Shown here one piece after another: positions 1 through 64,000 of a stretch of DNA of 64,000 nt. The position numbers were made by a program, and so were the translations under genes. The stretch's first letter is position 1; every line of letters begins with the position of its first letter. Origin of the DNA: Isurus oxyrinchus. Lineage: Eukaryota. The DNA lies in the NCBI GenBank assembly GCA_026770705.1, contig JANJGN010000002.1:26102001-26166000 (forward strand). Direction: 5' to 3'. The notes beneath the pieces were generated by a model. It was not told the origin of the DNA and ran no database searches. It worked only from the letters and a program-made list of their open reading frames with translations.

Positions 1-1050
1 ATTAGATGTGTAATTTTTCTTATTTTGGTTCCCTGAATTTATTCTGATACTCGATGGAAGACGACATGTTTAAATAGAAAAGACATTACTTGTTCTTGGA
101 TAAAATGGATAAAATGGGAGTCATGTTACAGAGAATAGGAAGCCTATTTGTCCCTATAGATTTGTTTCTATGTGAATGTGCAAGTGTACATATGTATGGG
201 AGAAATTATATGTCTCAAGGCCAGAAAAAGCACATTTGATCAATACAGAACAAGTACTGTGAATTAGAATTTTATATCTGGCCTCATGGGCTATCAGGTG
301 GAGATATTATTTAATCTATCCCCGGGCAAGCTTATGGACCTACTTCTATTTGTCACTCATAAATATCTTCAACTGGAATGGAATCAATGGTTGCAGTTTC
401 TTTGGTGCGTGACAGATCTGAGAAAAAAATTGTGTTCTTCAGCCTATCTCTTATTTATGTGGTTCATATATTAAAATATTGTAAGAGACAAGGTTGGAAA
501 ATCAACTGAATATTTTTATATAGCATAGCAGATCCATAAGTGCACTAATGTTCATTTTTTAAAAAAGAAATTCTGATAGAATACTGGGTATTGTGAACCA
601 AATAGATGGCTAAGGTGTTATTAAAGCCCTAACTATGAGCTGCTACTTTGTACTGGGAGCATACACTCATTGGAATCTTCTCTCTATCCTATTGATAAAT
701 AGAAAACAAACTTCATGCACCGGTATATTAGTTTTATGGCAATATGTCCTATATAATTTAAAAGGGCACAAAAATAAGAAACAAAACCATTAATTCAAAC
801 TTATTTTTTTATAAACAGACTTGATAAAGAAGATTTCCGAATCAATCACCAGATCAAGGTTTGTCAACAGCTTTATTAATGACTGAAATTTTAGTTGGTA
901 CATCAGCAAAACAGGCAAATGAAATGGGCAGGTGCAAATTATATATTTTGTTAATTAGAAATACATTTATCAATGAATTAGCTATTTATGGTATTTTCAG
1001 ACATAGTGTCCTGTCTTGTAAAAAGACAGCAAAAGGCTTCTTGATTTTGT

Positions 1051-2353
1051 GGCCTGAATTCCGCTCCTGGGTCAGGAGCGACATTTGGGTCAATTCCAGG
1101 CCCCACAAACCCAACCCAGGAAAAGTGTCCCAGAAGTTCAGATTTTTGTTCCGGGGATGGGGGTGGGTGACCCCGGAGTCAGTTTGGAGGCTGCCAGGTG
1201 CGGAGGCCGGACTCAGTCATCCAGCACTTCGAGCTTATGAAAATATCAGTAAAACAAAAGATAGCCCTGAAGCCCTCACCCATCACCCCTTCACTAACCA
1301 CCCCCCCCCACATTCCCCATGCCCAATCCATGAGAAGCCATACAAACCTACGTGCCCCACTTACCCTCCATGCCAACCATTCTCTCCACCTACCTCCCCT
1401 ATGAAAACCTATTCCACTCTACCAAACACTGTGGCCCTTTATAGCCCCTATGCCAACTTAGTGCCAACTCATGCCAACCCATCACCCATTGCCCTTACAC
1501 TTATCATACCAACTCATCCAGTATCCACTGAGGAGTCCCCAGGAGCCATACTGAGATTAAATAAATTTTTTAAGTATCTATTGATGAATGTGCTATTTAA
1601 AAAAATCACACACACATTGATAAAAACCCATTCATCACGTTTAAATTTCCTTTAATCTTTTGTAAAAGCAAGCATTTGTATTCATAGTCCCACTTCAAAG
1701 AGTTTATAGCCATTTGGAGTTGTCAATCAAACTGTGAACTGACAGGAATCCTGCTGCAATAGTGATAGGTTGTGAATTTAGTCATGCTGCACCAATTCTA
1801 TAATGGTGATCTTTAGGCTCATGTCAACAGACAGAGTGAAATATCAAGGACTGATTTTTTTTTAACACTGTGGACAGTTTTTTTCAAATATTTAACGGCA
1901 GGATATTTAATCCTCTTTACATCTTGATAGCTCTTTTAACAGTTCACTTGACAGTTCCAATGAGTTTATCCACTTTTTATATACATTCATGTCTAATTTT
2001 AACAACCCCAAAGGTGTCCAGGACCACATCCAAAAGGGTACGCTACCTCTCCAAAAGGGTATCCTACCTCTCCAAACAACTCTGCTAACATTAGACTTTC
2101 TCCCACCAGGTCTAAAGGGCACAAGTTGTGTTTTGGACATCTCACTAGCCAAAATCAGATCTGTCTGAAGGCAATTGCACTGTTACATGTGCAGTTGCCT
2201 CCATGAACCACGGATGTCCAAAGTGCAGCTCACACCCGTTCCCCCACGCCCTGCAAAAATGGTGGGGGCCAGATTCCAGGGTGGGACTTCTGGATCCCAT
2301 CTCAACAGCCATTTTCGCAAAGACAGCCTCCCATCTGCGTGAAAATGCAGGCC
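1051..2353. mobile_element. Non-autonomous TIR DNA transposon, PIF/Harbinger-like
   Basis: Ends GGCCTGAATT... and ...AATGCAGGCC are imperfect inverted repeats, flanked by a 3-bp duplication TGT (1048-1050, 2354-2356). No credible coding capacity. Confidence 0.7.
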
Positions 2354-3080
2354 TGTGTTTTAAGGGAGTAAGACAGAACAAAATATCTGAACTCGTGCAA
2401 AAGAATAACAAAATGTCAGCATTAGAGTGGCCTTCAGGAAGTGGCTTTGTTTTAATTAGTATCTTCAATAAAGGATTGGAGGCATTGAAAGGTTGACAAA
2501 AACTGTCCTTATGCACTGTACTAGCATGGCAACAGTAAGCTAAGCATGAAATGTAGCACCATGAAAATTCTCTAAGATGCACATCTTTGCAATCCAACTA
2601 GTAATAAAAAGGAAAATGCTCATAATAGGTAGAAATTAAGATTAATTTGAATTTTATGAGGTCAGGGCAAGTTAATTTCTACTCTATCAGCAACAAAATC
2701 TTGACAATAATTTTTTGCATTCTTTTAAATTATTTAAAGCACTTATTTTTTTCCTGTGCAAAAAGCATTGATACACTAAAAGGTGCACGTCACACATCAG
2801 ATTTATAGTCCAGTTAGTCCAAAGGAGATTATCAATAAACAATGCATGCTCTTGATGAAACTTCAATTGTAGTTTCAAAGTGAGCTAGCACCACGTTAGT
2901 CATAAACTGTAACATTAATGAAAGGAAATGTTATCCAAAACAGATTTCTTCTTGTGGCTTCAACAATATACGAGGTACAACATTCCCATATACCTCTACT
3001 TGAAAATACAAAGAAAGAAAGGAAGGTTATGCCATGAAACCTAGAGCTCTCATCTTTGGAGCATTGTTTAAACACACATA

Positions 3081-6000
3081 AGGTGGAATTTTCCAATGGC
3101 CCCATCGGCAAGATCAATGGCAGACGGGGGTGGGGGTGGAGGGGGGAGAATTCGGCGGGAGGTCCAAAAATCCGTTTCATGCCAGTGTGAAATAACAGCG
3201 GGATCTTCCGATACTGCCCGCCATGGCAGATCGCGATTCCCACCAGAGGCCGGCATGAAACTGATTTGCATCCCATTAATGCCCGATTCTCTGCATTGCC
3301 GCGGGGAAAACACATCAGTCCGGAACATGTCTGGACCAACGTGGCGTGCAAAAGTCGGGGCTTACCTTAATGGCCTTGGTCAGCTCACGGGCATCCGACA
3401 ACAAGATAGAGGCCTCCAGCTATTGGAACCTGGAAAACCACATGCAGCACAAGGTGGGTGGAGCTTCATCCATATGGCTCCTCTGCAAAGCGTCTTCCAG
3501 AAGGTGGGAGTTCTCCACGCAGCAACCTTGCTCAGGCTTTGAACCTTCTTCTATGGACTTCGCTGAAGCTTTGGACCTTCTTCCAGGGACACTGCTCTTG
3601 TTTTGGACCTTCTTCAAGGGACATTATTCTTGCTACTTTCAGGGACTTTGCCATGGGATTGGATCCTCTTCCAGGGACATTGCCATGGGATTAGATATTC
3701 TCCCAAAGACTTCACCTGATTGGATCCTCAAGCTGCATGGCATATTATTGGGCGTTGGTGGAGTGTTGGATGGGGGAGGAAGTTAAAGGCTAGGAGGACT
3801 GCAGTTGTGGTGGGGTATGGGGTCTAGAGGGGGGCTTTGGTGGTTTGAAGTAGAGGGAAAGGCTTTACAGGAGTGCAGCTAGGAGGCAGAGGGAATAGAT
3901 GGGGAGGTTGGGTTAAGGTTGCATTGGTTGCTGAGCAGGGGGTGTTTGGGGGGGCAGGAAGGTAATGTCCAGGTGTGTGAAGGGTGGGGGGGGGGGGGTT
4001 AAGTCCAGGTGTGTGAATGGGGGGTAAATCCAGGTGTGTGAAAGGGGGGTAATGTCCAAGTAAAGAGGCTCACAGGGTCACAGGGAGGGGTTGGTGGAGT
4101 TGACCACTGACTCCTGGGGAGAGAACTCAGGGTTAGTGTGTTTGGTGGGAATGGGCACGGTTACAGGGGTAGATGGAGCTGGTGGAGTGGGAGGGTGAAG
4201 GGTGCAATGGTGTCATGTGAACGGTTGGTGAGGGTCATTCATGAGGACTTGTAAGTAAACAAGAACTCAGTGGGGGTCGGGGGTGGGGGGTGGTGGGCAG
4301 GAGGAGGTCGAGCAGGTCAATGTGTACGGAGGTAGGATTTTCGGGTAGGAAGGGAACATAAGCATTAACCTGGACTTTATCAAAGGAAAAGGGTTGGGTT
4401 AGAGGGTAACAGTGAGGAAGTCAAAGGTAACAGTGGCAGCGGAGCGGGGTGGGGGGGGCATCAAGAGAGTAGATGACCCAGGGATTTTCAGCTGCCACTC
4501 CTGCTCCCTTAGGGTGCCCGAAGGCCCTGGCCTGACTCTTAGAGGGGAAGCGGCATCTGGAGGGAGGTCGAGGTTCCCAGTCACCCTCTCACATGCCAAC
4601 AGCAACATGGTTACTGCGGTGAAGTGCAGATCTGCGTGCATCTCCAGCAGGATCTACTGGACTAGAATCTCCATGGAGTCCGCCAACCTCCCCATGGACA
4701 CCTTGATCCATGCACAGGTCAGCACCACTTCATCCAAGAGCAGGCAGACAGACTCCCCAGACTCTCATAGCGGGCCTTGGACACCTCTGCCTGATGTTAC
4801 CCCCGCTTCTGGCTGACGCTCCACCATTAGTTGGAAGGCCGATTCCAAAGGTCCATCATCGGACTCATATCTCGCTGATGCCTCTTCCTCAGCAGTCCTC
4901 CAAGTACCGGTGGTCTTAGTTGACTCTGCCTTCTCCTGCTGCGGACACATGTCTGTGTGGTGACCATCAGATTGTGAGACCATTTCCAAAGCTAGAACTA
5001 ATACCCACAGAAGTGTGTGTCCCTGGGCTGGTGGAGGGTACAGTTGTCTGCTGTGATGCCTCTTAGGTGAACCTCTCTCCTCTTCCCTCTTTCCTGGCTC
5101 CTCTGTGGGCTAGGGCTTTTACTGAGGCAGTTGTCATCCACGGGCATTAGGTCCTGGTAGCACCTATAAGTGAGAGAGGAGAGAGCAAGTGACAGCATGA
5201 GCTGCCTCCAACATGGATGCATGTTTGGCTATCATGTTTCTACACCATGGACGCATCCTTATTGGGAGAACGGCCAAGTCCAAATTCCCCATCACCAACT
5301 GCCCAATCCCGCTCCGCGCCTGCCAACTGAGATGCCCTCTCCCTGAAATCTGTGAGATGCCTCAGATGTGTGGACGGCCCCCCCCACCACCACTTTTCCC
5401 CCGTTCCCTATGGTTGTGCCTTATGGTTCTCCTGCTCAAAGACAACAGGAAAAACATTTAAGAGGAGCTGTATATTGCATCCATTTGTACATTACATTTT
5501 GACATGCAATTTACATTCTTCCACTCTTAGAGAGCCCACTGTTGTGTGACATGGCATTAATGTACTGCAAGTTGTCCAGAAGGGCTGTGGCCAGACCCCT
5601 CCAGAGTGCTGAGCCCATCCACATGAAAGGAGAAGGCTCAGACTGGAATCTGATTTGCAGAGGTTGCTGGTGCCCTCTGAGCCTAAGCCCTTTCCAACCC
5701 CCCACCCCCATACATGATCTCTTGATGTGGACGGGCAAAAGAGGCATAGTGGTTACCCCACCACACAGTGCATGCACGACATTGTGGCTGTGAGGCACAA
5801 CTATCCGTTGCCACAGAGGCCCATGTATCCTGACACATCTCCTTGTGATTGGTGTGAGCAGCTGAAGCGTTATTTACCCTAGCAGAGCGAATGAAGTTGT
5901 TCATCCTTTTGTGGCACTGTATTACTGATTTCTTCTGTACCGTTTCCCTGCTCGGCCTCCTCCTCTCATCAGCCGGGTACAGTATATTCCTCCGGACCTG

Positions 6001-6308
6001 GTCCAGGAGGACGTGCAGGGAGTTGTCACTGACCTTCAGTGCTGGACATGCACCTCCCTTTCCAGACATCTCCATGGTTCCTTTCGACAGTGGACATCCG
6101 GACACCTTTTAAATATGGCATCTGGATATGACGGCGGGGCAAGCGCCATCCAGCCTGCCCCAACATGCAAGGCATCGGGAAAACCCCGGCTGCATAATTA
6201 ATGGCACCAGGGCCGGAAGCTACCACGGAATTTCCCCTCGGCCTAGGCAATGGGAAACACTACCTGCCTCCACCTTCGCCACTTTCTCCAGATGGGAGAA
6301 TGCTGCCC
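3081..6308 (-). mobile_element. Degenerate ~3.2 kb PIF/Harbinger-like element with a Myb/SANT-like ORF remnant
   Basis: Termini AGGTGGAATTTTCC / GGAGAATGCTGCCC resemble the GGGCRGRATTTT TIRs of other copies in the window. Flanks are ATA/ATG (imperfect 3-bp TSD). The interior is GC-rich and contrasts with AT-rich flanks. Confidence 0.6.
5878..6075 (-). pseudogene. Harbinger-type Myb/SANT-like DNA-binding protein, first-exon remnant
   Basis: Translation ...VSDNSLHVLLDQVRRNILYPADERRRPSRET...QCHKRMNNFIRSAR resembles the Myb/SANT-like protein of Harbinger elements. It ends at a plausible donor AGG|GTAAAT (5878/5877). The central helix appears deleted. Confidence 0.55.
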
Positions 6309-6976
6309 ATGGAGCTTGGTTTACCTACTTTGAGTCTTCAGCAGAACCTTTTCTGTTCTTCAAACCTTTGGCAAGAGATTATTTTAATTTTTCATCTAAA
6401 AATCAACTATGATGGTTACTATATGTTAGAATTTCTGAAAAAAACTTGATGTACTTTATTTTTTGATTTCAACTTCTTCATATTTTATCAAGCAAAGGAA
6501 CTTTAAACTTGTAAGAAAAAGACATAGAGTTGGGGCTTCCTTCATGGTACATTGTTAGTTCCAGTGCAAATTGACCCAACCAGCTCCAAAGAACGAGGAA
6601 TTTCAAGGTCAAGTTACATCCAGTGCAAATCGCATTTCCACAAAGTTTTGGATTTCAAAAATATTGAGCTCTGCCCTGCCCACAAAACTGACCATGTTCT
6701 CTGATCAAAATAATCACTAATTGCACTCTATTTGCAAGGAGGCTCTTAAAATTGAGCTTTTTTAGGGCACTAATGAGTGCCTTTTAAATATTTTTGTTAA
6801 GGAGCTGATCACTGTATTTCGATCAACGTAACAGTAAAAGGTTCAGTATAGATTTTTTAAAGCTATTTTTGGTTATTTAAAGTCTGGTAGTTTGTAGGTG
6901 GTGGTCTAGATGCTGATTTAAAATGCTTAAATTTGGGATAACCCCATTCTCAGCTGTATTAACAATACTACATCAT

Positions 6977-7606
6977 GGCCAGGATTTTGCCACTCATCGG
7001 GCAGGCTCGGCTGGGATGAGTGGGAGGGGCCAGGGAACCGACTGCTGCCCACGATTGGGGCCGGACCGTGATTTCACGCAGCCCGCCCAGTGTGAAATGC
7101 GCACTGCAGCGCTCAGAGCCGCCTGTGTGGGGGGAGGAGGGCGAGCGGGGAACTTCGTGCAGGTGTGCGCAGGAAAAGCTCCCTGAGGCACATAAAGCAT
7201 TTTAAGCTGTTAAAGAGCACATGCCCTCACGTGACTCTGGTACATGAGCGGGGACATGTTAGAAATTAGTGTGAAATTTTTAAAAAATTTTTACTGATGG
7301 ATCGAAACGTCATCCCACCCGCCAATGAGTTTTCGCCAAAAATGCAAAGGCCACTTGGCCTTTTCACCTGCCCACCAAGTGTAAGGTTGGACGGGCAGCA
7401 AAAAATTTAATTCAGTTAGATTGTTAATGGCCTTAATAGGCTTGTTAATTGTCGGCAGGCACACTGCCGACTCCCGCACACGCCCACCAACCAAAATATG
7501 GTGAGTAATCGATGACATCGGGACGCTCGCCCGGCATCATTGTGCTTCATTTTATGCTCGCTCAGGTCGGGCACCTGCCCACCCGACGAGATAAAAATTC
7601 TGGCCC
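6977..7606 (+). mobile_element. Harbinger-type MITE, ~630-690 bp family, copy 1
   Basis: TIRs GGCCAGGATTTT / AAAATTCTGGCC with a 3-bp duplication CAT. Internal sequence matches the copies at 7634, 42273 and 51776. Strand is relative only. Confidence 0.8.
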
Positions 7607-7633
7607 ATGTTTCCAGTCTCAGTTAAGTTCAAG

Positions 7634-8296
7634 GGACAGAATTTTTACCTCGGCAGGCAGGCGCGTGCCCAACCTGCTTGAGAGTAAAATGACGCGTGTT
7701 GACGTCGGGCAAGGGTCCTGACATAACATGCAGTTGCGCGATATTTCGGTCGGTGGGTGCGCGCGGGAATCATCAGCGCGCCAGCCAACGATTAAAAGGC
7801 CATTAAAAAGATAATTAACTTAAATTCTTCTCTGTCCATCCAACCTTACGGTTGGCTGCCAGGCGAAAAGGCCAAGCGGCCTTTGCACTTCTTAGGAAAC
7901 CTCATCCATGGGCGAGATGAGGTTTCCAACAGCAAATAAATATAAAATAAAACATTTTACATTTCATTTATAACGTGTCCCTGCTCATGTGACAGAGCCA
8001 CATGAGGGAGCATGTTTTGTAACATTTTTTGAATCTTTATTTTTAAAAAATTTTAAACTGTTTATCTCCCTGAGGTAACTCTGTGCCTCTGGGAGATTTA
8101 CAAGTGTGCACTCACAGGCATCTGCGAAGTTCCCCACTGGCCCCGCTCACCCTCCCTGCCGCCCCACACAGGCAGCGCTGAGCGTTGCCTCTCGCGTTTT
8201 TCGCTGGGTGGGCCTTAATTGGCCTGCCAGCATGAGATCACGGCCCGGCCCCGATCGCCCCCACCGAGCCTGGTCGGCAAGGGCAGAATTCTGCCC
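7634..8296 (-). mobile_element. Harbinger-type MITE, same family, copy 2 (opposite orientation)
   Basis: TIRs GGACAGAATTTT / AGAATTCTGCCC with TSD AAG (7631-7633, 8297-8299). Its start is the reverse complement of the end of copy 1. Confidence 0.8.
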
Positions 8297-9445
8297 AAGG
8301 AGTATTTTAATGCAATAAAGAATGATAAAAAAAATAATGCTCCAATTTCACTTGTTCATGGAAGAGTTTTGCATTTGACGGTTTGCAAATGAGTTTAAGT
8401 GAAAACTTGAGCAAAGAATTCACTTTGCAAACCTAGCATAATTTTGAGCACAATTTGCACCTGGATAGCTAATTGCACCCAAAGTGGAAACGCCTGACCT
8501 AAACATATTGCAACAATATGTTGCTCATGTATTGTGCCTTAAGTTTATTCAAAAACTTGAGTTATTCCCTCCAAAAAACACTGCTGTTGGACTACTTCTG
8601 AATTATGCAACTGTCCCTCTTGGCGGTTCTTTTCGCATAAACCATTGGTCATTTTGTGATCAGACTGTATCAACATTTTTTATTGTTCTTTTAGTAAATA
8701 AATTTAAAAACATATTGGAACCTTAGATTAATAATTGCTATCCCTCAAACTAAATTATTTATTCCCATTTTCCAGCTATTTCCATTTGTTGTGTTTAATC
8801 ATTAAGAATGTGATTTACTGATCACCTTCAAGGAACTCTAATCTATAACGTGCATGCCCACTTGAAGTTAGATCTGCTCAATAATTAATTTAACCCCACA
8901 AATTTGGGCAACAGGTTGCAAAATGCACTGTAGAAATCAGTTTTTTTTCAATTATTACAGTAGTTTAAACTGGTAGAAATATTGATAAATTGTTTATTTA
9001 AGATTTTTTGACTGATGTCTATCCAACAATGTCTACAAGTTGTCTAACTATTTCGACTCTAAGACCTAGATATATTTTAATTGGTATTTTTGATTGTAGC
9101 TGTTCACATTTTTAACTGTCAGTGAAAAATACTTTGCAACCAGGGAAATTCTATATACTGCAATCAAACACAACTGATTTGAACTCTCCCAATTCCTTTG
9201 TTGCAAAATTGACAGCTTGTGGAGTACAAGCCTCACAAACTAATAAATTTCATAGTTCACTACTGAGGTGTCAATGCTGGACTAAGCATTGCACCAGATT
9301 TAATCTCTGCCTCAGTTAAGGTGCAAAACCAATCATGCTTCCCCCTCCATCACAACTTGGTGACTCCAATGATAACTAATTGTCTGTTCTACCACTTTGC
9401 TAGAAAAATCCAAAATTAATCCCATCACTCTGCTGGCTCTTCGTT

Positions 9446-12400
9446 ATAAGAACATGAGAACCAAAGGAATAGGAGCAGGAGTAGGCCACACAGCCCCTCA
9501 AGTATTCTCTGCCATTCAATACGATCCTGACTGATCTTTTGCCTCAATTCCACTTTCCTGCCCACTCTCCATATCCCTTGATTTATTGAGACACCAAAAA
9601 ACTGTCTATTTCAGCTTTAAATATACACAACAATGGAGCGACTGCAACCCTTAGTGTACACAATTCCAAAGATTCACAACTTTCTCAGTGAAGTCATTTT
9701 CCCTCATCTCAGTCCTAAATTATCAACCCCTTTATCCTGACACTGTGTCCCCATGGCCTAGATTCCTCAGCCAGGAGAAACAACCACTCAATTTCTACCC
9801 TGTCAAGCCCCTTCAGAATGTTATATGTTTCAATGCGATCACCCCTTGTTCTTCTAAACTCTAGAGATGATAGGTGAATTTACTCAGCTTCTCATCATGG
9901 GACAACACTCTCATTCCAGGAACCAATCTAGTGAACCTTCGCTGCACTTTCTCCAATGCAAGTATATCCTTCCTTAAATATGGAGACCAAAACTGCACAC
10001 ACTATTCCAGGTATGGTCTCACCAAAGCCTTGTACAATTGTAGTAAGACTTCTTTATTCCTGTACTCCAATCCCTTTGCAACAAAGGCCAACATGCTATT
10101 TGCCTTCCTAATTACTTGCTGCATCTGCTTGCTAACTTTCTGTGTTCCTTGTACGCACACACCCAATCTCTCTGAATGTCAATATTTACAAATTTCATAC
10201 CTTTTATAAAATATTCTGCTTTTCTATTCTCACTATCAAAGTGAATAGCCTGACACCTCCACATTATATTCCATCTTCCACCTTGTTGCCTAGTCAGGTA
10301 ACCTGCCTATGTCTGTTTGCAGCCTTTACGTCCTCCTCACAGTTTACTTCCCACCTAGCTTAGTATTGTCAGAAAACTTACTCCCGATCTCTTTGCCTAT
10401 AAGTCAATAATAAAGAAAGGAAATAGCTGATGTCCTAGCACTGATCCTTGTGTTACACCAGTAGTTACAGCCTGTCAGCTTGAAAACACCCAGTTTATGT
10501 TGGCTCTGTTTCTTGTCCATTAAGCAATATTTTATTCATGCTAATATTTTACTTCCAACTCCATGAACCATTATCTTGTGTATTAAACCTTTTGTATTGC
10601 ACCTTCTTGAATGAGTTTGGAAATGTTAGCACCTACTGCCTCCCGTTTATCTGCCCTACTAGTTACATCCTTAAAAAGCTCTAAATTTGTCAAACGTTAT
10701 TGTCCTTTTGTAAAATCATGTTGCCTCTGTCAGATATCTATGATTTTCTGTGTGTATTGTTAAGACTTCCTTAATAATAAATTCCAGCATTTTCCTGACA
10801 ACTGCTGTTAGGCTAACTGTCTTGTTGTTCCCTGTTTTCTCTCTCCCTTTCTTAAATAGAGGCATTACATTTGCTAACTTCAATTCACTGGGACCATTGT
10901 AGAATCTTGAAAAATCATAGTCAATACATCAACTCTTGCTGCAGCTACCTCTTTAGACCTTTATGGTATTAGTCCCTTAAAATTTTCCCAATACTTTTTA
11001 TCTGTTGATATTAATTACTTTAAGCTCCTCGCTCTTATTAGCCCCTTAGTTGCCCAATATCCCTGATATGTAATTTGTGTCTTTTATTGGTAAGATAGAC
11101 ACAAAATAGTTGTTCAATGTCTCTGCTGTTTCCTCATTCCCCAGGAAAATTTCTCCTGTCTTTTCTTCCAAGGCATGCTTACTTTAGCCACACTCCTTTT
11201 TATATACTTGTAAAAGCTCTTACAATCCATTTTTATATTCCTGCTAGTTTATTCTCATTTTCTATTTTTCCCCTTACCATCAACTTTTTGTTGCCCTTTG
11301 CTGGTTTCCCAAACTCTCCCAATCCTCGAGCTTTTTATGATTCTTTGTGACATTTTAAGCCTCTGCTTATAATTGTGATAATACTATTTTTGACTCTCTT
11401 AATAAGCCATAGGTGGAGCTTTCTTGTTGAGTATTTTTTTAATGGAATGTATTTTTATTGAACATTTTGAATAATTTATTGAAATATTTTCCACTGTTTA
11501 TTTGCCACCAAACTTTTTTTAGTCCATTTACCCAATAGCCCAATCTTCCCTCAAACCTATGCAATTGACTTTAAGTTTAAAATTCTTGTTTGGGACTGGA
11601 GTATGCCTCTCTCAAACTTAGTATAAAATTCAATTGTATTATGATCACTCTTTCCCAGAGGACCTTTTACTGTGAGATTACTAAGTAAAGCAGCCTCATT
11701 GCACAATATGAGATCTAAAATAGCTATACCCATTGTTGGTTCCACAATGTTATGTTCCAGGAACTGTTGTGAAAGCATTCTGCAAACTCATCTTCCAGAA
11801 TACCTTTGCCAATTTGATTTGTCCAGTCTATATGAACATTAAAGTCCCTCAAGATTGTTAAATTGCTTTTGTTACAATTATTTCTTGCTTAATGCTCTGC
11901 CCAACCGTATAACTACCCATAAGGGGCCTATTAACTACTCCCATGAACATTTTCTAACATCTGTTATTTCCTAATCTCTATCTGTACTTATTATGATTCC
12001 TGATCATCTGAGCCAAAATCCTTTCTCACTACTGTCATTATGTTATCCTTTACTAGCAGGGTTAATCCTCTTCATTTTCCATTCTCCCTTTCTTTTAAAA
12101 ATGTTGTGTACCCTGGAATATTTCATTCCCAATCTTGGTTACCTTATAACCATTTCTCTCTAATGGCGATTAGATCCAGACTATTTATCTCTATTTGTGC
12201 TCGTTCATCTATCTTATTATGAATGCTTTATGCATTCAGAGAAACAACCTTAAATTTTATTTTTTTACTACTATTCTTTGCATGGACCTTTTTTGCTGAA
12301 ATTCCATGATTCCATAACCATCAAAATCTTTGTTCCTCCCCGTCCCACTGTTGCTTGTCTTTACCCAAATTACTACAGTGCTCTGTTATCTCAACTTTTC

Positions 12401-12900
12401 TCTTCAGAATTCTAAATCTCCCTTCACTTGACCCCTCCCTTCTCCCTTTTAATTAAAATCAAATCCACAGACCTGGTTATACAATTTGTCAGGAGACTGA
12501 TCCCAGCTTGGTTTAATTTGAGTCAATCCCAGCAGAAGGGTACCTTTTTTCCCCAGTACTCGTGCCAATGCCCCATGAATCAAAACCTCTTCTCACACCG
12601 CTCGTGAATTCTCAAATCTGCTTGACCCTATGCAAATTGGCACGTGACTCAGGTAACAATTTAGAGATTATTACCTTTGTGGTTCAGCATTTTTCTTGGG
12701 ACCCTAACTTCTTAAATTCCCACAACAGGACATAATTCCTAGTTCTACCTGTGTCATTGGTTCCTACATGGTTCAAGACAATGGATTTTTCCCTTCCTGC
12801 TCCAAGCTAATCTCCAGCCATGAGGAGATGTGTTTAAACCTGGCAGCGGGCAGGCAACACAACATTCAGAACTCTGCTGCTGCAGAGAACAGTATCCAGC
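9446..12900 (-). mobile_element. Degenerate near-full-length CR1 LINE
   Basis: CR1 3' tail at 9446-9520, then RT C-terminal remnants (LYKALVRPYLE*CVQFWSPY) and APE endonuclease remnant (ILDLILCNE...LGKSDHN, ORF 11557-11778). A possible ORF1 esterase-like remnant lies near 12760. Many stops and indels; the 5' boundary is approximate. Confidence 0.85.
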
Positions 12901-13664
12901 CCTGGGGCTATACTGTCCCTTATCTCGAGCACATTCCTTTTTACTAGCCCTACCCCGTGTGCCATCCTGTTTCAAATATTTACTTGTGGATCCCATAAGT
13001 TGCAATTACCTCTGGTAAGTCATCTCACGCTTTAGCAACAATATGTAAAAAAAAACTTAACCACTTTCTTCGTTAATGACTCCCCAAACCAGAGGTACCA
13101 GTAATGTACTTCATGTGCAAACATTTTATTTATCCACATGCAATGTGTGGTGGGAAGCCATACTGGTAATAGTTTTGACAAGTTATAATACGTCCTTAGA
13201 GCTGTCTTTTCAATTTTGGAAAATTCACCGCTTGAGAATTGAAATTAATACCTGATTACATTATTCAGCCAAAACTGTCATAATTGTATAACACTGATTT
13301 AACATAGAAACTACTCAAGATTACATTAAATATTTTGAATTATTCACTTACGATAATTAATGCAGAAAATTACATGAAAGCACCATTGCCTGAGCCATTT
13401 TAGCAATATCATGCAGATTTCAGTTTAAAAAAAATCTTGGATTAATAACACCTTTGCAATTCAATTCACTGCGATGCTGAATTATTCAAAAATTATTAAT
13501 GATACTGTCTTCAGCTCTCAAAGTTATGCTAAATGGAGGCACTTCTCAGAAAATTAATCATATTAATGGCATAATCACAGCTAATCAATTTCATCTGATT
13601 TATTCTGTCTCTGCCTAGCACTGCAAAAATGAAAGCACACAATTGCGATATCTACATGTGGGAA

Positions 13665-13895
13665 TGAATGAGAGTGGTACTGCATTGACAGATGTGTCAT
13701 CTTTTGGATGAGACATTAGACCACGACCCTCATGGGTAGACACAAGGCACTAGTTGGGGGGATGGGGGGGTTGGTGGGCAGGGAAGTTCGCTGACATTTT
13801 GGCCAATATTTATCCCTCAACCTGTTTAACTTTAAAATTATGTCATTCGATGTAAAGCATGTTGGGATGTCTTCAGATAGTTAAAAGAACTATAT
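13665..13895 (+). mobile_element. Highly degenerate Deu-domain SINE
   Basis: GGATGAGACATTAGACC and GGCCAATATTTATCCCTCAAC match the better-preserved copy at 14494. Confidence 0.55.
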
Positions 13896-14493
13896 AAATG
13901 AAAGTTTGTACTTTAAAATATTAACCCTTATTTCCTCTGAATAAAATACTATATTCCAGAATGTTTTGCCTAAACATATGCAATCTCCCAGATAAAATTC
14001 CTAGTTTGTTACCAAAACTGTTACCTGTTGTTACTGCACTGCATTATCACACTGATCTGTGCTGTCTTTCCTTTGCAATCAATTGTGGTATACACCTTTC
14101 CTGGAGGAAACTATAATTTCTTTCTCTTAAAAGTGACTCAGCCACTTGGTTAAAAACATAGTAGCTGTGTTGAAAAATAGATGTCAATGATCTTGTTCAG
14201 ACTAAGTGAATGAATTTTACTCTCAGCATCCTGGGACCTGCTGTAGTTGCAGGCTGAAAATAAATACATTAGTTAAAAGCTATCATGTCCTGAAAAAGCA
14301 ATGAACAAAGCTTGAATCTACATCACTGCAATGGTGTGGCACAGTGATGCAGAGTGTAGGAGCTCCAGTGTGAGTTACAATGGTGTGGTAGGATGCTGGT
14401 TCATACCCAGCATTATGTGAGTTTCTTCACGTAATGTGTTCCTTCTGCACTGTAAACCTCACATTTTGGGAATGCAAACATATACTCATCTTT

Positions 14494-14930
14494 TAGCACT
14501 CTTGCCTCTGAGTCACAGTTCCAGGTTCAAGACTCACTCCAAGACTTAGGCACAAAAATCAAGGCTGACACTCCAGTGTGGTACTAAGGGAGTGCTGCAC
14601 TTTTGGAGGTGCCATCTTTCAGATGAGATGTTAAACTGAGGCTCCGGCTGCCTTCTCAGGTCGATGTAAAAGATCCCATGGCACTATAGGAAGTAGAGCA
14701 GGGGAGTTATCCCCAGTGTCCAGGCCAGAAAAAAACATTATCCCTCAACCAACATCACAAAAGCTGATTGTCTGGTCATTATCACATTGCCGTTTGTGAG
14801 AGCTTGTGTGCAAATTGGCAGCAGCGTTTCCTACATTATAACAGTGATTATATTTCAAAAGTACTCCATTGCAGTAAAGCACTTTGAGGTCCAGTGGGTC
14901 ATGAAAAGCATGATATAAATAAGCCTTTCT
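14494..14930 (+). mobile_element. tRNA-derived Deu-domain SINE (SacSINE1/AmnSINE1-related)
   Basis: B-box-like GGTTCAAGAC, central Deu-like domain TTTCAGATGAGATGTTAAAC...GTAAAAGATCCCATGGCACTA, and an L2-like 3' tail. Confidence 0.8.
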
Positions 14931-15239
14931 TTTTTACTGTTAATGATCTTAGTCACAGTTATTGACTGGAATAACATTCAAAGTTTTCGGACCAACTGTA
15001 ATTTTTGGCTGTTGAAAATGTACAAAATAGGAAGCTTAGAGGGGAAAATGAGGAAGCAACAAGAAAAAAATCAAACTAGCTTGGTTATCAAAACTTTATC
15101 TCTCAAAAAAGATAACCAATGAAGTACCTTTACCATCAACGATTTGCACCTGCTATAACACATTGCTACAATCTGTGCCATTTCTCACACCCTTTGAATA
15201 GCCTACTCTGTAATGGATATTTCCAACAAATGTCTTCTG

Positions 15240-15675
15240 TTTATTCGTTCATGGGATGTGGGCATCAATGCCAAGGCCAGCATGTATTGCCAATCCTAAT
15301 TGTCCTTGCAGATGAGCAACCTTCTTGAACTGCTGCCATTCTTATGGTCTAGGTACTCTCAGAGTGCTGTTATGGAGGGCACTCCAGAATTTTGACCCAG
15401 CAACAGTGAAGGAGCAGAGATATATTTACTAGTGAAGATGGTGGTGTGACTTGGAGGAAAACTTGCAGATGGTGATGTTGCCTGTTTGTCCTAGGTGATA
15501 GAGGTTGCGGGTTTGGAAGGTGCTGTTTAAGGAGCGTTGCTGAATTGCTGCAATGCATCCTGCAGATGGTACACACTGCTGCCACTAAGCACAAATGGTG
15601 CAGTGAAGATGGCGGATGGGGTGCCAATCAAACAGATTGCTTTATCCTGAATGGTGTTGAACTTCTAAAGTGTTA
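15240..15675 (-). mobile_element. 3' fragment of an L2/CR1-group LINE
   Basis: Reverse complement of the 3' part (~18330-18758) of the adjacent plus-strand LINE. It continues at 18760-18856. Confidence 0.8.
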
Positions 15676-15694
15676 AAAGGTGTGCACAGGTCAG

Positions 15695-18600
15695 GACGGT
15701 GGCATTGTTACTAGACTAGTAATGCAGAGACCCAGGGTAATGCTCTGGGGACCCGAGTTCCAAACCCACCATGGCAGATAATGGAATTTGAATTCAATAA
15801 AAATATCTGGAATTAAAAATCTAATGATTGTTGTAAAAATCTAGTTCACTAATGTCCTTTAGGAAAGGAAATCTGCCACCCTTACCTGGATTGGCCTTGA
15901 TGTGACTCCAGAGCCACAGCAATGTGGTTGACTCTTAACTGCCCTCTGAAATGGCCTAAGAAGCCACTCAGCTGCATCAAACCACTAAAAGCAAGTCAAT
16001 AAGGAATGAAACCCAATGGATCATCTGGCATCACCCTAAGCACCAGGAACAACAACGGCAAGCTCAGCTCTGTCCAGCAACCCTGCAAAGTCCTCCTTAC
16101 TAACATCTGGGGACTTGTGCCAAAGTTTGGAGAGCTGCAGACTGACATTGTAAGGTACGATTTCTATGTCCCAGACACCACCGTCACCATCCTGGATAGA
16201 CCAAGCAGAGATGGTGGCACAGTGGTGTACAGTCTGGAGAGAGTTGCCCTGGGAGTCCTCAACATCGACTCTAGATCCCATAACATCTCATGGCACCAGG
16301 TCAAACATGGACAAGGAACTCTCCTGCTGATTACCACATACTGTCCTGCCTTAGTTGATGAATCATGTTGAACATCCCTTGGAGGAAGCACCGAGAGTGG
16401 CAGGGGTGCAGAATGTATTCTGGGTGGAGGACTTCAATGTCCATTACCAAAAGTGGCTCGGTAGCACCAGTACAGACCAAGCTGGCCAGGTTCTAAAGGA
16501 CATAGCTGCAGGACTGAGTCTGCGGTAGGTGGTGAGGGAATCAACAAGAGGGAATAACATACTTGACCTCATCCTCACCAACCTGCCTGCTACAGATGCA
16601 TCTGTCCATGACAGTATCTGTAGGAGTGACCACCGCACAGTCCTTGTTGAAACCAAGTTCCGTCTTCACATTCAGGATACCCTGCATCATGTTGTGTGGC
16701 ACTACCACCATGCCAAGTGGAATAGATTTCAAACAGATCTAGCAACTCAAGAATGGGCAACCATGAGGTGCTGTGGACCATCAGCAGCAGCAAAATTGCA
16801 CTTAGTCACAATCTGTAACCGCATGGCCTGGCATATCCCCCACTCTACCATTGCCACTAAGCCAGGGGATCCAGCCTGGTTCAATGAAGAGTGCAGGAGG
16901 GCATGCCAGGAGCAGCACCAGGCATACCTAAAAATGAGGTGTCAACCTGGCGAAGCTATAACACAGGGCTACTTGCATGCCAAACAGCAAAAGCAACAAG
17001 CAATAGACATGGCCAAGTGATTCCACAACCAACAGATCAGATCTAAGCTCTGCATCCTGCAACACCTAGTCATGAATGGTGGTGGGCAACTAAACAACTC
17101 ACTGGAGGAGGAGGCTCCACAAAGATCCCCATCTTTAATGATGGGAGAGCCTAGAACATCAGTGGAAAAGACAGGGTTGAAGCATTCACAACAATCTTCA
17201 GCCAAAAGTGCCAACTGGATGATCCATCTCAGCCCCCTCCGGTGGTCCCCACCATTACAGATGCCAGTCTTCAGCCAATTCAATTCACTCACATGTCATC
17301 AAGAAACAACTGAAGGCACTGGATACTGCAAAGGCTATGGGCCCGGACATTATTCTGGCAATAGTACCAAAGACTTGTGTTCCAGAACATGCTGCACCCC
17401 TAGCCAAGCTGTTCCAGTACAGCTACAACACTGGCATCTACCTGGCAATGTGGAAAATTGCCCAGGTATGTCCTGTACACAAAAAGCAGGACAAATCCAA
17501 CCCGGCCAATTACTGGCCCATCAGTCTACTCTCAGTCATCAGCAAGCAGCACTTAGCAATAACCTGCTGACACTCAGTTTGGTTTCCGCCAGGGTCACTC
17601 AGCTCCTGACCTCATTACAACCTTCATTCAAACACGGACAAAAGAGCTGAACTCGAGGTGAGGTGAAAGCAACTGCCCTTGACATCAAGGCAGAATTTGA
17701 CCAAATGTGGCATCAGGGAGTGCTGGCAAAACCGGTGTCAATGGGGATCAGGAAGAAAGCTCTCTGCTGGTTGGAGTCATACCTAGTACAATGGAAGATG
17801 GTTGTAGTTATTGGAGGTCAATCATCTCAGTTTCAGGCTATCGCTGCAAGAGTTCCTTAGGGAAGTATCCTAGGCTCAACCATCTTCTGCTGCTTTATCA
17901 ATGACCTTCCTTCCATCATAAGGTCAGAAGTGGGGTAGTTCATTGATGATTGCACAACGTTCAGCACCATTCGCGACTCTTTAAATACTGAAGCAGTCCA
18001 TGTCTAAATGCAGCAAGACGTGGACGATATCCAGGCTTGGGCTGACAAGTGGCAAGGAACGTTTGTGCCACACAAGTGCCAGGCAATGACCATCTCCAGC
18101 AAGAGAGAATCCAACCATTGCCTATTGACATTCAATTGTAATACCATCACTGAAGCCCCTACTATTAACATCCTGGGGGGGAGGGTTACCATTGACCAGG
18201 GCCAGTGAGGGGCTAGGAATCCTGTGGTGAGTAACTCATCTCCTGACTCCCCAAATCCTGTCCACCATCTACAAGACTCAGGTCAGGAGTGTGATGGAAT
18301 ACTCTCCACTGGCCTGTATGAGTGCAGCTCCAACAACACTCAAGCTTGACACCATCCAGGACTAGCAGCCCATTTGATTGAAACCCCATCCATATTGATT
18401 CCCTCCATCATTGGCAGCAGTGTGCACCATCTACAAGATGCACTGTAGGAAATCACCAAGGCTCCTTAGATAGCACCTTCCAAATCCACGACTGCTACCA
18501 TCTAGCAGGGCCAGGGCAGCAGATAGATGGGAACACCATCACCTAGAAGTTCTGCTCCAAGCCACGCACCATGCTGGCTAGGAACTATATTGCCATTCCT

Positions 18601-18758
18601 TCATTCACTGAGTCAAAATCCTGGAACTCCCTCCCTACACCACAGGACTGCAGTGGTTCAAGAAGGCAGCTCAACACCACCTTCTCAGGGTCAATTAGGG
18701 ATAGGCAATAATTGCTGGCCTAGCCAGCAATGTCCACATCCCATGAATCAATTTTTTA
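15695..18758 (+). mobile_element. Near-full-length single-ORF L2/CR1-group LINE with a tRNA-like 5' head, degenerate
   Basis: APE endonuclease remnants (TRGNNILDLILTN...SDH), RT remnants (GPDIILAIV...PLAKLFQYS...NYWPISLLS; ALDIKAEFDQMWH; FIDD) and 3' tail CACATCCCATGAAT. Frameshifted. Confidence 0.85.
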
Positions 18759-20283
18759 ATAAGGGGAAATGGTCATATTCTCTTTTGTTGGAGTTGATCA
18801 TTGCCTGGCACTTGTGTGGCACCAATGTTACTTGCCACATGGACTGCTTCAGTATATATCAAATATATTTGACACTTCTTTCCAGTAGCCAATTAATTAT
18901 CACTTTTAATGAATTTAGCCCAGGTTCTCTCAGCAAGGCCCATTATAACAATTTATCAATTTTATGTCTACTGGCCCATGATTTTAGATTACAGGATAGT
19001 CAATAACATATTTGAAATATTTGACTCTCAATGATATAGGAGCACCATACAGAAGGCCCCAGAATGATTCAAACAATGTGTAGGGTTGACCAGAAAGCAC
19101 GTGTTATATTCAGTTGGGCCAAGCAGTTAGATAAATATTATATTGCATCAGAACGAGTACAGTATTTCCAACATTATGATTACACTGGCTGTTTTTCAAT
19201 GTGTGTGATTGGAGGACTGTTAAATTGTCCTGAAGTAGCAGTCATGTTATGTGGTCACTTTGGCATTTAGGATGTAAACAAGGTGTTAAAGGAGGTCAAG
19301 GGAAGAAACAGCAGAATAGGATGGCAACCAATCAGAATTAAGTGGAAATAGTAAATCAGTTGTGAAGCAGACGTCAGTACTACACAGATAAAAGACAGAG
19401 ACTTGGTGGCAGACAGTAAGGTTGGTTAGCTTATAGCATTTTACATTGAGTTTATTCGATGGCTTTGCATGACCGTTGGGAAACAGCAGGGGAGTGGAAC
19501 TGAGTGGATAATTTCATCAAAGAGCTGGCACAACCCAGGATGCCTCCTTCTTCCATCTCTCATACTGCATGATTCTACGATGACATTAATTTTTAATTGT
19601 TATTCTTTTGTAACTAATGTCTATTGTTTCAACAACCGTGTTAGATTACCTCAAGGTGAAAAGTAAAATGACAAGAATTAGATCAGTTTCTCTTTTTTTT
19701 TAAAACATTGCTTGGAAAGTACAAGGCACACAGAAAATCAATTTGAAAATAAAGTGCAAGTTAGCATCAACCTACATTATATTCAATACCACCTGTATTT
19801 TTTACATGTTCCAAAGTTTAAGGCCTTGGCAAGCATGTGTAATTGCTTCACACCCAGCATGCTCCAGGAAGGCCAAGGCTTATTGTTGATCCCAAAACTA
19901 TTATAATTTGTTCAACATATGAATAAAATTACTTTGCTTGAATAATAAAACTTTCAAAATACCAAGTTCATGTGGTTACAACAGATTCTTAATAATCATG
20001 CGCAATAATTCCTTACCATGTTACAATTGCTCTGAAATGCAGTGTAGATTTGTCCCAAGTATGAACACAAGTTTCACCCTCAGGTGCATCTAGTCATTTA
20101 ACTGCAGAGGTTGCAGCAGTAGGGAGAAATATGGAGTACTATTCATCGGAACTCAAGTGCTGTGTTCCTCCTCTTTAGAAGTGAACAATGTGGACAGTGT
20201 GAACTTGAGCTTGGCAATGTATTCTGCATGTTAAATAATAAAGACTGCACAGTTGGACTGCAGTTAGCAGTTTTCACAAAACA

Positions 20284-20289
20284 TTTATT
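20284..20289 (-). terminator. fh: Candidate fh polyadenylation signal AATAAA
   Basis: TTTATT on the plus strand, about 44 nt downstream of the fh stop codon. Confidence 0.55.
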
Positions 20290-20332
20290 TTCCATTATTA
20301 TAGAACAATTGAAGCTGAGGTACTGTTAAAAG

Positions 20333-20475
20333 TTACTTGGGGCCAAGCATTTCATGTGGCTTGACCCACTGTTCAAATTGCTCCGGTGTAAGGAATCCCA
20401 ACTTGACTGCCATTTCTTTTAGTGTTGTACCTTCTTTGTGGGCTGTCTTGGCAATCTTTGCTGCTTTATCATAAC
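20333..20475 (-). CDS. fh: Fumarate hydratase exon 10 (143 nt, [16 protein letters not shown]...[11 protein letters not shown])
   Basis: Acceptor ACAG|GT and stop TAA at 20335-20333. Class II fumarase C-terminus; phase matches exon 9. Confidence 0.97.
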
Positions 20476-21739
20476 CTGTTGATAATGAGAAATAACAATC
20501 ATCATTCCTTGTTCACAAACAACCCAGAACTCTTCCAGCAACTTTATGGCAGGTCACGTTTCACATCACTCCACACGGCAATCACGTAACTGGATCTTGT
20601 TCTCAGCTGCCTGCAATGAAAAACTAAATGTGCCAATATTGATCAAAAATATAGTCTGTAGAATGAAGCTAACAGCATAGAGTATTACTCAATACACATA
20701 CAGGACCACTCAATCAGCATGTGAAGGCAGCAAATCCAGCAAAGTTTTCCTCACTAACATCTGGGGACCAGGGCCAATGATGGGGCAGCTGTTAGTCAAA
20801 CAACACCCTTATCTGGTCATACTCTACTGCACAATGGCTCAACACTAGACTCCATTACCATCCCTGGCCTGCCAGTAGGACAAATCAACTAGTGCAGTCA
20901 TACTGTATTCAACTGGACTCAGGGGAGTTCTCAACATTGACTATAGACCCCTTGAAATTTCATCTTCTCATCAAATATGGGCAAGAAAACATATTACAGA
21001 TTACCATCTATCAACCTCTCTCAGTTGATGAATCAGTAACCCTCCATGTTGAACACCACTTGGAAGATGCACTGAGGGTATGAATGATATGTCATATGTG
21101 CTCTGAGTGGGAAACTTCAATGTTCATCACTGACTGACAGACTTGGTTTTACCATCAGTTACTGATTCGGCCAAGTCCTGAAATGCATAGCCGTCGGACT
21201 GGGCTTGCAGCAGATGGTCAGAGAACCAACTCAAGGGAATAACCCACTGCTCTTATCCATATAACACTAATCGAAGTGACCATCATGAAGTCCAACTCCC
21301 ATCCTTATACTGAACACACCCTCTATTGCGCCTGTTGGCACTAGCACTGTGGTAAGTGGGTTCAAATTTAAGTTCAGATCTAGGTGCTCAAAACCAGGTA
21401 TACATGAGGCACTGAAGGACATGAGCAGCAGCAGAATTGATAATCACCACACTATATAACCTCCTAGCCTAGCATATCTCACAGTCCTCTGTCAACATGA
21501 AGCCAGGCGCCAGTGTTCCAGTACAGCTAAAAGACTGCTATTTGACTGTTGATGTGGAAAATTACCCAAATATGTTCTGTCTACAAACAGAATAATATCA
21601 ACCTGGGAAATTATAATTCTCAACTCAGAATTCCCCTCTAAATTACACACCATCCTGACTTGGACATATATCACTGTTTCAAAAACAGAATTACCTGGAA
21701 AAACTCAGCAGGTCTGGCAGCATCGGCGGAGAAGAAAAG

Positions 21740-21778
21740 AGTTGACGTTTCGAGTCCTCATGACCCTTCGACAGAACT
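21740..21778 (-). ncRNA. Minimal type I hammerhead ribozyme motif, variant core CUGUCGA
   Basis: AGUU-CUGUCGA-A-GGGUC(AUGAG)GACUC-GAA-ACGU-C-AACU. Stem I is 4 bp, stem II is 5 bp, and stem III is the palindrome ACGU. Predicted cleavage is after GUC (21744). Activity untested. Confidence 0.7.
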
Positions 21779-21784
21779 TGCCAT

Positions 21785-24220
21785 ATGAACACACTCGACC
21801 TCTCCCTCCAGCAGCACCGCCATACCCTTTTTCAAAGCTGCGCGTGCCCCCAGTTTCATTTTATCCTTCGGCTCATCCGACGCCTCAACAAGAAACTTTT
21901 TCTCTTTCTCTCAACTGCTAAGGAACGCAAGCTCCAACAACTCATCGACACCAACACCCATCTAGGACCCTCCACCCCAGCCTGTCCCTCCGTCCCCACC
22001 CCATCTTCCAATCCCAGCCCCAGCCGTGTATTCACTATACCCCCTGACCTTCCCCTCTCCGATGCTGAACGTTCAGTGCTCAGCAAAGGACTTAGTTTCA
22101 TACCCTTACGCCCTCACCTCAATGAATTTCGGGCTCGGCATGATACTGAACTCTTCTTTCGCCGTCTTCGTCTCCGGGCTCACTTCTTTGGGCAGGAGTC
22201 CTCTCCCAGTTCAACGGATCCTTTTACCCATCTCCAATATTCTCCCTCCACCTGGACCCCTCCCTCTGGATTCTTACCTTCTCTTGATCTTTTCATTGAG
22301 AACTGCCGGCGCGACATTAGTCGTCTCAATTTCTCTGCTCCTCTCACCCATTCTAACCTGTCTCTCTCTGAACTTACTGCACTCCATTCTCTCAGGTCCA
22401 ACCCTGACATTGTCATCAAACCCGCTGACAAGGGTGGTGCTGTTGTTGTCTGGCGCACTGACCTCTACCTCGCGGAGGCTGAGCGTCAACTCGCAGACAC
22501 TTCCTCCTACCTCTCCCTGGACCATGACCCCACCACTGAACATCAAGCCATTGTTTCCAGGACTGTCACTGACCTCATCTCCTCTGGGGATCTCCCTCCC
22601 ACAGCTTCCAACCTGATAGTCGCCCAACCTCGGACGGCCCGCTTCTATCTCCTACCCAAAATCCACAAACAGAACTGCCCCGGTAGACTGATCGTCTCAG
22701 CTTGCTCCTGCCCCACAGAACTCATTTCTCGTTATCTTGACTCCCTTCTCTCTCCCCTTGTCCAGTCCCTTCCCACCTACATCCGTGATTCCTCTGACAC
22801 CTTACGTCACATCAACAATTTCCAGTTCCCTGGCTCCAACCGCTTCCTCTTCACCATGGACGTCCAATCCCTCTACACCTCCATCCCCCACCAGGATGGT
22901 CTGAGGGCCCTTAGCTTCTTCCTCGAACAGAGGCCCGAACAATCCCCATCCACCACTACTCTCCTCCGTCTGGCTGAACTTGTTCTCACGTTGAACAATT
23001 TCTCCTTCAACTCCTCTCACTTTCTCCAAATAAAAGGTGTGGCTATGGGTACCCACATGGGCCCCAGCTATGCCTGTCTCTTTATGGGGTATGTGGAACA
23101 TTCCTTGTTGCAGTCCTACCCCGGCCCCCTTCCACAACTTTTTCTCCGGTACATCGATGATTACTTCGGTGCCGCTTCATGCTCTCGTCGGGACTTGGAA
23201 AAATTTATTAATTTTGCTTCCAATCTCCACCCCTCCATCATTTTCACGTGGTCCATCTCTGACACTTCCCTTCCCTTCCTTGACCTCTCTGTCTCAATCT
23301 CTGGTGATAGACTGTCCACCAATATCCATTACAAACCCACCGACTCCCACAGCTACCTCGACTACAGCTCCTCACACCCCGCTTCCTGTAAGGACTCCAT
23401 CCCATTCTCCCAGTTCCTTCGCCTTCGTCGCATCTGTTCCGATGATGCTACCTTCAAAAACGGTTCCTCTGACATGTCCTCCTTCTTCCTTAACCGAGGT
23501 TTTCCACCGACGGTCGTTGACAGGGCCCTCAACCGTGTCCGGCCCATCTCCCGCGCATCCGCCCTCACGCCTTCTCCTCCCTCCCAGAAACATGATAGGG
23601 TCCCCCTTGTCCTCACTTATCACCCCACCAGCCTCCGCATTCAAAGGATCATCCTCCGTCATTTCCGCCAACTCCAGCATGATGCCACCACCAAACACAT
23701 CTTCCCTTCACCCTCCTTATCGGCATTCCGTAGGGATCGCTCCCTCCGGGACACCCTGGTCCACTCCTCCATCACCCCCTACTCCTCAACCCCCTCCTAT
23801 GGCACCACCCCATGCCCACGCAAAAGATGTAACACCTGCCCCTTCACTTCCTCTCTCCTCACCGTCCAAGGGCCCAAACACTCCTTTCAAGTGAAGCAGC
23901 ATTTCACTTGCATTTCCCCCAACTTAGTCTACTGCATTCGTTGCTCCCAATGTGGTCTCCTCTACATTGGAGAGACCAAACGTAAACTGGGCGACCGCTT
24001 TGCAGAACACCTGCGGTCTGTCCGCAAGAATGACCCAAACCTCCCTGTCGCTTGCCATTTTAACACTCCACCCTGCTCTCTTGCCCACATGTCTGTCCTT
24101 GGCTTACTGCATTGTTCCAGTGAAGCCCAACGCAAACTGGAGGAACAACACCTCATCTTCCGACTAGGCACCTTACAGCCTTCCGGTCTGAATATTGAAT
24201 TCAATAACTTTAGGTCGTGA
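21785..24220 (+). CDS. PLE reverse transcriptase + GIY-YIG endonuclease, 811 codons open, probably N-terminally truncated
   Basis: RT motifs IKPADKG, LPKIHK, TMDVQSLYTSI, GVAMG, RYIDD, FLD; Cys linker CPRKRCNTC; GIY-YIG motif NLVYCIRC..C...YIGET...RFAEH. Confidence 0.93.
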   Translation: MNTLDLSLQQHRHTLFQSCACPQFHFILRLIRRLNKKLFLFLSTAKERKLQQLIDTNTHLGPSTPACPSVPTPSSNPSPSRVFTIPPDLPLSDAERSVLSKGLSFIPLRPHLNEFRARHDTELFFRRLRLRAHFFGQESSPSSTDPFTHLQYSPSTWTPPSGFLPSLDLFIENCRRDISRLNFSAPLTHSNLSLSELTALHSLRSNPDIVIKPADKGGAVVVWRTDLYLAEAERQLADTSSYLSLDHDPTTEHQAIVSRTVTDLISSGDLPPTASNLIVAQPRTARFYLLPKIHKQNCPGRLIVSACSCPTELISRYLDSLLSPLVQSLPTYIRDSSDTLRHINNFQFPGSNRFLFTMDVQSLYTSIPHQDGLRALSFFLEQRPEQSPSTTTLLRLAELVLTLNNFSFNSSHFLQIKGVAMGTHMGPSYACLFMGYVEHSLLQSYPGPLPQLFLRYIDDYFGAASCSRRDLEKFINFASNLHPSIIFTWSISDTSLPFLDLSVSISGDRLSTNIHYKPTDSHSYLDYSSSHPASCKDSIPFSQFLRLRRICSDDATFKNGSSDMSSFFLNRGFPPTVVDRALNRVRPISRASALTPSPPSQKHDRVPLVLTYHPTSLRIQRIILRHFRQLQHDATTKHIFPSPSLSAFRRDRSLRDTLVHSSITPYSSTPSYGTTPCPRKRCNTCPFTSSLLTVQGPKHSFQVKQHFTCISPNLVYCIRCSQCGLLYIGETKRKLGDRFAEHLRSVRKNDPNLPVACHFNTPPCSLAHMSVLGLLHCSSEAQRKLEEQHLIFRLGTLQPSGLNIEFNNFRS

Positions 24221-25139
24221 GCTCCCTCCCCCATCCCCACCCCCTTTCTGTTTCCCCCTTTTTTTCCCCTTTTTTTTTCCCTATAAATTTTATAGATTTT
24301 TCTTTTCCCACCTATTTCCATTATTTTTAAATATTTTAAAATCTTTTATGCTCCCCCCACCCCCACTAGAGCTGTACCTTGAGTGCCCTACCATCCATTC
24401 TTAATTAGCACATTCGTTTAGATAATATCACCAACTTTAACTTTAACACCTATGTGTTCTTTTGTACCATTGTCACTGACATCTTTTGATGATCTGCTTC
24501 TATCACTGCTTGTTTGTCTACACAAGCACCTCTGTCTCTCACTCTCTCTCCGCCCCCCCCACACACACACCTTAAACCAGCTTATATTTCAACTCTTTCT
24601 TGGACTCGAAATCAAGTTCTGTCTTTTAAAATATATCACTGTTTGTTCATCATCACTGGACCAAAATTCTGAAACTCGCACCCTAAGAGTATTTTGGGAG
24701 CATATTCACAATACAGAATGCAGTTGTTCAGAAAGATGGCCAGCATCAACTTTTCAGGTTGATAATGCTGATGCTGCCAGCAATCCTCACATATCAGAAA
24801 TAAATAACTTGTTTTAAAATGTATTTCACATTATTTGTTTATTAAATGAAATGTCTTCCTGTTGGAGACAGCAAACGCCTGAGGTGTTTGTCCCTGGAGC
24901 AGGATCTGGAGGCCGGTCAGCTATGTCTCAATTTCTCATCGTGGACTCAAGTCAAGATCAAATGATTGACTAAGATGGTGCCAGTACCACCTGAGCATTC
25001 CCATTCCAGGACAGTTTAAAAGCCACAAGTACCAGTCTTCAACACATCCCCATCCACTTTAGCAGAGCTTAATTATTTGGCCAACCTCCCCATTTGGCTC
25101 TAACACTGACAGCCATGTCTTAATCCATCTGGATACCAC

Positions 25140-25330
25140 TATCTGGAATCTCCTCCCTAAAATGTTCTCTCTCCTCGCCTTTAAGGGCTCTCTAAAAACA
25201 TCTTCAATCAAGCTTTCAGACCATCCTTCCTAATTTCTCCTTCCTTAGCAATGCATCCATTTTCCTCACACCTCTGTGCTGCAACTTGGGATGCTTCACT
25301 GTGGTAAAGGTGCTATATAACTGCAAAGTA
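25140..25330 (+). mobile_element. L2-type LINE 3' remnant
   Basis: CTGGAATCTCCTCCCTAAA...GGTGCTATATAA resembles the 3' end of the L2 copy at 37150-37365. Confidence 0.5.
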
Positions 25331-26165
25331 CTACTATCATGGTCAATCCAAAACACTGTAGCCAGAAACACAAGTGTCTTACATCTATACTACTGGAGTA
25401 TTCAGTGATGAAAGCTTCAAAGTACCAAATCACTTGATAACAAGTTTCTTAACCTGCTGTGGATTCCTTTATTTCATGCTAAGCAAAAGCAAACACTGTG
25501 ATATTGACTGGTACAGGGCTCAACAAACTGGCTCTGAAGCACCCAGTGTAACACTGCCAATTATCCCAACCAACTAAGTTTTCTTGATTGATTTACTTAG
25601 TACCGGTTAGCGTCTCTGAGCCCAACTTTACATTTGATAAGCTGGTTTAGCATCCAAATCAACTGAGCTACTATCATAAGCCCTCTTCTCAGCCAGCTGC
25701 TTTTTTACTACGTTGGGCACAAGAGCAGTCTCAAAGAGGTTATAGTTTCTACCCTGCAATGTGGCAAACTGCAGATTGAACAGTTGTATTTTTAAAAAAT
25801 CAGTAGCTCCATTCAGGAACTGCTGGCAATATTCCACTTGCTCTCCTGATTCCAGTCATATCATATTTTCCCTATAAAGGTAGGGGTCTTCTTTCATAGA
25901 GATTTTAGTTTTTTGTTTTAACTTACCTATCATTACATGTTGACACTGAATAGAATATTTATACAAAGAAGCACAGAGGAAGCAACTAACATTCAAAAAC
26001 CAGTACTCAAGTGTAGTAGGGATTTTACCATGCAGTGATGGTCAGTCAGAGCAGGACTATTGATCCCATATGTTTCACTGCTCTGCATCCTACTGGAAAT
26101 CAGCTATTTCCCAAAATAAAAACAAAAAAGCAATAAAACCCAGCATTTACGGACTACTCTCTTAC

Positions 26166-26319
26166 CAATATGTGGGTTGAGTGCTGTCACCAGCATTAGT
26201 GACTCGTTCATTAACTTGTCAATTCTTTCTCTGTTAGCCTGAATTCCAACCACACAGTGGTCTGTGAAGGAGACACATGAATCTCCAATCAATTGTGCTG
26301 AATTCAGCACATTTTTGAT
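26166..26319 (-). CDS. fh: Fumarate hydratase exon 9 (154 nt, [15 protein letters not shown]...[12 protein letters not shown])
   Basis: CCAG|ATC acceptor and ATTG|GTAAG donor. Protein match to fumarase. Confidence 0.97.
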
Positions 26320-26504
26320 CTGGAAGAGAAAAACAAATGTATTAAATCATCTTGGTGGTTAGAAAATGCAGTGAATTTAAAGAACTCAATCTTTATGGCT
26401 ACATCAAGTGCATCCAAATCAGGAATGGTGATGACTGATAGTAATGCAAACTCCTCCTCTTTCCCGAAACCAGGTGATATCCCATCACTGCAGTCTTAAA
26501 AAAT

Positions 26505-26885
26505 GGGTTCAAGCCCCACTCCAGGGATTGAGCACAAAAATCAAGGCTGACATACTAGTGCAGTATTAAGGGAGTGCTGCATTGTCGGAGATGCCGCATT
26601 TCAGATGAGAATTTAAATCAAGATCCCATCTGCCTATTTGGGTGGACAGGAAAGAACCCTTGGCACTATTTCACAAGAGAGCAGAAAAGTTATCTCCATT
26701 TCCCTGGCCAATATTTATCACTCAACAACATCATGGTAACAGATTATCTGGTTATTATCATGTTGCCATGTGTGGGAGCTTGTTGCGTGCAAAGTGACTG
26801 CCACGCTTCCTACATTATCTCAAAGACTACACTTCAAAAGTACTTCATTAACTTGTAAAGCGCTACATAAATGCAAACCTTTTTT
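26505..26885 (+). mobile_element. Deu-domain SINE
   Basis: B-box GGGTTCAAGCCC; body similar to 14494-14930. Confidence 0.75.
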
Positions 26886-27624
26886 CCCTCTGCGTAAGAA
26901 AATTCTACCTTTCAACAAAGCCCAAATTTTGGATCTCAGAAACAAAAACCACTGACTACAAAATTACTGTGCTATAGATTAACAAGCCTTTGCGTGTAGG
27001 GAGAACACAGTAGGCATCATGTCTCATTTTCATTTAAGATCTTGAAAATCCACTGCTGTTGAAGATTGTTTTGTCATCCATTCCAGCACACAGTTATCTG
27101 AAAATAATTCAGTACTGTTTACCATACAGGCTATGTTTTAAATAATTAAAAAGACAAGTTTCATGTATTTTTAAAGCTCCTTAACAAAACCAGAAATATA
27201 ATTCAGTCAGTGGTGAGAATGTGGAACTCACAGCTACATGTAATGGTTGAAGAGAATAGCATTTAAGGGCAAGCTAGATAAGTAACATGAGAAAGAAATG
27301 AAGAATACCATAAGATGAAATTAAGCAAATTGGGTAGGAGGAGGCTCATGTGGAGCATATACTCCAGCATACACCAAATGGCCTACTTTATGCTGTAGGT
27401 TCTATGCAATTGAAATTACTTGTTTTATGAAAACTGTGAAGGAGCATGCAGATGACAATAAATTCTAGCAGTGGCAAACTATAGTGACCATGTTAATCTT
27501 TTCTTCACCTTTGCATTTCAAATAACCAGTCTCAATGACTTGGAACTATATAATGCCTTTAACATAGCTGCTTTATGAGGGCATGATAAAAAAGTTAATT
27601 TAAAGAAAGAAAGAAAGAAAGAAA

Positions 27625-27900
27625 CTTACATTTTGACTTCAGGTCATCCCAAAGCACTTCATGGCCAAAGAAGTACTTCTGATGTGCAGTCACCATTGTA
27701 ATACAGGAAACTGCAACAACCAATTTAGACAGAGCAAGGTCCCACAAGCTGAGATAAATGATCAGATAATGTGTTTTTTAAGAAAAAGTGATGTTGAAGG
27801 ATAAATATTCGTCAGGACCCTGAGAGAACTCTCTGCTGCTTAGCTCTTTTACATATATCTCAGAGGATACCTGGATCCTGAGATCTCCAAAAGATGGCTC
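27625..27900 (-). mobile_element. Degenerate Deu-domain SINE
   Basis: Reverse complement of the SINE 3' half (CAAAGCACTT...GAAGTACTT...GGATAAATATT). Confidence 0.55.
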
Positions 27901-28328
27901 ACAGATTGCATCAGGCAATGAATCTCTATGGCTTTATTATCAAAGTCTTGGTGACAAGAAGTAGCAATTTGAACTTTTGGTTTTGGACTGTGATCTCTTC
28001 CTGCCCCCACCAACAATCAAAAGTGAATGATTGAGCTTGCTCTGTACCATCTTAGTATTAGCAATGCAGCATTCACTACAATTCTAGAGATCAATTTTCA
28101 CCCATACTACAATCTATAAATTTTGCAGATTAATACATTATTTAAAATACACACATACATGAAGATATGTAATCAAATATAGTTGGAATTAGAGGAAAAT
28201 CAATTATTATACAGCTACTTAGCACACTTCTTCATGTTATGCCACTTTATATGTAGCAATCTCTACATTTGGACTTCTACGCTTAGCACAAGATTCTTTG
28301 AAAAAAAATCAAGTTTCCTAGTACTTAC

Positions 28329-28456
28329 CATCAAGGGTTTAAAAACATTGAGCTCAAAGTGGCCATTACTTCCTCCAACAGTAACTGCAACATGATTTCC
28401 CATAACTTGTGCTGCTACCATGGTAACAGCTTCACACTGGGTGGGGTTCACCTTAC
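28329..28456 (-). CDS. fh: Fumarate hydratase exon 8 (128 nt, [10 protein letters not shown]...[12 protein letters not shown])
   Basis: ATAG|GT acceptor and ATG|GTAAGT donor. Completes the GSSIMPGKVNP fumarate-lyase signature. Confidence 0.98.
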
Positions 28457-28671
28457 CTATCAAAACACAGAAAACGCAATACTTGCCATAAAAGTTGAAT
28501 CACACATTCTGTAATTTTCATTGAATTACTGATTTTTACTGCAAAGTTGGAAAAAGCATTTCTTTGTGCTAAAAGTGTAACTGCCTTCCTTAAGATTAGC
28601 AATTATTCTGTCTAATCTTAACATTGTCTCAGTCAGCTATGGTTCCCTAATATCTGGTGGTGCAGTTTCTT

Positions 28672-30403
28672 GAAAAGCAGATTACTGTGGGATGCTGGAA
28701 CCCAAAATATAAAACAGAAAATGCTAAAAATACTCAGCAGGTCAGGCAGCATCTGTGAAGAGAGAAACTTAATGGCCCAGCTCTTCCAGTCTCCGGATGG
28801 CTGTACCCCAGAAGATCTGCTGGGGGACCTCTCGGAAGTCCCAACGCAAGGACTTCACGGGAATTGCCCAGGGAGTTTCAACTTTTGATGGACAATTCCC
28901 CTCCGCCTGGAGCCCTCCAAAAAACTCGAACTCTGAATTAGAATCAGAGGCTTCGGAGTGTTCCATAGTTACCCAGGAAATGTTAGACAGGAAAAAAACA
29001 CATCAACCTCCTGGGTAACTATACAACTGACGCCCCAGACTCCCCTCTGAACCCTGAACCCTCCCCACCAACTCCCATCCTGACCCTCCGATTTTTCCCC
29101 CACCAACCCTCTGACTCCATCCCAACCTAATCACCCTACCCACCCTGCCCAGTTGACACCCTACCATTCTACCCACATACCTCACTCACATTAATTCACT
29201 AACACAGTGAAAAGCTATTTAAATGTCCCAAAGCTTTTCACTACATTAGTGAATAAAGATTTACCAAAATACAGCAACTAGTGCCGTAAAAGAAGGAGCA
29301 TAACTTGGTTTCGTCTGACAATCCTGCCCAACGAAGGACGACTCCCAGAACAGGTATGCTCCGCATTTCTGAAGAAGTCCTGGCCTGAAATGTGGATCTC
29401 TGGTGCGGTGTAAACAAAAAAAGGAGCGGCGTGGCAATCCTTGTGATTGCCAGTCCTTGGAATATTCAGCCCAATGTTTCAGGTCTGTGACCTTTCATCA
29501 GAACTGGGAAAAAGTTAGAAACGTAATAGGTTCGGAGCAAGGGGTGGGTGGGATAAGGACAAAAGTGATAGGTGAAAATTAGGCAGGATTGAACGACAGA
29601 ACAGTTAGTCTTACAGGGCCAAAGGGATTGTTTCTTTTTTTGCACCATAGTCAAAGAAACAAAAGATGTGCCTTGAGCAGGCTTGCTGCTGTCAGGAAAC
29701 GGAAATAAGAGCAAAACAGAAACATGCAGAGAAAAGGAAACAAAAATAGGGGCTAAGGTTACAGCCTGAAATTACTGAATTCACTGATGTGTCTAGAAGT
29801 CTGTAAAGTGCCTAATTAAAAGGAGAGGTGCTGTTCCTCAAACTTGTGTTGAGCCTCACCGGGACAGTGCAACTGGCCGAGGATAGAGATGTCAGTGTGA
29901 TTGCAAGGCAGAGAATTAAAATCACAGGGCACCAGAAGCTTGGGGTAAGGTTTGCAGACTGAACAGAGGTGTTACGCAGTCACGCAATCTGTGTTTAGTC
30001 TCCCCAATGTTGCAGTTGTGGAAGGATGCATCATCAGAACAGATGCAAAAGAGATAGAGAAACTGGGAGAACGGAATGTAATCCTTACAAGACTTCAAGT
30101 AGGAGGGAGTGTACAGTTCACTGTGGGAGTTAAGTGGGTTTATAATATTAGTTTATAGACTATGACCAGAAATGGAGACAAAAAAGTCAAGGAAGGAAGG
30201 AGTCAGAGATGGACTAGAGAAAAGTAGAAATTGGAAGTAAAAGTTGATGAAGCTTTCCAATTCAGGGCAAGAGCAGGACAGGGCACCGTTATATTCATAA
30301 TTTCTAACCTTTCCCAGTTCTTATGAAAGGTCACAGCCCTGAAATGTTAACACTGTTTGTCTCTCTACAGATGCTGCTGAGTATTTCCAGCATTTTAACT
30401 TGT
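28672..30403 (-). mobile_element. Older PLE insertion with inverted 3' ends (minus arm 28672-~30295, plus arm ~30300-30403)
   Basis: PLE terminal sequence at both ends facing outward, GIY-YIG remnants near 29770-30010, hammerhead remnants at 29473-29505 (minus, CUGAUGA) and 30316-30351 (plus, decayed). Flanks are TGCAGTT(T)CTT on both sides. Confidence 0.75.
28774..29472. mobile_element. Harbinger-like non-autonomous TIR element nested in the PLE terminus
   Basis: Degenerate TIRs GGCCCAGCTCTTCC / GGAATATTCAGCCC with TSD AAT (28771-28773, 29473-29475). The PLE sequence resumes after it. Confidence 0.65.
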
Positions 30404-30446
30404 TGCAGTTCTTCGATGTGACAACACAAAGGTCAGTAAGGTTCAT

Positions 30447-31358
30447 ATAGAAACACAGAAATTAGGGGCAGGAGTAGGCCATTCCTACTCATCCAACTCA
30501 ATAGCCTGCTCCCGCTTTCTCCCCATACCCTTTGATCCCTTTCGCCCCCAAGAGCTATATCTAACTCCTTCTTGAAAGCATACAATGTTTTGGTCTCAAC
30601 TACTGTGTAGTAACGAATTCCACAGGCTCACCATTCTCTGGGTGAAGAAATTTCTCCTCATCTCAGTCCTAAATGATCTACCCCATATCCTTAGACTGTG
30701 ACCCCTGGTTCTGAACTCCCCCGCCATCGGGAACATTCTGCCTGCATCTACCCTGTCTAGTCCTGTTAGAATTTTACAGGTTTCTATGAGATCCGCCCCC
30801 CCCCCCCCCCCCCCCCCCCCCCAACCCCCCCACCCCCAGTCTTCTGAATGCCAGTAAATATAATCCTAATCGACTCAATCTCTCCTCATATGTCAGTCCG
30901 TCATCCCAGGAATCAGTCGGGTAAACCTTTGCTGCACTCCCTCTATAGCAAGAACATCCTTCCTCAGATAAGGAGACCAAAACTGCACACAATATTCCAG
31001 GTGTGGTCTCACCAAGGCCCTGTACAATTGCAGCAAGACATCCCTGTTCCTGTACTCGAATCCTCTGGCTGTGAAGGCCAACATACCATTTGCCTTCTTT
31101 ACCACTTGCTGCACCTGCATACTTACCTTCAGCGACTGGTGTCCAAGGACACCCAGGTCTCGTTGCACATTCCCCTCTCTCAATTTATAGCCATTCAGAT
31201 AATAATCTGCCTTCCTGTTTTTGCTACCAAAATGGATAACCTCACATTTCTCCATATTATACTGCATCTGCCATGCATTTGCCTACTCACTCAGCTTGTC
31301 CAAATCACACTGAAATATCTCTGCATCTGCCACAGCTCATCCTCCCACCCAGCTTTGT
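30447..31358 (-). mobile_element. 5'-truncated CR1 LINE
   Basis: ORF 30893-31267 (KCEVIHFG...RDLGV...LYRALVRPHLEYCVQFWSP) plus CR1 3' tail. Contains a poly-C tract at ~30796-30822. Confidence 0.9.
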
Positions 31359-32528
31359 AGCATGCAGAGTTTCCCAAATAAAACCCATCTGAGAAGCACT
31401 GACTTGGCCTTTGGCCTAAGACCTTGCTGATGGAAAAAGTAAAAAGACGTTGTTGTGTTTGTCCTGATGAATATAAGACAAAAATCTTCAGCAACATATC
31501 TCTCTTTTCAGCAAACAAAAAAGAAATAAAAAAACGTCAGTATATTGTGACACCAGAGAATTAACTGGGATTGATTTTATGCACATAATTTGTATTTTGT
31601 CACTACCTGCCACTCACTGTACTTTGCTGGAGAGATAATTCTGCTTTTATCAGGCAAGTTTCAGTCATGGAGTTCTGTTTGCTGTCATTGTTTTCGGATT
31701 CCATCTAAATATAGTCCATTTTCCATAGTGTGCAGAAACTCTGTTTTAAATAGACTGTTAGCTGCAAGTCCTGACCCCACCAACCCAACAACTGACATAA
31801 TGGCATCATTACTCACTCAGATATTTAAAAAAAAAAATCAGAGTACAGGTTGTTCTCACATCTCATAACACACTTTTACACTGGAGAAATGCTGATACCA
31901 TTGGAGTTATGATACTTGTGCTACCGACAGCCTTTAAAGGACCCAATGGTGCCAGAGAAATGCTGTTCAGGACTCTATTTACCTCTAACGCACAGTCAAA
32001 TAACCTCCATCTTACAACTATGAGAACTGCACCTCTGCGACCTCCAGCATGCCTCGATTAACAACACCAGCTAAAGTAAACGAGGAAAATTACATAGAGG
32101 TTGAGCACTTCTGTTTCAGGATCTATTAAAAGAATAAAGTGCCAAAACAGCAGTTACAGGCTTAGGCCACCTATCTGGGTTGTTGCTTGTGGAATGTTAT
32201 ATGATAAATGGGCCATTAGAGAAAAGAGAAAATAAAACAGGAATTAAAAAAAGAGACACAGAAAAAAGTGCACTGCGTAATTCTAACTAACTTGCTTAGC
32301 TATTGCAAAGATGAGAAAATCACCTTTAAATCCCTTTAAAAAGCAGTAAAATTCACATCAGGAAATTCTTAACTGCAAACCATTAAAATCATAATTTGAA
32401 AATAAAGCCAATGTTAGCAGATAAGAGGCCCACAAAATATTCATTTGTCTACTACTTTAATGCAAGCATTCATCCATTTAAAGATCACTTGGTAGTACAG
32501 AACTTGAATAATGCTGAAAGGGGACATG

Positions 32529-32564
32529 TTGTCGAAGGTTTTCACTTTGCACTCATCAGGACAA
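32529..32564 (-). ncRNA. Minimal type I hammerhead ribozyme motif
   Basis: UUGUC-CUGAUGA-GUGCAAAGU-GAAA-ACCU-UC-GACAA. Canonical core and intact 5-bp stem I; stems II and III are decayed. Confidence 0.65.
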
Positions 32565-33001
32565 ATGCAAGAATACCAAATTTCAAACGGTCACGATAAT
32601 TTATACCAATAGAAAAATGGCGGTGCTGATTGGTTGGCAAGTCAACTCAGATTGGTCGAGGCATCGCTATAGAGAAAGCAAGAATAAACTATAGGCTCCC
32701 CATTCTTCCAGGCAGTTGAAAACAGGTGCAAGGTTTGAACAATTTTTTTTGTTTGCAGAGAATGGGTTCCGGTGTATGAATGTGTCACTTCTAAAAAGCA
32801 TAAATTAGCCACATTACGAGCTTGACCGAATATCTTAAATTGGTTAAGTGTAGCTATTAGTGTAGGGAGCCGAGAGTTCCCTGTTATTTTCTCTATGACA
32901 ATGCCTTGGCCAATCAAGAGTCAAGCTGCCAACCAATCAGCAGCCATTTTTTTCCTGTAGTATAAATTCTTGTGACCGTTTGAAATTTAGTATTCTTGCA
33001 T

Positions 33002-33037
33002 TTGTCCTGATGAGTGCAAAATGAAAAGCTTCGGAAA
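33002..33037 (+). ncRNA. Minimal type I hammerhead ribozyme motif
   Basis: UUGUC-CUGAUGA-GUGCAAAAU-GAA-AAGCUU-C-GGAAA. Canonical core and palindromic stem III AAGCUU; the stem I 3' strand is decayed. Confidence 0.65.
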
Positions 33038-33435
33038 CACACATCTCCTTTCAGCAATAATCAAGATTTAAATGGATTAGTGCCTCCACTTAACAGCAAG
33101 GATGTAACCACGGTAAACATTTATGTACCAATATAATAAAGCGTACTTCTATAGCCCATAGTTATGGCTCTACATTTCTCCGAGATGTATAAGTATAGTT
33201 TTACGAGTATTTTTCTGCTGAACAGCTATTAAACACAAATATTTTGCAAATCAATTAAGGTTTTTGCAGGTGTATGTTTGGTCTTAAAGGCAGACATCTG
33301 CTCTTTTGTTTCACTGGACCACTGAAAATGTGTTGCAATAAAGTTTAAACCACAGTTACAGACTTTGTGCCATGTATGCATTCCACAACAGGGTAGCAAC
33401 ATACATCAAAACAGCAACTTCTGACAGACACTTTA

Positions 33436-33687
<252 letters not shown>

Positions 33688-34171
33688 CTATCGTCATTTT
33701 GCATCTGCTGCAGTCTACCACCTGCCAATTGGGCTATAATCGCATATTCTGATATGCACTGAACACCACCTACTGCCAGTATAACTGTAGGAAACCCAAA
33801 TATTTCTCTGTGCAAAAGGTAATGATGGTCCTGCCAGCATTTGACAGCTTGATCCCACTGAACACAGAAGTACCTCTCACTAATCAAAACAAGATTGGTT
33901 TTGTTTTGCTGTGAGCCAGAGCTGCAGGGATTTTCTTTTTAATGCAAGACAGCTGGAGATGAGGAACAGAAAAATAGAAAAGACAAAAAAAAAAAGGGAA
34001 TAAATGCTTAGAATATCCTAACAGGGAGATGTCTAGTAACAAGCTCAGTGTTTAACTTGTCAAAATTCAGTCTACTGTTCTAATTTTGTTAAACACATTA
34101 TCTCAAAATAAATGAGACAAAGTGCTGTGGCAGGGCATGTTTAACACAAGTTTAACACATTCTGATATATA

Positions 34172-34284
34172 GGGCGGGATTTTCCACACCCGCCCGCCGC
34201 CGCGATCTTCCGGTCCCGCCACAAGTCAATGGACGGCTGGCTGAGGCGTCTCTTCGCCCGGGATGGGGTCAGAAGAGCCCGACC
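34172..34284. mobile_element. 113-bp Harbinger-type mini-MITE
   Basis: GGGCGGGATTTTCC left TIR, degenerate right TIR AGAAGAGCCCGACC, TSD ATA (34169-34171, 34285-34287). CpG-rich insert in an AT-rich intron. Confidence 0.65.
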
Positions 34285-34588
34285 ATAGTAACCAACATGC
34301 ACTGTATATGGGAGAATGGAGTCCTCATACAAGATACGCGTCCGGTCAGTCACCACCCAAGACAGAAAAAGAAGTTAATGCTTTGGAAAACACTGACTCC
34401 CCGTCCGTTACTTCAGATCACCATTCACGAGTTTTCTTTTCAGCTCCTTGCAATGGTACACACTTGATTTGTTCATGTCGCACAATTATTTTTATAAGTA
34501 AAAGACAGTAAAATTTTGAACACTTTAAAACAGAACTGTATTATCAGTAAAAGCTGTAGTGCATATACTGTTTAATGATCCATCTGAC

Positions 34589-34754
34589 CTGTAAGCTCTG
34601 AGATTTTGGCAGCCACTTTCTCCGCGAACCCTATCCTCGTGTTCAATCCTGTTCCTACTGCAGTCCCGCCAGCTGCTAGCTCATATATTCTTGGCAATGC
34701 AGCCTTAATCCGTTCCATACCATATTTTATCTGCTGTACATAGCCACTAAACTC
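34589..34754 (-). CDS. fh: Fumarate hydratase exon 6 (166 nt, [10 protein letters not shown]...[32 protein letters not shown])
   Basis: TTTAG|GAG acceptor and ACAG|GTCAGA donor. Not in the ORF track; found by reading the minus strand. Confidence 0.97.
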
Positions 34755-34899
34755 CTAAACATGAATAAAAACAACAGGCAGTGAATTCTAATCAATATTT
34801 TAGAACAAAACCCTAACACAATGTAACTCATTCAATTTGAAAGAATATTTCACAGGGGGACACTACGGTCACAGTATTTTAAAAAATGTTTTTTCATAG

Positions 34900-35290
34900 A
34901 CTGGTTTAGCAAGTTAACCTTTTATCATGGAGACCTGTGTTTCAAATCAACCTAGATTGATGTAATGATGGTTTTCTTTCGTTTGGATAATCTCAATCCA
35001 GTTCCTGGTGTGATCCACAGCAGAAAATTGGCCACAATTTTCCAAAGATTAGCCACAATTTTCCAAAAATTAGCAATTTCCTCTAAGAAGCTGGAAGTGT
35101 ACTGAGTGTGTGGAAAGTTGGGGGAAAAAATTGCATTGCTGCCATTGCAGAACTCTGCTGAATTTAAGCTAATGCATGATGCCAGAGCAGAGTAGAAGGA
35201 GCTTTAGAGCTGACATTGCCAAACCTTATCCAGGAAGTGTTTGATAATGAAACCGGGTGCTTAAATTGATAAATGTTCCCCAGCACTAAT
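34900..35290 (+). mobile_element. Ancient SINE resembling LF-SINE
   Basis: GAGACCTGTGTTTCAAATC (B-box-like), TCTCAATCCAGTTCCTGGTG and TCCACAGCAGAAAA recall the LF-SINE consensus, from memory and not aligned. Confidence 0.45.
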
Positions 35291-35789
35291 TCCCTTGCTT
35301 GATGGACACAAAAATTCATAAATAGCTTGTTCTCAACTCACTCAGCTTCCAAGTGGCAGCCACATTACAAACAGACGCATCAATTAATTTCACTACTACA
35401 GTTACAGAATGGACACCAGGTCCCAATAGCCAGCTTTCACTTTAACAATATTCTCCAACAGTTTACCCACTAGCTACACATAGCTAAATGTGAATCATGC
35501 TTTGGATAATTGCATTTTTGATTAGTAAATTAAAAATGAGTAATGAACACCATTGTTGGGCATGTGATCTCAATACTCATATTTGCACTACATTAATGTG
35601 TACTTTAACCTTTTTGTGTTTGTTGACAAGATGAAAAGCAGAGTGCATTTTCATCATTGTGTACTTTACTTCCTTGTTTATTGCTCATGGGCGGTCTGCT
35701 AAAAATAATGGGTAACACAGGTGAAAACACCAGATTTCAGCACCGTGGAAACACCAGCAACATTATATGGAGAAGGGTGCCATCATCGT

Positions 35790-37365
35790 GGCTAGACATT
35801 TCAGAATAACTGCTCCAGGACAGTGGAAGAAGGCAAGGCCAGAAAATCATGAACAGCTCCAACAAACAGTAACCCCTCTGAAATTTGTGCCAAGCTTTCC
35901 TGGAACTCCATGTTTGAATCCCTTCAATCAGGTTTCTGACCCTACTGCAAAATGGAACGGCCCTTATCAAAGTCACAAATGACATCCGATATGATGGAGA
36001 CAATGGTAGACAAATCCTTCCTTGTTCTTCTCCATTCCCCTGCAGCCTTTGACATGGTTGACCACACCATCCTCCTCCAATGACTCTCCACCATCATCCA
36101 ACTGGGTGGGACTGCACTTGTCTGATTTCATTCTTACGAGAGAACCACCCGCAATAATTTCTCTTCCCCTTCCCACACTGTTATCTCTGATGTCCCCCAA
36201 GGATCAATCCTTGGTTCCTCCCATTTCTGAATCTGTCCCTCAGCAACACCATGTAAAAACACTTCATCAATTTTCACAGCTACCACATCATCATCTCTCT
36301 AAACCCCTTCACTATCTCTAAATTATCTCACTGCTTGTTCAACATCCAGTACTGGATTGGATGAAACTTCCTCCATGTGAATACTGGGAAAACCAAAGCC
36401 ACTGCCTTGGGTTCCCAAAACAAACTGCTCCCTAGCCACCAACTCCATCCCTCGCTTTGGCAATGGTCTGAGGCTCAACCAGGCTGTTTGCAATCTTAAC
36501 TCTGAAAATTGTACTTAACCCCGAAATGAGCCACATCCATGCCATAACACTGCCTATCTTTAGAGTTAACATTTCGAGTCTTTATGATTCTTCAGAGTTC
36601 TGAAGAAGCATCATGAGAACTCGAAATGTTAACTTTTTTTCTCTCCACAGATGCTGATAGACCTGCTGAGCTTTTCCAGCATTTTCTGTTTATGTTTCAG
36701 ATTTTCAGCATCTGCAGTTTTTTGCTTTTAGCTACCTATTTCTACCTCTGTGACATCATCTGACTCTGCCCCTGCTTATCTGCTGCTGAAACCCTCACCC
36801 ATGTCATTGTTCCTCTAGAATTGTCTACGCTAATGCACTTCTGGCTGACCTCCCACTTTCCACTCTTTGCAAATTTGAAGTCATCCAAAACTCTGCTGCC
36901 CATGTGCAACTAGCATCAAGTCCCTTTCACCCATCACTTCTATGCATAGTGACCTATACTGGCTCCGGTTAAATAACTCCTCAATTTTAACATTCTCAAC
37001 CTTGTTTTCAGCTCAGTCCATGGCTTGAACCTTCCCTTTATTTGTACCTCCTCAAGCACTACAACTCTCCAAATATCTGCTCATCCTGGACACTCATGCA
37101 TGCACAGTTTTAACTGCTCCACCACTGGTGCCTATGCCTTTCGCTGCCAAGGCCCTAATTCCCTCCACCTCTATTTGCTTCTTTGAGATCCTCCTTAAAA
37201 CCTATATCAAAGTGACAAAGCTTTTGGTCATCTGTCTTAATATCTCCTTATGTGATTCTGTGTCCAATTTTGTTTGATAATGCCCGTGAAGCACCTTGAA
37301 ACATTCTGTTAGCTTAAAGGTGTTCTACCTTAAAGATGCTATACAAATACGAGTTGTGGTTGTTT
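35790..37365 (+). mobile_element. Degenerate L2 LINE, RT to 3' end
   Basis: Remnants of FQSGF, AFDMVDHTILL, VPQGSILG and IQNSAA, plus an L2 3' tail (GCTATACAAATACGAGTTGTGGTTG). Confidence 0.8.
36561..36731 (+). mobile_element. ~170-bp PLE terminal fragment with back-to-back hammerhead cores, inserted in L2
   Basis: Palindrome 36563-36634 with CTGAAGA on both strands (36600-36606 plus, 36589-36595 minus), followed by the PLE tail CCACAGATGCTG..AGACCTGCTGAG. Approximate TSD CTGCCTATCT/CTACCTATTT. Confidence 0.75.
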
Positions 37366-37995
37366 GATAAATTCATGCCAGAATTCAAAACTTTGGTGGA
37401 AGAAAATGGGGTGAAATTGTTCTTCAGCGGTACCACAAAACAGGTGACAGAAAATTAGCAGCTCGTTTCATGCCTGGCTCAATTTTCTTCGCAATTGACT
37501 AAATGATAGTAGATATACACATAAGTAAACATATCTGTACTACCTAATTTCAATTAAAATTAATGATATGATTAAATGTTTTCACCATAGCTGTGCATGT
37601 AGCTAGTCAGCCATTTCTACTGGACAACAATGCTTTAAAGCTGCAGCAAAATTGAAATGAATTTAGCGCAATGGACACATCAGTGGCACAGTATACTGGT
37701 GGGCCAATCCAGGGTATATCCCATTGCAGTCCCTACATCCCACCTGGAGAGCTGCAAATCTCAGTTATGCTGTCCGAAAAGCATCAACCAAAGGAAATTG
37801 CTCATGTGGACTGGCTGCTTGTGATGAATGGACCCACCAGAAACATTCCTTTCTCTTCCAGATGTGGGTTGTGCATTTCAAGCAATTTTTTTTTATATAA
37901 GGACAGATTTCAAATCTTCACATTGCTCCTCTATTTATCTTTTATTGTAGCAGTGAGGTTTCATGCCAGAACAGATATGCTTTCTTTCAACCTAC

Positions 37996-38178
37996 CTGAC
38001 CTAATGAAAGAGGCACAGCATCTTGTGTATGAGTACGGCCAATTTTGATGATGTCAGCAAACTCTTTGGCCTTGTCTTCAAGTGCATCATGTAGCTTCTG
38101 CAGTCCAGGCAGCAGCACCTCATGGACCTCCTTGGCAGCAGCAATGTGCATGGCAGTTGGGAAAGTGTCATTGGAACT
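37996..38178 (-). CDS. fh: Fumarate hydratase exon 5 (183 nt, [11 protein letters not shown]...[17 protein letters not shown])
   Basis: CCAG|AGT acceptor and CAG|GTAGG donor. Contains the catalytic His motif GRTHTQDA. Confidence 0.98.
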
Positions 38179-38570
38179 CTGGTTATGAGGGAAAGAAGGG
38201 AAAGCACAGATCAAAATTGACGCAGCGCTGCAGTTAGATTTATTAGATGCTGTATCAGTGCATAACCATTTTTTATAAGCTGGATTTTCAAACAGCTTAA
38301 AAGTATGGACTGCGTGCACAATTTCAACTTTGTAAATAACTACAATCAAATTAAATTAAACCTTCTAATGCATCAAGATAGTTACATTTCTAAACTAACC
38401 CTCTCCAAAGGTAAAAAAAAAAACACATTTCCTATTCCACGCGAGATAACAAATGGTGTTTAGACAGAGCAAAAGTAATATTGCAAATCCCCGGCGCTCT
38501 TTTCTGGACCATGAAAAGGAAAAAGAGATTTTAAACTCCAAGGGGATGGAACTGAGGCCTAGATGAGTAC

Positions 38571-38747
38571 CTGGCTCTTGTTTACATGATCATTGGGATG
38601 TACAGGATCCTTGCTGCCCAGTTTACCTCCAAGAATCTGAATTGCCCTGTTGCTGATCACTTCATTCACATTCATGTTCGTTTGTGTTCCAGAGCCGGTC
38701 TGCCATACCACCAGAGGAAAGTGATCATCCAATTTCCCAGCAATCAC
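38571..38747 (-). CDS. fh: Fumarate hydratase exon 4 (177 nt, [30 protein letters not shown]...[10 protein letters not shown])
   Basis: GCAG|GTG acceptor and CAG|GTAC donor. Confidence 0.98.
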
Positions 38748-40895
38748 CTGCACAATAAGCACATCAGCAAACCTCATTGTCAGATTCTTGTGCCATGTGG
38801 ACAAGAAAGCAGCCACTTCAAAGAATATCAGAAACAGGATAATTTGTGCTTACATATCGTTTAGAATGTTGCCCAAGGCAAAGAGCGTTGGGAGTCATAA
38901 GTGGAATGGTTACGTTTTACCATAATATCTCAAACTGATATTTGTGGTACTAATCAAACTGCTTTAATAAACTAAATTATGCAATGCACCACTTGTCAGC
39001 ACTGTAGAGAACTGCTTTACAATTACAAAGCACCGTCCACTGGCTAGATTACAGTATTACAACACTGGTCAGAATTTTCCAAATGAGGGAGAGAAAAATG
39101 CTTTGTTCAGAAAAACAGATTTTCAAGAAAAAAAATTGTTTATGATTACATTTACTTTCAATTATTAAAATACAATTTTACACTGTAGCGGTGCTACCAT
39201 GAACCAGTTATCTTCTCCCAAGAGATTTCCTTAGTAGTGAGAAATTTCTTGAGAGGGCAAACAGAAGAAGAGGGGCCGATTACATAGGACTGCATTAAAA
39301 TTACTACACAGAGGCAGACTGTCAATGTTCATGCTCCAACAAGGCAGCAAGGAATGGGCATGACACATTATTTTTTTAAGTCTATAATACCATGACTTGG
39401 AGGAGGTACCGGTAGGTTCCAGTGTGCACTGAATGCTTAGGGGCTATTTTCCAATGAAACACAAACCCAAAATTCCAAGCCATAAATTACAAAATTGGCT
39501 ATTTTCAAGGAACGTGAATTCTTAAAACACTGAATAACCAGGATTACAGAAGCGACTGGTTTGCACTACACCTAAATTCAGAAGATTTCAAGCATCATGG
39601 CATATTCAAGGCTCTTTTAATAAGAGCAGAATTAGGTCCTCTGGCTCCAGCAAGATGCCACATTGATATATGTTTTAATATGTAGCCCCAAAACTAATGT
39701 TGCAATTGCGTTCTGTATCTTTTTAATGTAATTTTCTGAAATTCATATTTAGTGAGTCAGCAGAACACGATAAATATGATTATCAAACTGTTCTGGGAAG
39801 CAGGAAGTCCCCATCCATGTCAGATGTCACTGGGGTTACTCTGGAGCAAAAGAGGCCCAAAATGAAGTCTTCATGTGCTGCTAAAATGAGTACTGCTGTA
39901 ATAAGGCAACTAACTTATTGAACAGCATAGATTCTTCAAGCACAGGTAGGAGGCATACTCTGAACAGCAAGTGTTCAGCCCTATTTCTTTCCTGACAATA
40001 AATGTTACAGGTTAAGGCCACTGTGAAGGTTCCCCCAATACAAAGAAAATTCTACCTCTGCACACTCAGGACAATTGGAGGTTGTGGGCAGGGTGGAGTG
40101 GGGAGGGGTGGGTGAAGATACTGCCATTTGCTATTCAAAGCAAAACTGGAAATGGGTGTAGAAATGCACATAAACTTCTCACCATATAACAGAAATTTTC
40201 AATATTAAAATTATGAAAGGATTTCTTTTGAGACCTATTATATCTTAAATTCATTTCCTGGGTACGTGTTCCATTGAAAGCTCCTATGTCAATCCACTCT
40301 GAAGAGAAATTCCATTATAAAATGTCCATTTTTACTTGCAGTAGTTATGACGTCTGTAGGTGGGGCTGTGATAGGATTTACAATATTAAGGGTGTCACAA
40401 CTTAAATGTCACATAACACCTGGCATGACATAACATTTAGTGTTACACAATACCTGCTATTTTATAGTGAGAGTATGACTTAACATAAACTGCTTTGAGT
40501 TAATTTGCAGTTGCACAATTGGGCCAATGGCAATGTAAAGCAACTTTTTGCGTTTCACAGCTTGATCTTGGTTAAAGGGAAGTAAATGGCAAGATAAGGA
40601 GCAACTTTTCCTTTTAATCTCATTTTAATTTGTTGCGCCACCTTACAAGTTTCTCAGAGCTCCAACAATGCCAATTCCCCCTGTGGATATTTTAGGTCAT
40701 CCTTTATCCTACTGCTGCAATTGAATACGGTCTGTTCCTGGTCCAGCACAGCTGTTATGACTGCTGTGGCTCATTCGAATTAGGTTCTTCTTTTGTTTCT
40801 TCTTGCTTGCCAATTCAGCTATCCTGGCTTATGTCTTCCTCCCCCTCGGAATTCATAATAAAACAAGTTGTAAACTATTTTCAGGCTGTTCTTAC

Positions 40896-41006
40896 CTCGT
40901 CGGCTGCCTTTACAATGCTATCTGCAATCTTTGCATCCAAACCATATCCTACATTCACTTCTGCAGCAGCTCGCTTCAGAATGCCAAAGGCTTTTATCAT
41001 TTGGAT
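40896..41006 (-). CDS. fh: Fumarate hydratase exon 3 (111 nt, [18 protein letters not shown]...IVKAADE)
   Basis: ACAG|ATC acceptor and GAG|GTAAG donor. Confidence 0.97.
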
Positions 41007-41915
41007 CTGTGAACAAAAACAAAGATGAAGTAACATAGAATCATAGATTTCCATGGAATATCTCGCTCTCCTTTTCTCCTTTACTCCCTGACAGAAGGGT
41101 TTTATTAAAATATTCTGCCTGGAAATTGCATGTTGATTTAATTAGTAAAAAGTGTAATTTCCACATGGTTTAGTTTTACATTAGTGACAGATGATCTGTT
41201 ATCTATTTCACTGTTGGTGGTTATACTGGAACAAGCAATGCAAGGAGAACCAGTTGAATGCTGCAGTGGGGGGAAACTCCAATTAAACTGCCCATTTGCA
41301 TCTCTGCAGTGGGGAAAGACTGAGCTCCCAATGTCCTCACTGAATCACAAACTCGTTGGGTTCTAAGGGCCAGTAAAATTCCCAGCATTTCAATGACAGC
41401 ACAGTCAGCTCTTTCAGGCTTCAAAAACTGAACTATGTAAGATAATGAAATCCCCAAAAACCCAAGGGGTTTTCCAAATGAAAATTTAAACCAAGTTTAA
41501 ATCTGCCTGATTGGATAAGTTGAAAAAGATTGCAAACCCTTCAAAGAAGAGGTGGTTTCTCCCTGTGGTCTGGCCAGCATTTATCCCTAAACTAAGGCAA
41601 TTAAACTATTTGTCATGTGTGGTACCTTGCTCCACCACACTGTAGATGTAATTCATTGCTTCTGAAGGACTTTGGGGCATGCTATGGAATGGAAGTTCTT
41701 TCTTTTTCTCTTTAAAACACTGGAAGGTATATTCTACCCTCCCTCCAAAGCATGCCAGGTCCGGGCTGCTTGTCATAAGATGCCAAGAAAGGATGATGGA
41801 TGGTTACAACTACAAGAAAAAATGTGACAGAGTTTAAAAATGTAAGAACCACATTCAACAGCAGGAAAAAGTAATCCACTATATGTCCTCATATTTCAAG
41901 ATAATTACAGAAAAG

Positions 41916-42154
41916 TAACAAAAACAAAAATAAAAATACCTGGAAAAATTTAGCAGGTCTGACAGCATCTGCGGAGAGGAATACCGTTAACGTTTCGAGT
42001 CCGTATGACTCTTCAACAGAACATACAACAGTCATACAGACTCAAAACGTTAACGGTATTCCTCTCCACAGATGCTGTCAGACCTGCGGAGTATTTCCAG
42101 GTATTTTTATTTTTGCTTTTGTTTTGGATTTCCAGCATCCGCAGTTTTTTGCTT
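41916..42154. mobile_element. 239-bp palindromic PLE-terminus element with hammerhead (CUGUUGA core)
   Basis: 11-bp TSD TTACAGAAAAG (41905-41915, 42155-42165) and ~90-bp inverted arms. Minus-strand motif at 41985-42023: UGUU-CUGUUGA-A-GAGUC(AUACG)GACUC-GAA-ACGU-U-AACG. Confidence 0.85.
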
Positions 42155-42272
42155 TTACAGAAAAGGAACGCCATTCACCCTACCCATCCAGACTGAACCA
42201 AAGATGAAACAGAGTGGTGAGTTCCAGTCCCTGTGATCCTTACACCACTGAGTTCTTAAAGTCAGACACATG

Positions 42273-42956
42273 GGGTAGGATTTTACCGTCAGTGAGCAGG
42301 GGCGGGGCCTGCTCGCTAACGCATAAAATAATGCGCGATGACGTTGGGTGGAACTCCCAGCGTCACTGTGCCCCATTTAAATTTTCTGGAAGGCGGGGGC
42401 ACAGCAAAATCAGCTGCGCACGTGCCGACCTGTCAATGGCCAATTGAGGCCATTGATAGATCAATTAAAGTAATTAGTGGACCTGTCCGTCCAACCTTAA
42501 GATTGGCGGGCATGCCAGGAGCCCCAGCGGGAAGTAGAAAAAACATGACGGTGGGATGAGGTTTCATGTAGGATTTAAAAGATTTGAATAAAGTTTTTTT
42601 GGAAACTATGAACAAGCGACATTGTCACAGGAGGGGACATGTAAGGAAATTTTTTTTTTCTATTTTTAATATTTTTGAAAGTAGAGGCCATCTCCCTGAG
42701 GCAGCACTTTGCCTCAGGGAGATGAGTGCGCTCTTTCGTGTGCACGCGCGAAAGAGTGCACTCTCAATTTTAGGAACCCCACCCCCCCCCCCCACCGCCT
42801 GCACAGGGAGCGCAAAGTGCTTCCCTGTAGATATCATGCTGGGCGGGCCTTAATTGGCCCGCCCACTTAAAATGGCGCTGCACCTCCGATCGAGGGCACC
42901 GATCGGAAGCGCACCCGCCCATCAACTTCACCCCCAATGGGGGGAAAATTCTGCCC
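42273..42956 (-). mobile_element. Harbinger-type MITE, copy 3
   Basis: TIRs GGGTAGGATTTT / AAAATTCTGCCC with TSD ATG. Same orientation as 7634-8296. Confidence 0.85.
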
Positions 42957-43084
42957 ATGAAATAGAAATATACAGATTTTATACACTGTACTTTCCTGCA
43001 TTTTTAATTCAGATTGTCATGCACTAACTCCATTTTATACTGTCAAACTAATATTATTGTGATTTATTTGTTAGTGAGAAGGAA

Positions 43085-43790
43085 AAAAAAGTGCTTTTTT
43101 CCAGTCTTTCATGGTCACAGGACAACTCAGAGTGCTTTACAGCCCATGAAATATTTTTGCAGCGCAGTAACAGCTGTGATATGGAAGGTACAATAGCCAA
43201 TTTGCACATAGCAAGCTCACACAAACAGTAATGTGACCAGATAATTTGTTTTAGTGATGCTGATTGACGGAGAAACTTGGCCAGGACACTGGAGATAGCT
43301 TCCTCCCTCTTCTTTGAAATAAGAACATACGAACAAGGAGCAGGAGTAGGCCATTCGGCACCTCGAGCCTGCTCTGCCATTTAATAAACTCATGGCTGAT
43401 CTGATAGTAACCCTAAATCTGCATCCCGCCTAACATTGATAGCCTATCACCCCTTTGCTTACCAAGAATCTATACACCTCCGCCTTAAAAATATTCAAAG
43501 ACTCTGCTTCCAACACCTTTTCAGGAACAGAGTTCCAAAGATACTCAACCCTCAGAGAAAAAATTTCGCATCACCTCAGTTTTAAACGGGCGACCCCTTA
43601 TTTTTAAATAGTGCCATGGAATCTTATACAGGGCAAATCGGACTTTGGTTAACATCTCATCTGAAAGTGGAGCACTCCCTCAGTACTGTGCTGGAGTGCT
43701 AACCTCGGTTTTTATGCTCAAGTCTTGGAGCAGGACTTGAACTCCCTGTCTGACTCAGGTGCAAACCACAACTGACACTATCATACCAGA
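43085..43790 (-). mobile_element. Deu-domain SINE interrupted by a CR1 3' fragment (~43322-43605)
   Basis: The SINE sequence ...CTTCTTTGAAATA resumes as AAATAGTGCCATGG after a CR1 tail (AAGAACATACGAACAAGGAGCAGGAGTAGGCC). Reverse B-box GGACTTGAAC near 43733-43742. Confidence 0.75.
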
Positions 43791-43865
43791 TCTCTTGAAA
43801 ATTCTGCAATTATTTGCCTTATTTAAAAAAAATCACTTAAAATTATCCTCAACCAACACTATTTA

Positions 43866-44201
43866 CAGAAAAGTCCTTGTTATCCGGCATGCACCGGGGT
43901 GGGAGGTACCGGTTAATCATATATGCCAGTTAACCGAGAAGGAAGGTGAGTTCTGCATTTTCATCCAATGAAAAAGCTGCACGATGATCAATTAGATATT
44001 GAGATCTCACAGGGGAGCCCGAGAATCGAGTTAAGCAGCAAAGAGGGGAGATGCCATTGTACAACAATGGGAGCCTGAGACCAGGCCACCGACTATTACC
44101 TGTGAGTTTGACACCTCCAATCAAAAAGCAGACCCGACCCCAGAATTCTGGTTAATAGAGAATTCCAGTTGCTAGAGTGCCAGATAACAGAAATGTTACT
44201 G
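43866..44201. mobile_element. pogo/Tigger (Tc1-mariner) MITE
   Basis: TA-CAGAAAAGTCCTTGTTATCCGGCA ... TGCCAGATAACAGAAATGTTACTG-TA: ~24-bp imperfect TIRs and a TA duplication. Confidence 0.7.
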
Positions 44202-44666
44202 TAATTAACAATTAATGAGGATTATTTGCCTGCATTATAGCCATATAAACTAGAGATATTTAGTGCCCATGTGGATGCCACATCATTGTTATTGCTACAT
44301 CAATGATAATGCTACAATCAAGTGTTTTTTTTAAATAAAAGACATTTAATTACATCATGTAATTAGGAAAATCTCACAAAGATACCAGTTTCAATTTCCA
44401 AGATTTTTGCCTGAAGCTGCAATGATATGATTCCTGCTACTATTCTGCTATTTTCCGTAAATCAGTTACAATCCTGACCAATTACTGCATATCCAGAGGC
44501 TTGCAACAAAGGAAGCACTTTCCTGATCTTTTTACCAAGTGAATTAGAAAAAAAATAAAATAAAATTCACAGCAATAGGTGAGGGGTACAAGGACTGTGG
44601 GGAAAAATTAAAGGAATCAGTTATCAGCTTTTTCTTTTAAAATTAAAACTTTGCCAATTAACTTAC

Positions 44667-44801
44667 TGGCATCCGTTCAGACAGCCCTCCAATTTTAAAG
44701 TTCATCATTGATCTAACCGTCTGGGCTCCATAGTATTTGTCATTTGGCACTTTCAGCTCACCAAAGGTGTCATATTCGATTCTGTAGCCAACAGAGCTTT
44801 C
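44667..44801 (-). CDS. fh: Fumarate hydratase exon 2 (135 nt, [31 protein letters not shown]...ERMP)
   Basis: TTTCAG|GAA acceptor and CCA|GTAAGT donor. Confidence 0.97.
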
Positions 44802-45009
44802 CTGAAAAAAAAAGCAGAATTTTTTCAGTTTCTAAGTACAGGGTAATAATGGATAAACATTTACTTAATTTCCAAGTGAAATTTAAAACTCCGCCAGAGG
44901 TTAAGCATGCCTAAGGTTTAGAAATCATCTTTTTAAACCTTCCATTGATTGCAAACAATGACTGTTCAGAAAATGTGGTCTCCTTCTCCACCCAAACAAA
45001 AAAAAACGA

Positions 45010-45205
45010 CTTGTATTTATTTAGTGCCTTTAACATAGTAAGACATTCCAAGGTGTTTCACGAGAACCTCTTTTGACCCTGAGCCACAACAGTGGACATT
45101 AGATGACCAAAGGTTTCATTAATGAGGTAGATTTTAAGGAGTGTCTTAGAGAAGGGCAGAGAGGTAGAGAGGCAGTGGGGTTTAGGGAGGGAATTCCAGT
45201 ACAGA
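45010..45205 (-). mobile_element. L2-type 3' remnant
   Basis: ACTTGTATTTATTTAGTGCCTTTAAC...TTTAGGGAGGGAATTCCAG is the reverse complement of an L2 3' end. Confidence 0.6.
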
Positions 45206-45660
45206 TGCATCGGAGAATATTAGCAAAATTAGGGTAATATTGTATCTTTGAAAAAGATAATTCCCTCCCCGCAAAATGTTTAAATATCACTCATATGTGC
45301 CCGCTAATTGTTTTGGCATGATGTCTGCACCAATAATCATTTTGCCTTTGGTTTGAACCAGTACTTCGATGTGAAAGTAATCATTTTTAAACATCAGTTG
45401 GAGCTTTTCAGTGACATAAAAGTACTCAAATATTTCACTGAAAAGAGACATAGGCATAATTAAATGTTTGAAAAATTAAAAATATATTCTGATTAACAAA
45501 AACAACTTTTGCCAAACTGCTTCATTGTGAGCTTTAAAGGGCAAAGCTTGCACCTGCTGTGCTTTATCAGAGTTGCATATTAATGTGACCTTAAAACAAA
45601 TGGGTGTACAAATGTACAATTGCTAATTTTTTTGCTAAAATAGACTGAGAAGATCAAATA

Positions 45661-45905
45661 ACCTTACTGAAACTTAGGGGGCTTGACAGGGTAGATGCTG
45701 AGTTGTTTGCCCTTGTGGGAGAGCCTAGAGCCAGAGGGCATAATCTCAGAGTAAAGGGTTGCCCATTTAAGACAGAGATAAGGAGGAATTTCTTCTCTCA
45801 GAGAGTAGTGCATCTGTGGAATTCTTTACTGCAGAGGGTTGTAGAGGCGGGGTTGTTAAGTATATTCAAGGGTGAGACAGACAGATTTTTAATCAGTAAG
45901 CAGTG
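45661..45905 (+). mobile_element. CR1 fragment, ORF2 C-terminus
   Basis: RGHNLRV...RRNFFSQRVVHLWNSL. Confidence 0.8.
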
Positions 45906-46950
45906 TTGAGCAACCCCATAGGACCAATTTCTGACCTGCTCCATGTTTAAATGGTAAATAAGTAACTCTCAAATATGGGTTTTGCAATCTTGGATCAATT
46001 GCAGACCCACAGTCAAGAATTAATTCTAGCACAACTGAATGCAGACAATAACGTGGCATTGCATTGCACAAAGATATACCTGATTCTGGTGTGATTTATA
46101 GCCCCAACTTGGTGAGCTCCACATGACATTAAAAAAAACAACTACCATCCCGGCAGGAGGGCAGAAATCCATGCACCAGAGCTAACTGCTAGTACCTAGC
46201 CAAATTATTCCTGTTAGCTATGACGCTGGATACTAGTGGACAGGGGGCAGTGGACCTTGCTGTTATCATGCTAGCTTCGAAAGAGGCTCTCTAAACTGTT
46301 TCTACTCCATGACTCAAAATATTGAGGGATAACCTGTCAATGTATCAGTAATTACATTGTCGTCATTCAATAACAATCATTTTGTTGACTGACAATTGCA
46401 TTAAGGCAATTGCATTGTTAAAACAGGTGATGGGAAGTGACTCACCTATTGATCCTGTTAATCACATTTTGATTTAATGTTTACAAGTTTCCTTTAAATT
46501 TTGTCTTTGTTTTTGCAGTTTCCTTTTAAGGGGCTGCCCTTTACTTTGTCTCTAATTTTGTTAATTTAGTTTACTTGACGGTTGACTCAAAAGAGCTAAA
46601 AATGGCTACAGTTGTAACACTCCAGGGTGGAAGGGACTGGAAGAGTCTATCACTTTGTTCAGCGGTCTTAAGAATACACCTGCTTGACTCTTCTTTCCAT
46701 GATAAGCATTTATTGGAAATGACATAACCCTTGATGATCCTACATTTTCAGTATCCTGGAAAGAAACACCCTCTATTTCCCTCAATCCACACCATTGTGC
46801 GGAAGAAACAAAATCACTCTTACTGGCAGACAAAAGCTTGCTGTTTTTGGATATTGTTCCAACCCATTATTTAGCTCTAGTTGGTCTGGTTGTTAAGATC
46901 AACACTACAGAAACCAAATTATCCTAAACTAATTATTATTAGGTATTCTA

Positions 46951-48320
46951 ATAAGACATAGGTGCGGAAGTAGGCCATTTGGCCCATCGAGTCTGCTCTG
47001 CCATTCAATGAGATCATGACTGATCTGATAATCCTCAACTCTACTTTCCTGCCTTTTCCCCATAACCCTTGATTCCCTTACTGATTAAAAATCTGCCTAT
47101 CTCAGCCTTGAATATACATAACGACCCAGCCTCTGCAGCCCTCTGTGGTACAGAATTCCACTGATTCACTACCTTCTAAGAGAAGAAATTTCTCATCTCT
47201 GTTGTAAGTGGGTGACCCTTCACCCTAAGATTATGCCTTGTTTCCAGACTCTTTCACAAGGGGAATCAACCTCTCAGCATCGACCCTGTCAAGCCCCCTG
47301 AGAATCTTATATGTTTCAATAAGGTTGCCTCTCATTCCTCCAAACTCCAATGCGTACAGACCCAACCTACTCAACCTCTCCTCACAAGAAAGTCCCTCCA
47401 AACCCAGGGTCATCCTAGTGAACCTTCTCTGAACTGCCTCCAATGCCAGTATATCTTTCCTTAGATAAGGGGACCAATGTTCTAGTTGTGATCTAACAAG
47501 TGCCTTGTTTAGTTTTAGCAAGACTTACCTGTTTTTATATTCCATTCCTTTTGAAATAAAGGCCAACATTCCATTTGTCTTCTCTATTACCTGCTGAACT
47601 TGTATGTTAGCTTTTGGGGATACATGGACAAGGACCCCCAAATCCCTCTGTGCTGTAGTTTCTGCAGTCTTTCCCCATTTCAGTAATATTCAGCTGCTCT
47701 TTTCTTCCTGCCAAATGCATAACCTGACATTTTCCCACATTATATTTCATCTGCCACGTTTTTGCCGACTCACTTAACCTGTCTATATCCCTCTGTAGAC
47801 TCTTTGCATCATCCTCATCACTTGCCTTCCCACCTATTTTTGTGTTATCCACAAACTTGATGATTGTACATTCACTTCCCTCATTTGTCATTAATATATA
47901 TGTAAATAATTGCAGCCCCAGCATTGACCCCCGTGGCGCTCCACTAGTTAGATTGCCATCCTGAAAATGCCCCCTTATCCCAATTCTCTGTCTTCTATTA
48001 GTTAGCCAATCCTCTATGCATGCTAATATACTACCCCCAACATCTTATCTTATTAAGTAGCCTTATGTGCGGTAACTAATTGAATGTCTTTTGGAAATCC
48101 AAATACATTACATCTACTGGTTCCCCTTTATCAATCATGCCTATTACCTCCTTAAAGAATTCTACTAAATTTGTCAGGCATGGTTTCCCCTTCATGAAGC
48201 TATACTGTCTCTGCTTGATTATATTATGTATTTCTAAATGCTCTATTACATCCTTTATAATATACTCTAACATTTTCCCAATGTCAGATATTAAACGAGC
48301 CAGCCTATAAGTTACCTGTT
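46951..48320 (-). mobile_element. 5'-truncated CR1 LINE in fh intron 1
   Basis: RT remnants (FMKGKPCLTNL...YLDFQK; KFVDNTK; LVRSQLEH) and CR1 3' tail. Same subfamily as 55020-56455. Confidence 0.9.
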
Positions 48321-49378
48321 TTTGAATAAGGGCATTACATTCGTGCCAATGTCCAGAAAATTCTACACTCTGGATACTTACTGGATAAAATAGTTTTTGC
48401 TTAAATGTGGTTGGTTTTCGGAATGTAAATATCTGATACCAGTACCTCGAGTGACACATATTGTTTGCAAATATTAAAAATACATACTGAACATCTTTTC
48501 ACTTTCACAATTGCTGAAAATGGATATTTATGCATTTCACAAGTTTATTCATTAGAATTTAAAAAGTGTGTAAAACCGAAAGAAACATTTCTTAATGAGA
48601 CATAGCAGGCTAGTCTGCATCTGTGGGATAAGAGTGCAGACAATCAAGGTTCCAAATGGGTACCCTTCAGAACAGAAAATCAAGTGCAATCATCCATTTA
48701 CTGGATTTGTACATAGAGGAACATAACGACAGCATTGCTTCCTTAACCAAGTGTGCCATTAACAGTTTGAAATTTTATATAAAGTTAAAATTAAAATAGG
48801 AAATACGTGTTGCGAAAGTTTGCTTTGCAATAGCTGAAAAAGCAACTGCAATGCTCCAAGCTTTCCCTGCAGTTAACTATGTTAAATGATCATCTAGCTG
48901 ACAATAATGTATATCTGATGGATTGATTTTTTAAACTAATTTTACAAACTGTCAGCAGTTCGTCGTCTCTGATAAAAGGATTGGTGGTACAGCAACGCAT
49001 GTCTTGAATCTGCTCCAATTTTGAGCTCTCTCCCTCGCTATATATAAAATCTGGATCACGCTGGGAAATCTCCAGTATTTGTAGCTGTCACTCCATCTTC
49101 TGACGGGAGGAATTTCTCCCCCTTCTGGTCACACATTCGATCACTCAAAACTTCTTGCCCAAAAAAGTTATCTGCCCCATTTTAGAAAGCACGGTGCTCC
49201 GATCGTCAGGATTAAAAACTTTGGCTTCAAAGCAAACGATTCACTCTCCCTGCCAAAACCAGCGACGGAAGCAGAATCCATAACAAAAGGGGGAAAATGG
49301 ATCAGTATTTTAAGCTGCAATGCTTGTTTTAAAAAAAATAATAGGGGGGGGGGGGGGGAGGGGGAGGAAGAGACTGAA

Positions 49379-49585
49379 GTGAGCAGCCCTTTCAAAGAGC
49401 ACGTCCCTCCCAGGTGATTTAGGCTTCTTTCTACTCTGCAAAAAATTGTGAGCACCCCTTTCAAAGAGCACGTCCCTCCCAGGTGATTTAGGCTTCTTTC
49501 TACTCTGCAAAAAATTGTGAGCACCCCTTTCAAAGAGCACCTCCCTCCCAGGTGAATTAGGCTTCTTTCTACTCTGCAAAAAATT
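49379..49585. repeat. Tandem repeat, 3 x 69 bp, near-identical units
   Basis: Units start at 49379, 49448 and 49517: GTGAGCASCCCTTTCAAAGAGCACSTCCCTCCCAGGTGAWTTAGGCTTCTTTCTACTCTGCAAAAAATT. Confidence 0.95.
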
Positions 49586-50380
49586 CTGTGCACAAATTGT
49601 GATTCGGCCAATAGTAAATATAGCACGGTTCTCAAATAAAAATACAATAATACCCTGCAGTCCTACAACTACCTTACACGCAATGTCACTCATGTACCTA
49701 CTGGTAAAAGAAGATGTCTGCCTGCTGCGTTTTGCAGTTCGCCGGTCTCGCAGGCGACTTAAGCAACGGGAGGGGGCAAAACTTATGATCCATTTGCCTA
49801 CAACCGCGGAGGGGAAAGCAAGAGTCAGGGCAGGGCAGAGCAGGAGCTCTGTCCCCGCTCAGGGATGAACAGGCGTGGGCTGGGGAGAAGTGCTGAGGCC
49901 TGGTGCTTCCTGATCAATGTGACTCGGCCCTTCGAAGCAGGAGCGATAGAGACACCACCGAATATCGGGGTTGTTATTTATTTTTTTAAATGAGGACGAC
50001 AAAGAAAATGGCTTTAAAAATAAATTAAAACAATAAAAGCGGGGCGACAAGAAATGTGGGGACATAATAATTGTACCAGCCTCTCCTCAAAATGTTCCCC
50101 CCCCAAGTGAGAGCGAGTGCTGCTGCTGCTGCTGCTCCGGACGGTGGGTGTGGGTGACCTTGTCCAATGGAACGTTCCCCGGGGAAATCTTGGCAACCCC
50201 GGGCTGCACGGGGCCGGGAGGATTCCTGCAGCAGCTGATTGCACGAAAACAAAAAGCGTGGGGGGTGCGAAGCAAAGGAGCGTAAAAAAGACCAAAATTT
50301 CAGCCCGCTCGGAGCTGCCGTGCACTTAAATGCGGTGCGAATAAAACCCGCACACACACTGCGCGAGAAGCCGGTCTGCA

Positions 50381-50410
50381 TCTCTCTCTCTCTCTGACAC
50401 ACACACACAC
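50381..50410. repeat. Compound (TC)n(AC)n microsatellite just inside fh intron 1
   Basis: TCTCTCTCTCTCTCTGACACACACACACAC. Confidence 0.85.
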
Positions 50411-50427
50411 GCTTGAAACGCACTCAC

Positions 50428-50547
50428 CATCCTCTTACTCGTTGCAATAGCAGCAGCCGGCTGCAGGGTCCGGCTCAATAATTGAGAGGTCTGAGCCGCT
50501 TGGATTTTAGTGCGGAACCGGTGGAGATTTCGGAGAAAGCGGAACAT
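50428..50547 (-). CDS. fh: Fumarate hydratase exon 1 (120 nt, mitochondrial presequence MFRFLRNLHRFRTK...ATSKRM)
   Basis: Arg/Ser/Ala-rich presequence with no acidic residues, ending in ATG|GTGAGT, in phase with exon 2. Lies in a CpG-rich region. Spliced CDS totals 1521 nt. Confidence 0.93.
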
Positions 50548-50959
50548 AGTGAGGATCAAGGCCGGGGAGGGACCGAGGCCAGAGTGGGAGAGGCCAGAGT
50601 GGGCGAGACCGCCAGAGGGAGCAGAAGCACGTATCAATTGCAATAAACCGCATTTAGTACCTAAAGTATTTTTAAACCTGAAGATTTGCGTTTTTTTCAA
50701 TTAAAATGTTGAAAACATCCATTTTTCTTATTCCAGAAGTCTGAATGTTGTTTGCATGTTGCAATCCGAACTTTGCTGCGTTGCTCAATTACAATATTGA
50801 CATAACTTCAAAATAAAGTTCACAAAGTTCAATACTGCTAACGTCAATGAAACTAGGGTTATTTGGACAGGAGGCTTGCCGAAAAGGTTACCATTCTCCA
50901 TGCAAACCTTCTCCCTTTTTTGTGCAATGGCAGGTGTATTATTTCTCCTCATATTGCTG

Positions 50960-52830
50960 TACTTACATTTACAAGTTATAAATCTCAAGCTTAGCAAAAT
51001 AAAGGATAAATGTTTGACCAATATTGGGGAAATGCATAATGTTCACGGTATACGGGGTAAATATTGGCATGGAAGATTGGCAGGCTAACAGGAAGCAGAG
51101 ACTAGACATAAATGAGTCTTTCAGGTTGGGAAGATGTAACAAGTGGTGTGGCACAGGGATCAGTGGTGTGGTCTCAACTTTCAAAAATGACTTGGATGAA
51201 GGGATGGATGGGATGGTTGCCAAATTTTCTGATGACACAAAGATAGGAAGGAAGGTAAGTTGTGAAGAGGACATAAGCAGGCTACAAAAAGATATAGATA
51301 GGTTAAATGAGTCGACAAAGATCAGGCAAATTGAGTATAACGTGGGAAAATGTGAAAATGTCCATTTTAGCAGGAAATAAAAGAAAGTATCTAAGTGGGG
51401 AGAGATTGCAGAGCTCTGAGGTGCAGAGGGATCTGGGTGTTCTAGCACATGAATCACAAAATGATGTATGCAAGTACAGCAAGTAATTAGGAAAGCTAAT
51501 AGAATTATTATTTATTACAAGGGGAATTGAATACAAAATTAGGGAGGTTATGCTTCAGTTGCACAGGGCACTAGTGAAACCACCTTTGGAGTACTGTGTA
51601 CAGTATGGGTCACCTTATTTAAGGAAGGATGTAAGTGAGTTGGAAGCAGTTCCGAGAAGGTTTACCAGACTATTGCCTGGAACAGGTGGGTTATCTTATG
51701 AGGAAAGGTTGGACAGACTAGGCTTGTATCTGTTGGAGTTTAGAAGAATAAGAGGTAACTTGATTGAAACATATAGGGCAGAATTTTTGGATTAGGGAGT
51801 GGGCACAATCGGCGGGCCTGGGGATCGGCCAGGGAACAGACCGCCTGACTGTGATTTCACACTGGTTGGCCAATTAATGGCCAGCCAGCGTGAAACGTGC
51901 ACTGAGAAGCTCAGCATTGCCGGGGTGGGAGTGGGGCTGGGAAGAGGGCAGGCGCTGATGTCAACGTGGGCACGGGCCAGCGCTGAGAGAAAGCTCCCTG
52001 AAGGCAGAGAGGTGTCTCAGGGAGCTGCAGACCCGAAAATCCTCAAATAAAGTTTTGAAAAGCAGGAAAGAAATGTCTAAGCATCCCAGTCAGGCACCTG
52101 AAAATATACATGATAAAATACTGTCCACTGATTTTTTATTTTCATTGTATTTCATCACAGAAATCTCATCCCGCCCTTAGATGAGGTTTCATTAAAAATG
52201 CAAAGGCCATCTAGCCAATTCACCAATCTGTCAACTATAAGGTTAGTTGGGCAACGTAAAATTAAAGACAATTGCGCCATTAATGACCTTATTTGGTCTC
52301 TTAATTGTTGGTGGACACGCTTCCGACTTTTGCGTGTGCCCAGCAACCAAAATATAGCGTGAGCACGGTATGAAGTCAGGACACTCGCCCGATGTCATCT
52401 CATGTGATTTCACATCAGATCAGGTTGGACGTGCGCCCGCCCGATCAGTGTAAAATTCTGCCCTTAAGATCCTGAGGGCTCTTGACAGGGTGGATGGGGA
52501 GAGGATGTTTCTTCTTTTGGAAGAATCTAGGACTAGGGGTCACTGTCTAAAAATAAAGGTCGCTCATTTAAAACAGAGATGAGGCAAATTTTTTTCACTC
52601 AGAATGTCATGAGTCTTTGGAACTCTCTTCCTGAAAAGGTGGTGGAAGCAGAGCCTTTGAATATTTTTAAGGCTGAAGTGGATAGATTCTAGGTAAGCAA
52701 GGGGCTGATAGCTTATTGGGGTTAGGTTGGATGAAGTTTTCATGTTACAATCTGATCAGCTATGATCTCATTAAATGGCAGAGTAGGCTTGAGGGCCTGA
52801 ATGGCCTACTCCTGCTCCTTGTTTGTACAT
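50960..52830 (+). mobile_element. 5'-truncated CR1 LINE interrupted by a MITE
   Basis: KFSDDTKIG...LQKDIDRL; LVKPPLEYCVQ. CR1 3' tail at ~52770-52830. Confidence 0.88.
51776..52463 (+). mobile_element. Harbinger-type MITE, copy 4
   Basis: TIRs GGGCAGAATTTT / AAAATTCTGCCC with flanks ATA/TTA. CR1 sequence (GAAACAT|AAGATCCTGAGG) is continuous across it. Confidence 0.85.
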
Positions 52831-53134
52831 TCATTACTCAGTAAAGAAATGTTTTCTCCAAGGTGAAATTCAGCTCCACCTGCTTCTGGTGGAACATTAT
52901 AGTTTTGACCATATTGCTTCCCTTCCCTATAGGTACAATGACAAAATCTCAAAAAGTCTTCCTTCTCAAAATGATGAATATTGTTGATCATGCCTATTCT
53001 GGGTGAAAATATTTTACATTTAAATTTACCTTTGTGTGATTCATGAAAATGATAACCCCCATTTTAAATTTGAAACTGTGGTTTGCACTCAAGCATTTCA
53101 GGTTTTGAGGTAGATATAAAATGAACTCCAGATA

Positions 53135-53730
53135 TTAAAACAAAGAATACTGGAAACACTTGGCAGGTAAGGCAGCATCTGTGGAGAGAGAAACAGAGTT
53201 AATATTTCAGATCATTGGCCTTTTATCAGAACTAGAAAATGCTAGAGATGTAAAAGGTTTTAATTAAATACAGAGGTGGGAGAGGGAGAAGATCAAAAGG
53301 GAAGGTCTGTGATACTGTGGAAAGCAGGAGAGATTAAATGATGAAAGAGGTGACAGTGCAAGGTGAAAAGGGATGGTAACAAGTAAATAAACAAAATATG
53401 GGTTTAGAGGAGGTGTAAATAGAAGAGCAGAATCACTACCAACAGTTTCTGTCCAAAGGGAAATGGGGACAGAGTTTGTGATCTGAAATAGTTGAATTCA
53501 TTGTTGTATCCAGAAGGTTGTAAAGTGCCTAATCAAAATATGAGGTGCTGTACCCAGAGTTTACACTGAGTTTCATTGGAACAGTGCAGGAGGCCAAGGG
53601 CAGGGAGGTCAGAGTGGGAGTGCAGCAGAGAATTAAAATGACAGGCTTACCTGTGTTCGGGTGACACTTGCGGACTGAAGGGAGGTGTTCTGCAAAGTCG
53701 TCACCTAAGTTACATTTAGTCTCCCCAGGT
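53135..53730 (-). mobile_element. Old PLE, minus arm (3' terminus and GIY-YIG remnant)
   Basis: PLE tail GGCAGCATCTGTGGAGAGAGAAACAGAGTTAA with a decayed hammerhead. ORF remnant GETKCNLGDDFAEHLPSV. Confidence 0.8.
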
Positions 53731-55019
53731 CCACCAGTATCCAGGTCCAATAGCCAACAATATATTAGCTAGACAAGGAATCAATGAATTATTTGCAAAA
53801 TTTGATGCAGTTTTAAAATCATTTGATGCTTATTTTAATCTCAGAAGTAACAAAATCCTTGAAAGGACTAAATTTAATAAACAGGTCCAGCAGCCAGGAG
53901 AACCTGTCGGTTCCTTCACTAATTAACCATACAGAATGGCTGAAGACTGTGATTATGATGACCTGAAATCTGTGCTAATTAGGGATAGAATAGTTGTAGG
54001 AGAGGCAGCTGACAGACATGCTTCAAATGAAGGAAGATCTAGCCTTTGAGAAAGCCATCCAGATTGTCAGGCAATCTGAAATCCATTTGCAGTACAAATC
54101 CATATTAAGGGGAGGAACAAACCACGGTACAAAGTAAACACCACTGTTCAGTTAGTGAAACAGCACTGAAACAGGGACACTCCATGCCAAGGGGTGCAAT
54201 GTGGAGAAAAGTGTCCCCATCAATGTCCAGCAATTTCAGTCCAATGCTTTCAACTTAACCTCATAGGACACTTCGGGAAGCTGTGCAAAACCAAAATGCA
54301 CAACCCTCCAAAAAGGATTCACGAGGTTGAGACAGCACACCAAGAGGACACATAACAATGCTTCTTGGGTGAGGTCAAAGATACTGGATTTTCATTCTGG
54401 AATGCAAACATCTCAGCTGATGGCCACTCACAAACTTTAAGTTGGATATGGGAGCCAGTGTTATGTCCTATCAGGCAAAAAGAAACTGTAGCTGAGGGAC
54501 CTCTGGTTATGAACAACAGACACACCACTCTACGGGCCAGGAGGAATCTGACTTCCGGTCACAGGCATGACTCTGGAACCACTAAGGTATGGAGGCAAAC
54601 AAATTGAGCTGGTGTACGTCATCCGTAATCAGTCATTTTCTCTCTTGAGCAGATATGCCTGTGTATCCCTGAATCTTCTCAAAATGACAGAAGATGTCAA
54701 GACAACTGCTGTTGTAAATTATATGGAACTGCAAGTTCCCGAGAGCTCCAACAAGAAAGATTCTCTTGAATTGTCTTCTCTTTTTGCAGAACTCGTTAGT
54801 CATTACAGGTGGCAAAAGCCTCTCCTTGGTCAGACCAGCCAACAACTCATATGGTTACCACAGCACCTTGAGTAGATGACAGTCAAGAGACGAACCAGCA
54901 ATGAGAAGAGCCTCAACCTCCAGTTCCAATGCCAGTTGGAGAGATAAACCCTGAGACCACAGGGCAGACACTACAATCCCCAGCCAGCACGCTGGAACCA
55001 ATTAGCAGCCATCCATTGA

Positions 55020-56455
55020 CGACAGGTTCTGAATAAGTCCCAAAGGATTGGAAAACTGCCAATGTAACACCATTATTCAAAAAGGAGGGGAGACAAAAAA
55101 CAGTTAACATCCGTCATTGGGAAAATGTTAGAGTCAATTATAAAGGATGTAATTGCAGAGCATTTAAAAATGCATGATATAATCAAGCAGAGTCAGCATG
55201 GCTTCATGAAAGGGAAACCATGCTTGACAAATTTATTAGAATTCTTCCAGGAAGTAACAAGCAGCATAGATAAAGGGGAACCAGTAGATGTAATGTATTT
55301 GGATTTCCAAAAGGCATTCGATATACACATAAGGCTATTTAATAAGATAAGAGCCCATGGTGTTGGAGGTAGTATATTAGCATGGATAGAGGATTGGATA
55401 ACTAATAGAAGACAGAGAGTGGGATAAGGTGGGATAATTGCATTTTCAGGATGGCAACCAGGGATGCCACAGGGATCAGTGCTAGGGCCACAATTATTTA
55501 TAATATATATTAATGACTTAGATAAGGGACGTGAATGTACTATTGCCAAGTTTGTGGATGACACAAAAATAGGTGGGAAGGCAAGTGGTGAGATGACACA
55601 AAGAGTCTACAGAGGGATATAGACGGATTAAGTGAGTGGGCAAAAACTTGGCAGATGGTATATAATGTGGGAAAATGAGGTTATGCACTTTGGCAGAAAG
55701 AATAGAGGACCTGAATATTACTTAAAGGGAGAAAGACTGAAGAAAGCTGCAGCACAGAGGGATTTGGGGGTCCTGGTGCGTGAATCACAAAAAGCTAGCT
55801 TACAAGCTTAGCAGGTTATAGACAAGGCAAATGGAATGGAATGTAAAACTAGGGAAGTCTTGCTAAAACTATATAAGGCACTAGTTAGACCACACCTAGA
55901 ACACTGTGAACAGCTTTGGTCCTCTTATCTAAGTAAAGATATGCTGGCATTGGAGGCAGTTCAGAGAAGGTTCAGTAGATTGATCCCGGGTATGGAGGGA
56001 TTTTCTTATGAGAGAGGTTGAGTAGGTTGGGCCTGTACTCATTGGAGTTTAGAAGAATGAGAGGCAACCTTATTGAAACATGTAAGATTCTTACGGGGCT
56101 TGACAGGTTAGATGCTGAGAGTTATTTCCCCTTATGGGAGAGTCTAGAACCAGAGGGCATAATCTCAGAGTAACAGGTCGCCCATTTAAGACAGAGATGA
56201 AGAAGAATTTCTTCTCCCAGAAGGTGGTGAATCTATGGAACCCTCTACCGCAGAGGGCTGTAGCGACTGTGTCGTTAAGTATATTCAAGGCTGAGATAGA
56301 CAGATTTTTAATCAGTAAGGGAATCAAGGGCTATGAGGAAAAGGCAGGAAAGTGAAGTTGAGGATTATTAGATCAGCCATGATCTCATTGAAACAGACTC
56401 AATGGGCCGAATGGCCTACTTCTGCACCTATGTCTTATGGTCTTATGGTCTTTAT
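55020..56455 (+). mobile_element. 5'-truncated CR1 LINE nested in the Gypsy remnant
   Basis: SQHGFMKGKPCLTNLLEFF...YLDFQKAFD; PQGSVLGP; RGHNLRV. Tail (TCTTATGG)n. Confidence 0.92.
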
Positions 56456-56956
56456 GGACAGCACACCACACAGCCAAAAGCAAAGGTGAGCTTACAACCA
56501 AGTCACAACCTCACAACAGGAAGAGCCATCTTCCATCCCAGCATGCATCATGACGAGCCACACAAAGGAAGAAGAGAAAAAGACACTATAGAGATGAGCC
56601 CAGAGTTCATCCATCCTGTAAAGAGTGGGATAAACCAATCACCATCAATCACTACAACTGGGGAATTGACAAAGAGCAATTCAGTGCCAAAGAATGGAAA
56701 AGGGGTATGAAGGCACCCAGATGCCAGAACAAGCTTCAATTCAACAAAGTTTACCTGCAATGACAGAGCCTGATGTGATCCCACAGATGGGAGAGCAAGA
56801 TATGGAATGGTTATAAGGCCACCAGACTGCCTGAACCTATGAACTCAGAGACTTGAGGGAGGGGGGAGATGGGGTAGTAATAATGATGCAATTCATGGGG
56901 GTAAAATGTAAAAACTGCAAACTTGTAAATACATTGCCATCCACACAGTGATGTAA

Positions 56957-57099
56957 CTCTTTTGAGTACAAACATGTTTCTATCTGTTCCTATTCAGATG
57001 AAATTACATTGTTTCATAATTTGCTATGGTGAGATTTGAACTCTTCATCTTGGGGTTACAAGCCCACTACCATAACCACTTGGCTATCATACCAGAACA
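56957..57099 (-). mobile_element. 143-bp tRNA-Thr-like SINE inserted in the LTR
   Basis: 16-bp TSD CCACACAGTGATGTAA (56941-56956, 57100-57115). A box TAGCCAAGTGG, B box GTTCAAATC, anticodon-like loop CTTGTAA. Confidence 0.85.
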
Positions 57100-57319
57100 C
57101 CACACAGTGATGTAAGAGAACATTTGACCCACACCTAGGGGTCAGTGTAGTGTTGGACAGAGCCATATGTAGAAGCAAGCATGGAGATAACTCCTAGCTT
57201 AGACCTTTACCGTACCTATGTATATGGTTTCTAGTAATTATGAATACTTACTGTTGAACTACTGAAGACAATGAGTACCTTAATAAGACCTACTAAACTA
57301 TGCCCAACACTTTACAACA

Positions 57320-57525
57320 GGTTTATCTTTTGTATCTTTATTTTTACCTCCTTTTGCCTCCACATCATCCCTTTTGCCATTCAACTTCCCCTGTCTGAAG
57401 TCAGGGACCCGAAAGATTAACTCTATTTCTTCCTCTACCGATGCTGCCTGACCTGCTGAGTACTTCCAGCACTTTCTGCTTTTATTTCAGATTACCAGCA
57501 CCCGCAATAGTTTGCTTTTGTTTGT
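57320..57525 (+). mobile_element. Old PLE terminus, plus arm (likely partner of 53135-53730)
   Basis: Decayed hammerhead CTGAAG...GACCCGAAAGATTAACTC followed by GATGCTGCCTGACCTGCTGAGTACTTCCAGCA. Confidence 0.7.
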
Positions 57526-57852
57526 ACCAGGAAACCCAACGACAACATTTGCGGGCCGGTAATTGGGCCAGTAAAGATGCAGCCAGCAGACTCTCCCGTT
57601 GTAAAGATCAGACAGATCCTGATTCTGTGCCTGGGCAAAGTCTCTTTCATGAAAAACGCCGAGCGTGATTTAGTGTCTTTCAAAAAAAAACATACTTTTA
57701 AGCCAATGACGTTCGGAGTTTGAGAATAGGCATTTTCCCACCCGATTATAGGAATTGACTTGAGTTACAAAGCGCAGTCGCAGTGGGAGACAGATTCAGA
57801 GTAATCTATGCCATTTACTCGAGGAAGATAATATCATTTCTGAGTTTGCGAG

Positions 57853-57927
57853 ATGTCATCATGCTCCAGTCCGAGAACCTCTAATGGGGAGGAAACAAAG
57901 AAAGTGGCGATTATTGGCGGTGGCTTG
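57853..57927 (+). CDS. kmo: Kynurenine 3-monooxygenase coding exon 1 (MSSCSSPRTSNGEETKKVAIIGGGL)
   Basis: FAD-binding start KKVAIIGGGL|gt matches human KMO exon 1 (RKKVAVIGGGL|). Donor GTATGG at 57928. FH and KMO are head-to-head neighbours in human. The remaining exons are not in this window. Confidence 0.88.
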
Positions 57928-58291
57928 GTATGGTTCGTTTCTTCTTCAGAGAATCAAGCATTTATTTGCAGTCAGTTAATGTTTTCTTGCAGGTTGTGGC
58001 CGCACATGAGGGCTGAGGGACAACTTTAATTACTTCATATCGAGCCAGCAAACCGCTGACTTGAGATCACATCGAACCCAATAGAAGCCGATCTTTAGAG
58101 CCGATCAACCCTTCTAAAATTCAAGTTTATAATTTGTAAAAAAAAGTGTATAAATGCTGTAGTCGCAAAGAGTTTTAAAATAACAGTAGAGTGGATAGTC
58201 ATTTCAAATTTGTGACTAAACTGCTTATTTTCCCTGTTTTTTTTAAAGAAGCTAGAAAGATTTTCCCCAATGAGTTCCCTAATCAGGATTT

Positions 58292-58374
58292 TACAAGAAG
58301 CAGGATTTGAACTTACATGCTCATCCACCCACTGGATCTAGAGTCCAATGCCTCACCCATTTAGCCATGTCATT
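58292..58374 (-). pseudogene. Degenerate tRNA-Leu-like sequence (pseudogene or SINE head)
   Basis: TGGCTAAATGGGTGAGGCATTGGACTCTAGATCCAGTGG...GTTCAAATCC resembles tRNA-Leu(UAA) with a long variable arm. The acceptor stem is largely unpaired. Confidence 0.5.
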
Positions 58375-58982
58375 GTTTTGTTTTTAATTTTGATGTGACT
58401 GTTCAATCCTATAGTGACTATCCTGAGTAAATAAGTGACTTGATGTTTTCCTTAAATAGCTGGTCCAAGGAGACACATAATGCTGCCTCAGTTCTGCTGA
58501 TCAGTTATGCTGATTCCCCAAGCAATGGACCTGTCATTTCCTCACAGAATCAGAATCACAGTGCAGAAGAGGCCCTTCGGCCTATCGAGTCTGCACCGAC
58601 ACCTGAGAAACACCTGACCTACCTACCTAATCCCGTTTACCAGCACTTGACGCGTAGCCTTGAATGTTATGATGTGCCAAGTGCTCATCCAGGTACTTTT
58701 TAAAGGATGTGAGGCAACCTGCCTCCACCACCCTCCCAAGCAGCACATTCCAGACCATCACCACCCTCTGGGTAAAAGATTTTTTCCTCACATCCCCCCT
58801 AAACCTCCTGCCCCTCACCTTGAACTTATGCCCCCTTGTGATGGACCCTTCAACTAAGGGGAACAGCTGCTCCCTATCCAATAATAAAAACAAAGAAAAC
58901 TGTGGATGCTGGAAATCCAAAACAAAAACAGAATTACCTGGAAAAACTCAGCAGGTCTGGCAGCATCGGCGGAGAAGAAAAG

Positions 58983-59021
58983 AGTTGACGTTTCGAGTCC
59001 TCATGACCCTTCGACAGAACT
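58983..59021 (-). ncRNA. Minimal hammerhead motif (CUGUCGA core)
   Basis: Identical to the motif at 21740-21778. Confidence 0.7.
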
Positions 59022-60928
59022 TGATTTCGAGTCCAAGAAAGAGTTGAAATATAAGCTGGTTTAAGGTGTGTGTGTGTGGGGGGGTGGAGAGATAGAGAGA
59101 GAGGTGGTTGTGTAGACAAACAAGCAGTGATAGAAGCAGATCATCAAAAGATGTCAGCGACAATGGTACAAAAGAACACATAGGTGTTAAAGTTAAAGTT
59201 GGTGATATTATCTAAACGAATGTGCTAGTTAAGAATGGATGGTAGGGCACTCAAGGTACAGCTCTAGTGGGGGTGGGGGGAGCATAAAAGATTTTAAAAT
59301 ATTTAAAAATAATGGAAATAGGTGGGAAAAGAAAAATCTATAAAATTTATAGGGGAAAAAAAGGAAAAAGGGGGGAAAAACAGAAAGGGGGTGGGGATGG
59401 GGGAGGGAGCTCACGACCTAAAGTTGTTGAATTCAATATTCAGACCGGAAGGCTGTAAGGTGCCTAGTCGGAAGATGAGGTGTTGTTCCTCCAGTTTGCG
59501 TTGGGCTTCACTGGAACAATGCAGTAAGCCAAGGACAGACATGTGGGCAAGAGAGCAGGGTGGAGTGTTAAAATGGCAAGCGACAGGGAGGTTTGGGTCA
59601 TTCTTGCGGACAGACCGCAGGTGTTCTGCAAAGCGGTCGCCCAGTTTACGTTTGGTCTCTCCAATGTAGAGGAGACCACATTGGGAGCAACGAATGCAGT
59701 AGACTAAGTTGGGGGAAATGCAAGTGAAATGCTGCTTCACTTGAAAGGAGTGTTTGGGCCCTTGGATGGTGAGGAGAGAGGAAGTGAAGGGGCAGGTGTT
59801 ACATCTTTTGCGTGGGCATTGGGTGGTGCCATAGGAGGGGGTTGAGGAGTAGGGGGTGATGGAGGAGTGGACCAGGGTGTCCCGGAGGGAGCGATCCCTA
59901 CGGAATGCCGATAAGGGGGGTGAAGGGGAGATGTGTTTGGTGGTGGCATCATGCTGGAGTTGGCGGAAATGACGGAGGATGATCCTTTGAATGCGGAGGC
60001 TGGTGGGGTGATAAGTGAGGACAAGGGGGACCCTATCATGTTTCTGGGAGGGAGGAGAAGGCGTGAGGGCTGATGCACGGGAGATGGGCCGGACACGGTT
60101 GAGGGCCCTGTCAACGACCGTCGGTGGAAAACCTCGGTTAAGGAAGAAGGAGGACATGTCAGAGGAACCGTTTTTGAAGGTAGCATCATCGGAACAGATG
60201 CGACGAAGGCGAAGGAACATTTCACTTGCATTTCCCCCAACTTAGTCTACTGCATTCGTTGCTCCCAATGTGGTCTCCTCTACATTGGAGAGACCAAACG
60301 TAAACTGGGCGACCGCTTTGCGGAACACCTGCGGTCTGTCCGCAAGAATGACCCAAACCTCCCTGTCGCTTGCCATTTTAACACTCCACCCTGCTCTCTT
60401 TCCCACATGTCTGTCCTTGGCTTACTGCATTGTTCCAGTGAAGCCCAACGCAAACTGGAGGAACAACACCTCATCTTCTGACTAGGCACCTTACAGCCTT
60501 CCGGTCTGAATATTGAATTCAACAACTTTAGGTCGTGAGCTCCCTCCCCCATCCCCACCCCCTTTCTGTTTTTCCCCCCTTTTTCCTTTTTTTCCCCTAT
60601 AAATTTTATAGATTTTTCTTTTCCCACCTATTTCCATTATTTTTAAATATTTTACAATCTTTTATGCTCCCCCCATCCCCACTAGAGCTGTGCCTTGAGT
60701 GCCCTACCATCCATTCTTAATTAGCACATTCGTTTAGATAATATCACCAACTTTAACTTTAACACCTATGTGTTCTTTTGTACCATTGTCGCTGACATCT
60801 TTTGATGATCTGCTTCTATCACTGCTTGTTTGTCTACACAACCACCTCTCTCTCTCTCTATCTCTCCGCCCCCCCCACACACACACCTTAAACCAGCTTA
60901 TATTTCAACTTTCTTGGACTCGAAATCA

Positions 60929-60967
60929 AGTTCTGTCGAAGGGTCATGAGGACTCGAAACGTCAACT
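60929..60967 (+). ncRNA. Minimal hammerhead motif (CUGUCGA core), sense to kmo pre-mRNA
   Basis: AGTT-CTGTCGA-A-GGGTC-ATGAG-GACTC-GAA-ACGT-C-AACT. Predicted cleavage after 60963. Confidence 0.7.
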
Positions 60968-62509
60968 CTTTTCTTCTCCGCCGATGCTGCCAGACCTGCT
61001 GAGTTTTTCCAGGTAATTCTGCGTTTGCTCCCTATCCACCCTGGCCATGCCCCTCATAATCTTGTACACCTCGATCAGGTCGCCCCTCAGTCTTCTCTGC
61101 TCCAACAAAAACAACCCAAGCCTATCCAACCTCTCTTCATAACTTAAATGTTTCATCCCAGGCAACATCCTGGTGAATTTCCTCTGCACCCCCTCCAGTG
61201 CAATCACATCCTTCCTATAATGTGGTGACCAGAACTGCATACAGTACTCCAGCTGTGGCCTCACCAAGGTTCTATACAATTCCAACATGACCTCCCTACT
61301 TTTGTAATCTATGCCTCGATTGATAAAGGCAAGTGTCCCATATGCCTTTTTCACCACCCCTCCACCTTCAGAGATTTATGGACACACACACCAAGGTCCC
61401 TTTGTTCCTCAGAACTTCCTAGTGTCATGCCCTTCATTGAATATTTCCTTGTCAAATTACTCCTTCCAAAGCATACCACCTCACACTTTTCAGGGTTAAA
61501 TTCCATCTGTTACTTATCTGCCCATTTGACCATCCCATCTATATCTTCCTGTAGCCCAAGACACTCAACCTCACTGTTAACCACCCGGCCTATCTTTGTG
61601 TCATCCGCAAACTTACTAATCATACTCCCAAATAGTCATCTATGTCGTTTATATAAATGGCAAATAATAGGGGACCGAGCACAGATCCCTGTGGTATGCC
61701 ACTGGACACTGGCTTCCAGTCACTAAAGCATCCTTCTATCATCACCCTCTGCCTCCTACAACTAAGCCAATTTTGAATCCACCTTATCAAATTACCCTGT
61801 ATCCCATGTGCCTTTGCCTTCTTTATAAGTCTTCCATGTGGGACCTTGTCAATGGCTTTGCTGAAATCCATATAAACTACATCAATTGCACTATCCTCAT
61901 CTAAACACCTGGTCACCTCAAAAAATTCAATCAAATTTGTTAGGCATAACCTCCCTCTGCCAAAGCCATGCTGACTATCCCTGATCAAATCTTGCCTCTC
62001 CAAGTGGAGTTGGATACTATCCTTCAGAAATTTCTCCAATAGTTTCCCTACCACTGATGTGAGACTCACTGGCCTGTAGTTCCCTGGTTTATCTCTACAA
62101 CCCTTCTTAAATAGTGGAACCACATTAGCTGTTCTCCAGTCCTCTGGCACCTCCCCCGTGGCCAGAGAGGAGTTAAAAATTTGGGTCAGAGCCCCTGCGA
62201 TTTCCTCCCTTGCCTCCCTCATCAGTCTGGACACAAATCATCTGGACCTGGATATTTGTCCACTTTTAAGCCTGTCAACACCTCCAATACCTTGTCACTC
62301 CCTATATCAATTTGCTTAAGAATCTCGCAGTCTCTCTCCCTGAATTCAATACCATCATTCTCATTCTCTTGGGTGAAGACGGACATGAAGTATTTATTCA
62401 ACACTCTAGTGATGTCCTCTGGCTCCACCCATAGATTGCCCCCTTGGTCCCTTATGGGCCCTACTCTTTCCCTGGTTATCCTCTTCCCATTGATATACTT
62501 ACAATATAC

Positions 62510-63056
62510 TTAAAGACTAGGCATTTTACAGCCTTCTGGACTGAATATTCAGTTCAGCAACTTTAGATCATGAACTCTCTCCTCCATCCCCACCCACTTT
62601 CCGATCCTCCTTTTTCCCATAATTTATATATATTTTTCTTTTCGCACCTATTTCCATTATTTTTAAATGTATTTCCATCCATTGTTTTATCTCTACCTTT
62701 TAGCTTATTTTGATCCCTTCCCCCCACCCTACCCCCACTAGACTATGTACCTTGCTTGTCCTGCTTTCTACCCTTAATGTCAGCATTAGCACATTTCTTA
62801 GCTAACATCACCACCATCAACACCTTTTTGTCCTTTTGTCTATGACATCTTTTGCCAATCTCCACCTATCACTGACCCTTTATCTAGCAAAAACTGTCCC
62901 ACCCCCCCCCCCCCCATAACCAGCTTATATTTTACCTCTTTTCTATTTTTCCTTAGCTCTGTTGAAGAGTCATACAGACTTGAAACATTAACTGTATTCC
63001 TCTCTGCAGATGCAATCAGACCTGCTGAGTTTTTCAAGGTATTTTTGTTTTTGTTT
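62510..63056 (+). mobile_element. PLE 3' fragment (CUGUUGA subfamily) within CR1
   Basis: ORF end RLGILQPSGLNIQFSNFRS*, PLE 3' UTR, and a decayed hammerhead at 62955-62993 (CTGTTGAAGAGTCATACAGACTTGAAACATTAAC). The tail matches the 41916-42154 element. Confidence 0.85.
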
Positions 63057-64000
63057 TAAACTGTACCATGTTTTGGTCACTATCACTAAAATACTCACCC
63101 ACCACCACCTCAGCCACCTGTCCAGCTTCATTCCCCAGAATTAGATCCAGCAATGCACCGTCCCTTGTTGGACCCTCTACATATTGACCTAAAAAGTTCT
63201 CCTGTACACATTTCAAGAAATCCACTCCATCCAAGCCCTTAACGCTATGTCTATCCCAATTAATGATGGGAAAGTTGAAATCACCTAATATAATTACCCT
63301 ATTGTTATTGTTTTTACACACCTCCACAAATTGTGCTCATATTTGCTCCTCAGTTTTCTGCTGGCTATCTGGGGGCCTATAATAAACACCTAACAATGTG
63401 GCTGTCCCTTTTTTATTCCTAAGCTCTATCCACAAAGCTTCATTCGATGCCCCCTGCAAGATATCATCTCTCCTTACTGCAGTAACTAACTCCTTAACTA
63501 ATAATGCAACGCCTCCTCCTCTTTTACCTCCTCCCCTGTCTTGCCTGAAGATTTTATATCCCGGAATGTTGAGCTGACAATCCTGCCCTTCCCTCAACCA
63601 CGTCACAGTGATAGCTACTATATCACAATTCCACATGTTAATCCTCACCCTTAACTCATCCGTTTTACCTGTAATACCCCTGGCATTAAAGTAGAGACCA
63701 TCCAGCCTTACTTCCTCCCTTGAAGATTATTGCAGCTGTACTCCCTTTGACTTGATTGTTTTACTGTATGTGTCCCTATTCTGCTAAAATTCTGTGTCCC
63801 CTTCCCCTGCCGAATTAGTTTAAACTCCTCCCAACAGCACTAGCAAACATGCCCGCAAGGCTGTTAGTCCCGCTCTGGTTCAGATGTAGACCGTCCCGCT
63901 TGTACAGGCCCCACCCTCCCCAGAAACGGTCCCAGTGATCCAGGAATCTAAAACCTTCCCTCCTGCACCAACTCTTAAGCCACGTATCCATCTGTGCTAT

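Follow-up and report, generated by a model that had tools for sequence, protein, structure and literature searches.

The arrangement closest to the one studied here was described for Pen2a_Av of Adineta vaga, in which an inverted pseudo-LTR, a tail and a target-site duplication (TSD) were considered the "typical Penelope structure", with self-priming on an antisense template as the favored explanation (PMC3846280). Inverted terminal repeats are also carried by the most frequent Penelope form in D. virilis (PMC2377424), and opposite-strand motif pairs 100-700 bp apart have already been noted in Schistosoma (PMC4209133). The restriction of the tail to one end has been recorded elsewhere, where the inverted structures of Penelope-like elements (PLEs) were listed as unexplained (PMC8557442). 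A study of PAc, a Poseidon element of Anolis carolinensis, revealed that the purified protein nicks and extends both strands in vitro, that the tail is delimited by two internal RT start sites, that a dimer is predicted, and that ribozyme cleavage is not needed (PMC11167929). The available text of that paper does not tie two-strand priming to inverted insertions, and no strand difference in start site was seen there. Ribozyme roles and retrozymes were treated in PMC6765202 and bioRxiv 10.64898/2026.07.22.740005. Among the papers and passages covered by our literature search, none was found stating paired priming, a one-tail count or a run-off hotspot for PLEs.

The window analyzed here is a 64,000-nucleotide stretch of the Isurus oxyrinchus genome (contig JANJGN010000002.1, positions 26,102,001 to 26,166,000). 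An initial annotation had proposed that it holds seven insertions of one architecture, with PLE 3' ends facing outward. It was found that the window inserts are real truncated copies of EN-bearing PLEs, but that they form a mixture of two PLE families and several ages (Table 1), and we consider it probable that the head-to-head ones were made by paired priming from two staggered nicks. Outward PLE ends are clear in 28672-30403, 32489-33065, 41916-42154 and 58881-61025, and two of the seven inserts depart from the proposed layout. At 21680-24630 (insert 1), the right side lacks a 3' terminus, since it halts 8 nt into the ribozyme and is followed by 7 extra nt (24624-24630). The segment 53135-57525 is unsupported as a single insertion because it has no TSD (best match 7/10) and about 3.6 kb of unrelated DNA, Gypsy-like, LINE and tRNA-like, lies between its arms. 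Among the others, 36561-36731 retains its tail arm next to a very short left arm, 28672-30403 is interrupted by a nested piece, and the insert first delimited as 32513-33055 extends to about 32489-33065 and belongs to a second, older family.

The three clean TSDs reported earlier were confirmed, being exact at 21680-24630 (14 bp), 41916-42154 (11 bp) and 58881-61025 (13 bp). Moreover, paralogous host repeats representing empty sites carry the duplication once, with an overlap of 13 in 5/5 adjacent pairs for 58881-61025 and of 14 in 2/2 for 21680-24630; a paralogous host repeat was also sought for the flanks of 41916-42154, and none was found.

Table 1. PLE-derived features of the window. Unit positions with a sign count from +1, the first base of GTTCTGTC, which lies 3 bases ahead of the ribozyme core.
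Feature	Position	Strand	Remarks
Left TSD of insert 1, 14 bp	21666..21679	.	Exact repeat; right copy 24631-24644; single copy in 2 paralogous empty sites
Short arm, young family A	21680..21780	-	Unit -3..+98; non-tail end; predicted ribozyme core CUGUCGA
5'-truncated PLE body of insert 1	21781..24623	+	Unit 490 to +8; frame through 24220; RT, CX4CX2C linker, GIY-YIG endonuclease
TATA-like TTATATTT in insert 1	24582-24589	+	Motif reading
Old family-A-type inverted insertion	28672..30403	.	Decayed TSD 10/13
Tail arm of 28672-30403	28672-28768, resuming about 29462-30296	-	Unit mapping
Nested LINE-like piece, ~690 bp, in 28672-30403	about 28769-29460		
Short arm of 28672-30403	about 30300-30403	+	
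Family B inverted insertion (second, older PLE)	32489..33065	.	
Family B tail arm, including putative end of endonuclease frame	32489-32862	-	
Family B short arm	32865-33065	+	
Old minimal hairpin	36561..36731	.	~37-nt left arm; tail arm on +; decayed TSD 10/13
Minimal hairpin	41916..42154	.	TSD 41905-41915 / 42155-42165
Non-tail arm of 41916-42154	41916-42022	-	Ends at +1
Tail arm of 41916-42154		+	Begins at +14
Old non-tail PLE arm with endonuclease remnant	53135..53727	-	Pairing with 57395-57525 putative
Old tail-type PLE end	57395..57525	+	
Young inverted insertion inside LINE-like repeat	58881..61025	.	TSD 58868-58880 / 61026-61038
Tail arm of 58881-61025	58881-60218	-	Reaches unit 2123
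Non-tail arm of 58881-61025	60211-61025	+	From unit 2603; 8-nt junction overlap
Older single-armed PLE 3' end, non-tail	62515..63056	+	TSD searched for, none found

The younger family, family A, is represented in insert 1 by an 818-codon frame (21764-24220) encoding an RT and a GIY-YIG endonuclease. Pfam searches of this frame returned RVT_1 (E 1e-7) and GIY-YIG (E 8e-4, below the curated cut-off), and its product contains YIDD, DKG at residue 222 and YCIRCSQC...YIG at residue 723, the last two being features of EN+ PLEs according to the definitions available in PMC8557442. The linker CPRKRCNTC at residue 684 (CX4CX2C) falls within the CX2-5CxxC form of the RT-endonuclease linker, which the same paper assigns to the Neptune and Nematis clades (PMC8557442). 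Judged by this linker, family A would be of Neptune/Nematis type, unlike PAc, which belongs to the Penelope/Poseidon clade. A unit taken from a natural tandem array measures 3,340 bp and has a 926-codon open frame, and family A shows the single ORF of an EN+ Penelope-like element, with the RT followed by a C-terminal GIY-YIG. Tandem or partial-tandem copies, an inverted truncated copy, a one-sided tail of 30-40 bp and a TSD are also found. In contrast with the canonical C-terminal EN+ PLEs of Neptune/Nematis type, as the available text describes them, no microsatellite targeting is evident in the TSDs of family A, and its ribozyme core is CUGUCGA (PMC8557442).

About a dozen hammerhead-like motifs had been counted in the window, and some 14 remnants can indeed be recognized by eye. 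The canonical hammerhead core is CUGANGA. A strict descriptor with this core matched nothing in the window, and an Rfam search with a threshold of E up to 5 found no hammerhead. With a CUGNNGA core, the strict descriptor matched 4 motifs (shuffle mean 0.1), and allowing one substitution raised the number to 8 (shuffle mean 0.57), two of which look like chance. The layout of a minimal type I hammerhead is present, with helices I and II (4 and 5 bp, respectively, in the 4 window copies), GAAA, a UH cut site and an extra base after position 9. This extra base, placed before helix II, and a palindromic minimal helix III are shared with the minimal PLE hammerheads, from which young family A differs in having U at position 6 (PMC4209133). 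The core of young family A is read as non-canonical (CUGUCGA, A6U), position 6 being U in 113/123 sampled young cores, in a sample selected on this very sequence; CUGAUGA or CUGAAGA is retained in family B and in some old copies, whose motifs have decayed at other positions. No paper was found in our literature search on the effect of A6U. The small hairpins had also been described as ribozyme-tipped, a term that does not fit them, since their ribozymes sit centrally.

Arms were located in the 4.98-Gb genome by pattern searches, and a 31-nt arm pattern gave 59,713 exact matches genome-wide. The first 100 matches listed, which fall within the initial 5.4 Mb of a single contig (C1), were taken with their surroundings as a sample, which favors young, two-armed copies. 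These matches collapsed into 76 insertions: 42 with a clean head-to-head structure, 3 complex ones that include an inversion, and 31 single-strand ones. A TSD was found in 54 of the 76 (40 cleanly inverted, 1 complex and 13 single-armed). Thus, priming off both target strands, previously put forward as the normal integration route, is supported as the main route, as indicated by the 42 clean and 3 complex inverted insertions among the 76 and by the 40/54 TSD-bounded ones that are cleanly inverted, but not as the sole one, because single-armed copies also occur. The 42 inverted insertions range from 178 to 4,442 bp, with 22 of them at 178-302 bp. Neighbors within 4.5 kb of the first 100 matches were head-to-head in 20 cases, tail-to-tail in 4 and same-strand in 5. 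Separately, an unselected 264 kb around the window contains 40 family-A ends, with 10 head-to-head, 6 tail-to-tail and 7 same-strand arrangements, a weak signal.

The outer ends of the arms lie either near +100 (the short site) or near +135 (the tail), and exactly one arm carries the tail in 41/42 inverted insertions (binomial p 2e-11 against 0.5), the sole tail/tail case being interrupted at its junction by about 110 nt of other DNA. The same one-tail rule was observed in 38/38 classifiable hairpins, obtained from 44 fetched among 50 listed after dropping 3 without a TSD and 3 with a mis-called TSD; up to 8 are in common with the 42 above. It was also observed in 15/15 TSD-bounded hairpins among 17 further ones with the commonest junction. 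The TSDs of inverted insertions measure 12-16 bp (14 bp in 22/40), and the target bias is alike at both nicks, with T at +2, +3 and +7 (61, 65 and 64 of 126; p at most 1e-6), position +1 being left out of the count since boundary calling distorts it. In the predicted fold, the short site would lie in a U-rich loop past the inner helix and the tail site past the outer helix. The inverted terminal copy, the tail on one arm (31-bp in that element), the TSD around the whole insert and the junction palindromes are all shared with Pen2a_Av, so that the layout itself was already published, whereas the TSDs of that element are 8-10 bp long (PMC3846280). The available text of the same paper contains no tail-pairing count and no run-off hotspot.

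In the mechanism that we infer, the element protein, probably acting as a dimer, would introduce nicks about 14 nt apart in the two target strands, and each nick would prime one cDNA on the same RNA. The start point would be the tail site (~+135) for one cDNA and the short site (~+100) for its partner, each within a U-rich stretch beside a predicted nested stem-loop; subsequently, the cDNAs would be joined through their 3' ends and gap filling would produce the TSD. If only one nick primes on the RNA, a single-armed insertion would result, and if both copies extend to a fixed stop immediately upstream of the ribozyme (at -3..+1, where the RNA 5' end may lie), the product would be a hairpin of about 180-275 bp. 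Such a small hairpin is likely a dead end because it has neither a reading frame nor the upstream TATA-like region. In LINE-1 twin priming, the RNA is likewise primed from both target strands, with an inversion as the product; there it happens in a minority of cases, the internal second site varies and the arms do not overlap. In contrast, both sites are fixed here, the two arms have sequence in common and inversion predominates. The in vitro behavior of PAc also supports paired priming. A more specific version, to which we give an even chance, is that twin priming is programmed and constitutes the main route: a dimer would load two RTs at two fixed, mutually exclusive sites on one RNA stem-loop, and this RNA would be copied from both nicks of a cut with a 14-nt stagger. 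The tail, the inverted pseudo-LTR and the thousands of strong-stop-like hairpins would then come from one mechanism, in which the ribozyme would no longer cut.

The published reading of the junction palindromes is self-priming (PMC3846280), in which the tail-primed cDNA would snap back and copy itself, the short site would be the place where an endonuclease resolves the resulting hairpin, and the center would sometimes be deleted later; the tail has likewise been ascribed to endonuclease resolution (PMC8557442). This fold-back directly explains the one-tail rule, the shared variants and the equal arm lengths, and it fully fits 58881-61025, where the tail arm is the longer one and the 8-nt junction overlap shows a 6-of-8 match. 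Two long insertions with near-perfect centers likewise count against paired priming. The tail arm is equal or longer in 25/41 insertions, extending further inward in 9 (one of them, C1:4346494, mis-scored, its right inner end lying near -168). However, a fold-back copy must lie within its template arm, and the tail can stand only on the tail arm; therefore, a longer non-tail arm is not a fold-back product. The non-tail arm extends further inward by >10 nt in 16/41 insertions and by >50 nt in 11 (one of the 11 without a TSD), with a largest excess of about 3.2 kb, although the bias toward a longer non-tail arm (16 vs 9) is weak. Fold-back would require a later one-sided deletion in these 16, including near-identical young copies (0 arm differences in 1,097 columns). 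Later central deletion of palindromes is common and may account for individual cases, and perfect hairpins trimmed centrally in this way would also yield correlated lengths with either arm longer. Nevertheless, fold-back cannot make insert 1, whose left arm comprises a segment (+9..+98) that is missing from the right side while the TSD is intact. Nor can it make the 7 single-armed insertions with TSDs that end at the short site; since these represent 7 of the 13 TSD-bounded single-armed copies (the other 6 end at the tail), the short site can prime alone. Loop-less centers are common, and the long junctions are mostly blunt or contain a few extra bases, with an overlap of >=3 nt in just 1/21. 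Altogether, we regard fold-back as unlikely. About a fifth of the non-tail arms (7/42 and 9/38) end inside the short site, and to explain them paired priming would have to be supplemented by further start sites or by trimming.

Within single insertions, 21 non-CpG variants are common to the two arms, as opposed to 1.05 expected (maximum 6 in 2,000 permutations; 70 pairs), and 6 of the 21 are exclusive to their insertion. In most cases CpG decay affects one arm alone (27 vs 4), which argues against wholesale conversion, and in 8/10 long pairs no other arm is closer than the partner arm. Such shared variants show that both arms have the same source locus, though they need not come from a single molecule. 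Long arms have correlated lengths (rho 0.71, n 14), a value that drops to 0.31 (p 0.21, n 18) once long-plus-short pairs enter. Taken together, the shared variants, the mutually exclusive start sites and the similar arm lengths suggest that one RNA would be copied twice. Twin priming on two separate RNAs from one source locus, as an RNA dimer, would avoid having two enzymes copying the same stretch; it would also predict the shared variants, and dimeric pairing has been proposed for the minimal PLE hammerheads (PMC4209133). Yet, by itself, it leaves unexplained why the two arms never take the same site and why long arms have similar end points, and we hold it to be quite improbable.

Regarding the inner ends of the arms, 30/84 lie at -8..+3, and 4,644 tight hairpins were detected genome-wide versus 22 in a reversed control. 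With equal-format patterns, hairpin centers across the genome numbered 29 at about -16, 2,549 at -3..+1, 82 at about +18 and 106 at the predicted ribozyme cut site (+35), which is consequently no hotspot. Among 50 hairpins listed around this position, 6 show a blunt join exactly at the cut and 22 are loop-less joins via an ACGT palindrome, and arms joined in the latter way must cross the cut site. A TATA-like box located 31 nt upstream of a CA at -3/-2 in family A suggests that the inner stop may be the transcription start, but no matching peak was found in family B. In one locus (L234), re-priming took place after arrival at the stop point. The arm stretch was matched in 23 sequencing runs, all as assembled contigs and most of them presumed RNA; 4 were aligned, and the contigs place no start, end, strand or splice.

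It had also been suggested that the smallest products might spread as a class of their own, MITE- or retrozyme-like, copied from master hairpins. Their abundance (the 4,644 tight hairpins) would be in keeping with such a family, as would a perfect 54-nt center found in 235 exact copies, and non-autonomous PLE derivatives are known (PMC8557442; bioRxiv 10.64898/2026.07.22.740005). However, the 50 listed hairpins display 28 junction strings, the commonest in 7 of them, so that junctions are not literally unique to each copy; they recur because the run-off point is fixed. The commonest junction spans five tail-sequence classes, in proportions like those of other hairpins and long copies (p 0.26), an asymmetric TTGAA junction occurs in both polarities relative to the tail and in more than one sublineage, and the copies that carry a particular +21 variant have five junctions. 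Since common junctions cut across sublineages, the small hairpins are likely remade at each insertion. Furthermore, 8 of the 235 copies lie inside one 15-bp satellite array, and a cluster of identical hairpins on contig C3 proved to be satellite amplification. A MITE-like family would have a fixed unit, whereas these junctions cross lineages and polarities and the outer ends vary. The small hairpins resemble non-LTR retrozymes in being short, non-coding, PLE-derived and hammerhead-bearing, but retrozymes are head-to-tail tandem units with complete ribozymes (bioRxiv 10.64898/2026.07.22.740005), while the hairpins are head-to-head, dispersed, remade per insertion and without the upstream TATA-like region, and the one cluster examined is satellite-carried. 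One locus (L218) is a double hairpin whose two junctions are identical and which is enclosed by a single TSD. It could have arisen through copying of an RNA that contained a hairpin, and occasional re-copying of this kind is thus conceivable, as is a rearrangement of the DNA itself. For the small hairpins, neither a MITE nor a retrozyme class is supported, and their origin as a non-autonomous family is very improbable.

The insert at 32489-33065 has no match to the family A protein and therefore represents a separate, older PLE, family B, whose longer arm, as we read the alignment, resembles the end of a PLE endonuclease. This arm is shared by 29 relatives, none of which (0/29) has its junction. 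The 171-bp center of the insert was considered as a shared MITE core (1,471 candidates) and discarded, because it corresponds to the coding sequence of the longer arm and its junction is absent from the 29 relatives. By eye, a one-sided extension of about 20 nt was recognized in 5/8 loci with two opposed ribozyme matches, among 30 loci examined. A TATAAAT is located about 31 nt upstream of a CA in family B as well; no hairpin peak was found at the site that it predicts, three search windows giving 0, 6 and 6 hairpins, in a family so old (about 80% identity) that exact patterns are weak on its copies.

The origin of the inverted ends and one-sided tail of PLEs has been named an open problem (PMC8557442), and self-priming is the interpretation in print (PMC3846280). 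With a young family of such abundance, the problem can be addressed by counts, and these favor paired priming over self-priming. Paired priming, if true, makes sharp predictions for the existing purified system: nicks staggered by 14 nt, start sites that exclude each other, arms copied from the same RNA and run-off at a fixed point. In this way, thousands of short genomic palindromes would be accounted for without a new class of elements.

The ribozyme core of the most abundant young family was found to be CUGUCGA, which carries the A6U change, and a CUGAUGA or CUGAAGA core was retained in older copies. In the hammerhead core, A6U is probably a damaging change. The window features are collected below.

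Features of the window (window coordinates)
Feature	Position	Remarks
Open frame, 275 codons	828-1655	
Inverted repeat, ~800 bp	7219-8015	arms 69% identical; relatives at 52131-52465
LINE fragments, numerous	9448-10875, 46951-48498, 61071-62513, 63337-63726	RVT_1 matches
CUGUCGA ribozyme core	21747-21777, 58990-59020, 60930-60960	
Tandem repeat, 69 bp	49379-49593	three copies, 96% matches
Decayed gag/protease-type fragments	53730-55100	adjoin LINE fragment at 55104-56452
tRNA-like matches, two	57022-57093, 58299-58368	sub-threshold in Rfam

The inverted repeat is MITE-like and bears no relation to the Penelope-like elements, and the tRNA-like matches are probably SINE heads. The gag/protease-type remains are Gypsy-like, a single weak exonuclease/endonuclease match was found among the LINE fragments, and Pfam gave no match for the open frame.

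Elsewhere in the assembly (G000), three further observations concern hairpins of family A, the young, abundant Penelope-like element. At locus L218 (G000:C3:61988100-61989200), one 14-bp TSD encloses a double hairpin, in which a tail arm is followed by a junction, ~50 nt, a mirror centre, a further ~50 nt, an identical junction and a short arm; this arrangement arose either from twin priming of a hairpin-bearing RNA or from an inverted triplication at the DNA level. A 15-bp satellite array (L216-L217; G000:C3:11409001-11429000) contains eight dispersed copies of a single minimal hairpin, apparently transported by satellite turnover. Part of the short arm of L234 (G000:C1:250760609-250761362) is repeated within that arm, a pattern that would fit an RT arriving at the stop (-2), re-priming at ~+65 and running off a second time.

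Other family A insertions were observed on contig C1. In the sole tail/tail insertion of the sampled set (G000:C1:3919192-3920460), a short match marks the point where the long arm switches to helix II of the ribozyme; the junction holds ~110 nt of other DNA. A head-to-tail array of three near-identical units (G000:C1:459548-468998) has a 13-bp TSD and terminates at the short site. At G000:C1:5206307, a young arm lies directly against the tail of a copy from an older subfamily, which suggests that a young copy inserted into the tail of an earlier one.
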